Positions 1 through 60,489 of a stretch of DNA of 60,489 nt are shown piece after piece. Origin of the DNA: Candidatus Woesearchaeota archaeon (GTDB taxonomy: Archaea; Nanobdellota; Nanobdellia; Woesearchaeales; DATGWN01); contig JBLKOU010000002.1 in the NCBI GenBank assembly GCA_047603125.1, positions 1 through 60,489 on the forward strand, in the 5' to 3' direction. The notes under the pieces were generated by a model that made no database searches, was not told the DNA's origin, and was given only the letters and a program-made list of their open reading frames with translations. Both the position numbers and the translations under genes were made by a program. How positions within the stretch are numbered: position 1 is the first letter of the stretch; each line of letters starts with the position of its first letter.

Positions 1-46
1 CATAAATATAGTATAGTCGTTTATATTTATATATATTTCTCAACAA

Positions 47-180
47 TAGTTAGCGGCAAAAGAAAAGCATAACTCCTTGGCGTAAAATCAAAAATCAGAG
101 CGATTCATGCAGCTCTGATTTTGCAAACTTGACAACTGTCGTGAAATCGCCAAGTTATGCGAAATTAATGTCGTCGACTA
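47..180 (+). repeat. Intergenic repeat family A, copy 1 (~134 nt, hairpin-rich; candidate structured ncRNA or MITE-like element)
   Basis: Matches 23705-23838 with only 2 mismatches seen by eye. Contains a perfect 11-bp hairpin aaaatcagagc/gctctgatttt and a long bulged stem gcataac..ttggcg / cgccaa..gttatgc. Confidence 0.8.
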
Positions 181-205
181 CAATTGACTTTCTTCAAAAA
201 ATAAG

Positions 206-355
206 AAAAAAGAGCACCTTGCAGAAAAATTAGAAAATTCAGTGATTGTTTGAAAGCTTCTTTCAAACTTGAGGATGAGAATCCGAAAAGATGCAACTGA
301 ATTTTCGCGTAATTCTCAAAGTGGGACTCTTGAGCAAAATCTGCGTGCTCTTTTA
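206..355 (-). repeat. Intergenic repeat family B, copy 1 (~150 nt, terminal inverted repeats; MITE-like or sRNA)
   Basis: The reverse complement aligns end to end (about 90% by eye) with 16447-16595 and 55500-55650. Termini are aaaagagcacgcag ... ctgcaaggtgctctttt. Central perfect hairpin gtttgaaag-aag-ctttcaaac. Confidence 0.8.
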
Positions 356-446
356 AAAAAAATTATTAGATGAAGCCTCAAAAATTTCCGTTTTCAAAAA
401 AATGAACCACCATATTTATAAAGAGGCTCTCGTTTCATTTTTTACT

Positions 447-854
447 ATGGATTATGAAAAAATGCTGGCAGATGCTATAAAGCAGGCGCCAAAGGACTCA
501 CAAAAAACAGAACGGTTTGAAATTCCGAATGTAACTGGGAGATTAGAAGGAAATAAGACTATTGTAACAAACTTTTTTGCAATCGCAAGAAAAATAGAAA
601 GGGATCCGCAACATGTTTTAAAGTTTATACTCAAAGAACTTGCTTCAAAAGGAACTGTGGATGGAGAAAGACTTATCTTTATGAGACGGGTCTCACCTGC
701 TCTTATTAATGATAAAATTAACAAATATGTAACAAATTTTGTTATTTGTTCAGCTTGTAAAAAACCAGACACGAAATTAGAACGAACTGAGCAAAAAACA
801 TTTTTACTTTGCAATGCTTGTGGTCATAAAGAAAGCGTTAAGGATTTCATTTGA
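447..854 (+). CDS. Translation initiation factor aIF2 beta subunit
   Basis: The ORF 402..854 translation has an eIF2-beta/eIF5-type core (FEIPNV...GNKT...LKFILKELA) and a C-terminal CxxC...CxxC zinc ribbon (CSACKKPDT...CNACGH). The ATG at 447 (MDYEKML) gives the typical length; 402 is an alternative start. Confidence 0.9.
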   Translation: MDYEKMLADAIKQAPKDSQKTERFEIPNVTGRLEGNKTIVTNFFAIARKIERDPQHVLKFILKELASKGTVDGERLIFMRRVSPALINDKINKYVTNFVICSACKKPDTKLERTEQKTFLLCNACGHKESVKDFI

Positions 855-870
855 GAACAAAATCTTATTG

Positions 871-1296
871 TTATAAAAAAGATTTCATTTCTTGAGAAAT
901 TTTTTCAAGAATATCTTTTGAAACAAATTTTTTTCTTTCTCTATCGTAATGATGAGCGAATTCTAAATCTTGAAATTGTTTTCCTGAAAATTCAATTTTT
1001 TCTCTATAGCGTGGTCGAAAATGCCAGTAAACGAAAGGTTTTGGAGGATTTTTTTTATAACCATGATTCATTAAACATGACCAATTAAACATTGTGGCAT
1101 TAAAAGCTTTTTTACAAGCAGATTCTAATTTTTGAACAATATTGGTATGAAAATCTTCCCATTCTGCCAGTGTTAAGCTTGCGAGATCTTAACAATCTCT
1201 CTTGAGAATAATGACACATCTTCCTAAATATGCCTGATCAGGATTGAGAACAACTTTCCAAAAATTTGATTGATAAACTATCACTTCATCTGTCAT
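871..1296 (-). pseudogene. HIT-family hydrolase-like gene interrupted by an in-frame TAA
   Basis: The minus-strand frame from the ATG at 1296 reads MTDEVIVYQSNFWKVVLNPDQAYLGRCVIILKRDC*DLASLTLAEWEDF...ATMFNWSCLMNHG...FVYWHFRPRY. The stop codon is at 1191..1189, in the same frame as ORF 871..1092. The histidine triad also looks degenerate (YWHF instead of HxHxH). Confidence 0.6.
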
Positions 1297-1355
1297 TAAA
1301 TGTTTTATTGTGTTTATTTTTAAATAATTTACTAAAAAATCAAAATAATTACTAA

Positions 1356-4300
1356 TCACCCAAAAAATTCATTTAATCCGGATTGTTTTTCTTTTTGCTT
1401 ACCAAAAACACCATCTATTCTATTTTGTAAAGCCTCAAGTACATCTTGAATATAGGGATCAATATTATACTTTTTTCCAAGTTTTTGGGATAATTCTAAA
1501 TATTTCACAACAGAACCTTTACTAATAGTGAAAATTATTTTTTGTGAAGCGCACGTCTTACAAGTTCCGCTTATTGGCGGACGCCTGTATTTGGTGTTAC
1601 ATTTGACACAGCGAAATTCTTGTTGTGTATATTTTCGTAAATTACCGAGGGTATCACGGAGAAAATGCTTTTGTATAACTGTTTGTGCAACTGCACTTTG
1701 ATCAACTGCATCTATTTTTTCAGCTAGACGCATTTGTCCATCTACTTTTTCTCGCATTGAAGGAAGAATTTTATATGCTGAACAAGAAACTCCATCATTA
1801 AAATTAGATGTGTCGTGCGTAAAACCCATTCCTTCAAATTGTTCAGGTTTTCCTAAAGTATCTTGAAAAAGAGGAATTTTCACATCCCATGGTTTTTTAT
1901 ATTGCTCACAGGCTTGATAAAATTCTAAAGGATACTTCCAAGCAATATCCATATTAAAGACCATATCATCAACTTCCATGGGGTTAATAATACTTGTCAA
2001 AACCAGTGGCGCATCCATTGTCCCACCTCTGTGTTTTGGTAAAAATTTTGTAGAGAAATTTAACAGTCCATCCATTAATAAGAAAAAGCAACTTTCATCG
2101 CCGTCGCATTGTCTTGTAAGGATTCCATTAGCTACAACTATATTATTTTGAACATTTAAACAATAAGATGGTTGATTTTCTAAAACAGTTAACAAAGAAA
2201 TTGTTTCATAATAATAATCTTCATCCTGGGGAAGATCTTTCAATTTAGAGGGATTGCAATAAAGACTTTGTGAAGCATCTAAAAAATCATGCTTCGGTAT
2301 CTTTAAACAATCACCAATTTTTAGTTTATTTGCTTCTTTTATTCCATCCACAGTAATGTGTTTATGGCGGATTGTTGTTTCTAAAACTCGCCCTAATTTC
2401 GTCTTTATACGAATTATCTCTTGGGGGGTATGTTTTGTAAAATTATTGATCGGTACTTCAGTAATTTTTCCTTGAACAACCCCTAATGTTTTATATCCTT
2501 TTGGCTTACACTCCAATGTTTCAAAATCATCTACGACATTTGTAGGATTGAGCTTTTCCACTAAATCTCCTATTTTTTCTTGTGTCCAGATCCCTTTTTT
2601 TTTCACAGGAATATAAGTATTATAAGTAAAACAGTCCCTACGCATAGCTGCATGAAACATTGGGTGACAATACATCCCTTGGTTTTTTGTAAAACCTACT
2701 ATTCTTCCAACAGATGCAGCAGATGTATGTGGGGCGAGAGCAAAAACAAGTAAGCCAATTAAATCTTCTTTTGTCTTTAAATTATAATATGGTTTGAGAC
2801 TATATAATTGTGAAAGCTCATCATCTACATACCTTGCCACGCGAAATAATACTTCATCTGCTGGTTCAAAGGGTGAATCTAAACAGCAAGGAATAACAAT
2901 ATCTTGTGGAAAGAGTTCAATAACTTGGTCTTCATTTTCAATCTTGTTTCCATGAATATCTATTGTATATCCTAGTTTTTTTAATCGAGAAATAGAAGCC
3001 CCTACTTCGTTTGGTTTAAAATGTGTTATGGGAACTTCGCTTGCATCATAGCGAATTGTTCCATCTTTGTTTGCATATACATCATATGTTTCACGAAGTT
3101 TCTTTTTTAGGGGGTGTTCTGTTATAATTTCTACGCTTTGATTTTGATAGTTACTAGGATCTCTTGTAATTATTTTTTGAGGCGCAACGCCATATGTACT
3201 TCCTGTAGTCTTTCTCATTTTTGCTTTTTCTGGTCGACCCATTCGTGAACCAATAAATACTCCTGCTTTATCTCGAACTAAAAATGAATGAAGAGATTGA
3301 ATAAACAATAGTGGGTTTTTGCGTTCTTTTTTGTATTCCTCTAAACGTTTATGCGCATCTTGATTAGATTCAATAGCTAATGTTTGTAAAAGGGCAAATG
3401 CGTAATCTTTTTCTATAATTACAAAATCAGCTGAAACAGTATGCGGAATTGCTAATTTTTCTAAAGCAGTTTTTGCTGTTTTTTTCAAAATGATTTTTTC
3501 TTGTAAACGTCCGTCATAAAGAGAAACAAGTAATTGCTCAAATAATTCAGGAGTAAGTAATTTCCAAAAATAAACCCATTGCGGGTGTAATGGAACAGTA
3601 TATGTTTTTGAAAGTGAAAATGCAATTTCAGGTGATATGGTTGTTGTTATGGGTTTTTCTAGTAAATTTGTTAGTACATCAAGAGAGCAGTCAATTTTTT
3701 TTACGATTATTTCTTTTGTCAGTTGCTTTTCTTCTATAATTTTTTCAAACTCACAGACCCACCATTCTTGGCAATATCCTGGTGATAATAATGTATGCGC
3801 TCTATCAAAAAAGTCTCCAAAATTAACAAGTACGTCCCCTAAATACAAAATTCGTTTCACTTGTGAGTGGATTTTTTTTGCTAAAGAAATTGTATTTACC
3901 TGCACAACGCTTCCGTCTTCTAACAAAACTGTGGGACCTTCGATAGTATCACAACTTGTAAATGCTGCAGCCTTACCGGGTCGTTCCACTTTTAACTGGG
4001 TAGCATTTGCAATAAAGTTATCCAAAATAATCATTGCGGCTGGATGAATACTTTGCGCAGAAAAACCACTTACTCGACTTCTTCCATACCGCAATCGAAA
4101 TCCGCGCAAGGGGTGGCCAATGACTGGTCTTCCTCCGACTAAATCTGCGACATACGTATATACAGGATAGACGTTTTTTTCTTCTAACGTCTGTTCTTTT
4201 TTTTCTTCTGTTTTTTGCGAGGATTGGGTGGAAGTTGCTTTTTTTTGTATATCAAGAAATGTTTCCATAAATTTCCAATCTTGCATCCCCATTTGCTCAT

Positions 4301-5129
4301 ACCATTTTGCAAGATTTTTCCATAGTTTCTTTGCTTTAAGTGGAAGACAAGAAGAATGAATAAGACAAAACCCGCTTCGAATTCTATTTGCCTTTATTCG
4401 AGGTAAGTCTTTGTAATTAGAAACTTCAAATTTTTCAGAAGGATCCCCGTCAATTTCAATAGGACAATGTTGACACATATAAATAGATTCTTCTTTACTA
4501 GGAACATATTGTAGATTTGTGACACGCTCATGATAATCCATTATTTCTGTATAACAGCGTTCTAATTCTTTTTCATCAGGGTCATATTTTTCAAACCCTA
4601 AGTGTTTTCTTACATAATCGGCAATGATCACAGATGTTGCTGCAGCAGTTCCTCCTGCGTTTCTCACCGGTCCTGCAAAATGCATTGCAAAATACTCTTT
4701 TCCGGAATCTCTTCGCTTTTTTAATTCAATTTTTGTAAAACCTTCAAGAGGAGAAGAAACAACACCCACTGTTACATATGCAAATCCTACGCGAATTCCT
4801 GCTTCAATTGCTTGTAATTGTTCTTCAAACTTGACAAATTTATTTTGTGCTATTTCTAAGGCAATTTGCATGGCAACACGCCAATCTTGTAAGCCATATT
4901 CTTTTTCAAGCTCTATAATTCTCTCAACTACACCGCTGCCATCAATTTGTGGAACAAGAACAGAAATTAAACCTACTACTCGCTCTGCCAAGTTTTTTGC
5001 AACTTTTACATCAACGTGTTTTGTAGGATCAAACCCTTTCTCTTTTGCCAATTTTGCAAAGGAAATAGCTTGAGAAACGTCTGATTCTATTGAAGAAAAG
5101 TACTTTTGTATTTGCTTACTTGTATTCAT
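1356..5129 (-). CDS. DNA polymerase II (PolD) large subunit DP2, intein-containing
   Basis: 1257-aa ORF with DP2 hallmarks: FAGPVRNAGGTAAA, GRPVIGHP, GSRMGRPEKAK, the catalytic HAAMRRD...CDGDE region and a C-terminal CVKCN...CKTC zinc finger. Confidence 0.95.
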   Translation of the reverse strand: MNTSKQIQKYFSSIESDVSQAISFAKLAKEKGFDPTKHVDVKVAKNLAERVVGLISVLVPQIDGSGVVERIIELEKEYGLQDWRVAMQIALEIAQNKFVKFEEQLQAIEAGIRVGFAYVTVGVVSSPLEGFTKIELKKRRDSGKEYFAMHFAGPVRNAGGTAAATSVIIADYVRKHLGFEKYDPDEKELERCYTEIMDYHERVTNLQYVPSKEESIYMCQHCPIEIDGDPSEKFEVSNYKDLPRIKANRIRSGFCLIHSSCLPLKAKKLWKNLAKWYEQMGMQDWKFMETFLDIQKKATSTQSSQKTEEKKEQTLEEKNVYPVYTYVADLVGGRPVIGHPLRGFRLRYGRSRVSGFSAQSIHPAAMIILDNFIANATQLKVERPGKAAAFTSCDTIEGPTVLLEDGSVVQVNTISLAKKIHSQVKRILYLGDVLVNFGDFFDRAHTLLSPGYCQEWWVCEFEKIIEEKQLTKEIIVKKIDCSLDVLTNLLEKPITTTISPEIAFSLSKTYTVPLHPQWVYFWKLLTPELFEQLLVSLYDGRLQEKIILKKTAKTALEKLAIPHTVSADFVIIEKDYAFALLQTLAIESNQDAHKRLEEYKKERKNPLLFIQSLHSFLVRDKAGVFIGSRMGRPEKAKMRKTTGSTYGVAPQKIITRDPSNYQNQSVEIITEHPLKKKLRETYDVYANKDGTIRYDASEVPITHFKPNEVGASISRLKKLGYTIDIHGNKIENEDQVIELFPQDIVIPCCLDSPFEPADEVLFRVARYVDDELSQLYSLKPYYNLKTKEDLIGLLVFALAPHTSAASVGRIVGFTKNQGMYCHPMFHAAMRRDCFTYNTYIPVKKKGIWTQEKIGDLVEKLNPTNVVDDFETLECKPKGYKTLGVVQGKITEVPINNFTKHTPQEIIRIKTKLGRVLETTIRHKHITVDGIKEANKLKIGDCLKIPKHDFLDASQSLYCNPSKLKDLPQDEDYYYETISLLTVLENQPSYCLNVQNNIVVANGILTRQCDGDESCFFLLMDGLLNFSTKFLPKHRGGTMDAPLVLTSIINPMEVDDMVFNMDIAWKYPLEFYQACEQYKKPWDVKIPLFQDTLGKPEQFEGMGFTHDTSNFNDGVSCSAYKILPSMREKVDGQMRLAEKIDAVDQSAVAQTVIQKHFLRDTLGNLRKYTQQEFRCVKCNTKYRRPPISGTCKTCASQKIIFTISKGSVVKYLELSQKLGKKYNIDPYIQDVLEALQNRIDGVFGKQKEKQSGLNEFFG
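2109..2633 (-). other. Mini-intein (175 aa) inserted in the PolD DP2 catalytic motif RRD|CDGDE
   Basis: The extein junction HAAMRRD / CDGDES is split by CFTYNTYIPV...(block B-like LETTIRHKH)...YCLNVQNNIVVANGILTRQ followed by +1 Cys. There is no endonuclease-sized insert. The intein ends in Arg-Gln rather than His-Asn. Confidence 0.75.
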
Positions 5130-5186
5130 TTGACCCCTCTATATTAAATTTGGCGATGCTTTAAATAGTTTTATTTTTTGAAATTT

Positions 5187-5879
5187 TTACAAGTACAAAA
5201 TATAGGATTGTTCTTTTCTCTCAACAATATATTTAATTGGCAATCGCTGAGTATTCATATTAAAAATCCTAAATGGCAATGGTTGTGTCTGTCCTACACA
5301 AATGTCTTCGAGTTGATAATGCTCTCGAACGTTTCTGTGTTGATTATTTCTTAAAATATGCTCATTTTGAATAATTTGGCGCAATGTTCTTTTTTTAATC
5401 CCACAATATTTTGTCGCTAAATTTCTTGGAGCAGCCCCGTAGAGTAGTTGAAGATTTCTTGCTTTTTTTGCGATAAGAAACTCTTTTGCAAAAAGTGCAT
5501 CAATTACTGAACAAGAACAAAAGTATAAGGAATCTAAGCAAAAATTTCTTTGTAGATGTCTTTTTGGCCTTTTTAAGGTTCTCCATATTTTAGCTAAATT
5601 TGGAACCATATGAAAACCAATTAAGTAAAATACTGGATAGTTTTTTTCTTGAAAAGACTCAACTTGATAATCTTTAATTTGAGCTCCATAATTAATAAAG
5701 GATGTTTTTGCTTCCAAACCAAAAATATTTCCATCAGGTGTTTTACATAGAAAATCAGGATCTTTGTTCGTTATAAATTCAGGTCCATTTCTTTGTAAAT
5801 TTTTAATTATAATATGAGCTAAAGAGCGAGAAACAACTTTTTCAAAAACGTCCCCTATATCAGTTGATAATTGAGTCAT
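5187..5879 (-). CDS. Hypothetical protein with possible PD-(D/E)xK nuclease motif
   Basis: 230-aa ORF. The motif DPDF...FGLEAKT resembles a D...ExK restriction-endonuclease-fold core. No family was recognised. Confidence 0.45.
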   Translation of the reverse strand: MTQLSTDIGDVFEKVVSRSLAHIIIKNLQRNGPEFITNKDPDFLCKTPDGNIFGLEAKTSFINYGAQIKDYQVESFQEKNYPVFYLIGFHMVPNLAKIWRTLKRPKRHLQRNFCLDSLYFCSCSVIDALFAKEFLIAKKARNLQLLYGAAPRNLATKYCGIKKRTLRQIIQNEHILRNNQHRNVREHYQLEDICVGQTQPLPFRIFNMNTQRLPIKYIVERKEQSYILYL

Positions 5880-6282
5880 AATTTTAGAAAAAGAATCTCA
5901 TTTAAACATATTTACATGAAACAGAGGACACACACACCATGACTTCCTATGGAAAGTGTTTGTAAGGATTGGTTGATAAACAAGTCATTTTCAACTTTTT
6001 TGGAAAATTCCAAACTCCCGTATTTATTTATTTTCTATATAGAAAATAATTATATATAATATATATGTCAAAATGCTTATATTTTTATTCTCTTTATTAT
6101 ATTTGATTTTTTTATTATTTCTCGACGAGAAAATCTTATTTTTCGTTATTTTTTCAAACAATTTATTTTATTCATTTTTTATTTCTAATCTCGACAGGAA
6201 ACGAAGGGGTGTGTGGGATAACTCTCTTCAAAAACAACACATTTTTAAGAATAAGGGTGTTCCACATGAAACAGGGTGACTA
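5880..6282. other. Candidate replication origin (oriC) with ORB/mini-ORB-like boxes and an AT-rich unwinding element
   Basis: The intergenic region lies immediately upstream of orc1/cdc6. ORB-like boxes are listed in the oriC finding (5880-6282). An extremely AT-rich tract spans ~6030-6185. Confidence 0.6.
6189..6217 (+). promoter_or_regulatory. Best ORB-like (origin recognition box) element
   Basis: tctcgacaggaaacgaaggggtgtgtggg resembles the archaeal ORB consensus (TTCCAGTGGAAACGAAGGGGT-like) including the G-string. Confidence 0.55.
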
Positions 6283-7491
6283 ATGGCGACAAAAAATCTT
6301 AATGCATATTTTGAAAAATATTTAACAAGGGACACTATATTTACAAATAAAAAAGTTTTTTCTATGGCATATACGCCTGAAACAATTGAATTTCGAGATG
6401 AACAAATTGAGGCACTTTCCCATATTCTTGCACCTGCTCTTCATTTAGATAAGCCTTCAAATGTGTTTATTTATGGAAAAACTGGGACGGGAAAGACATT
6501 ATCTGTAAAATACATTAGTGAGCATATGCTTGCTGTTGCAAAAGAACGCTCAATCCCATTACATATTTTTTACCTGAATTGTAAGCTTAAACGTGTTGCT
6601 GATACGGAATATCGTCTCATTGCACAACTTGTTCGCGAATTTGGAAAGGAAATTCCTCCAACGGGTTTACCAACTGATGAAGTTTACAAAATATTCTATG
6701 ATTTATTAGATAGTAAGGAGCAATTAGTTATTTTAGTTTTAGATGAGATTGATCAATTAGTCAAAAAAGCAGGGGATGAAATCTTATATAATTTAACAAG
6801 AATGAATTCTGAATTAAAAAAAGCCCAAGTTTCTATTATAGGTGTTTCAAACGATCTTGTTTTTACTGATGGGTTGGATTCTCGTGTGAAATCTTCATTG
6901 AGTGAAGAAGAAATTGTTTTTCCTCCATATAATGCGTTTCAAATTCAAAATATTTTAAAAAATCGTGCAAAAAATGCGTTTAAACCAGATACGGTTGAAG
7001 ATGGCGTGATTGAAAAATGTTCAGCATATGCTGCACGTGAGCATGGTGATGTTCGTCGTGCAATTGAATTATTACGCGTTGCTGCTGAAATTGCTGAGAG
7101 AAAAAACGAAAAGCGCATTAGTTTTGCTCATCTTGATCAAGCAGAAGAGAAAATTGAGCGAGATAGGGTTACTGATATTATTCAAACACAACCCAAACAA
7201 TTTCAGACGCTTTTGTATGCGATATTGCAGCTTGCCACAAAACAAAATGAATTTATTTTGACAGGAGAAGTCTACGAATTGTATAAATCTGTTTGTTATA
7301 AGGTTGACTTGCGCCCATTAACACAGAGAAGAATTTCTGATGTGATTACAGAGCTTGATATGCTTGGTATTATTAATGCAAAAGTTATTTCCAAGGGTCG
7401 TTTTGGTCGCACGCGAGAAATCGCACTTGCCATTCCTATAGGAACGCGACCAAAAATTAGTAAAACAATCGAGGAAAGTTTGAATTTATGA
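6283..7491 (+). CDS. cdc6: Orc1/Cdc6 replication initiator
   Basis: AAA+ Walker A GKTGTGKT, Walker B VLDEID, sensor region GDVRRAIELLR and a C-terminal winged-helix-like region. Confidence 0.95.
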   Translation: MATKNLNAYFEKYLTRDTIFTNKKVFSMAYTPETIEFRDEQIEALSHILAPALHLDKPSNVFIYGKTGTGKTLSVKYISEHMLAVAKERSIPLHIFYLNCKLKRVADTEYRLIAQLVREFGKEIPPTGLPTDEVYKIFYDLLDSKEQLVILVLDEIDQLVKKAGDEILYNLTRMNSELKKAQVSIIGVSNDLVFTDGLDSRVKSSLSEEEIVFPPYNAFQIQNILKNRAKNAFKPDTVEDGVIEKCSAYAAREHGDVRRAIELLRVAAEIAERKNEKRISFAHLDQAEEKIERDRVTDIIQTQPKQFQTLLYAILQLATKQNEFILTGEVYELYKSVCYKVDLRPLTQRRISDVITELDMLGIINAKVISKGRFGRTREIALAIPIGTRPKISKTIEESLNL

Positions 7492-8936
7492 GTTTAGAAC
7501 AACAAAAAAAAACGATTGCACAATTGTATAAATCGGGAATTTTAGTTACGCCAAAAATACTTGCTTTAATTAAACAAGGACATTCATTTGAGCAAATACA
7601 AAACCAATTACAAGTGCAAGAAAAACAAATAACTGATTCAGATATTGATCCCTCTCATGTGAATGTTTCTATTATTCATAACTATCAAGATAATTTAAAA
7701 GAATATTCTGTTAATGATTTTATCAATCATTTTAGTGTTCGATTGCAAAAAATAACATCGTTTTTGCGCTCTCGTTCAGAATTAGAAGATTTGACGTCTA
7801 TTCGAAGAATTAGTCAAAAAGAACAAGGAGAGCAGGTGTCTATAATTGGGTATGTGAGTGATATTACACAAACAAAGAATGGTCATTTTTTATTAGAGAT
7901 GGAGGATAAAACTGGTTCTGTTCGTTGCTTGGTTTTGGATAGGGAAGAAAATAAGCATTTACTAGAGCAAGTAAAAGATGTTGTTTTAGATGATATTATC
8001 GGTATTCGGGGCGCTGTTTCTCAAGGGGATGATAGAGTGTTATTTGTAAATACTATAGTGACACCTGACATTCCTACAGTTGGTGGATTAAAAAAATGTG
8101 ACGATGATGTGAACGCTGTTTTTATTGGTGATTTACACATAGGTGCAAAATTATTTTTAGAAAAAGAGTTTCAAGCATTTCTTGATTGGTTGAATTTAAA
8201 ACATCCTGATCCTGTTGCAAATGAAGTTGCAAAAAAAGTGCGCTACGTTTTTGTTACTGGAGATATTATTGAGGGAATTGGTGTATATCCAAACCAAGAT
8301 CAAGATTTAGAAATAATGGGTGTTCGGGATCAATATGCGCGTGCAGCTGAGCTTTTTTCACAAATTCCAAAGCATATAAAGATTATACTAACACCGGGAA
8401 ATCACGATACGATGCGCCTTGCTGAGCCTCAACCTGCTATATATAAAGAATTTGCAAAGGATTTAGTAGAGCTTGAGAATGTTGTGAATGTGAGTTCACC
8501 CTCGACTGTTGCAATCCATAAATATGGAGATTTTCCAGGGTTTATAGTATTGGTTTATCATGGGAATTCGTTTTTTTATTATTTTGATGCGGTTAATAGT
8601 ATTCGTCAAGCTGGAGGAATAGAAAACCCGGATTTAGTAATGGAATTTTTACTCAAACGTCGCCATCTTGCACCAACACATGCGTCAGTCCAATATATTC
8701 CTGATGCGGATAGGGATGAGTTAATTATTGACCCAATTCCTGATTTGTTTGCAACAGGACATATTCACAAACATGTTGTTCGCAATTTCAAACACATTAC
8801 GCTTATGAATTGTTCTTGTTTTGTTGGTGTGACTGATTATCAGAAAAAACAAGGAATGGTTCCAGATTTAGCAAAAGTAACAGTTATTAATTTAAAGACG
8901 AGGGCAATTCAAACTATTGATTTTGAACATGTATAA
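7488..8936 (+). CDS. DNA polymerase II (PolD) small subunit DP1 (3'-5' exonuclease)
   Basis: Calcineurin-like phosphoesterase motifs GDLHIG, VTGDIIEG, PGNHD and ATGHIH, preceded by an OB-fold-like region. The ATG overlaps the orc1 stop (ATGA). Confidence 0.93.
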   Translation: MSLEQQKKTIAQLYKSGILVTPKILALIKQGHSFEQIQNQLQVQEKQITDSDIDPSHVNVSIIHNYQDNLKEYSVNDFINHFSVRLQKITSFLRSRSELEDLTSIRRISQKEQGEQVSIIGYVSDITQTKNGHFLLEMEDKTGSVRCLVLDREENKHLLEQVKDVVLDDIIGIRGAVSQGDDRVLFVNTIVTPDIPTVGGLKKCDDDVNAVFIGDLHIGAKLFLEKEFQAFLDWLNLKHPDPVANEVAKKVRYVFVTGDIIEGIGVYPNQDQDLEIMGVRDQYARAAELFSQIPKHIKIILTPGNHDTMRLAEPQPAIYKEFAKDLVELENVVNVSSPSTVAIHKYGDFPGFIVLVYHGNSFFYYFDAVNSIRQAGGIENPDLVMEFLLKRRHLAPTHASVQYIPDADRDELIIDPIPDLFATGHIHKHVVRNFKHITLMNCSCFVGVTDYQKKQGMVPDLAKVTVINLKTRAIQTIDFEHV

Positions 8937-9594
8937 TAAAGAAACGGTGAGATTAGTAGGAACAAACCATGTTTCATTTGATTCAAAAAAGGTTATTTTA
9001 GATGCGTTTTTCGCATTTGAACCAGACATTATAGCTCTTGAATTAGATAGGGAACGATTGCAAGGTTTACTTTCTGGTCCGAGAAAAGTTCCATTTTCAG
9101 CTATTTTTCAACTTGGGGTGATTGGATATCTTTTTGTTTTAATTGGAAGTAAAGTGCAAAATACACTTGCAAAAAAGTATGGCGTTCGTCCGGGTGAGGA
9201 TATGCTCACAGGTCTTGAGATTGCAAAACAATATCAAAAAAAAGTCAGTTTAGTAGATCAGCCTGTTCGAATCACACTCAAACGTTTATCAAAACTCTTT
9301 ACATTTCGAGAAAAAATGCGTGTTGGTATAGATCTTATTCGTTCATTTGTGAGTAAGAAATTTGTGTACTCAATAGGAATTGACCCATCAAAGGTTCCTG
9401 ATGAACAAACAATCATTCGCGTTATTGCTTTTTTAGAAAAACGATATCCTTCAGTTTATAAAGCGCTTATCCATGAGAGAAATATTTATATGTGTAGACG
9501 CATAAAAAGGATACAAGATCAGTTTCCACAAGCAAAAATTCTTTGTATTGTTGGGGCAGGTCACATTCCAGGAATGGAAAAACTAGGGCAATGA
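8929..9594 (+). CDS. TraB/PrgY family protein
   Basis: Motifs LVGTNHVS, ALELD, GEDM and VGAGHIPG. The ATG at 8929 overlaps the DP1 stop; the ORF track starts at TTG 8917. Confidence 0.8.
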   Translation: MYNKETVRLVGTNHVSFDSKKVILDAFFAFEPDIIALELDRERLQGLLSGPRKVPFSAIFQLGVIGYLFVLIGSKVQNTLAKKYGVRPGEDMLTGLEIAKQYQKKVSLVDQPVRITLKRLSKLFTFREKMRVGIDLIRSFVSKKFVYSIGIDPSKVPDEQTIIRVIAFLEKRYPSVYKALIHERNIYMCRRIKRIQDQFPQAKILCIVGAGHIPGMEKLGQ

Positions 9595-10265
9595 GATTAG
9601 CGTTTTCAATAAAAGAGGTATTCATACTTATTTCATATAGTTTTATCTTTGGTTTTTTATTTTCGTTTGCTCGCTGGAGCATTGAAAATCTCTTAACATT
9701 TAGTGCAATGAGTTTTTTGGTGCTTTTTTTTCTTATGAGTGGTCAAAAATGGATGGCGCACAGAAAGCATATGTATGTGAGTATGGCCTTTTCATATTGG
9801 GCATTGTTTGTAAGTTTAGTGCTTTGTATTGTTTCTAACGGATCTATTATTTTACCAATTCCGCCAGGTATTATTTTAGAAAAGCACGAGCATGTGGGTA
9901 AAAAAATGCAAGGATTTCGAGAATTTGCAAAAATTGGATTTGCAGGAATATTTGTAACCATTCTATTTGGTTTATTGTTTTCTCAATTAGAAGCGTTAAC
10001 GTCAATTTTATTTTATATTGTCTTTGTCTCTTTGCTTCCTCTGGATTTTATATTTCGCTATTTTGAGCCACATAGTGGAAATTTACCAGGAACGCTTATT
10101 TTTTATCGTTCAAGAACACTCTATGTTTTTACACTCATATTTTTTTTAGCAAGTTCGCTCATGGCACTGAGCGGAGAAGTTTTATTCACCCTCTTTTTTG
10201 GTTTAATGGTGGGCTTATTTGGTTCGCTGTATTATATAATAAAAATAGAAAAAAATTTTTCTTAG
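9591..10265 (+). CDS. Polytopic membrane protein (function unknown)
   Basis: Multiple hydrophobic helices. The ATG at 9591 overlaps the traB stop (ATGA). The weak LLPLD motif is reminiscent of M50 proteases, but there is no HExxH. Confidence 0.6.
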   Translation: MRLAFSIKEVFILISYSFIFGFLFSFARWSIENLLTFSAMSFLVLFFLMSGQKWMAHRKHMYVSMAFSYWALFVSLVLCIVSNGSIILPIPPGIILEKHEHVGKKMQGFREFAKIGFAGIFVTILFGLLFSQLEALTSILFYIVFVSLLPLDFIFRYFEPHSGNLPGTLIFYRSRTLYVFTLIFFLASSLMALSGEVLFTLFFGLMVGLFGSLYYIIKIEKNFS

Positions 10266-10267
10266 AA

Positions 10268-10492
10268 TTATTTTTTCTTTGTAAGAAGCTTTTCTAATTT
10301 TTTCTCTTGTTTTTCAATCTTGAGTTCTTCTTTTAAGACGGTTTTCACGAGTGCTTCAATATGTGTGTCAATTCGAGCAATTCTTCGCTCCAAAAGAACT
10401 AGAACACGTAAAACGTACACTATTGCACCCAATGTACCTGCAAACACTGCCAAAATTAATGCTATCATGTTACTATCCATAGGATAAATCAC
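10268..10492 (-). CDS. Small membrane-anchored coiled-coil protein
   Basis: 74-aa ORF with one N-terminal TM helix (IALILAVFAGTLGAIVYVL) and a Lys/Glu-rich helical tail. Confidence 0.5.
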   Translation of the reverse strand: MIYPMDSNMIALILAVFAGTLGAIVYVLRVLVLLERRIARIDTHIEALVKTVLKEELKIEKQEKKLEKLLTKKK

Positions 10493-10544
10493 CTCTTTTG
10501 TGTATTTTAGCAGTTCCTATTTATAAATTTAGTGCGCTAATCGC

Positions 10545-10817
10545 TTATTTAATAAGTTTAAATCCATTAGCAAGATAGGTTTCTCTTTGGATAATTTGAG
10601 TGTTTTCATTTGAATTTTTTCCGTCAAATACGCCTTTTACTATTACTTGCTTATCAAAAACAAGAATTTTTTTTATGGTGTGTTGGCCGCTGAGTTTTCT
10701 TTGGTGTATATAAAAATCTCGAAAGGCTTTCATTCCAGATATAGTCTGTTCTCCTCGGATATAAATTATATTTTCAGAAAATAATTCAAACATTTTTGGA
10801 AAAGATTTTGCATCCAC
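10545..10817 (-). CDS. Hypothetical small protein (possibly NTF2/SnoaL-like)
   Basis: 90-aa ORF with a GTG start. The fold guess rests on weak sequence pattern only. Confidence 0.4.
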   Translation of the reverse strand: MDAKSFPKMFELFSENIIYIRGEQTISGMKAFRDFYIHQRKLSGQHTIKKILVFDKQVIVKGVFDGKNSNENTQIIQRETYLANGFKLIK

Positions 10818-10893
10818 TAATGTATAATATTGGAGGATTTTCTCATTATATACCGTAAAGTTTTACTTATGTTATGATTTATATAATTAAGTA

Positions 10894-11697
10894 TTATTTA
10901 GCCACAACTTTCATTTCAAGCCAAGCCAAATCAAAGAGATCTTGCATAGTTTTTGCAAAGAATGGTGTATTTATCCAAATACCCGTATCGTATGTTGGAT
11001 GTACTTGCGCATCATCCATCATCATAAAAATAATTTGTTGTTGATCAACAACAATAAAGCGTCCAATAATGTCTGTGTGTTTTACGACTGCAACATCCTT
11101 GAGATTTTCAATATGGGATTTACATTCATCTGTTACTTGTGTTGCGATTTTAATTTTCACACCGCGTTTAGCAACTTTTTCTAAGACGGGTTTGAGTGTT
11201 TCAATTTTGTGCATGAATCCTTGTGTTGTTGTAAGAATACAAACTTCTTTTTCTGCGTCAAGAATTGTTGCTTCAAGATGTGTATAAATGTGTTGTTTTC
11301 CTTTTATGCTGCCTGTTAAATCCGCGGAATCAACATGTTCGATTCCTTGAGTATGTAATAATTGTAATTCTTCTAGAACAGAACTTTTTTTGAGCTTTTC
11401 AACGATTTGCGTGCGATCATTGGCGTCGCGTAGGATTGATTTTTTCATTACTTCAATCACTTTATCTGGCTCAATTGCGAGATATTTGATTGGTTTTCCA
11501 ATTTTAACGATAATAAAACCTTTTTTTTCTAATGATTCAAGAACGTCATAGGTACGGCTTCGTGGAACATTTGCAATGTCTGATAATTCCCCTGCCGTTG
11601 CTACGCCGCGTGATAATAATGCCACCCAAAGCTTCACTTCATAGCTATTTAAATCGAAATCTTTGAGTTTACTTAACAGTTCTTTACTCACTATCAT
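10894..11697 (-). CDS. trmB: TrmB-family transcriptional regulator
   Basis: N-terminal winged HTH (LNSYEVKLWVALLSRGVATAGELSDIANVPRSRTYDVLESLEKKGF) plus a TrmB-type C-terminal effector domain. Confidence 0.85.
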   Translation of the reverse strand: MIVSKELLSKLKDFDLNSYEVKLWVALLSRGVATAGELSDIANVPRSRTYDVLESLEKKGFIIVKIGKPIKYLAIEPDKVIEVMKKSILRDANDRTQIVEKLKKSSVLEELQLLHTQGIEHVDSADLTGSIKGKQHIYTHLEATILDAEKEVCILTTTQGFMHKIETLKPVLEKVAKRGVKIKIATQVTDECKSHIENLKDVAVVKHTDIIGRFIVVDQQQIIFMMMDDAQVHPTYDTGIWINTPFFAKTMQDLFDLAWLEMKVVAK

Positions 11698-11827
11698 GAA
11701 AAGAGGGAGATTGAAAGTATTTATAAAGGTTTTCTTTTGTTGTTATTCTGAAGTGGTTATTTTTAAACAATCAGTCGATTTTGTTCGAAAGCTTTAAATA
11801 CCCACAGATGATAAACACGCTAGGTGA

Positions 11828-12106
11828 ATGCAAATGCTAAAGATGAAACGCATAACAGAAACATACGACATGCGCGTATTTACTGACGGTGGAGATTATT
11901 TTGGGGATATTGAAGAAGCAATTTTAACCAATAATAAGGTCTATGGTTGGCGAGTGCGAGCAAGCAAAAATTCTTTTTTAAATAAGGTATTAGGAAGCGC
12001 AAAAGGTGTTATTGTACCCCACCAATTAGTAAAAGCAACAGGGGATATAATGATTATCAATAAAACTGCGGTGCCGTCGTATTCTGATGATGAAAAAGAC
12101 GAGTAG
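11828..12106 (+). CDS. PRC-barrel domain protein
   Basis: GDYFGDIEEAIL...VYGWRVR...VIVPHQLVKATGDIMIINK pattern. A BRE/TATA-like aaagctttaaata lies upstream. Confidence 0.7.
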   Translation: MQMLKMKRITETYDMRVFTDGGDYFGDIEEAILTNNKVYGWRVRASKNSFLNKVLGSAKGVIVPHQLVKATGDIMIINKTAVPSYSDDEKDE

Positions 12107-12548
12107 TTTTCTTTTTATTTTCCTTTTCTTTATGACATTTAGCTTTGCAGCTATTGATCCTGCGGTGATTGAGCTTTACCAAAGTATGTCGGGAAATGAA
12201 TTGAGTGAGTCTATTTTACTTTTACAAGAAATGGATGCAGTACAAATATTCATGCATTTGGAGTCGCAAAAGTCAGAACCCGTTAATTATACTGTTTCTT
12301 TGGAGTGTGTTCGGTGTCGCGATTCTGTCGAATTGTCGTATTTAAAGGATGGAACGTTGCCTGCCGGCCAAAAAATTCTCAACGGTATTGTTATTCAAAC
12401 AAATCAAACACTACCAGGCTTGTATTCATATAATGTGGTGGTGCGAACGCCTGAAGGGGTTTATTTTGAGCAAGAGTTGCAAATATTTGTGCAAGCAACA
12501 AGGTTTTTCCCCGTATTATCACATTTTCTTCTAGCAATACGTATTTAA
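12087..12548 (+). CDS. Hypothetical secreted protein
   Basis: N-terminal signal-like segment MMKKTSSFLFIFLFFMTFSFA and a hydrophobic C-terminus. Confidence 0.5.
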   Translation: MMKKTSSFLFIFLFFMTFSFAAIDPAVIELYQSMSGNELSESILLLQEMDAVQIFMHLESQKSEPVNYTVSLECVRCRDSVELSYLKDGTLPAGQKILNGIVIQTNQTLPGLYSYNVVVRTPEGVYFEQELQIFVQATRFFPVLSHFLLAIRI

Positions 12549-12642
12549 AGACTGAGAAATACGCAATTTTGCAGATGAAGAAGTGAACACCAGCTGAGGC
12601 TTGCCGATGATGAGCGGAAGTAACTTCTGATGCTCTTTTCCA

Positions 12643-12966
12643 ATGACTCCAAATTCATTTCAAAAAGACGTTCTTGTACTCGTAGATCAAATTCCAAAAG
12701 GACGCGTAGTGACGTATAAGCAACTTGCACACATGCTTGGTTCTCGTGCCTATCGTTTTGTTGGTCAATGTGTGAAAAAAAATCCACATCTAGGAAAAGT
12801 CCCTTGTCACAGAGTTGTTTGTAGTGATGGGTCGCTTGGCGGATATGTTCTTGGTGTTGATCAGAAAAAGAAATTGTTGGAGAGTGAAGGTATTGTCTTT
12901 TTGAAAAATGGAAAAATAGATTTGGATGTGTATGAATTCATGTTTGCAAAAATTAACCAAACATAG
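12643..12966 (+). CDS. ogt: O6-alkylguanine-DNA alkyltransferase-like protein (single MGMT DNA-binding/active-site domain)
   Basis: IPKGRVVTYKQLA...VPCHRVV...GGY carries the PCHR active-site motif. At only 107 aa it has no N-terminal domain. Confidence 0.8.
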   Translation: MTPNSFQKDVLVLVDQIPKGRVVTYKQLAHMLGSRAYRFVGQCVKKNPHLGKVPCHRVVCSDGSLGGYVLGVDQKKKLLESEGIVFLKNGKIDLDVYEFMFAKINQT

Positions 12967-14092
12967 TCAATTCACGACGTTCTTTAAATTCTTCATCATT
13001 TTTTACTTTCTCAACTGCATCCACAAAATGTTTATTTGCCATTGTATGTTTATTTTCACGAATTGCAAAGTATCCTGCTTCCGTACAGACTGATTTAATT
13101 TCTGCACCAGAAAACCCTTCCATGAGCCGTGAGATTTGTTTAATACTAACTGATTTTGAGAGTTTCATATTTTTTGTGTGAATTTTAAAGACTTCTTCAA
13201 TACCTTCACCTTCAGGGTGTGGAACATGGATGAGTCTATCAAGTCTTCCTGGCCGAATGATTGCGGGGTCAAGAATATCTTTTCTATTCGTTGCACCAAT
13301 AACTTTGACATTATCGAGTTTTTTAAACCCATCAAGCTCTGCTAAAAATTGCATGAATGTTCGTTGTACTTCTCGCTCGCCACTGGTTCCTACTTCTATT
13401 CGTTTTGCAGCAATTGAATCGATTTCATCAATAAAAATAATTGCTGGCGCTTTTTCTCTTGCTCTTTGAAACACTTCTTTGACAAGCTTTGCTCCTTCTC
13501 CTATGAATTTTTGTACAAGCTCACTTCCAACAATTTCTATAAATGTTGAATTTGTGGAGGCAGCAACTGCTTTTGCAAGTAATGTTTTTCCAGTCCCTGG
13601 CGGTCCATAGAGTAACACACCTTTTGGTGGTTCAATTCCAACTTTTTTAAATAATTCTGGTTTTTGTAATGGTAATTCAATGACTTCTTGCACTTCTTGA
13701 ATTTGTTTTGCAAGTCCGCCGATTTGATTCCACTCCATTTGCGGCTTTTCTATGATGAGAAACTTATCAATATCAAATTTTTTCATGCTATCTATTTTTT
13801 TAATAACAGTAAGATTTTTTTGTTCACACAAAACCGTGTCGCCGGGAGCGAGTTTTTGACATGAGGATGAAATGTTGACATAGAATTGATTTCCATTAGG
13901 AACTTTAATGATTGCTTGATTTTTTTCACTTACATATTCTACAACTTCACAAATCATGAGCGCAGGTTGTTGAAAACGAATAAGTTCATGCTGTAGTTGA
14001 GCAATTGTTTCGCGAAGCATTCTATTTTCAGCTTCCATTTGCTCATTTTCCCCTTCGTACGTATATTCTGCTTGATTTGTTTTGATTGACAT
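12953..14092 (-). CDS. pan: Proteasome-activating nucleotidase (PAN), AAA+ ATPase
   Basis: N-terminal coiled coil, OB segment, Walker A GPPGTGKT, Walker B IIFIDEID and second region of homology. Confidence 0.95.
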   Translation of the reverse strand: MSIKTNQAEYTYEGENEQMEAENRMLRETIAQLQHELIRFQQPALMICEVVEYVSEKNQAIIKVPNGNQFYVNISSSCQKLAPGDTVLCEQKNLTVIKKIDSMKKFDIDKFLIIEKPQMEWNQIGGLAKQIQEVQEVIELPLQKPELFKKVGIEPPKGVLLYGPPGTGKTLLAKAVAASTNSTFIEIVGSELVQKFIGEGAKLVKEVFQRAREKAPAIIFIDEIDSIAAKRIEVGTSGEREVQRTFMQFLAELDGFKKLDNVKVIGATNRKDILDPAIIRPGRLDRLIHVPHPEGEGIEEVFKIHTKNMKLSKSVSIKQISRLMEGFSGAEIKSVCTEAGYFAIRENKHTMANKHFVDAVEKVKNDEEFKERRELTMFG

Positions 14093-14147
14093 GGGTTTGT
14101 GATATTTTTAGTGTTTTTAAACATTTTGAAAACACCCTCGGTTTTTT

Positions 14148-15248
14148 ATGAGCAGAATATTTATAAAACACGCCTCATTTGACAAAAATATGCAACCATC
14201 TCCAAATAAAATAGAGCAATTAGCAACGAAAATACTTTCTGAATCTGTCGTTTTAGAAAAAGGACAATCGATTCTTTTAGAGTTTGGGCTGCAAGCAAAA
14301 CCGTTGGCGCTTATTTTATACCAAAAACTCTTGAAAAATGGATGTCATGTACATATACGCATCGGGGATGATGACTTTTTACGAACATATTACCAACATG
14401 TAAACGACCAAGTTAATCATGTGAGTCAAAGCGAACAAGTGTTATATGATACTATTGATGCAAAAATCGTTATTGTTGCAACAGAAAATACAAGTGCGCT
14501 TTGTGATGTTGATCCAAAAATTATTTCGCAACGTCGCAAAGTTCTCTCTCCACATTCATATAAAGTGATTGAAAAACAATGGTTGCTTTGTCAATACCCA
14601 ACAAATGCTTTTGCACAGGATGCAAATATGTCATTATCAGAATATGTAGATTTTGTTTTTGACGCAATGCTTGCGCCATTGGATAATGAACTGATGAAAA
14701 AGTTAAAACAGCGACTCGATCAAGGAAAACAAGTACGCATTATTGGTGAAAATACAGACTTGATTTTTTCTATTGATAAAAGAACTGCAATAATTTGTAA
14801 TGGAAAACATAATTTACCCGATGGTGAAGTGTTTATTGCTCCGGATGAATTTTCTGTCGAAGGTCATATTTATTATGATATTCCAATTAATTTTATGGGA
14901 CGCATTGTCGAGGGTATCTCATTAACATTTGAAAAAGGTAAAGTCGTACATGCAACAGCGCATAAAAATCAAGATGTATTGCATGCAGCTCTCAGTGTCG
15001 ATGAAGGTGCATCTCGACTTGGAGAATTTGGCATTGGAACAAATTACTCGTTAACAAAACCCACAAAGCAAATTTTATTTGATGAGAAAATGGGAGGGAC
15101 TGTTCACTTAGCAATCGGCCGTGCCTATAAAGAAGGCGGTGGCAAGAATGAGAGTGCGATTCATTGGGACATGATTAAGTCGCTTAAAAAAGGGAAACTT
15201 TTAATTGATGGCGAACTTATACAAGAGAATGGAACCTTCAAAATTTAA
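14148..15248 (+). CDS. Aminopeptidase, M29 (AmpS/PepS) family
   Basis: LGEFGIGTN...LFDEKMGGTVHLAIG...NESAIHWDMI motifs. Confidence 0.85.
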   Translation: MSRIFIKHASFDKNMQPSPNKIEQLATKILSESVVLEKGQSILLEFGLQAKPLALILYQKLLKNGCHVHIRIGDDDFLRTYYQHVNDQVNHVSQSEQVLYDTIDAKIVIVATENTSALCDVDPKIISQRRKVLSPHSYKVIEKQWLLCQYPTNAFAQDANMSLSEYVDFVFDAMLAPLDNELMKKLKQRLDQGKQVRIIGENTDLIFSIDKRTAIICNGKHNLPDGEVFIAPDEFSVEGHIYYDIPINFMGRIVEGISLTFEKGKVVHATAHKNQDVLHAALSVDEGASRLGEFGIGTNYSLTKPTKQILFDEKMGGTVHLAIGRAYKEGGGKNESAIHWDMIKSLKKGKLLIDGELIQENGTFKI

Positions 15249-16407
15249 ATTAAAGAACGGATTGCCTATTCTTTTATACCCGACGCCTGCAAAAAGTACG
15301 AGCATTGTTATTGGTATTCGTTTAGGCTCAATTACAGAATCGCATAATGGCATTTCTCATTTACTTGAGCATGTTGTTTTTGAAGGAACAAAAAAATTTC
15401 CTACTGCGTTATCATTTGCAAAATATCTTGAAGATTTTGGAGGAGAATGTAATGGTTCTACAGGCAAAACAAAAACGCTTTTCTATGTGAAAGTTCGTCC
15501 TGAACACATTGATGTAGGGTTAGAATATTTATATGAATTGTTTGCACAACCTTTATTGAAAAAAGAATCTATGGAAAAAGAGAAAAAAGTGGTGCTACAA
15601 GAAATTGCTGTTCTCAAAGAAGAACCAAGACTTGATCAATGGCGAATTTTTGAGCAAGCGTTATTCGTTAACCATGCTGCAAGATTGCCAGTGAGTGGAA
15701 CGAGAAAGAGTGTTTTGAGTTTAACACATGAGCAATTATTAGAGCAATATTCTCAAGCATATTGTGCTCAAAACGCATTTGTTGTTGTTTGTGGGAGCAT
15801 TCCTTTGAAAATGCGTGAAAAGCTATCTCAATTTGAAACAATTCCTAGCGGCAAGCCGATGAAAACGACTTCGGTAGTTGAGCCAAATAAAAAAACTCAT
15901 AAAAGAACAAAAAAACAATTGCAACAATCGTATATAACAATGGGTGTGAAAGTTGAAAACATTTCAAGTTTAGATTCGATTGCGTTAGATATTTTAGAGG
16001 TTATTTACTCAAAAGGTCAATCAGGTTGGTTGTTTGACGAATTTCGAAATAAGCACTCGCTCTCATATGATGTATTTGCACACCATAATGCTGATGGAGA
16101 TGGTTCATATTTTGCGTGTAATTGTGTCGTTTTACCGAAATTTGAAGAGCAAGCAATTGCACTGCTCAAAGAAATTTTTCAGCGTAAGCCTTCGAAAAAA
16201 GATGTTGAATTAGCAAAAGAATTTCTTATTAGTAAATATGTTTTTGATTGTGAGGATACAGTTTATTTTGCCCAGTTTTTATGTGAAGAGGGTTTGGATG
16301 GAAGAGAAGAGTATTTGCAAAAAGTTAAAGCGATGACTGTCGAGCAAGTTCATAAATGCATTGATAAATATTTTACAAGTGAGATGACAACGAGTATTGT
16401 TTTTTAG
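15229..16407 (+). CDS. M16 (pitrilysin/insulinase) family zinc peptidase
   Basis: Inverted zinc motif HLLEHVVFEG (HxxEH). The ATG at 15229 is preferred over the ORF-track start at 15205. Confidence 0.85.
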   Translation: MEPSKFKLKNGLPILLYPTPAKSTSIVIGIRLGSITESHNGISHLLEHVVFEGTKKFPTALSFAKYLEDFGGECNGSTGKTKTLFYVKVRPEHIDVGLEYLYELFAQPLLKKESMEKEKKVVLQEIAVLKEEPRLDQWRIFEQALFVNHAARLPVSGTRKSVLSLTHEQLLEQYSQAYCAQNAFVVVCGSIPLKMREKLSQFETIPSGKPMKTTSVVEPNKKTHKRTKKQLQQSYITMGVKVENISSLDSIALDILEVIYSKGQSGWLFDEFRNKHSLSYDVFAHHNADGDGSYFACNCVVLPKFEEQAIALLKEIFQRKPSKKDVELAKEFLISKYVFDCEDTVYFAQFLCEEGLDGREEYLQKVKAMTVEQVHKCIDKYFTSEMTTSIVF

Positions 16408-16446
16408 GTTGACTTTTTTTTGTGGCTTTATCTAACAATTGTTTTT

Positions 16447-16595
16447 AAAAAGAGCACGCAGATTTTGCTCAAGAGTCCCGCTTTGAGAATCGCGCGAAAA
16501 TTCGGTTGCACTTTTTCGGATTCCCATCCTCAAGTTTGAAAGAAGCTTTCAAACAATCACCAAATTTTCTGAATTTGCTGCAAGGTGCTCTTTTT
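16447..16595 (+). repeat. Intergenic repeat family B, copy 2
   Basis: Aligns with 55500-55650 and with the reverse complement of 206-355. It has the same termini and the same central hairpin. Confidence 0.8.
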
Positions 16596-16661
16596 CTTAT
16601 TTTTTTGGCTGAAGCCCCATTTTACGATAGATATTAAAATAACGTATATTTTACTATTTCT

Positions 16662-17303
16662 ATGCAAAAAGAGCAGTTTGCAAAAATATTTGTAGATACG
16701 AGTTCATTGGTAGATTTGATTAAAGAAGATTCACAGTATGTGTCCGAAGAGCTTTTAGAACATCCTTATTGTGTGACTCCTTTAATTTATAATGAGTTTC
16801 GACCGAATAAAACAAGAAATCTACTCATAAAGGCAAGAAAGCATGCAAAGAGAGCTTTCCCTCCGTTTGAAAGACAGAATTTTATTAATAGTGTCACAAG
16901 AGATATTCGAAGAAAACGCCAAATATATAGGCAATTAGAGCAGTCTCAATATATTCCAAGAGCGGGTACTTCTGATAGTTTAGTTATACCACAACGATTA
17001 GGTTTATCACAAGCAGATTGGCAGCTTATTCGTACAGCGCATAGTTATGCACAAGTAGATGGTGATGTTGCTTTGTTAAGTCATGATTTTCATCTTTGTT
17101 TAGGCTCGTATGCTTTTGCAAAACGTTTTGGTGGCGGCGTTGACGTTTTTTATGGTAATTTGCAGTCAAATCGATCTTTAATCTTTCCTGAGGACAAAAT
17201 TGCGTTTCGTGGACCAAAATTAATTGATTTTCCAAAACGAGACGAAGTAAAGTATGTCCCAAACATTTCGTTTTCTCGATTGGAAAGTGCGCCTAGTCGT
17301 TAA
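16662..17303 (+). CDS. Hypothetical protein, possibly PIN-like nuclease fold
   Basis: N-terminal IFVDTSSLV, and later acidic positions (NEF, QADW, LSHDFH) spaced as in PIN domains. The assignment is weak. Confidence 0.4.
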   Translation: MQKEQFAKIFVDTSSLVDLIKEDSQYVSEELLEHPYCVTPLIYNEFRPNKTRNLLIKARKHAKRAFPPFERQNFINSVTRDIRRKRQIYRQLEQSQYIPRAGTSDSLVIPQRLGLSQADWQLIRTAHSYAQVDGDVALLSHDFHLCLGSYAFAKRFGGGVDVFYGNLQSNRSLIFPEDKIAFRGPKLIDFPKRDEVKYVPNISFSRLESAPSR

Positions 17304-17349
17304 ATAGACAGAACTTCGAGCTATTTGATTTCAAAAGAGTTTTAAGTAA

Positions 17350-18576
17350 GTGAATTTTTACACGAGTATGGTTAAAAGTGTCCGAGAGCAGGTTTTAGAA
17401 CAAATTAAGCCAAAAGAAGATGTGTTAAAAATTGTTGAAACTGTTGTTTCTCTCTTAAAAAAAGCTTGTAATGCTGATGTTCGAGTCGGTGGTTCCATTG
17501 CAAAACAAACATATTTGGCAAATGATTATGATTGTGATATTTTTGTTCGCTACGGAAGTGATGATAAAGACTTATCTGAATTATTAGAAGCTGATTTGAA
17601 AAAGACGCCGTTTTCATTCCAACGAGTTCATGGTTCTCGAGATTATTTTCAAACAGTGTATCAAGGAGTAGCATTTGAGTTTATTCCGGTGAAACATATC
17701 ACCAAACCAGAGCAAGCACAAAATGTAACGGATATGTCTGTTTTTCATGTAGATTGGATATCTCCAAAATTAAATGATACACTTCGAGATGATATTCGTT
17801 TACTCAAACAATTTTGTAAGGCGCAGCGTGTGTATGGTGCAGAAAGTTATATTGGTGGGTTTTCCGGTCATATTTTAGATATTTTAGTCATCTATTACGG
17901 TGGATTTGAAGCAGTTTTACAGGCTTCAAAAACATGGAAACAAGGTGGGACTATTGACATTGAAAAACATATGGCGAAAAACTTTAACGCTGATAAATTA
18001 CATTCGCCTCTCATAATTGTGGATCCGGTTGATCCTTCAAGAAATGCTGCAACAGGATTGGCAAACGATTGTTTTTCTCGCTTTCAAAAACACGCAAACG
18101 CGTACTTGCAAAATCCATCTGTTGACTTTTTTGTTAAAACACCTTTGTCAGAATTAGCACCAAAATCACTTTGTTATTTTTTTCAATTTACACCGGTGCC
18201 GGGGAAAGTGGATGTGAGTGGGGCAAAAGTAAAAAAAGCTATTGAGTTTGTGCTCAAAAACATATCTGAATTTGGCCCTCATGATTTCTTATGGGATTAT
18301 CAGGAAAAAACGGGTTTTTTTTCTGTAAAAACACCGCTACTTTCCAAAACAAAAACAGTACAAGGTCCGCCATTGAATAAAACGCAACATGTTGAAGCGT
18401 TTGTTGCACAACATGAACAAACATATGAGCAAGATGGCCGAGTTTTTGCAACAGTGAAAAGAGATTTTTTTCGTATAGAAGATGCGCTCGAATATTTTTG
18501 TCAAAGCACATATGTAAAAGAGCGGGTCGTTTCTCTAACCTGGCAAAAAGCGCAAAATCGCAACGAGTCCACCTAG
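17350..18576 (+). CDS. cca: CCA-adding enzyme (archaeal class I tRNA nucleotidyltransferase)
   Basis: GGSIAKQTYL..DYDCDIFV nucleotidyltransferase motif and the archaeal CCA body/tail pattern. The start is GTG at 17350 or ATG at 17368. Confidence 0.88.
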   Translation: MNFYTSMVKSVREQVLEQIKPKEDVLKIVETVVSLLKKACNADVRVGGSIAKQTYLANDYDCDIFVRYGSDDKDLSELLEADLKKTPFSFQRVHGSRDYFQTVYQGVAFEFIPVKHITKPEQAQNVTDMSVFHVDWISPKLNDTLRDDIRLLKQFCKAQRVYGAESYIGGFSGHILDILVIYYGGFEAVLQASKTWKQGGTIDIEKHMAKNFNADKLHSPLIIVDPVDPSRNAATGLANDCFSRFQKHANAYLQNPSVDFFVKTPLSELAPKSLCYFFQFTPVPGKVDVSGAKVKKAIEFVLKNISEFGPHDFLWDYQEKTGFFSVKTPLLSKTKTVQGPPLNKTQHVEAFVAQHEQTYEQDGRVFATVKRDFFRIEDALEYFCQSTYVKERVVSLTWQKAQNRNEST

Positions 18577-19542
18577 ACTTTCGAGTTGTTTGTGTATTTG
18601 ATATTCTGTTTCTACAATAAATACAGTTGCTTTTGATTGTTCTGCAAGTTCAATAATTGGTTCAATTTGTTCTGTTTTTGTTTGCAGTAGCGCATCACTT
18701 ACAAAAAGTGTCTGAATATTTCCCATTTGTGCAGCTTCCAAGCATTGTTCTAAACCATAGGTGGTCAGATTATCAGTTGCTAGATGTTTGAGTGCTTTTT
18801 CAAAGTCTGCGGTGATTTTGGATTGCATATCTTCTTGGATGATATTTTCAAATGCGACATTTTTGAGGAGTGCAGAAAAACTTGAATTATCGCTAAGAGA
18901 AACGTGTTGTGCTCGTATAGATTCTTTGTTACAGAGTTCGAGAATTTGACTCTTCCAAAAATCAGGCCCTGCAAAAATGATGTGCTGTGCTTTTTTTTGT
19001 TTTACGAAGGAGAGAATGTGCTCAAAAAATTCTTTTGTTTCAGTTTGCTGCTGTGCGTGCTTTGATTGATCGTTTTGTAATTGCGTTAATTTTGTGAACC
19101 CTTGTTGTGTATAATTTCCAATGATTGCTTGCTGATTATCAAATAAAATAATGAGTGCTTCAAATGTTTTTGTTGCCTGCTCTAATCGTTCAAGCTCAAA
19201 TGATTTCCATTCTTTTTTGATAGTGAGAGTCATTTTTGTTGTGAGAACAAAGGAATGATGTTCACCTTTTGGTACGTCAGGTGGCCCTTGTGTGATTGTT
19301 CCTAATACGCGAAGTCCAAAATCGGGGTCGAATTCGCATTTTTGCACACAAATTTCTAACCATAGAGTTTTTTTTATCGCAGCACTGCTTCTTTGTGTTG
19401 TGTCAGTTGTGGGTTTTATTTTTCGTGTAGTCATTCCACTAATATGATCTCCGGATTTAATCACTTTATAAAGGTGGTATAAATCATCGGCAAATTCAAT
19501 ACTCACTTCTCGTGTTCTATTATCGATTGTTTTGATGCGCAT
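18535..19542 (-). CDS. pelA: Pelota/Dom34 mRNA surveillance factor
   Basis: eRF1-like three-domain pattern with a Pelota N-terminus (MRI...DDLYHLYKVIKSGDHI). Confidence 0.9.
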   Translation of the reverse strand: MRIKTIDNRTREVSIEFADDLYHLYKVIKSGDHISGMTTRKIKPTTDTTQRSSAAIKKTLWLEICVQKCEFDPDFGLRVLGTITQGPPDVPKGEHHSFVLTTKMTLTIKKEWKSFELERLEQATKTFEALIILFDNQQAIIGNYTQQGFTKLTQLQNDQSKHAQQQTETKEFFEHILSFVKQKKAQHIIFAGPDFWKSQILELCNKESIRAQHVSLSDNSSFSALLKNVAFENIIQEDMQSKITADFEKALKHLATDNLTTYGLEQCLEAAQMGNIQTLFVSDALLQTKTEQIEPIIELAEQSKATVFIVETEYQIHKQLESLGGLVAILRFLPG

Positions 19543-19548
19543 GGGCGA

Positions 19549-19560
19549 TATATTTATAAG
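19549..19560 (+). promoter_or_regulatory. TATA box for the 19581 gene (leaderless geometry)
   Basis: tatatttataag is centred ~26 nt upstream of the ATG at 19581, within a 38-bp divergent spacer. Confidence 0.45.
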
Positions 19561-19580
19561 GGGATTCTATCAATTTATAT

Positions 19581-21284
19581 ATGTTTGGTGAAAGAGTGAG
19601 ATTAAATACAAGAGCAGTGGATGATCGAAGCACGGGCGCACCGTTTGTTATTGTTTTAACGCTGCTGATTATTTTTTACATTTTATTTTTGCCTCCGGGA
19701 GATAGAGCAAGTTTGCTTGGAGAAAATGGGCCATCTGGTCCGGGAACGCCTTCGCAACCAAGTCAAGTTCGGCCGGGTGAATCCTTGGTGTCATTAGGTT
19801 CTGGAGATTCTTTTGTTTTTGAAGGGCCGGGTCGGGTTACAGTGCAAGCGCAAAATCAGTATGAGCATATGTTGTCTACTTTTGCATTGCGTGGTGAATA
19901 TGAGGCGCAGATTCTTGCTGAGCGTCAATCTGTGCTTGTTTCACGATCTTTATTTGAGCGCCAAGACCAAGTTTTACAATTTTCAATGGACTCTCCGCAC
20001 CAAAATGCACGAGCAGTTTTAGACTTTGGGGCAGGTTCTGGATTAGTCACAGTTACACATAATGAAAATACTGTGTTTCAAGGTCCCATAACACAACCTG
20101 GCGTTGTTATTGATTTGCCGCGATTATACGAGAAAAACGAACTTCGTGTTCAAGTAGAAAGTCCAGGTTTTGCTTTCTGGACAAAAAATCAATATCCGCT
20201 TCGATTTATGCGCGTGCAAGCCGATGTTTTGGAGCAATCAACTTTGGATGCTTCCCAATCATTTAGTCTTCGTCCTATTGAAATTCAGAATTTAAATTCT
20301 GCCCGATTACGATTCTTTGCAGAGTGTCAATCCGATGTTGGCAAATTAACAGTTTATATTAATCAGAATCGAACATTTTCAAATGTTGTTGATTGTGGCA
20401 ATATTAATGTTATTAGCATTGCAAAGAGCAAACTTGTCTCTGGTCAAAATGTCATTGATTTTGAATTAGATTATGGAGTTGTATTGCTGGATCAAATTCG
20501 CGTATTAACTGATTTACATCGCGATGAAGGGTTGATGTATTATTTTGATTTGAATCCTGATTTATTTTTAGAAACATCTCGCACAACGGCGGTTTGTGGA
20601 GAAGTTGATGGTGTTTGTCCATCTGGCTGTAGTGCCCTTGTGGATAAAGACTGTTGCTTTGCAAATAACCCGAACGCATACTGGTGTCCAACACCAACAG
20701 CTTTATTATCTGATCGTTGTGTTGGTTTTGTTGATCAAACAAATGTTGATCGGTGTCCAAGTGGATATGAAGATAGACAAGGTCGAGTGCCAAGTGACTT
20801 TCGAGGAATATGCGGTGATAACAACGATGGTGTTTGTCCAGAAGGTTGTCTTCCTGAATATGATAAAGATTGTTGCTTTAAACAAGATGGATTTTGGTGT
20901 TCTGACATGCCTGTGGGCGGCGTGAGCAATGTGTGTATTCGTGAACTCACACAAGACACTTGCCCACTTTGTCCGAGTGGATATCGTGCACCACCTGGAA
21001 AATCAACACTCTCTTGTACTCCGGAATCTCGTTCATTAGTTGAAGATGATATTTCTCTGAAAACAGAATATCGTATTTTAGCTGAATTTCGTTTTGTTGA
21101 GGATGGTTCAAGAAACAACGCAGACGTACAAGTGAATGGACATACATTTACTTTCGATACGTATCGAGGTTTGGCGCAGTATGATATTTCTCGTTTTGTA
21201 AACGATTATACGAATTATTTACAAATTATTCCTCGTAGCGAATTCTCATTAGTGCAAACTCGAATTCGCGTAGAACGACGTTAA
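19581..21284 (+). CDS. Secreted or membrane-anchored protein with duplicated DGVCPxGC...DKDCCF cysteine motif
   Basis: N-terminal basic region plus hydrophobic helix (RSTGAPFVIVLTLLIIFYILF), then a P/G/S linker. Two copies of CG.x.DGVCP.GC...DKDCCF...WC are encoded at ~20587-20700 and ~20806-20915. Confidence 0.75.
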   Translation: MFGERVRLNTRAVDDRSTGAPFVIVLTLLIIFYILFLPPGDRASLLGENGPSGPGTPSQPSQVRPGESLVSLGSGDSFVFEGPGRVTVQAQNQYEHMLSTFALRGEYEAQILAERQSVLVSRSLFERQDQVLQFSMDSPHQNARAVLDFGAGSGLVTVTHNENTVFQGPITQPGVVIDLPRLYEKNELRVQVESPGFAFWTKNQYPLRFMRVQADVLEQSTLDASQSFSLRPIEIQNLNSARLRFFAECQSDVGKLTVYINQNRTFSNVVDCGNINVISIAKSKLVSGQNVIDFELDYGVVLLDQIRVLTDLHRDEGLMYYFDLNPDLFLETSRTTAVCGEVDGVCPSGCSALVDKDCCFANNPNAYWCPTPTALLSDRCVGFVDQTNVDRCPSGYEDRQGRVPSDFRGICGDNNDGVCPEGCLPEYDKDCCFKQDGFWCSDMPVGGVSNVCIRELTQDTCPLCPSGYRAPPGKSTLSCTPESRSLVEDDISLKTEYRILAEFRFVEDGSRNNADVQVNGHTFTFDTYRGLAQYDISRFVNDYTNYLQIIPRSEFSLVQTRIRVERR

Positions 21285-21285
21285 A

Positions 21286-23646
21286 ATGGTTTCCATAGGT
21301 GCTCCTGCAAAGAAAGTTTTGCCGTCAAATGTTTTGACATTTTTAATTCTCTATATTATTTTTCATTATATGGTTGATTTTATTTTATTAGAATTTGATA
21401 TGAGTTCTAGTAGTGGTATTTGGGCTAGGACATTGGCACACATTATTGTTGCTTGTGTTTTTGCAAATACGCTATTAGGAACAGGAGAGCATGCATCGCA
21501 GAAACCAAAAACGATGATGCTCATTGTGATTCTTCCGCTTTTAATCATGGGATTGTCGGGTGTGCTTCCTTTTCCTCCAATTGTGAATCCTCTTATTGCC
21601 ATGTCACTTCTAGTGATTGGATTATTAATTGCCCTACGTCAAAAAATAGAATTTGGTGTGGGAATTTTAATCACATTTCTTATTTCTTTGTATATTTTAC
21701 CATTACTTGGAAATTTTTTTGTTAATTTGCCTGTGCAAAATGTTGTTACTACCGGGCTTCATAATTTTCTCACGCCATTATTTATTTTACCGTGGTTTAT
21801 TTATGTTGTTTTTATACAAGGGTATGTCCCAACCACGGGGGGTGTAGTATTTTTAGGGATTGTTTATTTGGTGTTTATTGTCGTAAGTATTTTTTTCACC
21901 GCAAATGGTTTTACATTTGTTAGCGGATATGCTTCTCAAATAGATGATCAGCAGATGCAAACCTTTGTGAGTGGCGTTTCTACAATGCAAAATTTGACCA
22001 CGCAATTATTTAAGTTAGAAACGTATACAAATCTTTGGAATCAGACGCAAACAAGATTTGATGAGGGAATAGATCGAGCAACTGGTCGAAACTTTGAAGC
22101 CAGAGTCGAGCAGGGGGCGGGACGCGAAGTTGGTCTTCGATTAGATTCGGTTCGTATTGCGCAAAACCAATTTGAACCTGATCAGCCAATATTACTTCAA
22201 TCTCGAATTGAAGCACAAACACTTAATGAGCCAATTTTAGCACATTTTTTTTGTAAAGCCTCAGCTCCACGTTTTGAGCGTTATGGGGAGGTTTTTCCTG
22301 AGCAGTTAACTGTGACGAGTTTTGCAAATCGCGGGCTTTCTTGTGAATTTCATCCCCTCCGTCATACACTTGAACCTTCGCGCTCATATGAGGGTATTCT
22401 TGGAGCGCGGTTTACATTTACAAGTCTTGCCTATGTCAATCGATATTTTGTTCGAGATGATATTTATACGCAACTTTCCTCTTCATCGCAGCGATTACGA
22501 CCTGAGCAAGCCTTTTATCAATCCTATGGAATTACGACTCCAAGAACAACGCCGTTTCAGACACGCGGGCCTATTAATTTAGGTATAACTGTTGATTCGG
22601 AAGTAATTCCTCTTGCGCCCGATGATCGTTTTTTGATGACTGCGTATATTGAAAATGGTCGTCGTTGGGATGGGAAAATCCATCGCATTCGTGAAGTATT
22701 ATTATCAATGCCAAGGGGTTTACAAATTCGTGAAGATGCAAATGGATTATCATGTACGGCAAGTGGTTTGGCGGGCAATTTTTCACGATTAACAGTATGT
22801 GAAGATTATACTGCATTTGAAGATGTTGATTGTCAAACATATACACACATTCGATTTTTACCTGAAACGGGCGAGTTAACTGATTCACAGCGTCAAAGCG
22901 TGCTCTTTTCTTGTCAAGTAGACGTTGCATCTGCAGATCAATTGCTTGCAAATGCGCCATTTTCGATGAGAAGCTTGCGCATGCGCGCATCATACGAGTA
23001 TGAAATTACGCAATCGCGTCGTTTCTCAGTTACTGATGGAGATGTAACAATTGTGGATGAGTCCGTTGAGAATCAACGATTTTGTAATGCGCATGAGCAT
23101 CCGTATCAACAGCACCCTGTTGGATCATACATGTTTAATTTTAATAATGAATTACGTGAGCAATATAATGAAGCCGTGCGTACAATTTTTGAAAAACCTT
23201 CATATGAGTCGGTTTTAAATGATGCAGCCTGTGTTGAGCGCAATTTGCTCCTTGGTCAAGCAACATATTTTTGGCCACAAACAAGTTCGGGCAGTTCGAT
23301 TGCAAGTCAGTATTATGGTCATTTTCGTGTAACGCCACGTATGCTTAGTGATTTGATTAATTTTGATTATCAAGATTATGCCTTGCTTGCTGATGAAGAC
23401 CCTCGAATTATTTTGCAAGCACAACACGAACAAATCGCAAAAGATTATGCTTCTGTTGTGGCGGATCTGTGTGACCCATTCTCCATAGAATGTCTTGTCG
23501 GGAAATTTAATTGTGGAATAGGGTTTGAGCTAGGTAATTTGAATTCCTGTTTTGATCGCTCATTCTGTCAATATTGCCATGATACATTGGTTCCACAAAT
23601 TTCCACAATTGTTGGTCAAGTGGATTACTTCTCTAGTCGGGAATAG
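21286..23646 (+). CDS. Fusion of a polytopic membrane domain (~6-7 TM) and a ~570-aa extracytoplasmic domain; unknown function
   Basis: 786-aa ORF that starts 1 nt after the stop of the previous gene. The first ~215 residues are a hydrophobic helix bundle and the rest is hydrophilic with scattered Cys. Confidence 0.75.
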   Translation: MVSIGAPAKKVLPSNVLTFLILYIIFHYMVDFILLEFDMSSSSGIWARTLAHIIVACVFANTLLGTGEHASQKPKTMMLIVILPLLIMGLSGVLPFPPIVNPLIAMSLLVIGLLIALRQKIEFGVGILITFLISLYILPLLGNFFVNLPVQNVVTTGLHNFLTPLFILPWFIYVVFIQGYVPTTGGVVFLGIVYLVFIVVSIFFTANGFTFVSGYASQIDDQQMQTFVSGVSTMQNLTTQLFKLETYTNLWNQTQTRFDEGIDRATGRNFEARVEQGAGREVGLRLDSVRIAQNQFEPDQPILLQSRIEAQTLNEPILAHFFCKASAPRFERYGEVFPEQLTVTSFANRGLSCEFHPLRHTLEPSRSYEGILGARFTFTSLAYVNRYFVRDDIYTQLSSSSQRLRPEQAFYQSYGITTPRTTPFQTRGPINLGITVDSEVIPLAPDDRFLMTAYIENGRRWDGKIHRIREVLLSMPRGLQIREDANGLSCTASGLAGNFSRLTVCEDYTAFEDVDCQTYTHIRFLPETGELTDSQRQSVLFSCQVDVASADQLLANAPFSMRSLRMRASYEYEITQSRRFSVTDGDVTIVDESVENQRFCNAHEHPYQQHPVGSYMFNFNNELREQYNEAVRTIFEKPSYESVLNDAACVERNLLLGQATYFWPQTSSGSSIASQYYGHFRVTPRMLSDLINFDYQDYALLADEDPRIILQAQHEQIAKDYASVVADLCDPFSIECLVGKFNCGIGFELGNLNSCFDRSFCQYCHDTLVPQISTIVGQVDYFSSRE

Positions 23647-23704
23647 TTTTTTCCAGTATCTTCGACTAGATTTGTATTTTTTTTTTGTGAACCCGTTTGA
23701 AGGT

Positions 23705-23838
23705 TAGTTAGCGGCAAAAGAAAAGCATAACTCCTTGGCGTAAAATCAAAAATCAGAGCGATTCATGCAGCTCTGATTTTGCAAACTTGACAGCTGTCGT
23801 GAAATCGCCGAGTTATGCGAAATTAATGTCGTCGACTA
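23705..23838 (+). repeat. Intergenic repeat family A, copy 2
   Basis: Matches 47-180 apart from 2 substitutions (gacaActg/gacaGctg and cgccAag/cgccGag), in the same orientation. Confidence 0.85.
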
Positions 23839-23896
23839 GGTATTAGATAGATTTTTAAATAATAACTTTAAAACAGAGTTATGCGTTTTTGGAATA

Positions 23897-24553
23897 TTGT
23901 CAGGTCCATTTTTTTTTTCAGAGAGATTTAATTCACAATTAGGGAATGCTATAATAGGCTCAACTTCGTTTTATTTGCTTCAATGGTTTGGTATTTTTGC
24001 AGCTTTGCCTATTGTTTATGGTATTTACTTAGTGGTACTTGAATTTATTCGTGGTAGTGGAGCTTGGTTTGGTCCTGATTTGGCACTCGTTTTATTATCT
24101 GCTTTTATAGGATTATTGGTGATGGTGTTTGCGATATTATTTGTATTTTTGATAGGATTATCTTTTTTGTGTAGTTTACTTTTAATTTATCCTAATTCAA
24201 AAATGTCATTTTCACAAGTTTTTGAAGTTCATATTCTTTCATCGACACCTTTATTCATAAGTATGTTTATTTCAATGATAACTCTTTTTTTGTCTTATTA
24301 TATTTCTTATTTATTTAAAATGTTGCCATATTATTTTTATTATTATTTTATACACATTGTTCCATTCTTTTTACTTGTTGGAGGAATTGTTATTTCTTTT
24401 TATTTACAGTATGGCGCTTGGAGGAAAGTATATTCTATCCCGATTAAATCTTTTTTATTTTCCCAAATACTTTTTAGTTTGACAATTTTTATTTTATTTG
24501 CAATTATTTTATATCTTTTATTAAATCCTTATATTTTTTATAGGTTTATTTAA
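23897..24553 (+). CDS. Polytopic membrane protein, unknown function
   Basis: 218-aa ORF (TTG start) that is almost entirely hydrophobic helices. Confidence 0.6.
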   Translation: MSGPFFFSERFNSQLGNAIIGSTSFYLLQWFGIFAALPIVYGIYLVVLEFIRGSGAWFGPDLALVLLSAFIGLLVMVFAILFVFLIGLSFLCSLLLIYPNSKMSFSQVFEVHILSSTPLFISMFISMITLFLSYYISYLFKMLPYYFYYYFIHIVPFFLLVGGIVISFYLQYGAWRKVYSIPIKSFLFSQILFSLTIFILFAIILYLLLNPYIFYRFI

Positions 24554-24656
24554 TCTAAAAATATTTTTAACGGGGTTTTCATTTTTTCTTATAAAATTAT
24601 TGGAAGGTGCTGCATCGATGACAAAACTTAAAAACTCGATTCGTTATTACTAGCGT

Positions 24657-25577
24657 ATGTATCGACATATACTTGTTTTGGTAGTTGTTTTGTTCTTAGT
24701 GAGCGCGTGTCAAGGCGGTCCTCGCGGAAGTGTGACAGATGATGATTTTCGCACTGGCACACAAGCAGTTGCTCTTAATTTTGAGCGAAATGCACCTCCA
24801 AATCAAATTATTTCAGGAGATACTTTTAGTGCTGCACTCACACTTGAGAATCGTGGAGCCGCAGATGTTCGTCGCGGTATTATTATTTTATCAACTGATG
24901 AGTCGATTCTTTCTTTATCTGGTCAGAATAGACAATCATTTTCCCTGGAAGGGAAATCACGGACGTATCCACGCGGCGAGAGTGATTTAATTGTTTTTGG
25001 TGGTCGTGCGCAACCGTTAACATCGCAAAGTCAGCGTCAAGATACACAACTAATTGCGACTGTTTGTTATGATTACCAAACATATGTGTTTGAAGATGTG
25101 TGTATTGATATGGATCCCTATAATCAAAACCCGCATCTTGATCGTATTTGCCAAACGCGAACAATTTCTCCAGGTGGTCGAGGAGGTCCAGTTGGTGTAC
25201 GTACTATTGATGTGCGATATGAACAACAAGATCAACGGTTCGTTCCAATTATTCAATTTGAAATAGCAAAATTAGGAAGTGGGTTTATTTATGAGCATGG
25301 TCGAAGTGATTCTTATTGCGGCTCACGCTCGTTTGGTGGTGAGGCGAATCTTGTGCAATTTGATGCGACACTTTCTGATATTCCTTTAGACTGTCAAGGA
25401 TTAACGCGAGGGGTTCATGGGTATTTTCAAGTAGAGTTGCGTGATGGTTCTGCGCGTGTTTCTTGTTTTTCAAATTCATATGATCGCCAGTTTGGTTCGT
25501 ATGTTGCGCCCTTATCTATAGATCTGCGTTATGGGCATACACATTCTGTTTCTCGTCAAGTTTCTATTGTACGATAA
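24657..25577 (+). CDS. Lipobox-containing secreted protein, paralog 1 of 3
   Basis: Signal peptide ending LVSAC. Shares RTGTQAVAL.F, LENRGAADV and the central CYDYQTYVFEDVC motif with the 26683 and 27649 products. Confidence 0.75.
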   Translation: MYRHILVLVVVLFLVSACQGGPRGSVTDDDFRTGTQAVALNFERNAPPNQIISGDTFSAALTLENRGAADVRRGIIILSTDESILSLSGQNRQSFSLEGKSRTYPRGESDLIVFGGRAQPLTSQSQRQDTQLIATVCYDYQTYVFEDVCIDMDPYNQNPHLDRICQTRTISPGGRGGPVGVRTIDVRYEQQDQRFVPIIQFEIAKLGSGFIYEHGRSDSYCGSRSFGGEANLVQFDATLSDIPLDCQGLTRGVHGYFQVELRDGSARVSCFSNSYDRQFGSYVAPLSIDLRYGHTHSVSRQVSIVR

Positions 25578-25608
25578 GTATATAAATTATGATAGCTTCC
25601 CCACATGT

Positions 25609-25842
25609 ATGGTCGCAAGACAACCAAGTTCGACATTACAAACCGTTGGAGCATTATTGGTTACTGTGATTTCTTCAGTAATCATGATAGTATTGAGTAT
25701 TTTGTACTTTATGCTCACAATTTGGGTTATTCGAGTAGGTGCATCATGGGCTGGCGCAGAAGCGGACGGAAACATGATTGTACTGACTGCAGGTATTGTT
25801 ACTGCAGCAATTTTGCTCGGTTCAGCTCTTCAAAGACGGTAA
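25609..25842 (+). CDS. Small two-TM membrane protein
   Basis: 77 aa from the ATG at 25609, with two hydrophobic helices. It is the internal part of ORF 25531..25842. Confidence 0.4.
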   Translation: MVARQPSSTLQTVGALLVTVISSVIMIVLSILYFMLTIWVIRVGASWAGAEADGNMIVLTAGIVTAAILLGSALQRR

Positions 25843-25863
25843 ATCTTTTTGTTTTTTCTTTTT

Positions 25864-26598
25864 TTAATTTAGAAAAGGGTCTGGATTGTTTTCAATGTTA
25901 TATTTTCCATTATTTGTTCGGTAATATTTTTTTTCTGAACCGACGGGACATCCTTCGGGGAATTTTGTTGTTGGATAGAGAAAATCATATCGATAGTGCA
26001 TTGGTCCCCAATATTGATTGTCTCCATGGATAGCTCCAGCTTTATTATATTCGCTTAGATTTGTTTGAATTTTTTGTAAAAACGGCGTAAGTCTGTTTTC
26101 TGTTATGATTGCTTGGTGGATGTAAATTGTTATGCCTTTTCCTTTTTGGTTTGGACTGCATTCTTTGAAGAATCGTTTTGTGGATAGCTTAACAATTAGT
26201 TGAAAATGTTCCAATGTTTGTTTCATGAGATTATATGCGAAGGCAACATCTTGAATATTTTCACAGAAAATGTGTATTTTCCAGCCAGAAAGTGGGAATT
26301 TATTTGATTGTATTGTAAAAAACATGTTATTTTCATTTTCTAGTTCTTGCAATACTCGCGATTGGAGGGGTTGCTTATCACAAAGATCAATGACTTTGAG
26401 TCGAAGACCATATATTCGGGGAATATAATTGGGTTCTCTTATTCTTGAGCGAACTTCTTGAATGTATTGAATGATTTTTTGTGCATCATAAGTAGTTTTT
26501 TGTGTTTGTATGGTTTTTAGTTGCTTTAGAAGTTCAAATAATTGCTCAAATGAGGTTGTTTCATAAACAGCGTCTGAAATAAGTTGTTCGTTTTGCAT
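25864..26598 (-). CDS. Hypothetical cytoplasmic protein
   Basis: 244-aa ORF on the opposite strand inside the surface-protein cluster. Motifs GWKIHIF and QKGKGITIYIH; no signal peptide. Confidence 0.6.
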   Translation of the reverse strand: MQNEQLISDAVYETTSFEQLFELLKQLKTIQTQKTTYDAQKIIQYIQEVRSRIREPNYIPRIYGLRLKVIDLCDKQPLQSRVLQELENENNMFFTIQSNKFPLSGWKIHIFCENIQDVAFAYNLMKQTLEHFQLIVKLSTKRFFKECSPNQKGKGITIYIHQAIITENRLTPFLQKIQTNLSEYNKAGAIHGDNQYWGPMHYRYDFLYPTTKFPEGCPVGSEKKYYRTNNGKYNIENNPDPFLN

Positions 26599-26650
26599 AT
26601 GTATGTATTAATGCTTGTTTCTATAAAAATATGCCTTTTTTACTTAACAA

Positions 26651-26660
26651 TATTTATAAA
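26651..26660 (+). promoter_or_regulatory. TATA box for the 26683 gene (leaderless geometry)
   Basis: tatttataaa is centred ~28 nt upstream of the ATG. Confidence 0.45.
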
Positions 26661-26682
26661 TCAGCGACGATAAAAAGAACCT

Positions 26683-27594
26683 ATGGTACATGAGCGCCAC
26701 TTCCATGTAGGATATGTAGTAATGTTTTTTCTTGCACTGTTATTATATTCGGGCTGTGCTGGTGGTGGCGTATCTGAGAGTTCATATAGGAGTGGTTCAC
26801 AAGGGATAGAACTTCGTTGGGCTCAGGGTAATCAATATGACTTTTTTGAAGGGGAGCCTGTTTCTCTTTTATTAGATGTGCGAAATCGTGGTTCTCATCC
26901 TGTGCAACAGCAAGATATGAAATTATTTTTAACCGGTGGTTTTGATCGAACGTATTTGCCCTTAGAGATTAATCAAGTGCCCGGAACGTTAGAAGGGAGA
27001 ACGCGTTTTGATCCTCGTGGAGATTTTGGTGAATTAATCACAATTGGCATGAATCAACCTGCACGTTTACCTGTTCATAGAAAAGAATTTGCGCAATCTG
27101 TTCATGTGACTGCATGTTATCGGTATAAAACACAGACATTTGCTTCTGCATGTGTCGATCCTGATCCATTTAATCGTCGGCTTGCAAGTAAGGCATGTCA
27201 ATTAAATGTGCGAGGCTATGGTGCGCAAGGACATCCAGTTGTTGTGAATAGAATTGATCCAGTTGTAGCGGGAAACGATATTCGCTATACGATTTATTTT
27301 TCTAATCAAGGCAGAGGAACTGTTTATTCGCCGTCTTTATCACTTGATGCTTGTGGACTTAATACGTACGAGCAGCGTTCGACAAATGTGGTAACGGCAA
27401 CAGCAATGCTGGGGAGTCGATCACTTCGCTGTGAACCTACGGGATTAGTTCGTTTGATTAATAATCAGGGGATGCTGGTCTGTACTTGTCAAAATTGTCT
27501 TGAGGATAATGCGTTTGAGACAACACTGACTGTGGAGCTCTCCTATATCTATGGGTCGTCAATTAGCACCAATATTCGCTTGTATAGTGACTAA
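26683..27594 (+). CDS. Lipobox-containing secreted protein, paralog 2 of 3
   Basis: Signal peptide ending LYSGC. Shares RSGSQGIEL, VRNRGSHPV and CYRYKTQTFASAC with the other two paralogs. Confidence 0.75.
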   Translation: MVHERHFHVGYVVMFFLALLLYSGCAGGGVSESSYRSGSQGIELRWAQGNQYDFFEGEPVSLLLDVRNRGSHPVQQQDMKLFLTGGFDRTYLPLEINQVPGTLEGRTRFDPRGDFGELITIGMNQPARLPVHRKEFAQSVHVTACYRYKTQTFASACVDPDPFNRRLASKACQLNVRGYGAQGHPVVVNRIDPVVAGNDIRYTIYFSNQGRGTVYSPSLSLDACGLNTYEQRSTNVVTATAMLGSRSLRCEPTGLVRLINNQGMLVCTCQNCLEDNAFETTLTVELSYIYGSSISTNIRLYSD

Positions 27595-27648
27595 ATAATA
27601 GATACATTTATAAAATAAAAACGCCAGTTTTTTCAATTAGGTGATATT

Positions 27649-28605
27649 ATGAGATATTTAGCTGTACTTTTTATCGTTTCGGCGCTTCTAGTCGCAGGTT
27701 GTGGCGATGGTTCGCGAGATTCAGGGTTTACAAACCCATTTATCGGAGGCTCTAAAGCGCTTGATTTACGATTTCAACCTGGTGCGCCAGTTGATGAAAT
27801 CCAAGATGCGGGTAATTTTCCGTTTGGCGTGACTGTTGAAGTAATCAATGTGGGTGAGAGTGACATTGATGTGAGTGATGGATATATCAAAATTGATGGG
27901 ATTAGCCCAGAAGACTTTGGTGTAACATCTGGTGACTTTCGTCAAGAATTGCCGCCAATGCGTGGTGCAACAAAAAGTGGTCAAGGTCAAATTATTAATG
28001 GTGATAGGGACGCAGTTTCCTTTGGTCCAATGACATATATGCCACGATTAGCTGGAAGTGTATCTTCAGTTACGGTTCGAGCACTTGCTTGTTATAATTA
28101 TGAAACGCGCGCAACAACAACGCTTTGTGTGAAATCCAATCCAATGGATCCAACAACAACGGGTGATGTTTGTGACGTGAGTGGTCCAAAAAGATATGCA
28201 AATAGTGCAGGTCCAATTCGTGTAGTTGATGTTGTACAAAACCCGTCCGGTCGTGATGGAATTCAAGTTGCATTGACTATACAGCCAACATCTGCAAATA
28301 ATAATTTTTATAGAGCCGACTCGGAATGTACGCGACAAGTCACAGATCCAAATATTCGACAAGTATATGTTGAAGTTGAACCAATCCTTGGTGGTCGATT
28401 ACACCCAACATGTCGTGGTTTTGTTGAAGGACAGGGATCTTCAGGATTTGTACGGTTTTCCTCTAATACTGATAAGCGAGAAATTTATTGTACTTTTGAT
28501 GTTTCGGATGTTGAGGTAGATGCAGAGGTGCAAATGGATTTGTCTATTAAATACCGTTACGAGGACATTATTTCAAAACCAATTCTTATTAGAAGTTCTA
28601 CATAG
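27649..28605 (+). CDS. Lipobox-containing secreted protein, paralog 3 of 3
   Basis: Signal peptide ending LVAGC, with VINVGESDI and CYNYETRATTTLC. An SD-like aggtga lies 8 nt upstream. Confidence 0.75.
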   Translation: MRYLAVLFIVSALLVAGCGDGSRDSGFTNPFIGGSKALDLRFQPGAPVDEIQDAGNFPFGVTVEVINVGESDIDVSDGYIKIDGISPEDFGVTSGDFRQELPPMRGATKSGQGQIINGDRDAVSFGPMTYMPRLAGSVSSVTVRALACYNYETRATTTLCVKSNPMDPTTTGDVCDVSGPKRYANSAGPIRVVDVVQNPSGRDGIQVALTIQPTSANNNFYRADSECTRQVTDPNIRQVYVEVEPILGGRLHPTCRGFVEGQGSSGFVRFSSNTDKREIYCTFDVSDVEVDAEVQMDLSIKYRYEDIISKPILIRSST

Positions 28606-28694
28606 AACTTTTTTTTTGTTTATTTTTTTCTTTTGTGTGGATACGTAATCTGGTATAGTAGATTGTTTAATATAATTTTTTCTCAAATAAACCC

Positions 28695-29927
28695 TTAGTT
28701 TCTTGAAACTAATTCTTCATAACTGACGAATTTAATTGAATCATGTTTATCGTAGTTTTTTTCAGGAGTTACAAGTAATAAATTAAATTCTTTATGTTTT
28801 TTTTTAAAATCAAGCAATCCTTGAAACTCTCTTTCTTTAATGTTCGTTGTGTCAATTGTTACGTTTATTGCAAAATCTTTTGCGATGAAATCGACTTCGG
28901 TATTTTTTAGCCAATACATGATTTCTTCATTAGTTTGAGAAAGGCGTATTGCAACCAAGTTTTCAAATTTCATCCCTTTGTTTTGTTTCGTTGTATTGAT
29001 AATTTGAAAAAAACCGTTATCGGATATGTAATATTTTGGCTGAATATTTTTATCAAAACGTCTTTTATATGAGTAGGAAAAATGTTTTACTTGAATAAAA
29101 AGATACGCGTCTTTCATTGCATTTATGTAATTTTCAACAGATTCTTTATCAATTTTCAAAGCTTTTGCAAGGCTATGGAAACTAAATCTGCTGCCGCTAT
29201 TTTCAATTAAATACTTTGCAAGATTTTTTACATTTTCTCCATTTTTTATATTATGTCGTTGAATGACATCTTTAACCAAAATATCCTCAAAGTATTGTTC
29301 TAACAGAACTTTTTTTAATTTCGGACTTTGCTCCAAAACAACTTCAGGAAAACCCCCAAATAATTGAAATTCTTCTAACTGTGGTTTGAGGGTAAAATAT
29401 TTATATTCTTCAAAAGATAAAGGTTTTATTTCCAAAGTAATATTCCTTCCAGTCAAAAGTGTTGAGAGTTCTTTTGAGAGGAGGGATGCATTTGAACCCG
29501 AAACAATGAATTTAATTTCTTCATTTCGATCATATACTGTTCGTAAAAATCTCTCCCATTGTGATATAACTTGTATCTCATCTATGAAAAAATAAATTTT
29601 CTTATTGGAATTTATGTGTTGTTTATAGATTTCTAGTATCTTTTCAAATAGTTCTAATGAGTGGGAATTTCTTAATTCATAACTTTCAAGATTAATGTAG
29701 AGTAATTGTTCTTTTGCGACGTTTTGTTTAATCAATCGCTTCATTAACTGCTTCATCAAGGTCGATTTTCCGCAGCGTCTAACTCCTTTAAGAACTATGA
29801 TTTCTTTTCTCGGCAAGTATTCTTGAATTTCTTGTAAATAGAGTGAACGCTCTATACCTGCATCTTGTTCTTGATCCCATAAATTTTCTTTTTTTAGCGT
29901 TTTTAGAAGGGCAGCATCTGAAATCAT
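28695..29927 (-). CDS. AAA+ ATPase of the archaeal ATPase / DUF4143 type
   Basis: Walker A GVRRCGKST, Walker B FFIDEIQ and the typical C-terminal DUF4143-like region. Confidence 0.85.
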   Translation of the reverse strand: MISDAALLKTLKKENLWDQEQDAGIERSLYLQEIQEYLPRKEIIVLKGVRRCGKSTLMKQLMKRLIKQNVAKEQLLYINLESYELRNSHSLELFEKILEIYKQHINSNKKIYFFIDEIQVISQWERFLRTVYDRNEEIKFIVSGSNASLLSKELSTLLTGRNITLEIKPLSFEEYKYFTLKPQLEEFQLFGGFPEVVLEQSPKLKKVLLEQYFEDILVKDVIQRHNIKNGENVKNLAKYLIENSGSRFSFHSLAKALKIDKESVENYINAMKDAYLFIQVKHFSYSYKRRFDKNIQPKYYISDNGFFQIINTTKQNKGMKFENLVAIRLSQTNEEIMYWLKNTEVDFIAKDFAINVTIDTTNIKEREFQGLLDFKKKHKEFNLLLVTPEKNYDKHDSIKFVSYEELVSRN

Positions 29928-30086
29928 GATTTTGCAGAATCCTCGAACTATATAAACTTTTTCATTTTAACCGAACCTTTTTTAAATAAACTGAAGGCGT
30001 GCGCTTATTATTTATATAGAGTTTCGGTTAGAAGATCGTTTTCTTTTGTAAGTGACTTTTTTTCAATCTAAACTCTTTAGTTACTG

Positions 30087-30517
30087 TTACCACCAAAAAC
30101 TATCATCATAATTATCGGCATCGTCTTCAAGTTGATCCATACTTTCATTCAAGAAATTATCAATGAATATTGCAGTTTTTTGAATTGACACATCATCTCT
30201 CACTAAAGAATTTGGAATTCTTAACGTCAAAAAACCTTTTTTAAATCTGCCAAAGCTTGCTCTGGTTTAAGGTTATGGTGACTACCATCCACTTCGATAT
30301 TGACTTTTGCATCAACGATTGCAAGATCAATGCTTTTGTAACCATCATATTTTTCAAACTCAACAAACCAACCTTTATTTTTAAGCAAATAGCCTAATTT
30401 TTTTGCTTCTGGCGTAGGTTGGCATCTTCTACAGAGGGGTTTGAAAAAGTATTTCTTTGAATAATCAAATTCTTGTTTAGTAATTGCAAGTTTACATTTT
30501 TTGCAAAAATATTTCAT
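30087..30517 (-). pseudogene. DUF559-type endonuclease-domain gene with a frameshift in an A/T homopolymer
   Basis: The ORF 30227..30517 ends ...IEVDGSHHNLKPEQALADLKKVF*. The family-typical continuation KKGFLTLRIPNSLVRDDV...FWW* is open in another frame down to 30087. The total span is 431 nt, not a multiple of 3, and the shift maps to aaaaaacctttttt (~30229-30245). Confidence 0.6.
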
Positions 30518-30616
30518 GTGCTGGTAATTATTGGTATAATTATTAAAGCTTTCTACATAAGATTCTTGATTTATTCGAGTGTTGCTCTAGAACTGTAGTT
30601 TTTTTCGTTTATCGCA

Positions 30617-31579
30617 CTACTCTTTTTTCACCAAACACATATATGCTAAGAACGCTTCGAGTTGTAAGTATTCATCGCTTCCTTCAGTCATGCGAAATTC
30701 AACATCGCCACATCTATCAATGAGTTTGATTTTAATGCGCTCTGGTATTTGCAGATTCCATAATTCTTGTTGAATTTGTTTTATGATATCGCTTCCTGAT
30801 AAGCCGTGTTTGAGCATGGTTTCTAGCAATAAAGTTCGTGCTTTGAGAAATTCATTATCAAGACAATGGTTGAGAATACCAATAACTTCTTGTGGTCGTG
30901 CAACGCTTGAGAGTTCAAAGACTATATCTTCTGTTATTGTTTTAGAAATTGCACTGCAACTTTGTAAAAGGTTTTTCACTCTGCGCCCATCACCCTGTGT
31001 TACTTGAAAAATCGCTTCTTTTGCTGATGGTTCAACAATTATTTGTTCGCTTTTGCTGACTTGTTCAATCATTTCAAACACATCTTCTTTTTCTAATGGT
31101 TTGAAGCGAAAAACAGTGCAGCGTGATTGAATAGGATCGATGATTTTGGATGCATAATTACACGAAAGAATAAATCTTGTCGTTGTTGTGTAATTTTCCA
31201 TTGTTCGTCTTAGAGCCTGCTGTGCTTCTTTTGTTAGTGCATCACATTCATCAAGATAGATAATTTTGAAGGGAACAGAATCGATAGCTTTTGTTCGTGC
31301 AAAGTCTTTGACTTTTGTTCGTATTACGTCAATACCTCGCTCATCTGAGGCGTTGAGTTCTAAAAACGATGATTTATAGTTTTCTCCAAAAAGTTCTTTT
31401 GCAATTACAAGTGATGTTGTTGTTTTCCCAACACCTGCAGGGCCTGAGAAGAGAAGATGGGGGATGTTTTTTTGTTCGACAAATGATTTGAGTCGCTGAA
31501 CAATTTTTGTTTGTCCTCGGATTTGTGAAAATGTTTGTGGTCGAAATTTTTCAACCCAGATTGCGTGTTGTTCTTCCAT
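30617..31579 (-). CDS. rfcS: Replication factor C small subunit
   Basis: WVEKFRP, Walker A GPAGVGKTT, DECD and SRC (QSRC) motifs. The ATG at 31579 (MEEQHAIWVEKFRP) is preferred to 31636. Confidence 0.95.
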   Translation of the reverse strand: MEEQHAIWVEKFRPQTFSQIRGQTKIVQRLKSFVEQKNIPHLLFSGPAGVGKTTTSLVIAKELFGENYKSSFLELNASDERGIDVIRTKVKDFARTKAIDSVPFKIIYLDECDALTKEAQQALRRTMENYTTTTRFILSCNYASKIIDPIQSRCTVFRFKPLEKEDVFEMIEQVSKSEQIIVEPSAKEAIFQVTQGDGRRVKNLLQSCSAISKTITEDIVFELSSVARPQEVIGILNHCLDNEFLKARTLLLETMLKHGLSGSDIIKQIQQELWNLQIPERIKIKLIDRCGDVEFRMTEGSDEYLQLEAFLAYMCLVKKE

Positions 31580-31850
31580 ATGAAAAAAGAATTGGTTTGT
31601 AATTAAAAGGTTTTTGTTTGAGGACAGTGCTTGCACTTCTTTTCATAAATTTCGGGCACTGTTTTAGGTTGATGTGACTTTTGCGACTTTAGTTGTCCCC
31701 AATTTGGGTACATCTTAAATCAAAGGCGACTTGGTAAATCAACATTTTCTCAAGGTAATTTTTTATTAAAGAAATCTTGAAACAATTAAGTACAAAACGG
31801 TGTATTCTTAAGAAATCGTGTTTATAATTTTCAAAAAGAAAGGAAAAAAA

Positions 31851-32114
31851 CTATATGATGTCTTCTTCAGCAATAACTAAAAAGTCACCAGTTGCGATAA
31901 CTGCGCTGTAAGGAATCAAAATATTATTCTCTTTATCGTGCTCTAACTCGAGTTTTTCAGTATAGACTGTTGGATTTACCAATACAATATTGATTAATTC
32001 TCCACTTCGAGTCTCAAAAACAAGATCGCCTACTTCGCCGAACCGTTTTCCGTTTTTGGATACAACTGTCTTTCCAATGAGGTCTTTTGAAAATCTTTTT
32101 TCTTCGTCTGCCAT
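31851..32114 (-). CDS. PRC-barrel domain protein
   Basis: LIGKTVVSKNGKRFGEVGDLVFE...ILIPYSAVIATGDFLVI. The likely start is the MADEEK Met at 32114. Confidence 0.7.
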   Translation of the reverse strand: MADEEKRFSKDLIGKTVVSKNGKRFGEVGDLVFETRSGELINIVLVNPTVYTEKLELEHDKENNILIPYSAVIATGDFLVIAEEDII

Positions 32115-32181
32115 TGTCGTGTAGTGGTTGTGTAATGTCACCTATATAAATGTTTCTCTTTGTAAAAAGGGAGATTTTTAT

Positions 32182-32652
32182 ATGAGGGGGTATTTATGGG
32201 TAGTTATGATAGCGTTGACAAAAAATGGTCTGCAAACGCGCGAAGGTGTGCCTGTAGTTGTAAGTACGAAAAAATGGACAAAACAAACGGTTCCTCGGGG
32301 AAAGTTTGCAGTCTATGATGCGTCATTTGCTGTATTGGATGATATTCGCTTTGTGTTAGAGAAGGGTTTTTGTCAAATGGTTGTTGGACTTGAGCGACGA
32401 AGAGAATCTGATTTTATGCACCAGTTTGCATCGGGGTTTAATCATATTCATGCTCGGTTTTGCGCAAAACATGGCATTATCGTCGGGTTTGTGTTTGAAG
32501 ATGTGCTCAAAGATCGTGCCTTTGGTCGAATGGCTCATATTTTACGACTCTGTGAGAAGTATGGGGTTTCTTACACTTGTGTCTCATTTTCTGGTTTACC
32601 CTTGCATGAGCCGGACATTTTGTGTTTGTTTTCACTTTTGCTGCAAAAATAG
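32182..32652 (+). CDS. Hypothetical protein, weakly RNase P Rpp30-like
   Basis: The C-terminal pattern SGFNHIHARFCAKHGIIVGFVF...RLCEKYGVSYTCVSFSG..LHEPDIL resembles the Rpp30/PHP-like barrel end. It is shorter than typical Rpp30. Confidence 0.35.
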   Translation: MRGYLWVVMIALTKNGLQTREGVPVVVSTKKWTKQTVPRGKFAVYDASFAVLDDIRFVLEKGFCQMVVGLERRRESDFMHQFASGFNHIHARFCAKHGIIVGFVFEDVLKDRAFGRMAHILRLCEKYGVSYTCVSFSGLPLHEPDILCLFSLLLQK

Positions 32653-32713
32653 GTGGTTGTCGTCTTGGCAACACAAAAACTATTTAAATGGTAATTGTGC
32701 TTTTTAAAAGCAT

Positions 32714-35700
32714 ATGGGTACTATTCGGGTGTGGGTTATCGTATTATTATTCTTTCTTACTTCTAGTGTAGTTTTTGCTGGTGGAGTTGGTTCAGTTTCT
32801 TTGAAACCATTTGATGAATGTACTGAGGATGATGATCGGTTAGCATTATTTTATGTTGATAATCGCACGAATGCGCATGTTTGGAGAGATTTGCCTGAAG
32901 GGGCAACGAGCGGGTATGCGGTTTGTTATACAATTCCTGAAGAATTACAAGGTGTAGATGGGTTATTTGAGAAAACAACTGATGGTAATCATTTCATTTT
33001 ACAATTAACTTCTGAAAGTGATGCACACGCGCATGGTCCAGGGGATTGGTTTAGTGTTAATGCGACGAATGAACTGGGTGCGACATTTTATATTCCTTCT
33101 GATTCACAAATAAAAGCGAATGGTGTAACATTAAGTGACACGTGGGTAGATATAGATGAGTTAACTGACGTTTATAATTTATTCGTGATGCGAAATGTAA
33201 TTTTTGCAAATGGGAATGTTCCTTTTTCTGGTAAAACTGCTACTGGAGCGTCTTTTACTTCGCTTGATTTTTCAGGTTCACAAACGTGGATTTTAGGTGC
33301 GACGGATTGGGTTGAGGTAGGTGACAATGCAAATTCACTTTCTAATTCTGTTCCTATTGCGTTTACTGGTTTTGATTGTCGAAGGGAGGGTGCGAATTAC
33401 GGTGATCTTGCAGACGGTGAACTTCGAATCGGTTATTTAGATTCAACAAATCATTTTTCTTTTGATGAAAATGGTGTATATTCGGTAGCTCAAATTATTT
33501 GTACAATTGAAGAACCTGTGCAAATTTGTACGGATGAACAAAAAGCTCAAGGGTTGTGGTATGAGCTGTTGGATGACTTTTCAACTTTACCTGAAGTGGG
33601 AAATAATGTAGCAGTTCGACATGGGACTAGAAGTGATTTATTTGAGACAAATCACCTTCATATAACATTTGATAAAAAAGAAGGATCTAACCCGGACTCG
33701 GTTTCACTTTCTGGTTTGGAAGCATCGGGGGATGGATATTTGGAATTTTATTATTTTCCAGAACAGTCTTTAGCTTTGGATGTAAAAATAAATGGTCAAA
33801 CATATTTTGTAGAGGATCACATAATTGGTTCACTTAATTTGCAGCGACAAGTTACTGGTTCTCCACGAATTGATAGGTGGAATAAAGTGCAGATTTTTGT
33901 TTCGGGAGGTGTTAATTCAATTGAATTCTTATTACCTGAAACGCCGTTAACAAATTTACAACCACAATATGTTTATAGAATAGACGGTTTGAGTTTTCAT
34001 CCTAATAGTGGTCGAAATTATTGCGGCAGCGATGGCGAGTTTAATGCAGAGATATCTGAAGATGCTTGTTCTGCAATTCCTGGTTTGACATGGACGGGCA
34101 ATAGATGTTGCGGGTTACCTGATGATCAAAATTATGTTGATGACAATGGTGTTTGTGTAAATGGTCGAGTTCTCATGGAAGAAAAACCAATAACGAAGGT
34201 AGCTTTTGATGTATTTTATGATGGAAAGTCGCGGCACGTTACGGATTTTTGTTTTGATAATTTGTGTCATATTTCCCTTCCGCGAATAGACGGAGAGGTC
34301 TCAACTATTTCTCGCCCGGGTTGGTTACGTTTTGAAGGAAATGGTGCAAATATTACTCATATTGAGTCCAATACAAAATTGACACTTGATCAAGACATGT
34401 TGTTATTGGTTGATTCTTGGAATTTATCTAAATCTTCTAAAGACGATGGCTGGATTAGAGATATAACTGAACGAGTCATGATTTATGGTTCATTATATGG
34501 GAGAGTAGCTGATTCCGAAGAGCCGGATCGTCACTTTCTTATTGGTGAATATCAATTTTCGGGAGTTGACGTTTATTTTCTAAATGAAGAAGAAGTCGAT
34601 GAACAAGTGGTAGCGGGTTCTGCAGTTCAGGCAAAACTTGCGTATTTGAGAAACAATGAGGCCTATATTTATACTCGCGGTACATTTACCGACCCAAAAT
34701 TTTTAATTGGTGATCAAGAGTGGATTTTAGAACAAGATTCTGTTCAAGATTTCCCTGAACCGATGAGTACATTTTTATCTAATTTTACTATAACGGAAAA
34801 AAATACTTATGTTGTTCCGTCTGATTTCTCACTACCGAATCAAAGACCGATAGATATTTTTTTTCAATATACAACTGAGGATGTAGAAGTGAAAACAATA
34901 CATTTACGGACGCTGGTTGGTTCGCCTACTTCTGGAACGCAAAATTATTTTGCGTTGGTGGAAGATGAGAATTTTATTGTTGTGAATCATACTGATGCAA
35001 ATTATTTGGGTACAAAAGTATTTTTTGTTTTTGGAGAAAACAATGAATTAATACGCACAAAAAGAACTGATAAAACGCACGAGATTGATTTGATTGGAAA
35101 TGAACAAGGTGCAAGAAAAGTTGTTGGTTTTTATTACGATCAATTTGGTAACCCAGTACAAGAAGTTTCGTTGGATTTAGATTCTGGTTCTGTGGAGGAA
35201 AGTTCTGATGATTCCGTTCAATTAGATACACCTATTGAAATTCGAGGGCGCGATGGAACATTTGCAAGATTTGAAGGAACAGAGAATAGTCGTCAAAGTT
35301 ATGATCCAAAACAACTTATAAGAGTAAGTTCAAATATAGCGCAATTTATTTATTCTTCTCGTGGTGGTAATTTAGCACTTCGTGCGTGTATTTCTGAGCC
35401 CGAGCAGTTTTCAGCGTTGAATCCTATGAAAATAGGTGGTGCTTGTCATATTGCATATTTAGATTATCGTTGTGTTCCTCCTGATGTTCTTCCAGGTGAC
35501 GGCACAGGTTTCTTTTTCCGCTATCCTGAGGGTAATGTCGTACCTGCTTCAAAGCCGGAAAATGATGGATCGTCAGCATATCAAATGCATTTTTCACAAG
35601 GTGTAGGAACTGCTTGTTGTGGGCAGGATTCTTGTTGGACGGGTGTGAGTTGTATTGATGATGGCGAAACGCTTGGTCGACACACATGTCTTGCAGGAGA

Positions 35701-36733
35701 GTGGGCACTTGCACAGTTGAAATTTAGTCCGAATGGAAAAGAGAGTAGTTTTTGTTCACAACCAAGTCAGTGTTATGTTGGTAGTTTTGCTGAAAGTGAC
35801 ATGTTTGAAAAAACGTCAACGGGCGGGTTACTTGCAAACAACTGTGTTGAAAATCAAACACGTTTTGGCGATTATATTTGTGCTGATGGTGGTTGGGCTT
35901 CAAGAGAATTTGAGCTGGCAAATTTATTGTTGCATATTGCAGACGTTGAGGACGATGACAAAACATTCCAACTTATTTGTGATACGCCTCGTAACATTTT
36001 AGATAGTATGGAAGTTACTTTGGAAGAATTTTCTGATTTAAGGGCGTATAATGCGTTAATAGTGGGAATGCAACAATCTAATAATGTGCTTTGTAGTAAT
36101 ACGCAAGAATGTATAAAAAAAGCATGTATTTTAAATACAAATCAAAATGAGGTTTCTTTTGGTGTCACAATCCCTGTTCCCTATAATGAATCTGCGGGAA
36201 TTTGGAATTTCTTAGGTTTGAGTTGTAGTGGAAGTGGTTTACAAAAATGTAGTTCCAATGTACTCGGGAATGAGTTTGCAATTCATTATTATCCGCCTCA
36301 ACAACAGTTGATTTTTTCACAGGTTTCTCAAGCGGGAAATATTTTTACACGCTTTATTGAAGCAATAAGAAACTTATTTAGATTACGCTCTGAATTTTTG
36401 ATCAACGATCTGGTGATGCCAAATATGGTTGTAAGTAAAACATATTTGCAGGGCGAGGGGAACGAAGTGTATTATTTTGCAACAGTGCGCGATGTATGGG
36501 ATGATGATTCTAAAAGTACAGACATGGAATTACAAGTTATTTCACACCGGGATTTTTCGAGTGTAGCTGAGGAAGTTGCTAAGCGTCTTACGGGCAATAA
36601 TATTGATTTATCCACGGAACCGGCTACTAACATGACTATCGTTGTCGCTAAATCGAATACTGCAAAAGAAACGATACTGACCCAATGGCCTCATTTCACT
36701 TGGCATCTTGATCCTAAAATTAATTTGGATTAA
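32714..36733 (+). CDS. Large secreted protein (1339 aa), first gene of the giant surface operon
   Basis: Sec-type signal MGTIRVWVIVLLFFLTSSVVFAGG, a long uninterrupted ORF, Cys clusters (e.g. CGSDGEFNAEISEDACSAIPGLTWTGNRCCG) and many N-x-S/T sequons. Confidence 0.85.
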   Translation: MGTIRVWVIVLLFFLTSSVVFAGGVGSVSLKPFDECTEDDDRLALFYVDNRTNAHVWRDLPEGATSGYAVCYTIPEELQGVDGLFEKTTDGNHFILQLTSESDAHAHGPGDWFSVNATNELGATFYIPSDSQIKANGVTLSDTWVDIDELTDVYNLFVMRNVIFANGNVPFSGKTATGASFTSLDFSGSQTWILGATDWVEVGDNANSLSNSVPIAFTGFDCRREGANYGDLADGELRIGYLDSTNHFSFDENGVYSVAQIICTIEEPVQICTDEQKAQGLWYELLDDFSTLPEVGNNVAVRHGTRSDLFETNHLHITFDKKEGSNPDSVSLSGLEASGDGYLEFYYFPEQSLALDVKINGQTYFVEDHIIGSLNLQRQVTGSPRIDRWNKVQIFVSGGVNSIEFLLPETPLTNLQPQYVYRIDGLSFHPNSGRNYCGSDGEFNAEISEDACSAIPGLTWTGNRCCGLPDDQNYVDDNGVCVNGRVLMEEKPITKVAFDVFYDGKSRHVTDFCFDNLCHISLPRIDGEVSTISRPGWLRFEGNGANITHIESNTKLTLDQDMLLLVDSWNLSKSSKDDGWIRDITERVMIYGSLYGRVADSEEPDRHFLIGEYQFSGVDVYFLNEEEVDEQVVAGSAVQAKLAYLRNNEAYIYTRGTFTDPKFLIGDQEWILEQDSVQDFPEPMSTFLSNFTITEKNTYVVPSDFSLPNQRPIDIFFQYTTEDVEVKTIHLRTLVGSPTSGTQNYFALVEDENFIVVNHTDANYLGTKVFFVFGENNELIRTKRTDKTHEIDLIGNEQGARKVVGFYYDQFGNPVQEVSLDLDSGSVEESSDDSVQLDTPIEIRGRDGTFARFEGTENSRQSYDPKQLIRVSSNIAQFIYSSRGGNLALRACISEPEQFSALNPMKIGGACHIAYLDYRCVPPDVLPGDGTGFFFRYPEGNVVPASKPENDGSSAYQMHFSQGVGTACCGQDSCWTGVSCIDDGETLGRHTCLAGEWALAQLKFSPNGKESSFCSQPSQCYVGSFAESDMFEKTSTGGLLANNCVENQTRFGDYICADGGWASREFELANLLLHIADVEDDDKTFQLICDTPRNILDSMEVTLEEFSDLRAYNALIVGMQQSNNVLCSNTQECIKKACILNTNQNEVSFGVTIPVPYNESAGIWNFLGLSCSGSGLQKCSSNVLGNEFAIHYYPPQQQLIFSQVSQAGNIFTRFIEAIRNLFRLRSEFLINDLVMPNMVVSKTYLQGEGNEVYYFATVRDVWDDDSKSTDMELQVISHRDFSSVAEEVAKRLTGNNIDLSTEPATNMTIVVAKSNTAKETILTQWPHFTWHLDPKINLD

Positions 36734-36738
36734 ATCAC

Positions 36739-38358
36739 ATGGCTCTTATGACTGCGCGTGGACAAGTAACTGTTTTTTTAATCATCGGCCTAATTGTTTT
36801 TATGGCATTTGCTTTGTTATTGACATATCAACCGCGAACATCGGTAGAAGATTTATCTCCTGCGGATGCAACGCCTGCAAGAATTGCAGTTGAGACATAT
36901 CTGCGCCAGTGTTTACAGGAAAGTGCGGACACTGCCACGAAAACTATTTTGTCTCAAGGAGGGTTGTGGTTTGAAAGTCAGGGTGGTTCGGATAATGATG
37001 AAAATTTTGATTTTGACAAACCTGTTGTGCTTAGACATGATGTCTTGCCACGTCATAGTCCTCCATATTATCCTCATAATTTAAGTGGTCGATATAATGC
37101 GACGCTAGAAGAGCTTTATATTCATTTTCATGAACAAGGATTATTATTATTTCCATTATTTGGAAGAATTGACCCGAGGGCTGAGTCGGGGAATTTTTAT
37201 TTGCCCCGTCTTTGTGATCTTGAAGGGCCGAATTGGCCTGGCCATACTGATCATGGACGAACGTGTGAGTCAGATGTCTATGATACAATTGGTTCTGTTT
37301 CTTCAATACAAAATAAAATTCAATCATATACGACTGGAATCTTTCAAAACTGTATTGAGAGTTTGAGTGGGCGGGATGCGCCCGTTGCACAATCTATTGC
37401 ACAAGAGAGTTTTATTCATGTTATTTATTCAAACGATGGGGTTGAATATGTGGCAAAGGTTCCAACACAGGTAAATATTTCAGATGTTACGCTTCGATTA
37501 AATGATATTTCCTATACGCAACCTCTGCGAATTAAACCGATGTATAATCTCATTTTTTTTGGTATGCGTGAGGAGACTATTAATGCGAGTTTTATGATTG
37601 AGAATGCAAGCCATTGGGATTCATTGATATATTGTAATTATAATGGAACAAATTCTCTATGTTTATTGCCTGGTTTACAAATAACGCGGGAGAATAAGAC
37701 TTATGAGGACAGACATTATGACTTAATAACAGTTGTAGACACACAAGTTCCGCGCAGAGTGTTTTCTGTTTATTTTGAAAATCGTCCGCCAATAATTGAG
37801 TATCCGTCATATTCGCCATTTGTTGTGCAAGCGGACGAGACATTTAATATAACGCCTCGTATTATTGATCCGGACGGCGATACTGTTTGGACTGTTTTTT
37901 CTCGATATAATGGGTCTGAATGGATAAACGACACTTTATTTCGTTTTAATGAATCCCAATTGTATGAAGAAGGGGATTATTCTTTAGGTTGCCCTGGGAA
38001 TGTGTGTGCGAATTACACTGTTGATGTTTGTGAATTTGCGCAGCTGGGGACGCATAATTTTCGCTTATATGCTGCTGATCGTGGGGGGCCGTATGACTTT
38101 TTTCCGATTGATATTACGGTAAAGCCGGCCGATAACCTGGATAGTTGCTCAGGCTCTGTGTGGGATGCTTGCGCAACAGGTATGAACTCTACTTGTGTTG
38201 AGGTGTTGGAGGGGTATGGTGTTGATTTTAATCCTGCTGATGGAATATTTGAAGGTTGTGATTTAGAAGAGTGTTTAGGTAATTCATGTACTTTGTGGGG
38301 AGGTACAGATGTTCCGTTTCCGCAGCACGGCCAAGCGCTTTTTAACAAATTTTGTTAG
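36739..38358 (+). CDS. Protein with class III (prepilin-like) signal peptide and a Cys-rich C-terminus (539 aa)
   Basis: Starts 5 nt after the previous stop. The N-terminus MALMTARGQVTVFLIIGLIVFMAFALLL is a basic region, then G/Q, then a ~20-residue hydrophobic helix. Confidence 0.8.
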   Translation: MALMTARGQVTVFLIIGLIVFMAFALLLTYQPRTSVEDLSPADATPARIAVETYLRQCLQESADTATKTILSQGGLWFESQGGSDNDENFDFDKPVVLRHDVLPRHSPPYYPHNLSGRYNATLEELYIHFHEQGLLLFPLFGRIDPRAESGNFYLPRLCDLEGPNWPGHTDHGRTCESDVYDTIGSVSSIQNKIQSYTTGIFQNCIESLSGRDAPVAQSIAQESFIHVIYSNDGVEYVAKVPTQVNISDVTLRLNDISYTQPLRIKPMYNLIFFGMREETINASFMIENASHWDSLIYCNYNGTNSLCLLPGLQITRENKTYEDRHYDLITVVDTQVPRRVFSVYFENRPPIIEYPSYSPFVVQADETFNITPRIIDPDGDTVWTVFSRYNGSEWINDTLFRFNESQLYEEGDYSLGCPGNVCANYTVDVCEFAQLGTHNFRLYAADRGGPYDFFPIDITVKPADNLDSCSGSVWDACATGMNSTCVEVLEGYGVDFNPADGIFEGCDLEECLGNSCTLWGGTDVPFPQHGQALFNKFC

Positions 38359-38447
38359 CCGTAATAATTCCTTTGCTTTCCCGTCGGGGAAAATAGAAAA
38401 CTATTTAAAAGAAACTAGGCATTTTTAAACACTAAGAGGGGTCAGCA

Positions 38448-41400
38448 GTGCGTATATTCCTAACAATTTTATTTTTATTCACCATTCTTCTAGTTTCCCC
38501 TGTTTATGCTGATGATGTAAAGTTTGGTTGTTATGTCCATAATTGGGATACGTTTATAGAGACAAACAGCTGTAGTGGTACAACGACATTATTGCAGGAT
38601 TTAGATGCTAGTGAGAAATATGATGAATTAGTTTCTGAATATGAGGCAGATTCCGATGAGTTAAGCGCAAGATTTGCGGCGAATAAATATTGTACTTCTA
38701 CTCAGCGAGAGGATTTTGGAGATGTTGCCGGCGATTTAGCTGAGTTTTGTTCGGGTGCTATTTGTGATTTGGGCGACGGAAGAACAGTGCCAAGACTTTT
38801 TGGTAATTGTAGCGACACGAAGGCTTTTTTTGAAGCGAATCCTGACTCGCTTCCTTCAGACCCAGATCCGGACCCCGACCCCGACCCGGACCCTGATCCA
38901 GACCCTGACCCCGACCCCGACCCGGACCCTGATCCAGACCCTGACCCCGATCCAGATCCAACAGACCCGCAAGTTTGTCAAAATGTCTGTAACTTACAAA
39001 CACATGTGTGCAGTAGCTCAGTTTCTGGCGAATTCAATAATGTTGGGCCCGGCTCTGTTTGTTGCCAACCAGACTACTGTGTAGAAAAGCCTGACGTTGA
39101 TTTGGAATCACGCACAATTTCAGGAAGTGTTGAGCGCCCAGGAAATTTAGAAGGGAGATTATATCAAGTTCGAGCACTACAAACAGATGGAGAATTTGGA
39201 GCGTCGGTCTCTCAAACAGGATCCTCATATGAACTTGAGAATTTATTACCCGGTGTTTATAATATCACTATTACTAATTTTGACAGCGATCCCACGTATA
39301 GAATTGTTGATGTGACTGAAGAAAACAAAACTGGCATTAATTTTAATTTAACAACTGATAATATACCAACCGTTATTGTTACAGATGAAGAAGGGGGGGC
39401 TTTAGGGGGCACATCTGTTGTTGTGATAGGTGGCAGCGTGTCACAAATAACACCTTCCAGTGGAACTGTATATTTGGTTGGGGCAAATTTAGGTAGTTTA
39501 GAATTGTTTATTGTCAAAGACGGTTATATACCGCTGCGACAAACACATGATTTTGGTGAAGAAAATCCATTTACTGCACGATTGCAAACAAAAGATTGTT
39601 TACAGGACGAACCTCCTGCACCGACATATCAACGAACGCCAGGTTCTACGCGATTGAAATTTACGGCATTTACTCCTTGTAATTTAGCTGCAAGCTCTTT
39701 TGTACTTGAACGTTGTTTAGGAGTAAATTGTGATTCGTTTGTAGAAGTGAATCAAACAGCAACACCATTATTAACGGATTCGAGTGCTCAATGGAATCGA
39801 ACATATAATTATCGAATAAAAATTGTTTATGAACAAGATTCAAGTATTGCGTATTCTCCGTCTGTGCAGATATATACGGGGGACACCGTTTGTGAGGGGA
39901 TGTATCAAAATCAGCCCTTTTGCGGGGAAGAAGTGGATGGTAATGTGGGGTATCGATGTTCTAACAACCAGGTTGTAAATTATTATGATACTGATGATTT
40001 TACTTGTGATGAGCCGGGTTTTTGTGTTGAGCGTTTGAATCAAGAAGGTAAATTTTATTTAACTTGTCAACAAGATAATGTTTGTTTAATTCAAGATTTT
40101 GTTCAAAGTCCCTTTGAGCTTTTTACCAGCAAGGACACTTGTTTAGAGAATAGCGATTATCTTTGTTATTTTGATAGAGGAGCAAGTGTTGCTCCGGTAT
40201 GCCAGACGTGTTTTTCACAAATGAAGTGTTCGGATTATCTCACAAGAGACGCATGTCGGGATGATGCCTGTCATGTAGGAAATGTTCAGGATTCTGCATG
40301 TCAATGGCAGGAGTCAATTACTCAAGTCGGTATGGGAACATGTGTGCCTGCACAAGATTTTGCACAGAATAATCCAACTGCTGCGTGTTTACAATGTACT
40401 GGAAGTAGTTGTGATCAAAAAATGTGTGAAGGTTTAGGAGTTTGTACGTATGTGGGGGGTGAGAGTAAACCATGTGTTGCAACATCTGATTTTTACTGTT
40501 CTGCTGTGCAAGATCGCAACATTTGTGAGGATCATGAGTCGTGTTTATGGAACCAGAATAAATGTGTTAAGAATTTTAATGGTCAACCTTGTGAAGCCGA
40601 ATTAGGACACTTGTCACAACATTGTGATGATACAATACCACCAGTAACAACTATTCATATGGATTCGCAGCTAGGCGTTTTTGATTTATATATTATTAAT
40701 TTTAGTGTAATCGATCAAGGTATTGGCGGGTATCCTAATAATCCTCGGGATGATTATACTGAGTTTGTCGAAAAAACAAAACTTTGTTTTATTGATTGTT
40801 TTAATACTGACTTATCTTTTAATTCTGTAAACTGGAAAAAAGCAGTAATTACCACGAATCAAATTTATTTTGAGTTAAATGATTCTTTAGTAAACAGTCT
40901 CAATACTGAAGGTGGCGAATCAATTGTTTATTATTATTCAGTTGATCGTGTGTTAAATAGTGAGGCACATAGTCGACATGATGTAAATAGATTTTATTTT
41001 CGTATTGATAGAACTGCTCCTCAGCTAGAGGTTTTGACAGAAGTTGTCATGGATTACACTGGTAGTCAACAACCCTCTGTTCTCTTTGATATTAAAACAA
41101 CGCATGATACGCGAGCAGATGAGGCGAAAAGAACATCTTGTTCTGTTTCTTTTTCTGACCAAACACAATCATCTAAAAACACATATTTGAGTCGTCATAC
41201 ATTTTTCTTTCCTGAACAAAATGATGGTGTTCGTGATGCAACAATTACTTGTGTTGATGAATTTGGCAATACGAATACGAAAACAGAATCGGTAGAAATT
41301 TGGTCCGATAGTGATATTGAGTGGATTTCTCCTGCGCGTGTTGTTTCAGAGCAAGACCATGATTTAATAATTGAGACTGCAACGCCTGCTGAGTGTAAAT

Positions 41401-44400
41401 ATTCGGCAGATCCTCTTGCTTTACATGATCAGTATAGTAATTTTAAACCTGATTCAGCTTTTACTCGTCATAGTGCACAAGTAACATCTCCAGAAAATAC
41501 GCAAACAACATACTCGGTTATTTGTTCATTTTCTCAAGGAAACCGTGAAAAAATTGTGCAAAGCACTGTTCTTGTAGATACAATCCCGCCACAAACAGTT
41601 TTTATTAATGAGCAAACAGGAAAACCATTTGATTTTACGAAAGTTTATACAGAGCCAGTTACTGTACGGGTCGGTTGTGTTGATCAACCGCAAGGGGGCT
41701 TTGGTTGTGTTCATCGTTCGGGTTTGCAGGATTTAACTCTTGCAAGTTCACAAGATACTTCGCCCATTGATTTATCTAAAGCACAGGTGCGTGAAGAGGA
41801 TGAGTTTGCAGAGTTTACTGTGAATTCACTGGCAAAAATTTGTGCACAGACACGGGAAAAAACAAGAGAACCTGAATTTGGTGAGAATCAAGACTGCCAT
41901 GCAGTGCAATTTCAAGAATTACAACCCCATGTTCGTTTTGTAGATCCTCCCGAGTTTGCTTCTTCTAACTCTCCTCAAATAGTTGCACAAGTTTATTTCA
42001 TGCGTGATCCATTGTCTTTTTCTGTGAGTGGTGATCAAAATTATGTTAATAGTTCCTTTTTATTTAATACAGGAAAACTTTCTGGACGCTTTTCTTATAC
42101 GGATGAAGAAGATCGGGTAGAACTATATGTTGAATTTGGTGATCAAAGAGTCGTGTTTAATTTAGCTCAAAATAGGGTTGAATTTGCTGGCAGTACTGTA
42201 TCGTTTACATTTGAAGAAGGAGAGAATTATTTCTTTGACATTTACTCTCAAAGTTCCAATCAAGCAACGGTACGCTTAAATAATCAAACTCTTTTTAACA
42301 ACGTGCAAATTGGTTCGAGCGAAGGGATTGTGCGCTATGGGTATGAAAATACAATTCCTGGAATACAACCTCGCATAACAGTGAGCCCATTGTCTGTAGA
42401 AGTGTTTGATAGTTTGATCAGTGAGTATGACGTTACATTTACAGCTGGAGAGAGAATTACTCGAACAGTTCGACTTCCAGCAAATGAACCGAAGAATTTA
42501 CAAAATGTATTATCCTCATTTCGAATTGCAACACTTGATGAGTTTTATGAAGGAGGTCAAGTTCAATTACAAATATATCCTGTGGGCCATTCATCTAATG
42601 GGGATTCCCATACTGTAGAATTTCGTGTAGGGGATTCTATTAATCTTGACGTTTCTTTTGTTTCGGATGAAGGGACTAATACAATCTTTTTTGATGAGTC
42701 ATTTGGTGTAGAATATGAGTTTGAACACTTTTATCCTGTTGAAAATGTGACAATTGAATTACCCGATTCTTTTAAACACAGTACTGTTTTTGAACCACCT
42801 ACACGTTCAGCAAATGATTCGTTTACTGTTGCTATAAATCCTGATAATCGTATTCTTATTGGTGAACATATTGTTTATGCGTTTGTTGAAGATGCAGAGG
42901 GTCTTTTTTTAGAGCGAAATTTCACATTATCCATTTTGAGTCGATTCAGTGAATTTAATGATTTGTTGCGAATTTATACAAATACAAGTAGGCCAACTAT
43001 AGAATTTGGTGTTCCAAGTGAGTATAGTACAACGGAATGTCGTATAAGATATCCTTCGGAAGGTCAAACTCGAGAGCAAAAATTCGAGTCACAAGGAGAT
43101 ATAAGACGAGTCACACTTGAACATTCTTTGACAAAAAAACCAAATGCGGAAGTTGAAATTTCTGCAACAATTATGTGTTCTGCTGTCGCAGATAATGCTG
43201 CTCAAGAAATTGATGCAGTTATTATTGTTGATATGCGACCACCAAGGGTTGGTTTTGTCATTGACTCGTTTGATCAATCTATTGCTTATATGTCGGAGTA
43301 TTCCGTAGAATCAAAAACTTACAGGGTATTAAATTCATCTGGCGTGTTTGCAAAAGGTTTTCGGATAATGGCGGATGAACCTGTTCGATGTCGTTTTGAG
43401 CGAGGAGCATGGCAAAGCAATTGGACGGGATTACAAAAAAATCATCTTTTTACAGATGCGGCAGTACTGTTTTCTTCGCCATTGGTTCCTTCACAAATTC
43501 AGGCAACATGTCAAGATCAAGCAAATAATACGGTGACGCGCAGTCTGGATCTTACAGAATCGACAGAGCCAGTTCATCAAGTAACTGTTCCAGAAATTAT
43601 TTTTGCAAATCAACAATTTGAGGTCGAATTACAGACAACAAGAGATTATCAAGAATGTCGCGTTTCTCCAAACAGTGGTTGGTCGCATGCACTTCCTTTG
43701 ACATCCAATGATCGTGATTCGTTAACAGGACTTATAAGTCACACGAGGGATGTTCGTTTTAGTAATCAGCCAAGTACACTTTATATATTGTGCGATCAAC
43801 AAGTAGTTTATACAAAAACGGGATTATTGTATGAGCCTTTATCGGAAAATGAATTCCAGGCTGTACTGGTAACACAACCGTTTATTACACAGGATTCTCA
43901 AAAAACAATTGCCATTGAAGTGAATCAAACCCAACATCCATTCAAGGTTTATGTATATAATGATGGTTTGCAGTTAGTGAGAGAGTTTGAACCACAGACC
44001 GAATCAATTTTCCTTCCTGTTTCCTTGCATGGTGGAACAAATGAACTTCAAGTCTTGGTTGAATATGGACCCAAAACTATTGAACTTAAACGTTTATACG
44101 GATATAGGTCTGTTTCAGGTTCACGTGGTACGTATGCATATTTGCGAGGAGCGGTAGGAACAATTTCTCAATATCCTGGTTTATATTATGATGTGCAAAA
44201 TCAGAGTGTTGAGTTTGAGGATTTTGTTTCTGGCAATTACTACACATTGGTGGAAGAATATGAAGGAGAAACTGTCTATCATGCATTTCGCTATGAATCG
44301 TTGACACCATTTGTTTATTATAATAGCACTCGTTCTCAATTTATGTGGGATGGTCCATTTATGTATGATGTTCGCGATGGAAGAAATGAAGATGTAGTTA

Positions 44401-47400
44401 TGGGTCAACGGCCAATGAGTGCATTTGATTCTCAGGTGGGGCGCGATACAATTAGTCACGAGGGGAGTTTTTCAAGTAATGCTTATGTTTTTGCGACAGT
44501 TTTTAGTGAATTTTTAACAGAGGGACGAGGTTCATTTGCCCAATTTGTTGAATCCGTTTCAACACCAGTTACAATGGACGTACATCCTACGACAATTGTA
44601 ACTCCAAGACCGACATTGGAAGTTTATTGGAATCGACCTCTTCAGATTATTGAAGCAACCTTTAGTGGTGGAGCTGTTAATGAGCAGTTTTCAAGTATGA
44701 CGGACTTTTTATTGAATCAAAGCTTTCAAATAGAATCATCACTTGAAGAAGGCCAGCGCTATACACTAGATATACTTACCCAGACGCCAGGTGGTGCTCA
44801 GCAGGAATTTTCAAAAGACTTTACTGTTTCATTTGAACCATTGAAGATAACACTTGTCTCTCCCAAATTTACCGATCGGAGAAACTATGATTTTGTCATT
44901 CGAACAGATAGGAATGCGCAGTGTGGTTTTGCACAATCTGACACTGATTTTGAGAGTATGCAACTATTAGTATCGACAGACGACAATACTCATGTAGCAA
45001 CTGTGCAATTTGAATCTGACGAGTCAGAAAAGACATTATTTGTCAATTGTAAAGATCTCACAACAAATGTGATTTTAAATCAACCTGAGCAATTTGTTAT
45101 AACTTACAATGACGATAGTCCGACTTTTGATTTTGAAGTAGTGCAATCACAATTTATTCCTGAAACAAACGCGTTTGCAATCATAACGCCAACAGGAAAA
45201 GCGCTTGCAACAGTGAATGCAACACAACCTGTAACATGTACTTTTGCGCGAGAAGAAAGTACCCCAAGCACATTTGGTTCTGATCAATTTAACACATCGC
45301 ACGAACATATGATTTCCATTTCAAATACTGAGCCGCAAAATTATACTATTCGATGTGAAAATCCTGCAGGTAGGTATACTCAGCAAACATATCCATTTTA
45401 TAAAATTTCGCCTGCGCAATCTGCGCATATTTTTATTGAAGAGCCTTCTTCAACAAGACCATTTGTTTTTGAGCGAAGTACGTCTCTTGTAGTGCGAACA
45501 ACTCCTAATAAGTTTACTCAATGTTCATATCGTGCAAACCAGGGTTCAGAAATTTCTCTTGTGAGACAAGATGATGCGACATACTATATTCAAGAATCTT
45601 TGCAACTTCAGCTTGGATGGAATGTCCTAAATGTGACTTGCACAGGTGCAGATGCACATCAAGAATACTCGACACGTTCGGTTTTTGTTGATCAAATTCC
45701 TCCGACAATATCTGCTATTGATGTTGAGTCAAGCATTACTGTGAACCCTCATCAATTACGCGATCATCCATTCTATTTACGTGCAAATGTTTCGGGTCGG
45801 GATGAGCAATCGGGATTATCTGAGATACAATATATGATCAGAACAGATACAACTACTCAAATTGCAAGTGGGAATGTTTTACTCCAAGGAGTTTCACAAA
45901 TAGAGAATAGAACACTTTCAAAAAATATAAATATTGATCCTTTGATTAGTGAAGATAGCTTCTATTGGGATATTTCGTTGATAAATAGAGCTGGATTAGT
46001 TTCGCAACTTGAATCAACTCCCGTGCAGATACATGTTGACCCCGATGTCGTTTATGCACAATTGTCTTTAGTACATTCTGACACAAATGTTACCCGAGAT
46101 AGATATGTGCAAATTCAAGCATTATTTACAACAAACCCTGATAAGTTTATTCATGCAAAAATAATAAATCCGAACGGAGTAGAGCTATCTACTGAATTAC
46201 TCGAGCGTCAAAATACACGTCATGTCTTTATTGCAAATAAAAGCGAGGATGGATTATTGGTTGAAGGAGTTCACAGATTTGAACTACGCTATGAAGATGG
46301 TGATGGTGAACACTATATACAAGAATATTATTTTGAATATCAACTAGGCAATGTTGAAATATTTTTAGAAAGTCCAAAGTATGGTGGAACAACAGCACAA
46401 AACACTCAATATCGCTTTATAACGACTGATTTGGCGACATGTGAGTACGACTGGGGAACAGAAATAGGTTCGGGGTCACAAAGTATATCTTCAAATTATC
46501 AGTTAAATCATAATGTTCCAATTAGTTTCCGGCCACAAGACGATGGTCAAGTCTTTTCATTGACACTGGAATGTACAAATAAAAATGAACAACCGACAAA
46601 AGAAACATTTACAATTACTTATGATACACAAAAACCGCAAATGAATGTGACATTCTCTCCGTTGATTAATAATCGTTGGATATTTAACCAAAGAACTGTT
46701 TCACTTTCAGTTAATACTGATAAACATACTTTGTGTCGATATGGCCGAACAAGTGACTTTGAACAGATGAATCCACTTTCAAACAATCAATTTTCAAGAG
46801 AACATACGACGCAAATATCTTCTTTACCTGATGATTCTATATGGTGGGTTGTGTGTAAAGCCAGAACTGAATTATCAACAAGTCTTGAACAAAGAATCTC
46901 TGTAGATTTGAATCCAACACAGTCTTTGATGATTCATTCTCCTGAGAGATATATTCGCCCAGGTGAGCATACAATTAACGCAACAACACACATACCTGTT
47001 GAGCCACAAAGTTGTGTTGCGAGTATAACAAAGAATAATCAGACACAAATGGTTGACATTAGCGTGACTGAAACTATCATTGAAGGGTTGCATACATTTT
47101 CGGATGAAGGCTCATACAAAATAGAATTGGATTGCAGCGGTACTGGAACTGCGCCTGGTGAGGGGGCATCCGCAAGTCGCTCAATTATTGTAGATGATAC
47201 TGCGCCAGAATTCATAAACATTTCTACACCACAAACTGCAAGATTAGATAGCCAAGATCGTGTTCCTATCAACGCGAGTGTAGTATTTAAAGATAATTTA
47301 TCAGGAATTTTATATTATGAATATATCGTAGGTTCAGCACCATTCCCTCAAGCAGGGTATAATTCATATATGAATGGTACGAATAGTTCAAGTGCATATT

Positions 47401-48185
47401 TTCAGACATTAGTCTCTGATGTTAAAAGAGATGACCTTATTTATGTAACCGTGCGAGCGGTAAACAAGGTTGATTTAAAAAGTGAGTATCAATCTTCAAA
47501 TTCGATTAGAGTCGTTGGTGGTTCAACAACATCCAATGGTTCAGATCCAGACCCTGATCCGGATCCTGATCCGGACCCGAAACCGCCAATTGTGCCTCCA
47601 AAAAGTGAGAATGGTGATGATGAACCGGATCCTCTTCCAGATCCAGATCCGCTACCGCAAGATGATACGCCTGATCCCGTAGAATCATCTTCAGGTCTTG
47701 GTATGTGGTTTTATATAATACTCCTCCTCCTTTTGATTATTGCTGTTGTCGGAGGATACTTTGGCTATACGGCGTATGAAGATAAGTTACAAAAACAAAA
47801 ACGCCCAGTCTCACGGTCTGTCGGCATGCCACCACCACCGGGCTCTACGCAAAGTCAATTTGGTTCACCAACAATGCCTGCTGCGCCACCCCAACAGATG
47901 AGTGTGAAGCAAAAGCTCAAACAACGCTTGCAAAAACGCCTTTCAGCAACAACGGGAGCTCAGGCGCCTGCGTCAGTTCAAAAAGAATCGACGCCAAGTC
48001 AGCCTGCACAGCCGTCAGCACCAATGAGTGAGTTACAAAAAATTGCACAATCTGCGCCAAAACCAACACAACAAAAAGCAGACCTTGAAGGGCTTAAATC
48101 GATTACAAATGGTGAGTCTGAAAAACCCCAAGAAGAAGATTCGCTTGAAAAGCTCAAGAAACTTTCGGAGAAAAAAGATGAATAA
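38448..48185 (+). CDS. Giant membrane-anchored surface protein (3245 aa)
   Basis: GTG start with an upstream gagggg. Sec signal MRIFLTILFLFTILLVSPVYA, a (DP)17 linker, a Cys-rich region, and at least 10 repeats of ~100 aa each with a conserved Cys pair. A second DP-rich linker is followed by a single C-terminal TM (WFYIILLLLLIIAVVGGYFGY) and a P/Q/K-rich tail. Confidence 0.9.
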   Translation: MRIFLTILFLFTILLVSPVYADDVKFGCYVHNWDTFIETNSCSGTTTLLQDLDASEKYDELVSEYEADSDELSARFAANKYCTSTQREDFGDVAGDLAEFCSGAICDLGDGRTVPRLFGNCSDTKAFFEANPDSLPSDPDPDPDPDPDPDPDPDPDPDPDPDPDPDPDPDPTDPQVCQNVCNLQTHVCSSSVSGEFNNVGPGSVCCQPDYCVEKPDVDLESRTISGSVERPGNLEGRLYQVRALQTDGEFGASVSQTGSSYELENLLPGVYNITITNFDSDPTYRIVDVTEENKTGINFNLTTDNIPTVIVTDEEGGALGGTSVVVIGGSVSQITPSSGTVYLVGANLGSLELFIVKDGYIPLRQTHDFGEENPFTARLQTKDCLQDEPPAPTYQRTPGSTRLKFTAFTPCNLAASSFVLERCLGVNCDSFVEVNQTATPLLTDSSAQWNRTYNYRIKIVYEQDSSIAYSPSVQIYTGDTVCEGMYQNQPFCGEEVDGNVGYRCSNNQVVNYYDTDDFTCDEPGFCVERLNQEGKFYLTCQQDNVCLIQDFVQSPFELFTSKDTCLENSDYLCYFDRGASVAPVCQTCFSQMKCSDYLTRDACRDDACHVGNVQDSACQWQESITQVGMGTCVPAQDFAQNNPTAACLQCTGSSCDQKMCEGLGVCTYVGGESKPCVATSDFYCSAVQDRNICEDHESCLWNQNKCVKNFNGQPCEAELGHLSQHCDDTIPPVTTIHMDSQLGVFDLYIINFSVIDQGIGGYPNNPRDDYTEFVEKTKLCFIDCFNTDLSFNSVNWKKAVITTNQIYFELNDSLVNSLNTEGGESIVYYYSVDRVLNSEAHSRHDVNRFYFRIDRTAPQLEVLTEVVMDYTGSQQPSVLFDIKTTHDTRADEAKRTSCSVSFSDQTQSSKNTYLSRHTFFFPEQNDGVRDATITCVDEFGNTNTKTESVEIWSDSDIEWISPARVVSEQDHDLIIETATPAECKYSADPLALHDQYSNFKPDSAFTRHSAQVTSPENTQTTYSVICSFSQGNREKIVQSTVLVDTIPPQTVFINEQTGKPFDFTKVYTEPVTVRVGCVDQPQGGFGCVHRSGLQDLTLASSQDTSPIDLSKAQVREEDEFAEFTVNSLAKICAQTREKTREPEFGENQDCHAVQFQELQPHVRFVDPPEFASSNSPQIVAQVYFMRDPLSFSVSGDQNYVNSSFLFNTGKLSGRFSYTDEEDRVELYVEFGDQRVVFNLAQNRVEFAGSTVSFTFEEGENYFFDIYSQSSNQATVRLNNQTLFNNVQIGSSEGIVRYGYENTIPGIQPRITVSPLSVEVFDSLISEYDVTFTAGERITRTVRLPANEPKNLQNVLSSFRIATLDEFYEGGQVQLQIYPVGHSSNGDSHTVEFRVGDSINLDVSFVSDEGTNTIFFDESFGVEYEFEHFYPVENVTIELPDSFKHSTVFEPPTRSANDSFTVAINPDNRILIGEHIVYAFVEDAEGLFLERNFTLSILSRFSEFNDLLRIYTNTSRPTIEFGVPSEYSTTECRIRYPSEGQTREQKFESQGDIRRVTLEHSLTKKPNAEVEISATIMCSAVADNAAQEIDAVIIVDMRPPRVGFVIDSFDQSIAYMSEYSVESKTYRVLNSSGVFAKGFRIMADEPVRCRFERGAWQSNWTGLQKNHLFTDAAVLFSSPLVPSQIQATCQDQANNTVTRSLDLTESTEPVHQVTVPEIIFANQQFEVELQTTRDYQECRVSPNSGWSHALPLTSNDRDSLTGLISHTRDVRFSNQPSTLYILCDQQVVYTKTGLLYEPLSENEFQAVLVTQPFITQDSQKTIAIEVNQTQHPFKVYVYNDGLQLVREFEPQTESIFLPVSLHGGTNELQVLVEYGPKTIELKRLYGYRSVSGSRGTYAYLRGAVGTISQYPGLYYDVQNQSVEFEDFVSGNYYTLVEEYEGETVYHAFRYESLTPFVYYNSTRSQFMWDGPFMYDVRDGRNEDVVMGQRPMSAFDSQVGRDTISHEGSFSSNAYVFATVFSEFLTEGRGSFAQFVESVSTPVTMDVHPTTIVTPRPTLEVYWNRPLQIIEATFSGGAVNEQFSSMTDFLLNQSFQIESSLEEGQRYTLDILTQTPGGAQQEFSKDFTVSFEPLKITLVSPKFTDRRNYDFVIRTDRNAQCGFAQSDTDFESMQLLVSTDDNTHVATVQFESDESEKTLFVNCKDLTTNVILNQPEQFVITYNDDSPTFDFEVVQSQFIPETNAFAIITPTGKALATVNATQPVTCTFAREESTPSTFGSDQFNTSHEHMISISNTEPQNYTIRCENPAGRYTQQTYPFYKISPAQSAHIFIEEPSSTRPFVFERSTSLVVRTTPNKFTQCSYRANQGSEISLVRQDDATYYIQESLQLQLGWNVLNVTCTGADAHQEYSTRSVFVDQIPPTISAIDVESSITVNPHQLRDHPFYLRANVSGRDEQSGLSEIQYMIRTDTTTQIASGNVLLQGVSQIENRTLSKNINIDPLISEDSFYWDISLINRAGLVSQLESTPVQIHVDPDVVYAQLSLVHSDTNVTRDRYVQIQALFTTNPDKFIHAKIINPNGVELSTELLERQNTRHVFIANKSEDGLLVEGVHRFELRYEDGDGEHYIQEYYFEYQLGNVEIFLESPKYGGTTAQNTQYRFITTDLATCEYDWGTEIGSGSQSISSNYQLNHNVPISFRPQDDGQVFSLTLECTNKNEQPTKETFTITYDTQKPQMNVTFSPLINNRWIFNQRTVSLSVNTDKHTLCRYGRTSDFEQMNPLSNNQFSREHTTQISSLPDDSIWWVVCKARTELSTSLEQRISVDLNPTQSLMIHSPERYIRPGEHTINATTHIPVEPQSCVASITKNNQTQMVDISVTETIIEGLHTFSDEGSYKIELDCSGTGTAPGEGASASRSIIVDDTAPEFINISTPQTARLDSQDRVPINASVVFKDNLSGILYYEYIVGSAPFPQAGYNSYMNGTNSSSAYFQTLVSDVKRDDLIYVTVRAVNKVDLKSEYQSSNSIRVVGGSTTSNGSDPDPDPDPDPDPKPPIVPPKSENGDDEPDPLPDPDPLPQDDTPDPVESSSGLGMWFYIILLLLLIIAVVGGYFGYTAYEDKLQKQKRPVSRSVGMPPPPGSTQSQFGSPTMPAAPPQQMSVKQKLKQRLQKRLSATTGAQAPASVQKESTPSQPAQPSAPMSELQKIAQSAPKPTQQKADLEGLKSITNGESEKPQEEDSLEKLKKLSEKKDE
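38859..38960 (+). repeat. (GAC CCN)n tract encoding (Asp-Pro)17, containing a perfect 36-bp tandem duplication
   Basis: 38871-38906 is identical to 38907-38942 (gaccccgaccccgacccggaccctgatccagaccct). Confidence 0.9.
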
Positions 48186-48699
48186 AAAAGGGTTTGACGC
48201 AAATCAAATGTTTATTTATATTGTTGCTATTGTAGTTGTTGGAGGCGTGTTAATTTTTGGAGGCCGTGCAGTACTTTTATTTTTACAAAGCAGCGAGAAT
48301 ATTCAAACAACACAGTATTTACGAAATTTAGAATCGGCAGCCACTGGTGTTGCAAATGAACATGGTACTGTTCGATTTCATGACGTCAGACTAGTGGCTC
48401 GTGCAGATAAAATTTGTATAATTGATAAAACGAATAGTACTATGCAGGATGGTAATTGCGATCAAGATTACGGCGCAGAATTATGCTACCTCTGGGAATT
48501 AATTGTTGAAAAACGCCAAGAACCAGCCAATGTCTTTTTATTACAAGGATCGGCCATTGTTCAATCATATCACATTGATAATTTGTATCCTGAAAGTGAA
48601 AATAATATTGTGTGTGCGCAAAGTTCGGGACAGCGCTTTGAGATGACAAATCGTCGAGGGGCCGCATATATTAACGTGACGCTGCCTAGTTCATCATGA
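48178..48699 (+). CDS. Prepilin-like (class III signal peptide) protein 1
   Basis: The ATG at 48178 overlaps the giant gene stop by 8 nt. N-terminus MNKKGFDANQMFIYIVAIVVVGGVLIFGG. Confidence 0.7.
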   Translation: MNKKGFDANQMFIYIVAIVVVGGVLIFGGRAVLLFLQSSENIQTTQYLRNLESAATGVANEHGTVRFHDVRLVARADKICIIDKTNSTMQDGNCDQDYGAELCYLWELIVEKRQEPANVFLLQGSAIVQSYHIDNLYPESENNIVCAQSSGQRFEMTNRRGAAYINVTLPSSS

Positions 48700-49718
48700 A
48701 TAAACAGGGTTTTATTGCAATTTCATTTCATTGGTTATTTATCGCCTTAATTGGTGGTTTTTTACTGTTCTTTTTCTTTAACCTTGTCTCTACTGGTGTT
48801 GATGTTGCACAGAATCAACAAAGCATTCAATTAGTAACAAATTTGGAAACATTATTTAGTGCATTTGCACAAAACGAACATACGGATGGGCCGATTTCTA
48901 TAGGGGAGAGAACACAATTGACGCTGAGTTGTGATTTTATCGGTGAAGGTGTTGCATCCAACTTTCGTGCAAATCGCGGTATTGATTTATCACTGAATAA
49001 TCTGGTTATTTATTCACCTGTTGAGCTTGAAGGTCCTACGATTTATGCAAAAACCATTCCGGCAAATATGCCATTTTATGTTGGTTCAGTGTTGTTATTA
49101 GTTGATACGCGAACAAAGTTTTATTTTGAGGGTTTTTCTGAGGATGAGTTTGCGTATTTAGTAGATGCACTGCCGCGTGGTGCTTTGGTTGAAAATTGGA
49201 CTGATTCAATTAATGATCGAGGTATGAATACGATTGTTGTGGTGAGCAAAAATGGTTTTTCAGGTGACCTCCCTTCTCGAAGAGGATTGACGGTGCGAAA
49301 TATTACCTTGGTTCCTGGAAGTTCAATTGACCAGGAAGGAACAATTCGCTATGGGGATGCGGATTCCCATAAATATATTGGAGAAGCAATGCTTTTAGGT
49401 GCGCTGGTTTCGGATGAAAATACATTTTTATGTAATACATTCAAACTCATGCAAACTTTTTCTCGTGTGTCGCAAGTGATGTCGCTTCGAGCGGGTGAAG
49501 TTCAACTTGAGCAATATACAAGTTCAGAGGCATGTCGAACAACGCAAAGTCAAATTGGTTTAGCTATTAGTCGCGTACGCTCTGAAATGAGCCCACTGAC
49601 GGTTTCTAAATATAGGGATAATTATGCGACTATAATGGGTGAGCTTCAAAATGAATTTCCCAGCATTAGAGCATTGAACAGAGAACTTGTCGAACGATCA
49701 TGCCCGGTGGTGTACTAA
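48696..49718 (+). CDS. Prepilin-like (class III signal peptide) protein 2 (340 aa)
   Basis: ATGA overlap with the previous gene. N-terminus MNKQGFIAISFHWLFIALIGGFLLFFFF. Confidence 0.7.
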   Translation: MNKQGFIAISFHWLFIALIGGFLLFFFFNLVSTGVDVAQNQQSIQLVTNLETLFSAFAQNEHTDGPISIGERTQLTLSCDFIGEGVASNFRANRGIDLSLNNLVIYSPVELEGPTIYAKTIPANMPFYVGSVLLLVDTRTKFYFEGFSEDEFAYLVDALPRGALVENWTDSINDRGMNTIVVVSKNGFSGDLPSRRGLTVRNITLVPGSSIDQEGTIRYGDADSHKYIGEAMLLGALVSDENTFLCNTFKLMQTFSRVSQVMSLRAGEVQLEQYTSSEACRTTQSQIGLAISRVRSEMSPLTVSKYRDNYATIMGELQNEFPSIRALNRELVERSCPVVY

Positions 49719-50206
49719 TGAAAAAAGCACAAATTCGCATGTTTGAAAGTATTGCAGTGTTGATTTTATTCTTTTTTCTTGTTGCAATCGGGCTTGGCTT
49801 TTATGGGAATATTCAACAAGCGCAGATGGAGCAGTCCCGTGATCAATTATTGAATTTACGAACAATAAAAATTGCAAACATGGTTGCGGGTATGCCTGAG
49901 CTTTCTTGCACTCAAGAAGGTGTCAAGACAAGTGCGTGTGTTGATTTTATAAAAGCAGAGCAAATGGCAAGTACTCCTTTTCAAGCTACACTTTTAGATT
50001 ACATCGAGTTTGATAATGCGAAAATAGAATTGTATGAGTTTATAGAAGATGATTTTGAACCCGTTGTAACCATTTTAGACCGGGCACCTACAGAATTTCG
50101 AGCTGCGATACCTTCGCGCGTTCCTGTAACAATTTATCGACCGGTTCCTGGAAGCTCACATGGGACATATGACTTTGGATATTTGGAGGTGACAACATAC
50201 CGATGA
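49718..50206 (+). CDS. Prepilin-like (class III signal peptide) protein 3
   Basis: TAATG overlap. N-terminus MKKAQIRMFESIAVLILFFFLVAIGLGF. The ORF-track start at 49700 is an alternative. Confidence 0.7.
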   Translation: MKKAQIRMFESIAVLILFFFLVAIGLGFYGNIQQAQMEQSRDQLLNLRTIKIANMVAGMPELSCTQEGVKTSACVDFIKAEQMASTPFQATLLDYIEFDNAKIELYEFIEDDFEPVVTILDRAPTEFRAAIPSRVPVTIYRPVPGSSHGTYDFGYLEVTTYR

Positions 50207-50700
50207 AGGCACAATCAGAATTATTGGGTTTTGTTATTGTGGTTTTGCTTATGTCAGTTGGCATGCTTTTTGTTTTAGGGTTTTATGTGTTTAGTGAGCC
50301 GTCCCAAGATAGAGAAATTTTTTCAGACAGACAAATTTCAACGATGCTCAACGCCGCGATATTACAAACATCAACAACATGTTACTCACTACCTTTGCGC
50401 GATTTAGTAGTAGACAGCCAACGACCGACTCAGTCTATAAATTGTCCAAATTCAGACGGGGTTTCCACTCCTAGTCTAGAATATGCTAAAACAAAAATTG
50501 AACAATTACTTAATGCAACTTTGGATGTCTGGGATGTTGATTATGAATATAGAGCGTATAGGGTACAAGGGGACGAAGAGCAAGGAAATCCTATAGAACT
50601 GAACAGAGGCGCATGTCGAGGAAAAGAACAAGTACCAAATACATTACTTTTACCCATACCTCCTTCTGGAACTGTGTATTCTGTATTGACAGTGTGTTAA
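50203..50700 (+). CDS. Prepilin-like (class III signal peptide) protein 4
   Basis: ATGA overlap. N-terminus MKAQSELLGFVIVVLLMSVGMLFVLGF. Confidence 0.7.
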   Translation: MKAQSELLGFVIVVLLMSVGMLFVLGFYVFSEPSQDREIFSDRQISTMLNAAILQTSTTCYSLPLRDLVVDSQRPTQSINCPNSDGVSTPSLEYAKTKIEQLLNATLDVWDVDYEYRAYRVQGDEEQGNPIELNRGACRGKEQVPNTLLLPIPPSGTVYSVLTVC

Positions 50701-50730
50701 TGATTTAGGAAACAGTCAAAACACATTTAA

Positions 50731-51273
50731 ATTCAGACAGAGAGCTTATGCTTTATAGAACAAGAATTAGAGCGAACATATTTAGCAAAGTATCTGCCTT
50801 CTCTAGAGAATGTCCCATTTACAATTCTTTGTGATCGGTATATTCCCGTTTCTAGCAAGCACCCAGTCTTGCGTATACGAAAAAAAGGAGATACGCATGT
50901 TATCACAAAAAAGTATCCAAAAGTAGACGGAGATAATTCTGTAATGGTTGAGGAGACCATAAAATTAAGTGAGTCTGAATATGAGAGTTTGCAAGCTTTA
51001 GATGCAAAGAGTTTTTTAAAAAAACGATACAAGTATGAATTTTCACCCAAGCACTTTTGTGAAATTGATGTCTATCAAGAGCGTCTACTTGGACTGGTAG
51101 TTATTGATTTTGAATTTTCATCTTTGCAAGAAAAAGAAGCGTTTATTCCTCCTGATTTTTGTTTAGTAGAAGTTACAAACAAACCATTTTTGGCTGGTGG
51201 GATGCTTTGCGGGAAATCTTATGAACAATTAGTAGAGCAATTAGATAGTTTAGGTTATAAAAAAATTGTTTAG
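50731..51273 (+). CDS. CYTH-domain protein (CyaB/ThTPase-like); 5' end lacks a canonical in-frame start
   Basis: The frame of ORF 50869..51273 stays open back to 50731 and encodes IEQELERTYLAKYLP, which matches the CYTH ExExK-type N-terminal strand. The only ATG (50748) is one frame off, next to a ttt run. Confidence 0.65.
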   Translation: MQTESLCFIEQELERTYLAKYLPSLENVPFTILCDRYIPVSSKHPVLRIRKKGDTHVITKKYPKVDGDNSVMVEETIKLSESEYESLQALDAKSFLKKRYKYEFSPKHFCEIDVYQERLLGLVVIDFEFSSLQEKEAFIPPDFCLVEVTNKPFLAGGMLCGKSYEQLVEQLDSLGYKKIV

Positions 51274-51355
51274 AATATAGGCTTTTTCAAAAAAAGCACG
51301 CAGATTTTACTACAAAGTGTCCTTTTTTCTTTATCAGATGAACTCTAAAAACACA

Positions 51356-51925
51356 TCACTCTTCTTTTTTGAATTTGTCAGTAATGCGATTGAGTTCTTG
51401 AATGTTTTCTGTAAAAGTTGGCAGAATCTTAGAAAACGCTTTTTCCATAGCCTGTAATTGACTTCCAACAGCAAGGACATTCTTATCATAATCACCAACT
51501 TTTCCAATAACGGCTTTTTGTAGATTATTATACTCTTCCTTTAAATCTTTGAATTCTTGATCAAACTTTGCCAGGCGCTGTTCAGTATTGTCCTTCCATG
51601 TATAGAGTTTTGTCAAGTCTTTTTGAATATCGTTCCATTTCTCATGAATAATCGCTTCAATAAGCTGTTCAATCTCTTCTGCCTCATCCACACCTTGTTG
51701 TTGGGGCATTTGTGCTCCTGGTGGCGGAGGCATACCTGAAATACCTTGTGGTTGAAGTCCCATTGGGTTTTGCATATCCATTTTTTGTACCTCTTTTGCG
51801 ATTGAATACAGCTCAAAATCGCTGCTTATTTGCGACAATGATGCGCCATCACGCTGAAGTGTTTGCGTTATTTGTAATGAATTTAAGCCCTGTTTGGCTA
51901 ATTCTTGTATTATATATATACTCAT
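51356..51925 (-). CDS. Coiled-coil protein with a Pro/Gln-rich linker (GMPPPPG)
   Basis: 189-aa ORF with a small N-terminal helical domain, a P/Q linker and a long heptad-like C-terminal region. Confidence 0.6.
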   Translation of the reverse strand: MSIYIIQELAKQGLNSLQITQTLQRDGASLSQISSDFELYSIAKEVQKMDMQNPMGLQPQGISGMPPPPGAQMPQQQGVDEAEEIEQLIEAIIHEKWNDIQKDLTKLYTWKDNTEQRLAKFDQEFKDLKEEYNNLQKAVIGKVGDYDKNVLAVGSQLQAMEKAFSKILPTFTENIQELNRITDKFKKEE

Positions 51926-51992
51926 ACTATCAAGACTCTTTATTTAAAAATGTAGTGGGTTTTCATTCTTTTACTGGTTCGATTTTGTTTAG

Positions 51993-52003
51993 CTTTATAA
52001 ATA
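51993..52003 (+). promoter_or_regulatory. TATA box upstream of the orphan deoxyhypusine synthase 5' fragment
   Basis: ctttataaata is centred ~30 nt upstream of the ATG at 52028. Confidence 0.4.
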
Positions 52004-52027
52004 TGTATTTATTCCAGTCACTAACAC

Positions 52028-52122
52028 ATGGTATATTATCAAATAAAAAAGGCAGTTGATGTGAGCTCTCTTGCAAAAATTCAAGGGGTGGATCTTGAAA
52101 AAGCACATGATGTGCATAGTTT
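52028..52122 (+). repeat. 95-bp direct repeat, left copy: orphan duplicate of the deoxyhypusine synthase 5' end
   Basis: atggtatattatcaaataaaaaaggcagttgatgtgagctct...gatgtgcatagttt equals 53490-53584 with 2 mismatches. Here the reading frame terminates after ~37 codons. Confidence 0.85.
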
Positions 52123-52227
52123 GACGGGAATAAGTAAAAAATGAAAAAGGGAATTATTTATGTAATGATAACTGGCGTCTCTGGACTAAAAAAATGATTA
52201 AAATATATCATATTGAGAGTAATTAAG

Positions 52228-53242
52228 ATGGCTAAAAATATTAGAGATACAGAAAATACTATAATCATTTATGAAAATAACGAAGGAAAAACAACTATCT
52301 CTGTAAAAATAGACGGAGAAACAGTTTGGCTTACACAAGCGCAAATGGTGGAGTTATTTAATTCAAGTAAAGCAAATATTAGTGAACACATAAAAAATAT
52401 TTATAGTGAAGGAGAATTATTGCCAGAATCAACTGTTCGCAAATTCCGAACAGTTCAAAGAGAAGGAAATAGAGATGTTTCAAGAGAGATAGAGCACTAT
52501 AATTTAGATATGATTATTTCGCTTGGGTATCGAATCAAATCGTCAATTGCCACTCGCTTTAGACAATGGGCAACGGCTCGCTTAAAAGAATATATTGTCA
52601 AAGGCTTTTCTATTGATGACGAAAAGTTACAAAATATCGGTGGAGGGAATTACTGGAAAGAACTATTAGATAGAATACGAGATATCCGTAGTAGTGAAAA
52701 AGTATTATATCGGCAAGTTTTGGATTTATATGCTACAAGTATTGATTATAACCCGAAAAGTTCTGAATCAATTCAATTCTTTAAGACAGTACAAAATAAA
52801 CTTCATTATGCTGTAAATAAACAAACTGCTGCTGAGACTATTTATTCTCGCGCTGATGCACAAAAAGAATTTATGGGTCTTACAAACTTTCAAGGAGCGA
52901 TTCCTACAAAATCGGATATAGCTATTGCTAAAAATTATCTTGAAAAAGATGAGCTATTTAGATTAAATCGCATGGTTTCGGCTTTTTTCGATTTAGCGGA
53001 AATAAAAGCACAAGAACATGTGAAAATGTATATGAAAGATTGGGTTTTAGAACTTGATACATTTGTTGAGATATATGGTAAAGGAAAATTAGCAGGAGCA
53101 GGTCTTGTTAGTCACAGCATTAAAGAAGGCAGAAGTAGAGTATAAAAAATATCAAGTTAAAACACTTTCACCAGTTGAAAAAGATTATTTAGATACCATT
53201 AGAAATTTAGAGAAAAAAATTAAAAAGAAGGTAAAAAAGTGA
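52228..53242 (+). pseudogene. rhuM: RhuM-family protein gene with a C-terminal frameshift
   Basis: Strong RhuM pattern (VWLTQAQMVELF...NISEHIKNIY.EGEL...VRKFR.VQ.EG.R.V.R..EHYNLDMIISLGYR..S..ATRFRQWAT). The frame ends at 53145 (..VSHSIKEGRSRV*), but the family-typical tail ALKKAEVEYKKYQVKTLSPVEKDYL..* continues in another frame to 53242. Confidence 0.8.
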
Positions 53243-53385
53243 CGTGGTTAGTAATGCTAATCAGTTGAGATTGGTCGTAGAAGATGGAAAAAAGCGACTT
53301 ACAAATGTTGCAAATATTGAGTAAATTTTCAGGCTTATTAAGAGTTTATCAGGGATACCTAGCTTTCTCGTTTTCTGGGTTTGAA
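53240..53385 (+). pseudogene. Remnant of a DinD/BRO-N-like gene
   Basis: One frame reads NANQLRLVVEDGKKRLTNVANIE*IFRLIKSLSGIPSFLVFWV*. This resembles the DGKK.LTD.A....L.RLIQSIPS....F..WL segment of DinD-like proteins, but with stops and no start. Confidence 0.3.
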
Positions 53386-53456
53386 AAACCTGTGTTTTTG
53401 AATTAACTTCGAGCAGCGAACTTTTGTTATTTATGTACACACTAAGAAATGATGAA

Positions 53457-53469
53457 TATTTATAAATAA
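53457..53469 (+). promoter_or_regulatory. TATA box for the intact deoxyhypusine synthase gene (leaderless geometry)
   Basis: atatttataaata is centred ~27 nt upstream of the ATG at 53490. Confidence 0.45.
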
Positions 53470-53489
53470 CTTCGTGTTTTCTTAATCTT

Positions 53490-54485
53490 ATGGTATATTA
53501 TCAAATAAAAAAGGCAGTTGATGTGAGCTCTCTAGCAAAAATTCAAGGGATGGATCTTGAAAAAGCACATGATGTGCATAGTTTTATAGAGAGTTTTTCA
53601 ACAATGGGTCTGCAGGCAAGCGAGCTTGCAAAAGCAATTGATATTGTCACGATGATGCGCCGAGAGCAGGCAGCCATCTATCTTTCTTTTACCTCAAATA
53701 TGGTCAGTAGCGGTGTGAGAGAAGTAATAACCTACCTTGTCAAGCACAAACATATACACATTATCAGCACATCTGCAGGCGGCGTGGAAGAAGATGCACT
53801 CAAAGCATATGCGCCATTTCGATTGGGGTCTTTTTCAGTTTCGGGGGAATGGTTATTTAATCAAGGATTAAGTCGTATTGGAAATATTTACACGACAACT
53901 GACCATTATGCATATTTTGAACAATTTATGCAATCGGTGTTTGCAAAATTATACGAGCAGCAGAAAAAAACAGGTCAATGTGCAACGCCAAGTGTAATTG
54001 CACGAATGATTGGGCAAGAGCTTGAAGCACATCCTGATTTTGATCATGAACAGTCATACTTATATTGGGCATATAAACAAAACATCCCAGTGTATTGTCC
54101 GGGAATTATGGATGGTTCTATTGGAGATTTATTATACTTTTTCAAACAAAAACATCCTGACTTTCTTATTGATGTAACTGGTGATCACAAACAACTCATT
54201 GATACAACACTTTCGTTTGATAAGACGGGAGCAATTATTTTAGGTGGCGGCATTGCTAAGCACTATGTTCTTAATGCCAATATTTTTCGCGAAGGATTGG
54301 ATTATTCAGTGTATATAACCACGGCTGTTGAGTTTGATGGTTCTGATTCAGGAGGAAGTGGCCAAGAAGCGATAAGTTGGGCAAAGTTACAACTGCGCTC
54401 ACCCCATGTTCGTGTTACTTGTGATGCGTCCATTGCAGCACCTTTATTGATTTATGGTGCATTTGTTCCAAAAAAAGAAGCGTAG
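53490..54485 (+). CDS. dys: Deoxyhypusine synthase
   Basis: Characteristic SNMVSSG, TSAGGVEED, GGGIAKH and EFDGSDSG...EAISW motifs across 331 aa. Confidence 0.95.
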   Translation: MVYYQIKKAVDVSSLAKIQGMDLEKAHDVHSFIESFSTMGLQASELAKAIDIVTMMRREQAAIYLSFTSNMVSSGVREVITYLVKHKHIHIISTSAGGVEEDALKAYAPFRLGSFSVSGEWLFNQGLSRIGNIYTTTDHYAYFEQFMQSVFAKLYEQQKKTGQCATPSVIARMIGQELEAHPDFDHEQSYLYWAYKQNIPVYCPGIMDGSIGDLLYFFKQKHPDFLIDVTGDHKQLIDTTLSFDKTGAIILGGGIAKHYVLNANIFREGLDYSVYITTAVEFDGSDSGGSGQEAISWAKLQLRSPHVRVTCDASIAAPLLIYGAFVPKKEA

Positions 54486-54489
54486 ATAC

Positions 54490-55176
54490 TTACGCATGTT
54501 CGTGATGTTCTTTTAATTTATCACTGAGTTTTTGAATATTAATATTTGCAAATAATGTTTGTAATTTTGGATTGTTTTCAATGATGCGCGCGAACCCTTG
54601 TACATTTGCAACAAGAAGTTTTTCCATATCAGGATTGCTATCAAAATATGCTGCAATTTTTCTTTTTTGCTCATCGCTAATGGATGGGCTTGGCGTTTGT
54701 GGTTTTGGAGGTACTACTTGAGACTGTTCTGGTTGTTTGTGTGTTTGAGTCGGTGTACTTTGTAGGTGCTGGCGAACAATGTCTGTTGCAATGCGCTCCA
54801 CCTGTTTTTGTGTGACAAATTGCACAGGATTCCAAATTTCAATATATTTTTCAAGTGTTTTGACTTCATTTTGTTTTGCTGTTTGTTGCAATTCTTGAAT
54901 GATTTTGGTCATGTCTGATTTGATAGATTTAATTTGGCGCGCAAGTTCATCTTTTTCTTCAAAGAAGAGTTCTAAATCCTTTTTGATTTTTTTGAGATCT
55001 TCAAGCGTGTTTTGTTCGTGCAAATCCATTTTTCGACGCATATTACTTTGCACTTCTTCAACCATACGTAGCCTTCGCGAAACACTTGCCATTTGTTGAG
55101 CCATCGCAGGTGCATTTTGAGGCGGAGGCGGATTTTTTTGTCCTCCAAATGAGAGATTGAGTGAATTATTTGCCAT
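54490..55176 (-). CDS. Coiled-coil protein with Pro/Gln-rich segments
   Basis: 228-aa ORF with an N-terminal QKNPPPPQNAPAMAQQ, a long coiled coil, a second P/Q-rich linker and a small C-terminal helical domain. Confidence 0.6.
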   Translation of the reverse strand: MANNSLNLSFGGQKNPPPPQNAPAMAQQMASVSRRLRMVEEVQSNMRRKMDLHEQNTLEDLKKIKKDLELFFEEKDELARQIKSIKSDMTKIIQELQQTAKQNEVKTLEKYIEIWNPVQFVTQKQVERIATDIVRQHLQSTPTQTHKQPEQSQVVPPKPQTPSPSISDEQKRKIAAYFDSNPDMEKLLVANVQGFARIIENNPKLQTLFANINIQKLSDKLKEHHEHA

Positions 55177-55221
55177 AGGGTATGTAAGGCACGGCGTTGT
55201 TTAAAAATCTTGCTAAGAATT

Positions 55222-55350
55222 GGTTAGCGACAATAAAAAATTATAATGCCTTGGCGCATAAGTAGAATTTCGAGGAGTTGCGCGCCGGAGAAATTCGCAA
55301 GATGAACCGCTGTTCCGAAATCGCCGCATTATAATTGGAATTCGCCGTTA
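55222..55350 (+). repeat. Intergenic repeat family A, divergent copy 3
   Basis: Same length and architecture as 47-180. Shared blocks are gttagcg, ccttggcg and ctgt..gaaatcgcc. The long stem is retained through compensatory changes (ttataatgc / gcattataa versus gcataac / gttatgc). Confidence 0.6.
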
Positions 55351-55499
55351 GGTACTTAATGAGAAAAATATGTTTTTTAAACATAGAAAAAGCGAATTCT
55401 AAATGTGAAAAACACACGGATTTTCACATAATTTGCTTCTGTCTAAAACTAAATTGGTTCTTGGTGTGTTTGTGGAATTTTTATCTTCGGGTTTTTTTC

Positions 55500-55650
55500 A
55501 AAAAAGAGCACGCAGATTTGGCTCAAGAGTCCTACTTTGCGAATAGTGCGAAAATTCAACTACATCTTTTCAGATTTCCATCCTCAAGTTTGAAAGAAGC
55601 TTTCAAACAATCACCGAATTTTCTGGCTTTACTGCAAGGTGCTCTTTTTT
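55500..55650 (+). repeat. Intergenic repeat family B, copy 3
   Basis: Aligns over its full length with 16447-16595, with the same termini and central hairpin. A ~40-nt 5' fragment of the family also occurs at ~51290-51333. Confidence 0.8.
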
Positions 55651-55786
55651 CTTATGTACCGTATGAGTGTGTATATTTAGGGGTTTTCTTTCAAGTCAAA
55701 CCACACGCAATCTTTATAAATGTCGTTACGTCAAATATTTTTAAGAAAGAGGGTGTGGGTCAGGTTTTTTTGCACATAATAGAAGT

Positions 55787-58045
55787 ATGGTACAATATGA
55801 AATCATTCGTGAAGGAGAAGAGATACTTTTACGAGTCGATTTTTCTCAAACATATACTATTCCAACCGTTGAGGACGATCCTCGAACGATGGAGCTTGTT
55901 GTCAAATTCTTACAAGAAGTTAAGCACGCAACAAAAATTATTATCAATCAACAACGAGATTATGAGTATGATTATGAACAAACGCATATGCTCTTAGAAG
56001 TTGCGCAATTACAAATTCGTCTCGTTGATTTTCCCATTAATCCGCTCGTTTCTACAAATCGTCTTATTAGTCAACATTATGTTCAATTGCAACAAATAAT
56101 TCATCAAAAAGTTCGCTCTGATCCCATCGGTGCATATGTGTCATTGATTCGCCTTATCCGTCATACACATATGAAAAAGCCCCATGGTGTGGGTCAAGTA
56201 AAAGATGCATATGCGTATTTTTGTACAATCTTAGAGCAGATAAAACAAGAGTTTGAGAAAATACAATTAATTAAAATTAGCCAAGATCAAATAGAAACCT
56301 ATGACGAGTCCCATCGTGATATTTATCGCCAATTTTTCACACCTACTATTAAGCCTGATTTTATGTTAACAAAAATTATGGCAAGCTACCCAAAAAACGC
56401 AAAGGAAGTTGATTCCTTTATGATTGGCAAAACCCAAGTTACCATTTTTGAGCTTGCAGACAATGTTCAATACATGTATCATATTATGCCGCCAGAGTTT
56501 CAGCTCAGTGATGAACTCTACTCATTATTAGAAGATGCGCGCGCAGTCTTGTCAGAGCACAAACCACAAAAAGAAGAGTTTACTGATCCAGAGCGAATGC
56601 GAGAGGTGTTTTTTAATGTTGGGTTTGATTTAATACAAGAAATTGCAAATGAAAAACAAGTGCAACTTAGCAAAACTGAGCGAACAATGCTGACGAATAT
56701 TCTCATTCGTTACACAGTTGGTTTTGGTTTAATTGAAATTTTACTTGAAGATGAGCAGATGCAAGATATTTCCATAAATAGTCCACAAGGTGCAAATCCC
56801 ATTTACATTGTTCATGGAAAGTATGATGAGTGTATTACTAACATTATGCCAACAAAAGGCGAGGCTGAAAGCTGGGCGACAAAATTGCGATTGATTTCTG
56901 GTCGAAGTTTAGATGAGGCAGATCCTATTTTAGATACGGAGCTGGAATTTCCAAATGCGAGTGTTCGTGTTTCAGCAATTACGTATCCACTCAACCCTTC
57001 AGGTTTGGCGTTTTCCTTTCGTCGACATCGCGATAAACCATGGACGCTGCCATTATTTATGAAGTACAAGATGATTAATGCTCAAGCTGCTGGTCTATTG
57101 AGTTTTTTCATTGATGGTTCGCGAACAATGTTAATTGCGGGAACAAGAAGTAGCGGGAAATCGTCATTTTTATCAGCTATTATGATAGAAATTATGCGTC
57201 GGTATAGAATGATTACAATCGAAGATACATTGGAGCTGCCAACAAAACAAATGCGTGAATTAGGTTTTAATATTCAACCGATGAAAGTTGCATCTGCTCT
57301 GGGTGCAAAAACAAGTGAAATGGATGCAAGTGATGGTATTCGCTCAACACTACGATTAGGTGACTCGGCACTTATCGTTGGGGAGGTGCGAAGTACTGAA
57401 GCAAAGGCATTGTATGAAGCCATGCGTGTTGGCGCGGCTGCAAATGTAGTTGCAGGAACAATTCATGGTGATAGCCCGTATGGTATTTTTGATCGTGTGG
57501 TCAATGATATTGGCGTTCCAAAAACATCGTTTAAAGCAACGGATATTATTATTATCGCAAACCCTATTCGCTCAGCAGATGGGTTGCATAAATATAGGCG
57601 CGTGCTCTCGATAACAGAAGTGCGCAAAGATTGGGATGATGATCCGCTCAAAGAACATGGGTTTGTTGAATTGATGCGATATAATCCTCTGACAGATCAA
57701 TTAGAGCCAACGGATGCACTCATCGGAGGCGATTCTGATTCTCTCAAAGATATTGCAGGTCGTGTTCGCGAGTTTGCAGGAAACTGGGATGCCATTTGGC
57801 AAAATGTACAACTTCGCGGTCAATTAAAAGAGTTATTGGTGCAAGCAAGTACAGATGCAAATATTCCTGAATTATTAGAAGCGCCTTTTGTTATTTCTTG
57901 TAATGATGAATATCATCGTTTATATGAGAAGGTTCGACAAAACAAACGCTTTGAGAATGAGGAGCAAATAAATCAAGCAATCTTAGAACAATTTGAGCAA
58001 TGGTTACAAAGGCAGGTTCGTGCATGGCAGAAATCGATAAATTAA
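55787..58045 (+). CDS. Type II/IV secretion-family ATPase (archaeal FlaI/PilB-like) with a long N-terminal extension
   Basis: Walker A AGTRSSGKSS, Asp box ITIEDTLEL, Walker B ALIVGEVR and His box AGTIHGD, in 752 aa. Confidence 0.92.
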   Translation: MVQYEIIREGEEILLRVDFSQTYTIPTVEDDPRTMELVVKFLQEVKHATKIIINQQRDYEYDYEQTHMLLEVAQLQIRLVDFPINPLVSTNRLISQHYVQLQQIIHQKVRSDPIGAYVSLIRLIRHTHMKKPHGVGQVKDAYAYFCTILEQIKQEFEKIQLIKISQDQIETYDESHRDIYRQFFTPTIKPDFMLTKIMASYPKNAKEVDSFMIGKTQVTIFELADNVQYMYHIMPPEFQLSDELYSLLEDARAVLSEHKPQKEEFTDPERMREVFFNVGFDLIQEIANEKQVQLSKTERTMLTNILIRYTVGFGLIEILLEDEQMQDISINSPQGANPIYIVHGKYDECITNIMPTKGEAESWATKLRLISGRSLDEADPILDTELEFPNASVRVSAITYPLNPSGLAFSFRRHRDKPWTLPLFMKYKMINAQAAGLLSFFIDGSRTMLIAGTRSSGKSSFLSAIMIEIMRRYRMITIEDTLELPTKQMRELGFNIQPMKVASALGAKTSEMDASDGIRSTLRLGDSALIVGEVRSTEAKALYEAMRVGAAANVVAGTIHGDSPYGIFDRVVNDIGVPKTSFKATDIIIIANPIRSADGLHKYRRVLSITEVRKDWDDDPLKEHGFVELMRYNPLTDQLEPTDALIGGDSDSLKDIAGRVREFAGNWDAIWQNVQLRGQLKELLVQASTDANIPELLEAPFVISCNDEYHRLYEKVRQNKRFENEEQINQAILEQFEQWLQRQVRAWQKSIN

Positions 58046-60222
58046 AACGAAAATACGAAAAGCAAATTGAGCAGCAGTTAAAGAATAAAATCTCTTCAAC
58101 GCAGCTCTCGCAAGCAACCGTGGGCGAAGATGCAAATAGTCGAGTCTCCAGTGAGTATACTGCGTTTAAACAAGCAAATATTCGAACCACCATGTCTTTG
58201 TACGAGCAAGCTTGTGACTTTTTTGGAAAGAATTTACCTATTTCTCCAGATAAAACAAAAAAACCACAAATGCAGGCAGATATTCAAACATGCCATTTAC
58301 AAATCACTCCTGAGGGTGCAACGTCATTTGCGATTGTTGTGCCACTCCTCTTTATTATGATTTCAGGCATGTTTGCGTTTTTACTCACGCAAAGTGTTGG
58401 AGTGGTTTTTTTATTTTTTAGTCTGGGAGCAATTATGATTTTTCCATTGCTAAATCTTCCTTCTTATCTAGCGCAGAACTTTCGTATGAAAGCAAGTAAT
58501 CAGATGATCCTTTCTGTTTTTTATATTGTCACGTATATGCGCCATACGCCAAATTTAGAGCGTGCAATTGAATTTGCATCCCAGCATTTGAATGCACCGC
58601 TTTCTCTTGATCTCAAAAAAGTGATTTGGGATGTTGAAACGCAAAAATTTTCAAGTATTTTTGATTCACTGGAAAACTATTTAGAAACATGGCGGGATTA
58701 TAATGATGAATATGTAGAGAGTATGCATGTTGTTGTGAGTTCTTTATATGAGTCTTCAGAAAAGAAGCGACAAGAACTCCTCGATAAAGCGCTTGATTTA
58801 ATTTTGGAAGAAACATACGATAAGATGCTCCACTATGCACATAATTTGCAATCACCAATTACGGCACTTCATATGTTAGGTGTGGTTTTACCAATTTTAG
58901 GGCTAATCATGCTTCCCCTTGTTGTGAATTTTATGGATAATGTGCAATGGTATTATATCATGCTTGCGTATAACATTATTTTGCCCATTGCAATTTATGT
59001 GATGGGTCGACGAATATTAAGTTCACGACCATCTGGATACGGGGGAATGGAGCTTGATGAAAGTAATCCTGAAGTTCAGCGTTTGCTAAAACAAAAAATA
59101 AAACTTTTGGGTGTTTCGCTTCCCTTCACTCCAGCACAAATAGGGATAACGATTGCTGTTGTTTTTTGTTTTATAGGAATTTCACCGGTTCTTTTGCATT
59201 GGGCGGGCGCATCCGACATCGGATTTGGTTTGGAGCGAGATGATTCGAGCGTTGGTTGTGGATACCGATTCTGTTTACTTGATTATGAACAAACACCTCA
59301 AGGTGTTAAAGGACCATTTGGTTTGGGTGCAACGATTTTGAGTTTGTTTATACCGCTTGGTTTGGCGTTTGGGTTAGGGCTATATTATCAATTACGTTAT
59401 AATGCACTCATGGAGCTTCGCGTTGACACACAAAAATTAGAGGGTGAGTTTACGGGTGCGTTATTTCAATTATCAAATCGACTTGGTGATGGGTTACCTC
59501 CGGAGATTGCGTTTTCTCGTGTGGCAGAAAATATGCCAAACTCTCGCAGTGGGAAGTTTTTTCAAACAATTTCTGGTAATATTCAAAAACTGGGCATGGG
59601 TGTTGCGGAGGCTATCTTTGATCCTAAAATAGGAGCTTTGACATATTATCCGTCTAATTTGATTGAAAGCTCAATGAAAATTCTCACACAGAGTGCAAAG
59701 AAAGGACCAAGTGTTGCATCAAATGCCGTGTCAAATGTTGCGCGCTATATTCGAGAAATGGGACGTGTCAATGAACGATTGCGAGATTTAATGGCTGAAG
59801 TTATCTCATCTATGAAATCACAAATTGGTTTTTTAACACCTGTTATTTCTGCCATTGTTATCGGAATTACCTCAATGATTACGAGTATTTTGCGCGAGTT
59901 AAAAAATCAGTTAGAAGGTGTAGATGGGGCAGGTGATCCGGCTGCAGGTGCGGTTGGTGGTGGGTTGAACTTTTTGGATATGTTTGGCGAGGGTATTCCT
60001 GCGTTTTATTTTCAAATTATTATTGGTATTTATGTGGTGCAAGTGGTGTTTTTACTTTCAGTGCTCATTAATAGTATTCAAAACGGAATAGATCCGGTTA
60101 ATGAAAAATATATGCTGGGGAAAAATTTGATTGCTTCTACTTCATTATACATTGGACTTTCACTCGTGGTAATTATTATCTTTAATATTGTCGCGACGTC
60201 TATATTGACGAGTATGGTGTAA
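58024..60222 (+). CDS. FlaJ/TadC-like (T2SS-F family) polytopic platform protein
   Basis: Overlaps the ATPase 3' end by 22 nt. It has two similar halves, each a cytoplasmic helical region followed by TM helices. The call rests on architecture and on adjacency to the ATPase. Confidence 0.7.
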   Translation: MAEIDKLKRKYEKQIEQQLKNKISSTQLSQATVGEDANSRVSSEYTAFKQANIRTTMSLYEQACDFFGKNLPISPDKTKKPQMQADIQTCHLQITPEGATSFAIVVPLLFIMISGMFAFLLTQSVGVVFLFFSLGAIMIFPLLNLPSYLAQNFRMKASNQMILSVFYIVTYMRHTPNLERAIEFASQHLNAPLSLDLKKVIWDVETQKFSSIFDSLENYLETWRDYNDEYVESMHVVVSSLYESSEKKRQELLDKALDLILEETYDKMLHYAHNLQSPITALHMLGVVLPILGLIMLPLVVNFMDNVQWYYIMLAYNIILPIAIYVMGRRILSSRPSGYGGMELDESNPEVQRLLKQKIKLLGVSLPFTPAQIGITIAVVFCFIGISPVLLHWAGASDIGFGLERDDSSVGCGYRFCLLDYEQTPQGVKGPFGLGATILSLFIPLGLAFGLGLYYQLRYNALMELRVDTQKLEGEFTGALFQLSNRLGDGLPPEIAFSRVAENMPNSRSGKFFQTISGNIQKLGMGVAEAIFDPKIGALTYYPSNLIESSMKILTQSAKKGPSVASNAVSNVARYIREMGRVNERLRDLMAEVISSMKSQIGFLTPVISAIVIGITSMITSILRELKNQLEGVDGAGDPAAGAVGGGLNFLDMFGEGIPAFYFQIIIGIYVVQVVFLLSVLINSIQNGIDPVNEKYMLGKNLIASTSLYIGLSLVVIIIFNIVATSILTSMV

Positions 60223-60489
60223 AGAACTGTTACTACAACAATTTGTCAAGATCTTGAAATGGTGTCCAGAGTTTTTTTGTTTGTTTTGCGAGTGTTGGGT
60301 TTTGGCAACAGAGATGAGATGCTTGAAAAGTTTCTTCTGAAATATTTAGCGCGTGACAAATTTGATCATGAACAACAGTCGGGTTTTGAGTTTCTGGGCC
60401 AAAATAAAGCGTATGAAAATAAATTGGGTTTGGTTGATCTGATTTGAAAATGACACATGTGATGACTTCGTCATATAATTCTTTTGCTG

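Follow-up and report, generated by a model that had tools for sequence, protein, structure and literature searches.

A conserved five-gene operon as a lead to the cell envelope of Woesearchaeota

Woesearchaeota are tiny DPANN archaea and rank among the most widespread uncultured archaea, and our literature search found no described envelope protein of theirs. Which genes might build the surface of these cells? A gene cluster in a stretch of 60,489 nucleotides from a Candidatus Woesearchaeota archaeon (hereafter the window) raises this question. The initial annotation had proposed that the cluster encodes a dedicated envelope set, possibly functioning with a pilus-like locus downstream. The window itself is archaeal chromosome, with genes for PolD, Cdc6, a PAN-like AAA protein, Pelota, the CCA-adding enzyme and RFC nearby. 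Five genes form the core of the cluster: A (19581..21284), B (21286..23646), P1 (24657..25577), P2 (26683..27594) and P3 (27649..28605), all on the forward strand. They are closely packed and co-oriented, and their GC content of 0.39-0.42 equals the local genomic value. Every open reading frame claimed in the initial annotation was recovered at the same coordinates, and the spacing of one nucleotide between A and B was confirmed: the TAA of A occupies 21282-21284 and the ATG of B starts at 21286. An earlier description of the A-B-P1-P2-P3 cluster was not found in the literature.

Is this arrangement specific to the window, or does it recur in relatives? Related loci were gathered with a nine-sequence alignment of A, each with flanks of 10 kb. 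Overall, the order A-B-P1-P2-P3 repeats in dozens of Woesearchaeota genomes (55 genome loci examined), and the A-B-P-P-P arrangement is present in loci L001, L002 and L004. B follows A immediately in 46 of 53 loci, and at least three P genes lie downstream in 27 of the 33 complete arrays. The order of the P genes is invariable across the related loci, with P2 orthologs in second place and a P3-type gene always last. The chromosomal setting recurs as well: Pelota precedes the module in 39 of 60 related loci and the small RFC subunit follows it in 31 of 60. In the Woesearchaeota genomes sampled, the module occurs at a single locus in each genome record, with housekeeping genes as neighbours. The A, B and P genes are thus syntenic in most relatives, as the initial annotation would have it. 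The exceptions are six arrays with a single detectable P gene and six loci in which A stands apart from B and the P genes, which means that the five genes are not strictly co-transcribed everywhere. A, B, P1, P2 and P3 are a single, vertically inherited operon of five genes in Woesearchaeota.

Three further genes lie among the core genes of the window. Gene C (23897..24553, forward strand) has a TTG start and a GC content of 0.26, and encodes a 218-aa product with six predicted transmembrane (TM) segments. The 77-aa ORF (25609..25842, forward strand) encodes two TM segments by hydropathy and has a core-like GC content of 0.42. A 244-aa gene on the reverse strand (25864..26598), missing from the earlier description of this DNA, divides the cluster; its product has no TM segment, and its GC content is 0.33. 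In a Pfam scan it matched the RamC/LanKC N-terminal domain weakly (E 1e-4), under the cut-off. The GC contents of C and of the 244-aa gene are 6-13 points lower than those of the core genes, and homologs of the two were found in none of the 60 related loci; on these two grounds we read both as insertions. The 77-aa ORF likewise has no counterpart in the 60 loci, and in L007, the closest relative, the interval is too short to hold it. All three genes have the look of local insertions, specific to this lineage and outside the conserved module. The polytopic and the two-TM protein that had been counted into the envelope set do exist on the forward strand, with six and two TM segments, but are not parts of the conserved module; the set as proposed stands for A, B and P1-P3. 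Scanned for repeats, the inserted segments and the putative origin region yielded nothing beyond chance matches in AT-rich sequence. Bacterial models of promoters and terminators, which are not applicable to archaea, gave no more matches here than on shuffled sequence.

Scans of Pfam, NCBIfam and PHROGs assigned no family to A, C, P1-P3 or the 244-aa gene, and B and the 77-aa ORF gave only sub-threshold matches (both against Pfam and NCBIfam, B also against PHROGs). The statement that no family could be recognised was therefore upheld, no match having passed a threshold. Likewise, no enzyme, ATPase or transporter domain is recognisable in any of the five core products.

P1 (306 aa) carries a Sec-type lipobox, LVSA-C18, and was characterized by alignments and an AF2 model; P2 (303 aa, LYSG-C25) is a P1 paralog by alignment and by its position in the array; and P3 (318 aa, LVAG-C18) is the most divergent paralog in the alignments. 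All three pairs align significantly (P1-P2, E 1e-23; P1-P3, E 3e-10; P2-P3, E 1e-6), which bears out the paralogy first suspected, and on this sequence evidence P1-P3 are ancient paralogs of one family. The signal peptides end in VSAC, YSGC and VAGC, respectively; these lipobox endings and the shared sequence blocks listed in the initial annotation are present in all three proteins. The proposed conservation of the N-terminal cysteine was confirmed far beyond the window, the lipobox cysteine being invariant in all 143 aligned family members (median position 21), and six further cysteines are invariant or nearly so in the same 143 sequences. The lipobox is canonical in 93 of 143 members and fits a relaxed pattern in 130, and a twin-arginine motif occurs in only 4. 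The family as a whole comprises 3,101 cluster representatives at 50% identity and has no Pfam model.

The AF2 model of P1 (pLDDT 93.9, pTM 0.86) consists of two Ig/CARDB-like beta-sandwiches. Its fold matches are generic tandem Ig-like proteins only, with DUF11 and macroglobulin-like proteins at the top, and the P profile found a single insignificant match among PDB sequences (E 0.65). The N-terminal sandwich of the family carries the (E/R)N.G....V signature of CARDB/DUF11 Ig-like domains. No P member reaches the Pfam cut-off, however: CARDB (PF07705) matched 15 of 143 members, all sub-threshold (best E 0.007), and none of the window proteins, and the second domain and the cysteine pattern are family-specific. 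In their short basic N-region, hydrophobic core and [LVI][ASTVI][GAS]-Cys or near variant, the P proteins resemble the lipobox lipoproteins of bacteria and archaea processed by Lgt/AliA-type enzymes, and family members also gave weak LPAM_1 matches. By contrast, the mature domain, with its two sandwiches and six conserved cysteines, matches no described lipoprotein family. The remark in the initial annotation that archaeal lipobox proteins are incompletely understood has been overtaken in part by the description of AliA and AliB in 2025; lipoproteins are predicted to be prevalent in DPANN, where the AliA family is also reported (PMC12462473). A P domain was also seen in a 1446-aa fusion protein (P0262), whose genomic context is uninformative.

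Protein B (786 aa, from ORF and hydropathy analysis) had been described as a polytopic membrane domain fused to an external domain, and hydropathy agrees: seven TM segments are predicted within aa 16-204 and none later. The start is uncertain, as the public gene call is 758 aa long, consistent with M29 (about position 21370). After the bundle, the core of the ectodomain (about aa 266-585) is conserved, and the C-terminal extension that follows it (aa 586-786) is variable and rich in cysteine. A word-indexed homolog search with B returned one match and was probably swamped by hydrophobic words, and we assembled the family from the related loci, where an HMM recovered 52 ORFs; the ortholog in L002, for example, matches at E 3e-46. 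Between orthologs the number of predicted TM segments in the bundle ranges from 2 to 10, and no residue of the bundle is conserved. By domain lengths in 40 orthologs, the core ectodomain stays at a constant 255-342 aa, close to the length of a mature P protein, and it contains conserved Cys, Gly and Pro residues. A colinear profile match joins this ectodomain to the P family at E 0.01, a score reached by 1 of 60 block-shuffled controls, and HHalign gave the comparison a probability of 4%. Homology between the B ectodomain and the P proteins is thus a weakly supported suggestion from sequence profiles. All PDB matches of the B profile, presenilin and GPCR entries among them, reflected TM composition and were rejected as spurious.

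The product of gene A is a bitopic surface protein of 567 aa, predicted from its ORF. A TM helix (aa 19-37) is followed by a disordered stalk (aa 46-75) and jelly-roll beta domains (aa 77-336), and then by two Cys-rich repeats and a C-terminal beta-sandwich (aa 486-566). The AF2 model (pLDDT 91.1) shows the helix, the flexible stalk of about 30 residues, the jelly-rolls and the Cys repeats. A has 106 homologs, and the named ones are nearly all from Woesearchaeota or Nanoarchaeota. The tandem repeats (20595..21017, forward strand; aa 339-410 and 411-479) each span about 70 aa with 8-9 cysteines, share 41% identity (E 3e-13) and follow the consensus CG..DG.CP.GC(x5)DKDCCF..WC..C..CP.GY. Their cysteines are almost invariant across the 106 homologs, and short A forms of about 400 aa are without the repeats. 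The two motif copies that had been reported are present, as DGVCPSGCSALVDKDCCF (aa 343-360) and DGVCPEGCLPEYDKDCCF (aa 416-433). The supposed third, partial copy, CPLCPSGY at aa 461, is not a copy of its own but the tail of repeat 2, since it matches CPSGY at aa 392 of repeat 1.

Foldseek matched the A model to jelly-rolls of BcsB, PNGase F, the GH35 galactose-binding domain and a Cry domain and to SGBP-B, with low TM-scores (0.11-0.26); jelly-roll and Ig-like folds are generic. Double-jelly-roll capsid proteins appeared far down the list. The A profile matched no PDB sequence, and profile-profile comparisons of A with P and of A with B were not significant. A few family members gave weak sequence matches to BcsB, CBM-like or CBM_35 domains. 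BcsB (PF03170), the periplasmic subunit of bacterial cellulose synthase and one of the best fold matches (probability 1.0, E about 3e-6, TM-score about 0.15), is like the model of A a membrane-anchored extracytoplasmic protein of carbohydrate-binding jelly-rolls. PF03170 itself was not matched by A of the window, and 2 of 45 homologs matched it below threshold (best E 9e-4). Unlike BcsB, which is anchored C-terminally, A is anchored at its N-terminus; it has two Cys-rich repeats and no flavodoxin-like domains, and the neighbourhoods of the window, L002 and L004 hold no glycosyltransferase partner.

The N-terminus of A had been called prepilin-like or an anchor. The anchor part was borne out by the single TM helix and stalk. 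The prepilin part was not: A of the window has no K[GA]Q, reading ...NTRAVDDRSTGAPFVIV... with polar residues after RA, and no class III cleavage motif stands directly ahead of its hydrophobic segment. Globally, [KR][GA]Q occurs near the N-terminus in 61 of 106 homologs, 5-10 polar residues ahead of the hydrophobic core. The model of A contains no pilin fold, in which a long helix packs on a globular head; its helix (aa 20-35) is followed by disorder and independent beta domains. The N-terminus of A is best read from this model as a signal anchor.

How might these proteins work together? Every core product has a predicted membrane tether (the lipobox of P1-P3, the TM bundle of B, the N-terminal helix of A), and the core ectodomains are beta-rich with conserved cysteines. 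The best reading of the module is a constitutive, disulfide-rich and probably glycan-binding envelope complex. P1-P3 would be exported by Sec and lipidated on their cysteine by archaeal AliA-type machinery; as non-redundant subunits, they would join the similarly sized and possibly homologous ectodomain of B to form a membrane-proximal platform. A would stand on its stalk with the BcsB/CBM-like jelly-rolls and the two disulfide-knotted repeats facing outward, where they may bind a glycan that belongs to the envelope of the cell itself or to that of a partner or host. The complex, expressed constitutively, would then serve envelope scaffolding or attachment. We give somewhat better than even chances to this reading as a whole, in which the products of the vertically inherited operon form a complex of several subunits at the outer side of the cytoplasmic membrane, with a putative P/B platform and a putatively glycan-binding A, and play a structural or adhesive role.

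Two rival readings would keep the proteins at the cell surface and give them another task. The module could be the Woesearchaeal S-layer or its equivalent, in which P1-P3 and the B anchor tile a lipid-anchored hetero-oligomeric lattice and A is a glycan-binding accessory. Solved archaeal S-layer proteins are built of beta-sandwich domains, and the subunits here consist purely of such domains; like the S-layers of Haloferax (csg) and Sulfolobus (SlaA/SlaB), beta-sandwich arrays with lipid or TM anchors and constitutive expression, all products of the module are predicted to be membrane-tethered. The single locus per record beside housekeeping genes, conserved in the sampled genomes, and the fixed paralog order, which suggests a fixed stoichiometry, also agree with a lattice, and our literature search gave no S-layer protein of Woesearchaeota. 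Archaeal S-layers, however, are usually assembled from one or two proteins that are large and highly abundant (PMC5744192). The products of the module are five in number and small, with an apparent 1:1 ratio, and the P proteins are only about 30 kDa. We thus regard the S-layer reading as unlikely, and so too its extended form, in which one two-sandwich module diverged into four, the B ectodomain and P1-P3, which together with a glycan-binding A make up the main surface layer of Woesearchaeota. Alternatively, A and the P proteins might capture poly- or oligosaccharides as nutrients and pass them to a transporter encoded elsewhere. Carbohydrate-binding modules, BcsB and SGBP-B are among the fold matches of the jelly-rolls of A. 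With their lipobox and tandem beta-sandwiches, the P proteins resemble the surface lipoproteins SusE and SusF of Bacteroidetes, and the class-III-like K[GA]Q of 61 of 106 A homologs recalls the sugar-binding proteins of the Sulfolobus bindosome (Bas system), which carry a class III signal motif. The likeness extends to membrane-tethered beta-sandwich proteins for which, in the module, we infer glycan binding, and to type IV pilus-like genes in the wider neighbourhood. Yet no transporter or assembly ATPase is conserved beside the module, and no locus has a transporter, glycoside hydrolase or regulator within it or adjoining it; universally conserved and sited among informational genes, the module looks more like a housekeeping system than like one for a specific substrate, and K[GA]Q is absent from A of the window and spaced off the hydrophobic core in relatives. 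Nutrient capture is therefore a slightly less probable reading than the lattice.

The remaining two readings tie the cluster to other genetic systems. The proposed partnership with the type IV pilus-like locus at 32714-50700 (T2SSE/T2SSF at 55787-60222), in which A would be cleaved by a prepilin peptidase and act as a prepilin-like subunit or as a tip adhesin, draws on the resemblance of the [KR][GA]Q motif in the A family to the K[GA]Q/F signals of the pilin-like genes in the window, and on T2SSE/F or pilin-like genes less than 10 kb from the module in L024, L028, L038 and L048. In these four loci, however, the pilus genes lie upstream of the module, with RIO kinase, KH-domain and topoisomerase VI genes intervening in L024 and L028, and L002 and L004 carry unrelated genes after P3. 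Proteins encoded at 32714-48185 have no homologs in the 60 related loci, a comparison limited by the 10-kb flanks, which leaves the partnership unsupported. Together with the displaced motif, missing in A of the window, and the TM helix and disordered linker in place of a pilin fold, this makes a joint function improbable. On the last reading, the cluster would be cargo of a mobile element or provirus and encode, for instance, proteins for viral attachment or fusion. Genes of low GC that lack relatives are indeed interspersed (C, the opposite-strand gene and an AAA_14 gene), and double-jelly-roll capsid proteins do figure low among the fold matches of A. But the foreign look is confined to the inserted genes, the core genes have the local genomic GC, PHROGs gave no match, and a viral fold library gave only generic beta-sandwich matches. 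Most relatives carry the module at the same chromosomal site between Pelota and RFC, and this conserved synteny effectively refutes the cargo reading, to which we assign hardly any probability.

With a structural or adhesive envelope complex as the preferred reading, the five products are prime candidates for core components of the envelope or of attachment in Woesearchaeota, as the module forms one locus per genome record with housekeeping neighbours. They bring to light three protein families, A, B and P, without a family model, two of which (A and P) now have confident structure models. The strictly conserved lipobox of the P proteins offers a defined DPANN substrate set for the AliA/AliB lipoprotein pathway. 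If the module did turn out to be the main surface layer, this archaeal envelope would be a hetero-oligomer based on lipoproteins in place of the classical S-layer of one or two proteins, and it might be the interface with the host cell. If either host contact or a surface layer proved true, the proteins would be targets for antibodies, tags and cryo-ET in organisms that have not yet been grown. The operon, whose function we infer, is thus a good lead to the cell envelope of Woesearchaeota.

The unit conserved among relatives is a set of five genes in the order A-B-P1-P2-P3, all on the forward strand of the window: A (19581-21284, 567 aa), B (21286-23646, 786 aa), P1 (24657-25577), P2 (26683-27594) and P3 (27649-28605). 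A scan limited to one genome per species added 55 loci. HMMs of A, of P and of a B family built up iteratively were run on all loci, and the census comprises 56 non-redundant ones. In 46 of the 53 loci that can accommodate it, B is the gene immediately downstream of A. Among 33 P arrays uncut by a contig end, 27 contain at least three P genes (24 three, 2 four and 1 five) and 6 a single detectable one. The five genes follow a CCA-adding enzyme and Pelota in one relative (L002) and precede an HD-domain gene, RFC and a PRC-barrel gene in another (L004); Pelota is a conserved flank in 39 of 60 loci and the RFC small subunit in 31 of 60. On L001, a Woesearchaeota contig of 6.6 kb, an A ortholog that lacks the Cys-rich repeats (E 1e-32) is followed by a TM-plus-ectodomain protein and then by two lipobox paralogs. 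The detachment of A from B and the P genes in six loci (L016, L018, L019, L021, L022 and L036; L016 and L022 have the P genes ~8 kb from A, on the opposite strand) looks like rearrangement splitting the operon.

The three P proteins (303-318 aa) had been described as paralogs, and they align significantly (P1-P2 E 1e-23, P1-P3 E 3e-10, P2-P3 E 1e-6). Each P gene in the related loci was assigned to its best-matching window paralog. The first P gene is P1-like in all multi-P arrays but one (L013, where it is P2-like with a low margin), and the last is P3-like in every array with at least three P genes. A clean P1-P2-P3 succession occurs in 21 arrays; 9 read P1-P1-P3, with a poorly discriminated middle gene. 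These consistent positions mean that the triplication is ancient and its order fixed, which argues for non-redundant subunits.

Every open reading frame listed in the initial annotation is present as described. A and B are indeed one nucleotide apart (A stop codon at 21282-21284, ATG at 21286), with the start of B uncertain: a public gene call of 758 aa places it at M29. The A-B gap in relatives is often at most 10 nt, or a 4-nt overlap, compatible with translational coupling. Hydropathy reproduces the membrane layout reported earlier, predicting seven TM segments in aa 16-204 of B and none in its external part, six in the polytopic protein C (23897-24553, forward strand, 218 aa) and two in the 77-aa ORF (25609-25842, forward strand). 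A 244-aa gene on the opposite strand (25864-26598), mid-cluster between P1 and P2, had been missed. Also as reported, no family is recognised for A, C or P1-P3 in Pfam, NCBIfam or PHROGs, nor for the 244-aa gene in the same databases; matches of B in these three databases and of the 77-aa ORF, searched in Pfam and NCBIfam only, all stay below threshold.

Four genes of the window look like insertions: C, the 77-aa ORF, the 244-aa gene, and an AAA_14/DUF4143 ATPase gene (28695-29927, minus strand) between P3 and the conserved RFC small subunit gene. Homologs of C, the 244-aa gene and the ATPase gene were found in 0 of 60 related loci, and the closest relative has no room for the 77-aa ORF at that spot. 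GC content is 0.26 for C (partly due to its hydrophobic composition), 0.33 for the 244-aa gene and 0.29 for the ATPase gene, compared with 0.39-0.42 for the core genes. Below threshold, the 244-aa product matches the N-terminal domain of class III lanthipeptide synthetases (RamC_N E 1e-4, LanKC E 3e-4).

The P family is large. A six-sequence profile retrieved 3,101 cluster representatives (50% identity) at E <=0.001 and 1,365 at E <=1e-30, usually ~300 aa long. The lipobox-like signal peptide ends read from the window (VSAC, YSGC and VAGC for P1, P2 and P3) hold in relatives: the lipobox Cys is invariant across a 143-sequence alignment, and six more Cys are invariant or nearly so. A canonical [LVI][ASTVI][GAS]C box occurs in 93 of the 143 sequences and a relaxed box in 130. 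The median position of this Cys, 21, and the presence of a twin-arginine-like motif in only 4/143 point to P-family proteins as predicted Sec-type lipoprotein precursors. The AlphaFold2 model is confident (pLDDT 93.9, pTM 0.86) and all-beta, with two sandwich domains. It matches only generic tandem Ig-like proteins, at TM-scores of ~0.24, such as complement MG domains, integrin legs, RbmA, the AglB C-terminal domain and a viral DUF11 protein. Weak CARDB matches appear in 15/143 members and lipoprotein attachment-site matches in 8/143; sequence search found no solved relative. A full P-family domain also forms the C-terminus (aa 1164-1444) of a 1446-aa secreted protein (P0262, L006 10001-14341) with no Pfam domain in its N-terminal 1160 aa; its gene lies outside any A-B-P module and adjoins an M50 peptidase gene.

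In 40 orthologs of B, the N-terminal membrane part has 2-10 predicted helices (mode 5) and no conserved residues; this lack of conservation speaks against an enzyme or transporter. The core ectodomain keeps a constant size (255-342 aa), with conserved Cys, Gly and Pro, and is followed by a C-terminal extension of 12-538 aa that is often Cys-rich. The core matches a mature P protein in size and is colinear with nearly the whole P profile at a weak score (E 0.01, probability 4%); A.F.F.T.AY...YFMD in B corresponds to TACY.Y.T.A...VCIDP in P, and both have a terminal Y.Y strand. The native score was reached by 1/60 block-shuffled P profiles, and the reversed profile scored 14.0 versus 26.9. Homology of B and P is suggestive only.

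Homologs of A (n=106) are mostly ~560 aa long. The long form, with two Cys-rich repeats, is found in L002-L038, and a ~400-aa form without them in L001 and L039-L061; the repeats, which lie between two beta domains, were inserted or lost in a clade-specific manner. The two DGVCPxGC(x5)DKDCCF motifs noted before (aa 343-360 and 416-433) belong to tandem repeats of ~70 residues and 8-9 Cys (41% identical, E 3e-13). The supposed third partial motif, CPLCPSGY (aa 461), is instead the end of repeat 2, with a counterpart CPSGY (aa 392) in repeat 1. The family N-terminus consists of [KR][KR][GA][QE], a short Ala/Gly/Ser-rich spacer and ...FYILFLPPxxRxxLL; 61/106 homologs have [KR][GA]Q, resembling the class III signals (K[GA]Q/F) of pilin-like genes in the window. 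Of the earlier description, a prepilin-like or anchor N-terminus, the anchor stands and the prepilin does not: the window's A (...NTRAVDDRSTGAPF...) lacks [KR][GA]Q, and its model (pLDDT 91.1) has one TM helix (aa 20-35), a disordered stalk (aa 46-75), beta domains (aa 77-336), the Cys-rich region (aa 337-480) and a terminal sandwich (aa 486-566). Its fold matches are carbohydrate-binding jelly-rolls, namely BcsB (probability 1.0, E ~3e-6), PNGase F, GH35 galactose-binding domains, a Cry toxin domain and SGBP-B, and a few A homologs have sub-threshold BcsB, CBM-like or CBM_35 matches. A is thus anchored at its N-terminus, stands on a stalk and probably binds glycan; it is not a pilin.

The window (GC 32-42%) encodes the intein-containing PolD large subunit DP2 (1356-5129, minus strand), Cdc6/Orc1 (6283-7491), the PolD small subunit DP1 (7488-8936), a PAN-like AAA ATPase, a CCA-adding enzyme, Pelota and the RFC small subunit. 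With these archaeal informational proteins, it is a chromosomal segment of an archaeon. Because cumulative GC skew reaches its minimum at 4-6 kb, the AT-rich intergenic region 5880-6282 is a possible replication origin, in which scanning for repeats revealed no clear origin-recognition boxes. A RhuM-family gene (52213-53145, E 4.5e-100) adjoins deoxyhypusine synthase (53490-54485). The closest relatives of the module proteins are annotated Candidatus Woesearchaeota or Nanoarchaeota. Several public MAG records with a module of the Woesearchaeota type (L008, L009, L011, L024, L031 and other loci) bear the title 'uncultured Methanosarcinales archaeon' or 'Acidobacteriota bacterium', and a P-family protein (P0090) has just the name 'bacterium'; these are probably taxonomic mislabels.

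The initial annotation had the module possibly working with the downstream locus 32714-50700. This locus encodes giant secreted proteins (1339 and 3245 aa) and five class III signal peptide proteins (K[GA]Q/F plus a hydrophobic stretch), one at 36739-38358 and four in 48028-50700; taken with the T2SSE ATPase and T2SSF platform protein encoded at 55787-60222, these proteins resemble a type IV pilus-like system. A role of the module as an accessory of that system is very unlikely. Homologs of the giant proteins (32714-48185) were found in 0 related loci, although 10-kb flanks are sometimes too short; T2SSE/F homologs in L024, L028 and L038 lie upstream of A, in L024 and L028 with RIO kinase, KH-domain and topoisomerase VI genes in between; pilin-like genes are upstream of A in L048; and unrelated genes follow P3 in L002 and L004. 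Therefore, the proximity seems to reflect a common chromosomal backbone and not a functional unit.

The folds are common, lipobox proteins are an already known kind, and so are surface lipoprotein or adhesin assemblies. Neither Pfam nor NCBIfam has a model for the A, B or P family, sequence comparison shows no solved relative of any of the three, and we found no description of the A-B-P1-P2-P3 operon in the literature searched. The five core genes are co-oriented in a fixed order; every product is membrane-tethered with its bulk outside, the ectodomains are beta-rich and cysteine-conserving, and no catalytic, ATPase or transport domain was detected in the five. A true S-layer is unlikely, a Sus- or bindosome-like glycan-capture system quite unlikely, and mobile-element cargo hardly credible. 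We somewhat favour a structural or adhesive envelope complex. In such a complex the core proteins would be exported by Sec, and P1-P3 would be lipidated via an AliA-type pathway, which has been described for Haloferax, with the family reported in DPANN (PMC12462473). P1-P3 and the B ectodomain may then form a membrane-proximal platform, and the jelly-rolls and disulfide-knotted repeats of A, on their flexible stalk, would bind glycans belonging either to the cell's own envelope or to a partner cell.

Follow-up and report, generated by a model that had tools for sequence, protein, structure and literature searches.

A candidate type IV filament system with pilin-like and giant surface proteins in a Woesearchaeota archaeon

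Previous work on DPANN archaea described a type IV pilus-like 'locus 2', made up of coiled-coil proteins, CpaF and TadC and present in Woesearchaeota and other cluster-2 DPANN; filament proteins (FlaF, PilA) were listed for locus 1 only, not for locus 2 (Hamm 2024, Nat Commun, PMC11291902). Archaeal type IV filament (T4F, pilus-like) loci combining large Ig-rich adhesin-like or S-layer-like partners with minor pilins have also been reported (Makarova, Koonin and Albers 2016, PMC4858521), among them 'System 2' and subsystem 4G (Sivabalasarma and Albers 2026, bioRxiv 10.64898/2026.04.22.720090). In addition, processing has been experimentally proven for Methanococcus EppA substrates with the sites RAQI, KGQV, KGQL and KGQI (PMC4371748).

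Here we analyse a locus within a 60,489-nucleotide stretch of a contig (the window) from a tiny, uncultured DPANN archaeon, Candidatus Woesearchaeota, in which an earlier note had seen a candidate uncharacterised pilus-like apparatus. As a kind, the apparatus is not uncharacterised, since both the DPANN coiled-coil/ATPase/TadC module and T4F loci with large Ig-rich, adhesin-like partners are already known from the studies cited above.

Gene content and layout of the locus

The nine ORFs on which the earlier note relied (A to G, ATPase and platform) are all present in the window sequence at the coordinates it gave. Genes A to G lie on one strand between 32714 and 50700, with the ATPase and platform genes 5 kb downstream:

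31851-32141, minus strand: PRC-barrel gene (Pfam PRC, E 3e-9), upstream neighbour of A
32128-32652, plus strand: weakly conserved 174-aa cytoplasmic ORF, upstream neighbour of A
32714-36733, plus strand: A, 1339-aa Cys-rich protein, Sec-type signal peptide, no membrane anchor
36739-38358, plus strand: B, 539-aa modular pilin-like protein; class III-type signal MALMTARG/QVTVF, alpha/beta domain, cadherin/Ig-like beta-sandwich, Cys-rich tail
38448-48185, plus strand: C, 3245-aa giant type I membrane protein; signal peptide, (PD)n linkers, beta-sandwich repeats, C-terminal TM
48178-48699, plus strand: D, 173-aa pilin-like protein, MNKKG/FDANQMFIY..., single N-terminal hydrophobic segment
48696-49718, plus strand: E, 340-aa pilin-like protein, largest of D to G, MNKQG/FIAISFHWLF...
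49718-50206, plus strand: F, 162-aa pilin-like protein, MKKA/QIRMFES..., N-terminal helix best conserved of the set
50203-50700, plus strand: G, 165-aa pilin-like protein, MKA/QSELLGF...
51356-51925, minus strand: cc189, cytoplasmic coiled-coil protein, genomic bridge from the pilin-like operon to the motor module
54490-55176, minus strand: cc228, second cytoplasmic coiled-coil protein, divergent from the ATPase gene
55787-58045, plus strand: secretion ATPase of the GspE/CpaF/FlaI superfamily, 752 aa, N-terminal extension of ~280 aa
58000-60222, plus strand: divergent TadC/FlaJ-like polytopic platform, 740 aa, at least seven hydrophobic segments

The tight packing claimed for the seven genes stands for most of the junctions. 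Specifically, A and B are separated by 5 nt, and the C-D, D-E, E-F and F-G pairs overlap by 8 nt (provided that D starts at the conserved MNKKGFDANQ, 48178), 4 nt, 1 nt (TAATG, F start 49718; 19 nt if the upstream ATG is taken instead) and 4 nt, respectively. The B-C junction, however, is not tight, being an 89-nt gap with a TATA-like AAAACTATTTAAA motif and a GAGGGG ribosome-binding site inside. The C reading frame did not arise by chance, because 3245 stop-free codons have a probability of ~1e-103 at 7% stops per random codon.

As for the genes upstream of A, the PRC protein shows 82-89% identity and the same position in loci L047 and L049, and L053 also has a PRC gene upstream; the membership of this gene and of the 174-aa ORF in the pilus-like system is uncertain. 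A DPANN origin is supported both by the ATPase, which shares 45-70% identity with Woesearchaeota/Nanoarchaeia MAG loci, and by the PolD, RFC, Cdc6 and deoxyhypusine synthase genes of the window.

Pilin-like proteins and giant surface proteins

B, D, E, F and G each have a single N-terminal hydrophobic segment with [KRQ][GA] ahead of it. The sites of B (RGQV), F (KAQI) and G (KAQS) are of the [KR][GA]/Q type found in EppA substrates, that of F resembling RAQI of EpdA (PMC4371748); at the sequence level this supports a pilin-like character of these three proteins, including the prepilin-type N-terminus that had been read in the 539-aa protein. D and E of the window have no +1 Gln, and the -2 position of E is Gln, not Lys/Arg. 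The description of D to G as four small prepilin-like proteins is retained for F and G; in D and E of the window the match to a class III signal is less strict, and E, at 340 aa, is not really small.

The B family comprises 113 relatives at E<=1e-3, the named ones all annotated 'hypothetical protein'. Among 29 compared sequences (~22% identical), Gln9 (+1) is invariant, one of only 13 such columns; it follows [KR][GAS], position -1 being always G/A/S. In the AF2 model (pLDDT 71.6, pTM 0.70), B is predicted to end in a cadherin/Ig-like beta-sandwich, and Foldseek matches the model best to EC repeats of cadherins and to the adhesins SraP and Siglec.

D to G represent four unrelated families, and no two detectable paralogues occur among B and D to G. 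Orthologues of D (L004, L039, L041, L042, L047, L049, L052, L053) conserve KKG, with KKG/Q in distant ones. Those of E (L004, L039, L041, L042, L052, L053) share FHWLF/FNWIF/FTWIF and a C-terminal SCPxxY, distant ones having EKGQ; a word-index search with E gave no relative. For F (orthologues in L004, L038-L045 and L053), alignment shows a conserved K[AG]Q[IVL][KR]..E site, and a low-confidence AF2 model (pLDDT only 46) predicts a helix at 3-57 followed by beta strands. G conserves K[AG]Q[ST]E and four Cys in its alignment, and its N-terminus weakly matches the haloarchaeal family DUF7289.

Searches of Pfam, NCBIfam and PDB gave no match of B or D-G to any pilin family. This carries little weight, because the canonical-looking QGLP pilins of relatives likewise have no Pfam match. 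These short M..K[GA]QGLP pilins follow the ATPase in more distant relatives of its family (L024, L025, L030), which links motors of this family to +1-Gln pilins. A motif of a class III signal peptidase was found neither in the window nor in any fetched locus, and the window contains no short major-pilin gene.

The 1339-aa protein A had been proposed to be Sec-secreted, and indeed has one hydrophobic segment, N-terminal and Sec-like. It gave no match in Pfam, NCBIfam or PDB searches, with no PilY1/DUF2341 domain in Pfam. In L046, L047, L048 and L049 its orthologues (tblastn, 20-25% identity, E 1e-8 to 1e-17) immediately precede B, and in L054 one lies close by; W.xLTxxLR is conserved at the extreme C-terminus. 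A is a candidate secreted adhesin or accessory protein.

The membrane anchoring of the giant C is borne out by its topology: an N-terminal signal peptide and a beta-sandwich ectodomain of about 3050 aa are followed by a single TM (residues 3080-3110), after which 135 aa form a cytoplasmic tail. Its designation as an Ig-repeat protein could be verified only in part. C contains at least seven copies of a ~70-aa two-Cys repeat and a weak Pfam match to CarboxypepD_reg; its orthologues (2607-4938 aa, after B in L047, L049, L053, L054 and L052) match CarboxypepD_reg or Big_13 above cut-off and keep the TM and tail architecture.

The motor module and conservation of gene order

Both motor genes proposed earlier are real. 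The ATPase matches Pfam T2SSE (56.7 bits, cut-off 24.9, E 2e-15), and Walker A (GTRSSGKSS), Asp box, Walker B (IVGEVR) and His box are readable in its sequence; its matches to the NCBIfam FlaI and TadA models fall far under the equivalog cut-offs. In PDB it matches A. fulgidus GspE (2OAP, 5.5e-27), CpaF (1e-22) and FlaI (1.5e-14). The profile search is less favourable to the platform, which stays just under the T2SSF cut-off (23.3 against 25.2 bits), with only 4 of 15 orthologues matching T2SSF at E<=0.01, and which gave no match in PDB; it adjoins the ATPase in 31 of 37 loci. In the same loci, cc189, which has no hydrophobic segment and only weak coiled-coil Pfam matches, adjoins cc228/ATPase in 24, and cc228 is immediately upstream of the ATPase in 27 (tblastn). 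Overall, cc189-cc228-ATPase-TadC are contiguous in 24-27 of the 37 Woesearchaeota loci.

At least seven divergent contigs of Woesearchaeota/Nanoarchaeia share the order (A)-B-C-D-E-F-G. As identities are only 20-35%, this order has been kept across deep divergence, clearly against the possibility that no relative would share it. The segments seen are PRC-x-A-B-C-D (L047, L049), A-B-C (L046, L048), B-C-D-E-F (L053), B-giant-large-D-E (L052), A...B-giant (L054), giant C-terminus-D-E-F-G (L004, L039) and D-E-F-G-cc189 (L042).

The functional linkage of operon and motor is supported by this recurrence and by the location of D-G beside the coiled-coil/ATPase/TadC module in three lineages (window, L004, L039), where no more than 5 kb separates G from the ATPase. 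In four lineages G is followed by cc189: in the window and, directly, in L004, L038/L042 and L039. Physical linkage to the motor is not universal: of the ATPase relatives with complete flanking sequence, L001 is the closest (70% identity), and D-G do not occur there within 10 kb. Unrelated multi-TM proteins occupy the position upstream of cc189 in 18 other Woesearchaeota loci.

Relation to known systems and proposed role

By arrangement, cc189, cc228, ATPase and TadC of the window equate to the CCP-CpaF-TadC order of DPANN locus 2 (PMC11291902). Unlike that locus, the window, L004, L039 and L038/L042 have a pilin-like set (five members) and giant surface proteins adjoining the coiled-coil genes. 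In gene content the locus also resembles the archaeal T4F loci (PMC4858521; bioRxiv 10.64898/2026.04.22.720090): an ATPase extended at its N-terminus, only one platform gene, several pilin-like proteins and two large proteins, one with a signal peptide and the other with a C-terminal TM, together with conserved cysteines and Ig-rich folds. It differs in belonging to Nanoarchaeia, in having no accessory protein that matches a described family, in a far larger anchored protein (2600-4900 aa in its family) and in coiled-coil partners in place of MinD-like ATPases. With the Epd pilus of Methanococcus maripaludis it shares the [KR][GA]/Q site in B, F and G and the combination of several minor pilins with adhesin-like large proteins in one locus. 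The Epd locus, in contrast, includes a second platform gene and its own dedicated peptidase, whereas the window has a single 740-aa platform and no peptidase nearby; its pilin-like proteins show no sequence similarity to Epd pilins, and the Glu is not at +5.

In bacteria, minor-pilin tip or priming complexes with PilY1 are found in Myxococcus and Pseudomonas T4aP, GspH-I-J-K in the T2SS, and a modular pilin, PilB, in Streptococcus sanguinis. The window likewise encodes four non-paralogous small pilin-like proteins, one of them much larger, with a large non-pilin surface protein, and B resembles PilB as a pilin-like protein with a grafted, putatively adhesive module; sequence or demonstrated structural homology is, however, lacking, and the envelope of the organism is archaeal and single-membrane.

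We consider the region to be, probably, a conserved T4F system of Woesearchaeota/Nanoarchaeia with three linked blocks: a motor (GspE/CpaF-type ATPase, divergent TadC-like platform, two cytoplasmic coiled-coil proteins), its putative substrates (the large, modular B with its cadherin/Ig-like module, plus D, E, F and G) and the very large, presumably co-transcribed surface proteins A (secreted) and C (membrane-anchored). The pilin-like proteins insert in the membrane via their single N-terminal helix, as the sequences show. Judging from the motif, a class III signal peptidase encoded elsewhere would cut after the conserved [KR][GAS], so that Gln or Phe becomes the +1 residue. The TadC/ATPase motor would then pull these proteins from the membrane and, as GspHIJK and FimU-PilVWX/PilY1 suggest by analogy, stack them, either as a short filament or as a tip/priming complex of the minor-pilin type. 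B, from its predicted fold, may be the adhesive head, as in the modular pilins of S. sanguinis. A and C are presumably expressed together with them: A may act as a non-pilin adhesin similar to PilY1, and C may be a long fibre or envelope protein anchored in the membrane, with the filament working through it or alongside it; speculatively, the conserved tail of C could contact the coiled-coil proteins.

An envelope module unrelated to the motor, with C as S-layer-like or main surface protein, A as a second envelope protein, B and D-G as signal-anchored (type II) helpers that fold, glycosylate or tether A/C, and the ATPase nearby by coincidence, seems to us unlikely. A signal peptide with a C-terminal TM, as in C, is typical of many archaeal S-layer proteins, and the missing pilin-family matches, the lack of a nearby peptidase or major pilin, the motor module without D-G in L001 and the separate contigs of the A-B-C block (L046) and ATPase (L003) in MAG.35 would all suit this reading. 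Positive-inside charge alone, however, leaves unexplained the invariant Gln after G/A/S in the B family and the conserved K[AG]Q of F and G; G-cc189 adjacency in four lineages and cc189-cc228-ATPase adjacency in at least 24 loci are hard to put down to chance, and canonical-looking +1-Gln pilins adjoin relatives of the same ATPase.

The diversity of the pilin-like set (four families plus one large protein, without detectable paralogues or an obvious abundant major pilin) recalls the minor pseudopilins GspH/I/J/K, and A, with a Sec signal only, must yet reach the surface. A short membrane-proximal pseudopilus, as known from type II secretion in bacteria, or a device like the bindosome of Sulfolobus might export, position or thread A and C through the envelope or open the S-layer; some large T4F-linked proteins have been suggested to prepare the cell wall so that the filament can pass (Sivabalasarma and Albers 2026, bioRxiv 10.64898/2026.04.22.720090). 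The results fit such a device as they do an adhesive pilus, but we consider it quite unlikely: archaea have no outer membrane and hence no secretin-type barrier needing a piston, B carries an adhesin-like module, and the gene for the major pilin may simply lie elsewhere, as it does in Haloferax and Methanococcus (PMC4371748). A divergent archaellum locus is effectively refuted. FlaI is the best NCBIfam match of the ATPase by E-value (3.9e-36), and Woesearchaeota do express archaellins (PMC11606122), but the score (124.9 bits) is far under the 550-bit equivalog cut-off, A. fulgidus GspE and CpaF rank above FlaI in PDB, and the window ORFs include no archaellin or FlaF/G/H, as had been noted, and no FlaC/D/E.

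In conclusion, the earlier observation holds and its interpretation is partly supported; the support does not extend to the suggestions that the pilin-like proteins present C as an adhesin and that the structure binds hosts. The general arrangement is known from other archaea, and the locus represents a version of it specific to this lineage; new here are the recurring (A)-B-C-D-E-F-G order, the coiled-coil bridge to the motor and the unannotated B family. A cell-attachment device is plausible, adhesion and host contact being what it may serve, and from the lineage and the domain types attachment to surfaces or host cells is the likely role of the system.

Organisation and conservation of the A–G operon

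The seven same-strand genes lying between 32714 and 50700, here A to G, were all found as the earlier note had described them. They encode a large secreted protein (A), a giant membrane-anchored protein (C) and five pilin-like proteins (B and D to G); a 3245-codon ORF, as in C, would arise by chance in the window composition with a P of about 1e-103.

Genes of the A–G operon
A, 32714-36733, plus strand: 1339 aa, Sec-type signal, without an anchor
B, 36739-38358, plus strand: 539 aa, one N-terminal hydrophobic segment
C, 38448-48185, plus strand: 3245 aa, GTG start, signal peptide, TM segment at 3080-3110 and a 135-aa low-complexity tail
D, 48178-48699, plus strand: one N-terminal hydrophobic segment
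E, 48696-49718, plus strand: one N-terminal hydrophobic segment
F, 49718-50206, plus strand: one N-terminal hydrophobic segment
G, 50203-50700, plus strand: one N-terminal hydrophobic segment

Specifically, A and B are separated by 5 nt, and the C-D, D-E, E-F and F-G junctions are overlaps of 8, 4, 1 and 4 nt, respectively. The sole junction that is not tight is B-C, where a spacer of 89 nt limits the proposed 5-nt to overlapping packing to A-B and C-G. Since the TATA/BRE-like sequence AAAACTATTTAAA is located at 32676-32688, 5' of A, and again at 38398-38410 within this spacer, 5' of C, two promoters, serving A-B and C-G, probably replace a single seven-gene transcript.

Relatives of the operon were recovered with uneven success. 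In a word-index homology search E retrieved E alone, F retrieved one homologue, and none of 8000 candidates reached a score with the giant C, probably because its (PD)n low-complexity repeats flooded the index. A full HMMER scan with B returned 113 relatives at E<=1e-3, the named members of which are all annotated as 'hypothetical'. Homology across the contigs carrying B was confirmed by tblastn at 20-27% identity (E 1e-8 to 1e-48), and extra loci came from the ATPase loci and from JGI metagenomes scanned with a degenerate F pattern.

Gene order in related contig loci from MAGs and metagenomes (sizes in aa)
L047: RFC...PRC, 176, A-like 955, B 628, giant 3241, D-like
L049: PRC, 198, A-like 1001, B 517, giant 3097, D-like
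L046: A-B-C, in the same MAG as the ATPase locus L003
L048: A-B-C
L053: B 603, giant 2607, then 174, 350 and 171
L052: B-fusion 1259, 2028, 1052, 161, 331
L054: A-like 1422 ... B 546, giant 4938
L004 and L039: giant C-terminus-D-E-F-G
L041: D-E-F
L038/L042: D-E-F-G-cc189 (cc189, a coiled-coil protein)

In L053 the trio following the giant is near-identical in size to D, E and F. The order of the operon is thus strongly conserved despite very low sequence conservation, and the possibility raised beforehand, that no relative would share it, clearly fails.

The motor and its linkage to the operon

Downstream of the operon lie two cytoplasmic coiled-coil proteins, cc189 and cc228, and the two genes of a putative secretion motor.

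Genes downstream of the operon
cc189, 51356-51925, minus strand: coiled-coil protein without a TM segment
RhuM-family 'virulence protein', 52213-53145: Pfam match at 4.5e-100
Deoxyhypusine synthase, 53490-54485
cc228, 54490-55176, minus strand: coiled-coil protein without a TM segment
Secretion ATPase, 55787-58045: 752 aa, GspE/CpaF/FlaI superfamily
TadC/FlaJ-like platform, 58000-60222: 740 aa, at least 7 hydrophobic segments

The assignment of the first motor gene as a FlaI/PilB-type ATPase is borne out by a Pfam T2SSE match well above the cut-off (56.7 against 24.9 bits), by PDB matches to A. fulgidus GspE (2OAP, 5.5e-27), CpaF (1e-22) and FlaI (1.5e-14), and by intact nucleotide-binding motifs, the Walker A/B, Asp box and His box all being legible. 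Its N-terminus is extended, with the T2SSE core beginning at about residue 280-386 of 752. For the FlaJ/TadC-like platform it is the position that speaks in favour, directly after the ATPase in 31 of the 37 loci with a related ATPase; the T2SSF match is marginal and short of the cut-off (23.3 against 25.2 bits, E 6.5e-5), and such a match at E<=0.01 was obtained for 4 of 15 platform orthologues. In agreement with the earlier note, neither archaellins nor FlaF, FlaG or FlaH were found among the window ORFs. In addition, the ATPase scores 124.9 bits against NCBIfam FlaI, where the cut-off is 550, and therefore is not the archaellum equivalog.

The two coiled-coil genes connect operon and motor. 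Directly 5' of the ATPase, cc189 is found in 24 and cc228 in 27 of the 37 loci, both proteins giving weak matches to coiled-coil families. At the other end, cc189 comes right after G in L004 and L038/L042 and is one gene off in L039, which condenses the arrangement of the window, with giant-D-E-F-G, a 261-aa protein, cc189, cc228 and the ATPase within 6.4 kb. L004 has the ATPase-TadC pair in inverted orientation, at a distance of just ~3 kb from the operon. In the window, a 134-aa ORF, the RhuM-family gene and the deoxyhypusine synthase gene (50869-54485) separate the operon and cc189 from cc228 and the ATPase; comparison with the compact L039, which is without these three genes, suggests a local insertion or rearrangement. 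The adjacency chain G-cc189-cc228-ATPase is the main evidence, genomic in kind, that operon and motor may work together. The linkage is not universal: L001, whose ATPase is 70% identical to that of the window, has cc228-ATPase-TadC and is devoid of D-G within 10 kb. Moreover, in 18 of the 37 ATPase loci (L014 at 6681-8472, L005, L020 and 15 more) the position held by D-G in the window's clade, 5' of cc189, is taken by two to three paralogous multi-TM proteins of ~200 aa with the N-terminal motif GIYDVVLPFLLVFT, which match no Pfam family and have no member in the window.

Two further features of this region were observed. The N-terminal ~45 aa of cc189 form a small helical domain common to its orthologues, ..G(L/M)S.NQI.Q.LQ..G....IF.A.., followed by a Pro/Gln/Met-rich linker and then by the coiled coil. 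The 610 nt separating cc228 from the divergently oriented ATPase gene (55177-55786), an unusually long gap for a compact genome, yielded no convincing ORF and no Rfam match, and could accommodate divergent promoters or a small RNA that escaped recognition.

As for the genomic setting, the window (GC 32-42%) carries archaeal genes for the large and small PolD subunits, the RFC small subunit and Cdc6/Orc1, together with a proteasome-activating ATPase and the deoxyhypusine synthase; scanning it for tRNAs and Rfam families gave no matches. The PolD large subunit (DP2, 1356-5129, minus strand) contains an intein, with Intein_splicing at residues 850-1004. The window ATPase is 45-70% identical to those of the 37 MAG contig loci, labelled almost all as Woesearchaeota, Nanoarchaeia or Nanoarchaeota, and the DPANN assignment is therefore sound. 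Eight contigs (L001, L002, L004, L007, L012, L017, L020 and L028) bear the label 'uncultured Methanosarcinales archaeon' and one (L037) 'Bdellovibrionales bacterium'; their ATPase-TadC proteins are 52-70% identical to those of the window, and these are probably DPANN contigs with a wrong taxonomic label or assigned to the wrong bin. A mobile element or defence island was rejected as a description of the region, which has a single RhuM-family gene and housekeeping genes on its flanks.

A second uncharacterised envelope gene cluster was noticed at 19581-28605. It encodes membrane proteins of 567, 786 and 218 aa and three paralogous lipoprotein-like proteins with a signal peptide ending in Cys (24657-25577, 26683-27594 and 27649-28605), and its genes found no match in Pfam or, by tblastn, among the fetched loci. 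An exact-sequence look-up of one window protein returned no record.

Pilin-like proteins and giant surface proteins

When A, B, D-G and their orthologue sets were compared with Pfam, NCBIfam and PDB sequences, nothing emerged beyond weak N-terminal matches to the haloarchaeal families DUF7289 and DUF7263. For B and D-G this result says little, since canonical-looking pilins of the same surroundings are also without a Pfam match. These are tandem short pilins of 116-136 aa (M..K[GA]QGLP...), accompanied by pilin-like proteins of 325-650 aa, which follow more distant ATPase-TadC pairs of the same family (L024 19875-22099, L025 9759-11717, L030 16224-22079) and which are candidate major pilins of this motor family.

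The N-termini of the window proteins were examined for processable class III signals. In the B family alignment (29 sequences, about 22% identical) Gln9 is among 13 invariant columns, and the residue before it, which follows K/R, is G, A or S without exception. With the slash marking the site, RG/QV in B, KA/QI in F and KA/QS in G are kept in all orthologues, the consensus being K[KRH][AG]Q[IVL][KR]..E[ST]I for F and K[AG]Q[ST]E.LGF for G. By comparison, the five EppA substrates that have been studied by experiment in M. maripaludis read RAQI, KGQV, KGQV, KGQL and KGQI, and EppA requires Gln at +1 (PMC4371748). At the motif level, then, B, F and G appear to carry a class III signal, with a short basic leader, G/A at -1 and a hydrophobic helix. 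The proposal of such signals holds less firmly for D and E, whose sites in the window's clade are looser: KKG/F[DE]A.Q for D (KG/FD in the window) and [KRQ].[GA]/...FHWLF for E (QG/FI in the window). In distant orthologues D reads NKKG/Q (L052, L053) and E reads MEKG/Q (L052).

Profile-profile comparison detected no paralogy among D, F, G and B, the sole alignment being a weak one between the N-terminal helices of F and G, as is usual for sets of minor pilins. No short K[GA]QGLP-type major pilin was found by regex in any frame of the window, and the major-pilin role could fall to one of D-G or to a gene elsewhere. A class III signal peptidase, sought as an A24 family match and by the regex G.GD[VIAL]K, was found neither in the window nor in the 54 fetched loci.

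Structure prediction, for B and F, gave weak evidence of a pilin fold. The B model (29 sequences; pLDDT 71.6, pTM 0.70) has a TM helix at 5-29, a break, a second helix at 41-72, an alpha/beta domain and a C-terminal beta-sandwich (about residues 350-462, pLDDT about 70-90). Foldseek matches came from this beta-sandwich only, to cadherin EC repeats and to SraP and Siglec bacterial adhesin domains (E about 3e-5, with low TM-scores, the matches being partial). Together with the DPDED motif conserved in the B family, the modelled fold suggests an adhesive module grafted onto a pilin-like anchor. With its signal motif and its separate adhesin-like C-terminal domain on a putative pilin module, B may be a modular type IV pilin of the kind of S. 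sanguinis PilB. The model of F (two sequences), a 55-residue helix at 3-57 followed by 4 strands, is compatible with a pilin and unreliable (pLDDT 46).

Regarding the giants, a ~70-aa two-Cys repeat occurs at least 7 times in C, which also has (PD)n linkers and a CarboxypepD_reg-like domain, and the C orthologues match CarboxypepD_reg (49.5 bits) and Big_13 (35.6 bits), both above the cut-off, and fn3 weakly, which makes 'beta-sandwich repeat fibre' a fair description of the predicted protein. All C orthologues end in a single C-terminal TM segment and a basic low-complexity cytoplasmic tail of 130-300 aa (47700-48185 in the window) that includes a short conserved amphipathic helix, ..LK.ALQ.RL..; in L052 the orthologue is divided into two proteins. 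A showed no recognisable domain and no PDB sequence match; its family retains Cys-rich regions and, at the extreme C-terminus, the conserved motif W.xLTxxLR (window 36600-36733). This element and the tail helix of C are possible docking elements. No PilY1 beta-propeller or DUF2341 match was obtained in Pfam at E<=0.1 for A, B or C.

Comparison with known systems and interpretation

Hamm et al. (2024, PMC11291902) described two type IV pilus-like loci that are conserved throughout cluster-2 DPANN, Woesearchaeota among them; both have coiled-coil proteins with CpaF and TadC, and filament proteins are given for locus 1 only. The window is alike in placing cc189 and cc228 beside ATPase-TadC, and these proteins are likened to NAR1_03220 and NAR1_01690 by arrangement and description. 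In the archaeal loci modelled by Makarova et al. (2016, PMC4858521), minor pilins occur with two large proteins, an 'adhesin' bearing a signal peptide and an 'S-layer-like' protein that is anchored at its C-terminus and has conserved cysteines. System 2 of the archaeal type IV filaments comprises an N-terminally extended ATPase, one platform gene, several pilins and large adhesin-like proteins, and the same authors place Ig-rich giant partners in subsystem 4G (Sivabalasarma and Albers 2026); the window matches the System 2 architecture in its extended ATPase, one platform, five pilin-like genes and large A and C. By contrast, in the Epd pilus locus (System 1) the ATPase gene lies between two platform genes and is accompanied by a dedicated EppA-type peptidase; the window has a single 740-aa platform gene, and no peptidase was found there.

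The earlier interpretation is supported in part: a type IV filament-like system is probable, and the apparatus is not uncharacterised as a kind, because the locus follows the general plan published for other archaea and DPANN. The association of pilus machinery with large Ig-rich adhesin-like proteins is already established for other archaea. What appears to be new are the specific protein families, all 'hypothetical' in annotation, the anchored giant C, for its size and its cytoplasmic tail, and the candidate pilin set assigned to the DPANN coiled-coil/ATPase/TadC module.

We consider it reasonably probable that the locus is a type IV filament system. Its motor module would be that of the published DPANN CCP-CpaF-TadC locus, with B and D-G as substrates and A and C as co-expressed surface partners. 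A distal class III peptidase would cleave the pilin-like proteins, which may assemble as a short filament or as a minor-pilin-type tip complex, the C tail may contact the coiled-coil proteins, and the role would be adhesive, possibly in host binding. What the analysis shows directly is which genes are present and in what conserved order, the topology of their products, the identity of the motor, the conservation of the motifs and the adhesin-like fold in B. That the operon is an envelope module with no relation to the motor seems doubtful: loci such as L001 do separate the two, and the coiled-coil genes join them elsewhere. A pseudopilus or bindosome-like device, serving export or priming, is unlikely; the minor-pilin-like character of the set would suit it, and the adhesin-like module of B speaks against it. 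An archaellum was rejected and is hardly conceivable, with no archaellins among the window ORFs and an ATPase that scores far below the FlaI equivalog level. A DNA-uptake (Com-like) pilus was also rejected, having no support in a locus without ComEC or a DNA-binding component.

Going beyond the type IV filament system, a bolder and quite improbable reading is a dedicated Woesearchaeota host-contact organelle, in which the type IV filament motor and a coiled-coil scaffold would be physically joined to the giant fibre through its conserved cytoplasmic tail. The fibre would exceed 100 nm, from about 30 beta-sandwich domains, with the five pilin-like proteins at its base or tip, and ATP-driven assembly and disassembly would deploy or retract a cadherin-like adhesin, capturing host cells. 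If true, such an organelle would provide the DPANN-wide CCP-CpaF-TadC locus with the cognate filament set that it has lacked.

Host recognition and attachment in DPANN are poorly understood, and the coiled-coil/CpaF/TadC locus was previously without assigned filament subunits. The analysis provides conserved candidates, namely the B family of large modular pilins, four more pilin-like families and two giants genomically tied to the motor. The A-G sequences are potential seeds for profile models annotating DPANN surface systems, and targets for metatranscriptomics, metaproteomics and cryo-ET on enrichments.

What the first reader, a model, noticed from the sequence alone, without database searches (positions are those of the whole stretch)
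38448..48185. 3245-aa giant surface protein: (DP)n stalks, Cys-rich module, at least 10 disulfide-type Ig-like repeats, C-terminal TM anchor and cytoplasmic P/Q tail
Architecture read directly from the translation:
- Sec signal.
- ~135-aa Cys-containing head.
- (DP)17 linker.
- A Cys-dense region, roughly residues 470-720, with more than 40 Cys.
- A long series of ~100-aa modules. Each carries an early Cys in a x-C-(K/R/x)-(Y/F) context: ECKYSADP, ECRIRYP, RCRFERG, ECRVSPN, QCGFAQSD, TCTFAREE, QCSYRAN, TCEYDWG, LCRYGRTS, SCVASIT. A second Cys follows ~55-60 residues later: VICSF, IMCSA, ATCQD, FVNCKD, IRCEN, VTCTG, LECTN, VVCKA.
- A second DP/P-rich stalk, one TM helix and a ~150-aa Pro/Gln/Lys-rich tail.
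- N-x-S/T sequons are abundant.

A type I membrane-anchored protein of this size is a plausible adhesin or cell-cell contact protein. The cytoplasmic tail implies coupling to intracellular partners.
Basis: seen in the sequence. Interest (0 to 1): 0.75.

Follow-up and report, generated by a model that had tools for sequence, protein, structure and literature searches.

The report
Giant anchored surface protein, archaeal pilus operon
This is a real 3245-residue membrane-anchored surface protein of a tiny, probably host-dependent Woesearchaeota archaeon; its uncharacterised family always sits inside an operon of pilus-like genes, making it a good candidate for cell attachment, though giant repeat-built surface proteins are already familiar in such organisms.

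Summary
The ORF is real: 38448..48185 (+), 3245 aa. The architecture was read largely correctly: signal peptide, Cys-containing head, (DP)17 linker, Cys-rich module, 11 two-Cys beta-sandwich modules, P/D stalk, one TM helix and a 138-aa basic P/Q tail.

Three corrections:
- The Cys-rich module holds 28 Cys, not more than 40.
- Cys-Cys spacing in the modules is 37-46 residues, not 55-60.
- Sequons are only 1.3-fold enriched.

The window is from a Woesearchaeota (DPANN) archaeon. The protein is not an orphan. Collinear relatives of 2905-3647 aa, about 23% identical with nearly all Cys invariant, occur in Nanoarchaeota/Woesearchaeota MAGs and are annotated only as hypothetical.

The modules are remote relatives of bacterial Ig-like (Big_13/BIg) domains. 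The Cys-rich module has no detectable structural neighbour.

The gene lies in a conserved seven-gene block: a large secreted Cys-rich protein, a large pilin-like protein, the giant, then four small pilin-like proteins. The block sits near a type IV pilus ATPase and platform gene.

Best reading: a disulfide-stiffened, membrane-anchored fibril of a pilus-associated attachment apparatus. Adhesion itself is inferred, not shown. An S-layer-like structural role is the main rival.

The parts
38448..38510 (+). Start codon and Sec-type signal peptide (aa 1-21, cleavage predicted after VYA)
   Evidence: Hydropathy above 2 over aa 1-22. An SD-like AGAGGGG lies 6 nt upstream of the GTG.
38511..38858 (+). 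N-terminal head, aa 22-137, 6 Cys; distal tip of the ectodomain
   Evidence: C28, C82, C106 and C121 are invariant in relatives. No Pfam match.
38859..38960 (+). (DP)17 acidic proline-rich spacer, aa 138-171
   Evidence: The DNA repeat is imperfect (79-80% matches at period 6), so the repeat is kept at the protein level. No comparable XP runs were found in the relatives checked.
38961..39113 (+). Small 6-Cys segment, aa 172-222
   Evidence: Cys at 177, 181, 188, 205, 206 and 211. C177, C188, C206 and C211 are invariant.
39114..39596 (+). Two CarboxypepD_reg-like (transthyretin-like) beta-sandwich domains, aa 223-383
   Evidence: PF13620 at 30.2 bits, just below the 32.3-bit cut-off. The family profile matches NOMO2 (9c7v) at E 1.3e-9 over profile positions 216-374.
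39597..39878 (+). Domain with 4 conserved Cys, aa 384-477; FN3-like sequence pattern (inference)
   Evidence: C384 and C411 are invariant (C423 and C428 are not), as are W449, Y453 and Y455. No Pfam hit.
39879..40655 (+). Cys-rich module, aa 478-736, 28 Cys; contains an internal duplication of the motif C.DY.sE.aC..n.C...C.W...G.C.D
   Evidence: It occurs once per protein in at least 25 of 157 relatives. About 24 Cys are invariant or nearly so in the 17-sequence alignment A3. The AF2 model has pLDDT 73 and pTM 0.46. There is no structural neighbour in PDB or BFVD (best E 0.6 and 0.3).
40656..41048 (+). Domain aa 737-867 (C780, C784)
   Evidence: Both Cys are invariant. Similarity to the module profile is weak (hhalign probability 26%).
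41049..41606 (+). Two-Cys beta-sandwich modules 1-2 (aa 868-1053)
   Evidence: The Cys pairs 898/935 and 983/1026 are invariant in relatives.
41607..41927 (+). 4-Cys domain, aa 1054-1160, with the conserved motif PxxGFGC
   Evidence: C1077, C1087, C1132 and C1150 are invariant, as is G1084-F1085-G1086.
41928..42968 (+). Cys-free stretch 1, aa 1161-1507; fold not determined
   Evidence: No Pfam or PDB match and no significant similarity to the module profile.
42969..43871 (+). Two-Cys modules 3-5 (aa 1508-1808)
   Evidence: The Cys pairs 1531/1577, 1648/1688 and 1737/1782 are invariant.
43872..44849 (+). Cys-free stretch 2, aa 1809-2134; its last ~105 aa resemble aa 2530-2640
   Evidence: hhalign probability 32%. 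Only 46% of these residues align to relatives.
44850..45719 (+). Two-Cys modules 6-8 (aa 2135-2424); probably part of an extra ~500-aa unit specific to this lineage
   Evidence: Only 38% of these residues align to relatives.
45720..46361 (+). Cys-free stretch 3, aa 2425-2638; its first ~105 aa resemble the membrane-proximal domain
   Evidence: hhalign of aa 2425-2530 against aa 2926-3030 gives probability 53%, E 1.4e-4.
46362..47222 (+). Two-Cys modules 9-11 (aa 2639-2925)
   Evidence: The Cys pairs 2665/2709, 2763/2803 and 2856/2896 are invariant. The AF2 model was made for module 10.
47223..47531 (+). Membrane-proximal domain, aa 2926-3028 (motif DNLSGILYYEY...YVTVRAVN)
   Evidence: The second most conserved region, 33% identity. 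It contains the best-conserved peptide stretches between the window and its relatives.
47532..47693 (+). D/P-rich stalk including (DP)6, aa 3029-3082
47694..47768 (+). Transmembrane helix, aa 3083-3107, ending in a conserved GGY(F/Y)xY motif
   Evidence: Hydropathy up to 2.77. This is the most conserved segment, 44.8% identity.
47769..48185 (+). Cytoplasmic tail, aa 3108-3245, plus the stop codon. Elements: GMPPPPG, a basic helix KQKLKQRLQKRL, and C-terminal DSLEKLKKL
   Evidence: K3154, L3157, K3158, L3161, K3163 and L3165 are invariant. Relatives have tails of 127-277 aa with 20-31% K+R.
32714..36733 (+). Operon partner: 1339-aa Sec-signal, Cys-rich (30 Cys) secreted protein without a TM anchor
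   Evidence: Homologues occupy the same position in L042, L043 and L045.
36739..38358 (+). Operon partner: 539-aa pilin-like protein with a class III signal (MALMTARGQ|VTVFLIIGLIVF), 16 Cys
   Evidence: Homologues lie directly upstream of the giant gene in L040, L042, L043 and L045.
48178..50700 (+). Four small pilin-like genes: 48178-48699 (173 aa), 48696-49718 (340 aa), 49718-50206 (162 aa) and 50203-50700 (165 aa). The first overlaps the giant's stop by 8 nt.
   Evidence: Each N-terminus has a basic leader, then [KR][GA][QF], then ~20 hydrophobic residues. Homologues in the same order follow the giant gene in L045 and L042, and four pilin-like genes of matching size and N-terminus follow it in L002, where only the third matched by tblastn. 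No Pfam match.
51356..51925 (-). 189-aa cytosolic coiled-coil protein carrying GMPPPPG; conserved beside the pilus ATPase in Woesearchaeota
   Evidence: It is adjacent to the pilin block in L045 and L042.
54490..60222 (.). 228-aa coiled-coil gene (54490-55176, -), type IV pilus/archaellum-type ATPase (55787-58045, +) and TadC/FlaJ-like platform gene (58000-60222, +)
   Evidence: Pfam T2SSE, a weak T2SSF match, and sub-threshold NCBIfam FlaI/TadA-type ATPase matches. This trio is conserved in most of 37 Woesearchaeota/Nanoarchaeota loci.

Best explanation
The gene encodes a genuine, conserved, type I membrane-anchored giant surface protein of a Woesearchaeota (DPANN) archaeon.

Proposed build and action:
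- After Sec export, the ectodomain of about 3060 residues forms a long chain of roughly 25-30 small beta-sandwich domains. This count and shape are inferred.
- Many of the domains are pinned by an internal Cys pair.
- The chain carries a variable head and a conserved 28-Cys module far from the membrane, on acidic Asp-Pro spacers.
- A conserved TM helix and a basic, Pro-rich cytoplasmic tail hold the protein in the membrane.
- It is made together with, and probably translationally coupled to, a set of pilin-like proteins and a second large secreted Cys-rich protein. All belong to a type IV pilus-like surface apparatus.

The most likely job is physical attachment of this small, probably host-dependent cell to another cell or to a surface.

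Shown here: the gene, its topology signals, the domain families, family conservation, operon conservation and fast divergence.

Inferred: the rod shape, the disulfides, adhesion and any coupling through the tail.
For: Gene reality.

Organism:
- Archaeal replication and translation genes fill the window.
- The pilus ATPase is 46-70% identical to those of Woesearchaeota/Nanoarchaeota MAGs.

Family:
- Collinear relatives are P0039, P0035, P0053, P0115 and P0043 (E 1e-56 to 1e-27), at about 23% identity.
- Nearly all Cys, the TM and the tail helix are invariant.
- Lengths of 2905-3647 aa in independent assemblies argue against a chimera.

Modules:
- 2078 proteins match the module profile, and 546 of 563 matched domains keep both Cys.
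- There are remote links to Big_13 and to the BIg domains of the adhesin SiiE.
- The AF2 model is a beta-sandwich with the two Cys in strands 2 and 4 of 5. Foldseek top matches are FN3/Ig/CBM sandwiches, including the grappling-hook protein GhpA.

Operon:
- The same seven-gene order recurs in L045 and L042, and in part in L043, L041, L002 and L040.
- Class III signal-like N-termini are seen across the loci.
- The giant's stop overlaps the next start by 8 nt.
- One relative, P0054, has its tail fused to a homologue of the first pilin-like protein.

Fast evolution in the nearest MAG:
- ATPase 70% identity, platform 59%, deoxyhypusine synthase 57%.
- Pilin-like proteins 26-45%.
- The giant 23%.

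Precedent:
- Archaeal pilus loci often encode a large protein with a C-terminal TM, a second large secreted protein and Cys-rich components (PMC4858521).
- Surface and pilus genes diversify fastest in Nanoarchaeota (PMC6142677).
Against: - No recognised adhesive or ligand-binding domain was found anywhere in the protein.
- Adhesion is therefore argued from architecture and context only.
- About 40% of the ectodomain (the three Cys-free stretches, the head and aa 737-867) has no assigned fold.
- The pilin-like nature of the neighbours rests on N-terminal motifs and context, not on any family model.
- No prepilin peptidase gene lies in the window.
- The host-dependent lifestyle of this organism is assumed from its lineage.
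- No expression data are available.
Confidence: 0.55

Rival explanations
1. It is an S-layer-like envelope protein. In this reading it is a structural, membrane-anchored stalk or canopy component of the cell wall, as tetrabrachion is in Staphylothermus. It would be co-encoded with the pilus genes because the pilus must pass through the layer, and host or surface binding would not be its primary role.
For: - It has a signal peptide, a Pro-rich stalk and a C-terminal TM anchor.
- Makarova et al. classify just such large proteins in archaeal pilus loci as S-layer-like (PMC4858521).
- The membrane-proximal domain and TM are the best conserved parts.
- Sequons are mildly enriched.
Against: - It diverges very fast relative to housekeeping genes (23% against 57-70% identity in the nearest MAG).
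- Its length varies between relatives through gain or loss of about 500-aa units.
- It shares no similarity with any known S-layer family.
- A chain of about 27 domains would be far longer than typical lattice proteins (inference).
- A conserved cytoplasmic tail of 130-280 aa is not a usual S-layer feature (established knowledge).
Confidence: 0.25
2. It is a pilus-borne tip adhesin, the functional analogue of bacterial PilY1. In this reading the four small pilin-like proteins act as a minor-pilin priming complex and present it at the pilus tip.
For: - It lies inside a block of one large and four small pilin-like genes. This resembles the bacterial fimU-pilVWXY1E arrangement (established knowledge).
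- It is translationally coupled to the first small pilin-like gene, and a fusion of the two exists in P0054.
Against: - It has a conserved type I TM anchor and a long cytoplasmic tail. Its orientation is opposite to that of pilins, which would hold it in the membrane.
- It has no vWA, beta-propeller or DUF2341 domain.
- The anchorless 1339-aa secreted neighbour is a better candidate for a tip protein.
Confidence: 0.07
3. It is an artefact: an assembly chimera, or a decayed or frameshifted gene that only looks like one long ORF.
For: - The gene contains low-complexity DP repeats that can mislead assemblers.
- The window's exact protein was not found in the protein collections.
- One relative (L001) is split into ORFs of 3469 and 967 aa.
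Against: - The chance of an open frame this long is about 3e-100, and codon-position bias is strong throughout.
- Homology is collinear from signal peptide to tail with relatives of similar length in at least six independent assemblies.
- The DP-coding DNA is imperfectly repeated.
Confidence: 0.02

Closest known systems
Large 'S-layer-like' and adhesin proteins of archaeal type IV pilus loci (Makarova, Koonin and Albers 2016, PMC4858521), for example the Pyrobaculum/Thermoproteus system
   Same: One large protein with a signal peptide and a C-terminal TM, plus a second large secreted protein and several small pilin-like proteins. All carry multiple conserved Cys and are encoded with a pilus ATPase and TadC-like platform.
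   Different: The lineage is different (DPANN Woesearchaeota) and no sequence relationship was shown. This protein is far larger. It has a long conserved cytoplasmic tail and a distinctive 28-Cys module. The function of the Thermoproteales proteins is itself only predicted.
Bacterial giant fibrillar adhesins built of Ig-like (BIg/Big_13) repeats, such as Salmonella SiiE
   Same: A very long chain of small beta-sandwich repeats that projects a distal region from the cell surface. The family's module profile matches SiiE BIg domains (2yn3, E 1.3e-3), and 7 of 38 family modules hit Big_13.
   Different: SiiE is secreted by a type I system and is held non-covalently. It has 53 near-uniform, Ca-binding repeats without Cys pairs. 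Here the repeats are heterogeneous and carry Cys pairs, the anchor is a TM helix, and the window's own modules fail every Pfam threshold.
Giant membrane or surface proteins of ultrasmall episymbionts (the 1392-4163-aa proteins of Vampirococcus lugosii, PMC8080830; SPEARE proteins of Nanohaloarchaeota)
   Same: Reduced-genome, host-dependent cells that spend a large share of their coding capacity on very long surface proteins with interaction domains, alongside type IV pili.
   Different: No homology was shown. The Pfam scans here found no protease or nuclease domain, which by recall characterise SPEARE proteins, and none of the PKD, WD40 or integrin domains listed for Vampirococcus. The operon linkage to pilin-like genes seen here is not described in the passages of that paper read here.
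PilY1-type pilus tip adhesins encoded in minor-pilin operons
   Same: A large Sec-exported protein encoded among several minor-pilin-like genes (established knowledge of fimU-pilVWXY1E).
   Different: PilY1 has no membrane anchor and is defined by vWA and beta-propeller domains. Neither was found here, and this protein keeps a conserved TM and tail.
Tetrabrachion (Staphylothermus marinus S-layer stalk protein)
   Same: A long archaeal surface protein anchored by a C-terminal TM segment that projects tens of nanometres from the membrane (established knowledge).
   Different: Tetrabrachion is a coiled-coil stalk, not a chain of beta-sandwich domains. No sequence similarity was detected.

Membership tests
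Pfam Big_13 (PF19077) bacterial Ig-like domain | A match to the family HMM at or above the gathering score (27 bits) | tested here: not met
   None of the window's 11 modules matches Big_13 even at E up to 10. Among 38 modules of the wider family, 7 match (best E 6e-10). The relationship is therefore remote, not membership.
Pfam CarboxypepD_reg (PF13620) | A match at or above the gathering score (32.3 bits) | tested here: inconclusive
   The score is 30.2 bits for aa 223-302, just below the cut-off. The family profile matches the NOMO2 repeats at E 1.3e-9. Relatives are annotated as carrying this domain.
Immunoglobulin-like beta-sandwich with an intradomain disulfide | A two-sheet beta-sandwich fold | tested here: inconclusive
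   The AF2 model of module 10 has five strands, pLDDT 72 and pTM 0.64. Foldseek matches to FN3/Ig/CBM48 sandwiches have probability up to 0.99, but E is only 0.03-0.3 and TM-score about 0.5.
Immunoglobulin-like beta-sandwich with an intradomain disulfide | Two Cys positioned to bridge the sheets | not testable with these tools
   Both Cys lie in predicted strands (C26 in E24-29, C66 in E61-68) and are kept in 546 of 563 domains.
Fibrillar adhesin (stalk repeats + adhesive domain + surface anchor) | A stalk of repeated small domains | tested here: met
   There are 11 two-Cys modules plus two CarboxypepD_reg-like domains.
Fibrillar adhesin (stalk repeats + adhesive domain + surface anchor) | A recognised adhesive or ligand-binding domain | tested here: not met
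   No such domain was found in the whole protein or in nine separately scanned segments.
Fibrillar adhesin (stalk repeats + adhesive domain + surface anchor) | A cell-surface anchor | tested here: met
   A single C-terminal TM helix at aa 3083-3107 with a positive-inside tail.
Archaeal pilus-locus 'S-layer-like' large protein (Makarova et al. 2016) | A large protein with a signal peptide and a C-terminal TM, encoded among pilin genes near a pilus ATPase and TadC-like gene, with conserved Cys | tested here: met
   The description in PMC4858521 was read.
Archaeal pilus-locus 'S-layer-like' large protein (Makarova et al. 2016) | Forms a surface lattice | not testable with these tools
   This needs microscopy.
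PilY1-type tip adhesin | A vWA and/or C-terminal beta-propeller (or archaeal DUF2341) domain, and no membrane anchor | tested here: not met
   No such Pfam match was found. A conserved TM anchor is present.
PGF-CTERM / archaeosortase-processed surface glycoprotein | A C-terminal PGF motif, then a TM, then a very short basic tail | tested here: not met
   The sequence before and within the TM reads SSSGLGMWFYIILLLLLIIAVVGGYFGY, with no PGF. A 138-aa tail follows.
Type IV pilin-like proteins (the neighbouring genes) | A class III signal: short basic leader, [KR][GA] cleavage motif, then a hydrophobic helix of about 20 residues | tested here: met
   The pattern is present in most of the 25 pilin-like genes examined across seven loci. 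Three start with a variant leader or lack the pattern.
Type IV pilin-like proteins (the neighbouring genes) | A match to a curated pilin family model | tested here: not met
   No Pfam or NCBIfam hit was found. The only trace is DUF7289 at E 0.036.

The most novel reading that the evidence does not exclude
The seven-gene block may encode a previously undescribed attachment organelle specific to Woesearchaeota/Nanoarchaeota. In this reading the giant protein is a true transmembrane coupler rather than a passive fibril. Its conserved TM helix (GGYxxY) and Pro-rich, basic-helix tail would dock onto the pilus platform, or onto the two cytosolic coiled-coil proteins conserved beside the pilus ATPase; one of these shares the GMPPPPG motif. 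Binding outside the cell would then be mechanically or regulatorily linked to the pilus motor inside. This would be a prokaryotic analogue of adhesion receptors tied to a cytoplasmic machine, carrying a new disulfide-rich fold as its binding head.
Probability: 0.12. Interest if true: 0.75.

Novelty: new member of a known kind. Interest (0 to 1): 0.45.

Why it matters
DPANN archaea such as Woesearchaeota are abundant, almost entirely uncultured, and thought to depend on host cells. The molecules that mediate contact are largely unknown.

This work delimits several things:
- a conserved, fast-evolving gene block consisting of a giant anchored protein, a second large secreted protein and five pilin-like proteins, linked to a pilus motor. 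It is a concrete candidate attachment apparatus;
- a widespread two-Cys beta-sandwich module, found in 2078 protein clusters;
- a 28-Cys module with no detectable structural neighbour.

These give defined targets for structure prediction, metaproteomics, antibody labelling in enrichments, and host-range comparisons.

The general idea that ultrasmall symbionts carry giant repeat-built surface proteins is not new.

Tried and rejected
- Word-indexed homology searches with the full protein and with aa 176-3021 found nothing. A third search with the family alignment returned only 7 hits. Low-complexity words probably swamped the candidate lists. The exhaustive profile search was what revealed the family.
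- BLASTP self-comparison found no internal repeats.
- A PDB sequence search with the 11-module profile found nothing.
- Pattern-based locus searches failed. The 4-sequence alignment A5 returned one partial locus.
- Foldseek of the Cys-rich model found no credible match in PDB or in viral structures. A PSI, EGF or follistatin-like identity was considered, but no result supports it.
- Profile-profile comparison of the Cys-free stretches with the module gave only weak probabilities of 35% or less. Their folds remain unassigned.
- A tail motif D.(F/L)..L(K/R) matches in about two-thirds of the relatives' tails, but with a loose pattern. It resembled MIT-interacting motifs, but the spacing does not fit, so the idea was dropped.
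- The shared GMPPPPG in the tail and the 189-aa coiled-coil protein is 7/8 identical. Polyproline is present in only 8 of 24 orthologues of that protein. It is kept only as a weak lead.
- No tRNA or Rfam element lies in the window.
- No prepilin peptidase gene lies in the window.


Full report
**1. The observation**

The ORF at 38448..48185 (+) is continuous and encodes 3245 residues.
- It starts at a GTG that lies 6 nt downstream of AGAGGGG.
- At this base composition, the chance of 3245 codons without a stop is about 3e-100.
- GC content by codon position is 0.51/0.41/0.24. The two other frames carry 160 and 346 stops.

- a hydrophobic signal (aa 1-21, VYA|DD);
- a 6-Cys head (aa 22-137);
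- (DP)17 at aa 138-171;
- a Cys-dense region;
- paired-Cys modules;
- a D/P-rich stalk with (DP)6 (aa 3029-3082);
- one strong TM segment (aa 3083-3107), acidic outside and basic inside;
- a 138-aa tail; measured on its last 135 residues it is 13% P, 13% Q and 16% K+R.

Four points need correction:
- The Cys-dense region (aa 482-726) holds 28 Cys, not more than 40.
- The paired Cys are 37-46 residues apart, not 55-60.
- The modules number 11. They lie in four clusters (2+3+3+3) separated by Cys-free stretches of 214-347 residues; a 107-aa four-Cys domain also lies between the first two clusters.
- N-x-S/T sequons number 38 against 28.9 +/- 4.7 in shuffles, p = 0.03.

The (DP)17 coding DNA is an imperfect repeat (79-80% matches at period 6). 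The repeat is therefore maintained at the protein level.

**2. Are the modules real repeats?**

Within the protein the signal is weak.
- BLASTP self-comparison finds nothing.
- Pairwise identities are 15-28%.
- In leave-one-out profile tests, 6 of the 11 held-out modules beat all 2000 shuffled decoys.

The external evidence is decisive.
- A profile of the 11 modules, run against 1.84 billion representative proteins, matched 2078 proteins at E <= 1e-3 and 394 at E <= 1e-10. Many of these are 3000-7700 aa long.
- Among 563 matched domains in the best 157 proteins, 546 keep both Cys.
- The best-scoring proteins carry Big_13, Y_Y_Y, DUF4625 and fn3 Pfam domains.
- Of 38 representative modules, 7 match Big_13 (best E 6e-10). 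The profile matches the BIg domains of the Salmonella giant adhesin SiiE (2yn3) at E 1.3e-3.
- An AF2 model of module 10, made with the 11 paralogues as its alignment, is a five-strand beta-sandwich (pLDDT 72, pTM 0.64). The two Cys lie in strands.
- Its Foldseek neighbours are FN3, Ig and CBM48 sandwiches, plus segments of the Aureispira grappling-hook protein. E is only 0.03-0.3 and TM-score about 0.5.

None of the window's own modules reaches any Pfam threshold. The modules are therefore a distinct two-Cys branch of the bacterial and archaeal Ig-like domains. They are not members of a curated family.

**3. The rest of the ectodomain**

- aa 223-383 holds two CarboxypepD_reg-like sandwiches. 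PF13620 scores 30.2 bits against a cut-off of 32.3. The family profile matches NOMO2 at E 1.3e-9.
- aa 478-736 is a 28-Cys module with an internal duplication of the motif C.DY.sE.aC..n.C...C.W...G.C.D. It occurs exactly once, at a similar position, in at least 25 of the 157 proteins examined.
- Its AF2 model, built from a 17-sequence alignment, has pLDDT 73 and pTM 0.46. It has no credible neighbour in PDB (best E 0.6) or among viral models (best E 0.3). Either the fold is new or the model is not good enough to tell.
- The Cys-free stretches have no assignable fold.
- aa 2425-2530 resembles the membrane-proximal domain aa 2926-3030 (probability 53%, E 1.4e-4). aa 2030-2134 resembles aa 2530-2640 (probability 32%).
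- These two similarities suggest a super-repeat of about 500 aa: a pre-domain, three two-Cys modules, then a post-domain. Relatives align poorly to the copy at aa 2135-2424 (38% aligned), so this lineage probably gained an extra unit.

**4. Organism and family**

The window carries archaeal PolD (with an intein), Cdc6, PAN, RFC, the CCA-adding enzyme and deoxyhypusine synthase. Its GC content is about 36%. Its pilus-type ATPase is 46-70% identical to those of 37 loci, nearly all from Woesearchaeota/Nanoarchaeota MAGs.

Comparing the giant with the 150 profile hits revealed collinear relatives running from signal peptide to tail: P0039 (3141 aa, E 1.5e-56), P0035, P0053, P0115 and P0043.
- In the six-sequence alignment, identity to the window is 22-24%.
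- Almost every Cys is invariant, including eight module pairs.
- Also invariant are a Trp at the start of the TM and the residues of a basic tail helix, K..LK..L.K.L.
- By region, the TM (44.8%), the membrane-proximal domain (33%) and the Cys-rich module (28.6%) are the most conserved.
- Seventeen of 26 relatives show a strong C-terminal TM followed by a 127-277-aa tail with 20-31% K+R.

Where public names exist, they read 'hypothetical protein [Nanobdellota archaeon]', 'carboxypeptidase regulatory-like domain-containing protein [Nanoarchaeota]' or 'hypothetical protein [Candidatus Woesearchaeota archaeon]'. The family is uncharacterised.

**5. Genomic context, the most informative result**

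Upstream of the giant, on the same strand and closely spaced:
- a 1339-aa Sec-signal protein with 30 Cys and no anchor;
- a 539-aa protein with a prepilin-type N-terminus (ARGQ|VTVFLIIGLIVF).

Downstream are four genes of 173, 340, 162 and 165 aa.
- Each begins with a short basic leader, a [KR][GA][QF] motif and about 20 hydrophobic residues.
- Each has an even number of Cys.
- The first starts 8 nt before the giant's stop, in the sequence ATGAATAA.

Further downstream lie two coiled-coil genes, a pilus/archaellum-type ATPase and a TadC/FlaJ-like platform gene.

The same gene order recurs in other assemblies:

| Locus | Genes before the giant (aa) | Giant (aa) | Genes after the giant (aa) |
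|---|---|---|---|
| L045 | 1343, 493 | 3309 | 172, 304, 181, 167; then both coiled-coil genes, the platform gene and the ATPase |
| L042 | 1037, 596 | 3141 | 174, 385, 163, 168 |
| L043 | 1609, 484, 501 | 2905 | 166 |
| L041 | (none related) | 3020 | 171 |
| L002 | (contig start) | 3647 | 170, 331, 160, 189, plus three more pilin-like genes |
| L040 | 761 (pilin-like) | partial | (contig end) |

tblastn confirmed homology of the flanking genes.

One relative, P0054, has its cytoplasmic tail running directly into a homologue of the first small pilin-like protein (E 3e-6). The topology of this fusion is consistent.

In the nearest MAG, identities to the window are as follows:
- ATPase 70%, platform 59%, deoxyhypusine synthase 57%;
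- coiled-coil proteins 41-42%;
- pilin-like proteins 26-45%;
- the giant 23%.

The surface genes therefore diverge much faster than their neighbours.

**6. Interpretation**

Shown:
- a conserved, exported, single-pass anchored giant protein built largely of small beta-sandwich domains with conserved Cys pairs;
- a conserved, unique Cys-rich module;
- a conserved TM and tail;
- obligate genomic association with pilin-like genes and a second large secreted protein.

Inferred:
- The Cys pairs form disulfides.
- The ectodomain is an extended fibril on the order of 100 nm (about 27 domains of about 4 nm each, plus Pro-rich spacers).
- The fibril serves attachment.

The arrangement matches what Makarova, Koonin and Albers described for other archaeal pilus loci. 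They found one large protein with a C-terminal TM ('S-layer-like'), one large signal-peptide protein (a possible adhesin), small minor pilins, and conserved cysteines throughout (PMC4858521).

Rapid divergence of surface and pilus genes has been reported for Nanoarchaeota (PMC6142677). Giant surface proteins alongside pili have been reported for other ultrasmall symbionts (PMC8080830).

I favour an attachment fibril that works alongside the pilus (0.55) over the alternatives:
- A purely structural S-layer-like role (0.25). Against it are the divergence rate, the modular length variation and the long conserved tail.
- A pilus-tip adhesin (0.07). Against it are the conserved anchor and tail. The anchorless 1339-aa neighbour fits that role better.
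- An artefact (0.02). It is excluded for practical purposes by coding statistics and by intact relatives in independent assemblies.

**7. Novelty**

The sequence family, the two-Cys module as a defined unit, the 28-Cys module and the seven-gene block were not described in the papers found by five full-text searches or in the three I read. The searches were limited.

The kind of thing is nevertheless familiar: a giant repeat-built surface protein of a DPANN archaeon, and a large TM-anchored Cys-rich protein in an archaeal pilus locus. I therefore class it as a new member of a known kind, of moderate interest.

The more novel possibility is that the TM and tail couple the fibril to the pilus machinery or to the conserved coiled-coil proteins. 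It rests on three observations:
- the high conservation of the TM;
- the conserved tail helix;
- a shared GMPPPPG motif, which is present in only a third of the orthologues of the coiled-coil protein.

This remains a low-probability lead.

Noticed in passing
window 51356-51925 (-) and 54490-55176 (-); loci L003-L038: Two cytosolic coiled-coil proteins (189 and 228 aa, no family match) are conserved next to, and divergent from, the pilus ATPase/platform pair in most of the 37 Woesearchaeota/Nanoarchaeota loci. In L045 and L042 the 189-aa type also abuts the pilin block. They may be uncharacterised cytoplasmic parts of this pilus system.
   Followed up: partly
window 47823-47843 (giant tail, aa 3126-3132) and the 189-aa protein at 51356-51925 (-): Both carry GMPPPPG (7/8 identical, single-comparison E 0.002). 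Polyproline is present in 8 of 24 orthologues of the coiled-coil protein. This could be a shared short motif or a compositional coincidence.
   Followed up: partly
protein P0054 (2329 aa, from the representative library): In this giant-family protein the cytoplasmic tail continues without a stop into a homologue of the first small pilin-like protein. It is either a natural fusion or a frameshift in that assembly. The topology is consistent, and a prepilin-type site (KKKGQ) sits at the junction.
   Followed up: partly
locus L001, 9731-23046: The relative P0151 (3469 aa) lacks a C-terminal TM. The next ORF (967 aa) matches aa 2627-3022 of the window protein. The gene appears split in that contig, either by a frameshift or as a true two-gene form.
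   Followed up: no
window 55787-58045 and 58000-60222: The pilus ATPase (752 aa) and the TadC-like platform (740 aa) are each unusually long. The ATPase core matches only residues ~280-640, which leaves an unassigned N-terminal extension of ~280 aa that is conserved across the related loci.
   Followed up: no
window 24657-25577, 26683-27594, 27649-28605: Three similar-sized genes (303-318 aa), apparently paralogous, have lipoprotein-like N-termini (LVSAC, LLYSGC, LLVAGC) and no family match. Just upstream at 19581-23646 lie two Cys-rich proteins of 567 and 786 aa with hydrophobic N-terminal segments, also unassigned.
   Followed up: no
window 1356-5129 (-): The DNA polymerase D large subunit (DP2) carries an intein (Intein_splicing match at aa 850-1004).
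   Followed up: no
window 52213-53145 (+): A RhuM-family 'virulence protein' gene (E 4.5e-100) lies between the 189-aa coiled-coil gene and the deoxyhypusine synthase gene. In the closest related locus (L042), deoxyhypusine synthase directly follows the pilin block, so this gene may be a recent insertion.
   Followed up: no
window 38448-48185 compared with the protein collections: Neither the word-indexed search nor the exhaustive representative search returned the window's own protein or any close relative. The best relatives are about 23% identical, although the neighbouring ATPase has 70%-identical relatives. This lineage's version of the giant is so far unique in the collections searched.
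   Followed up: yes
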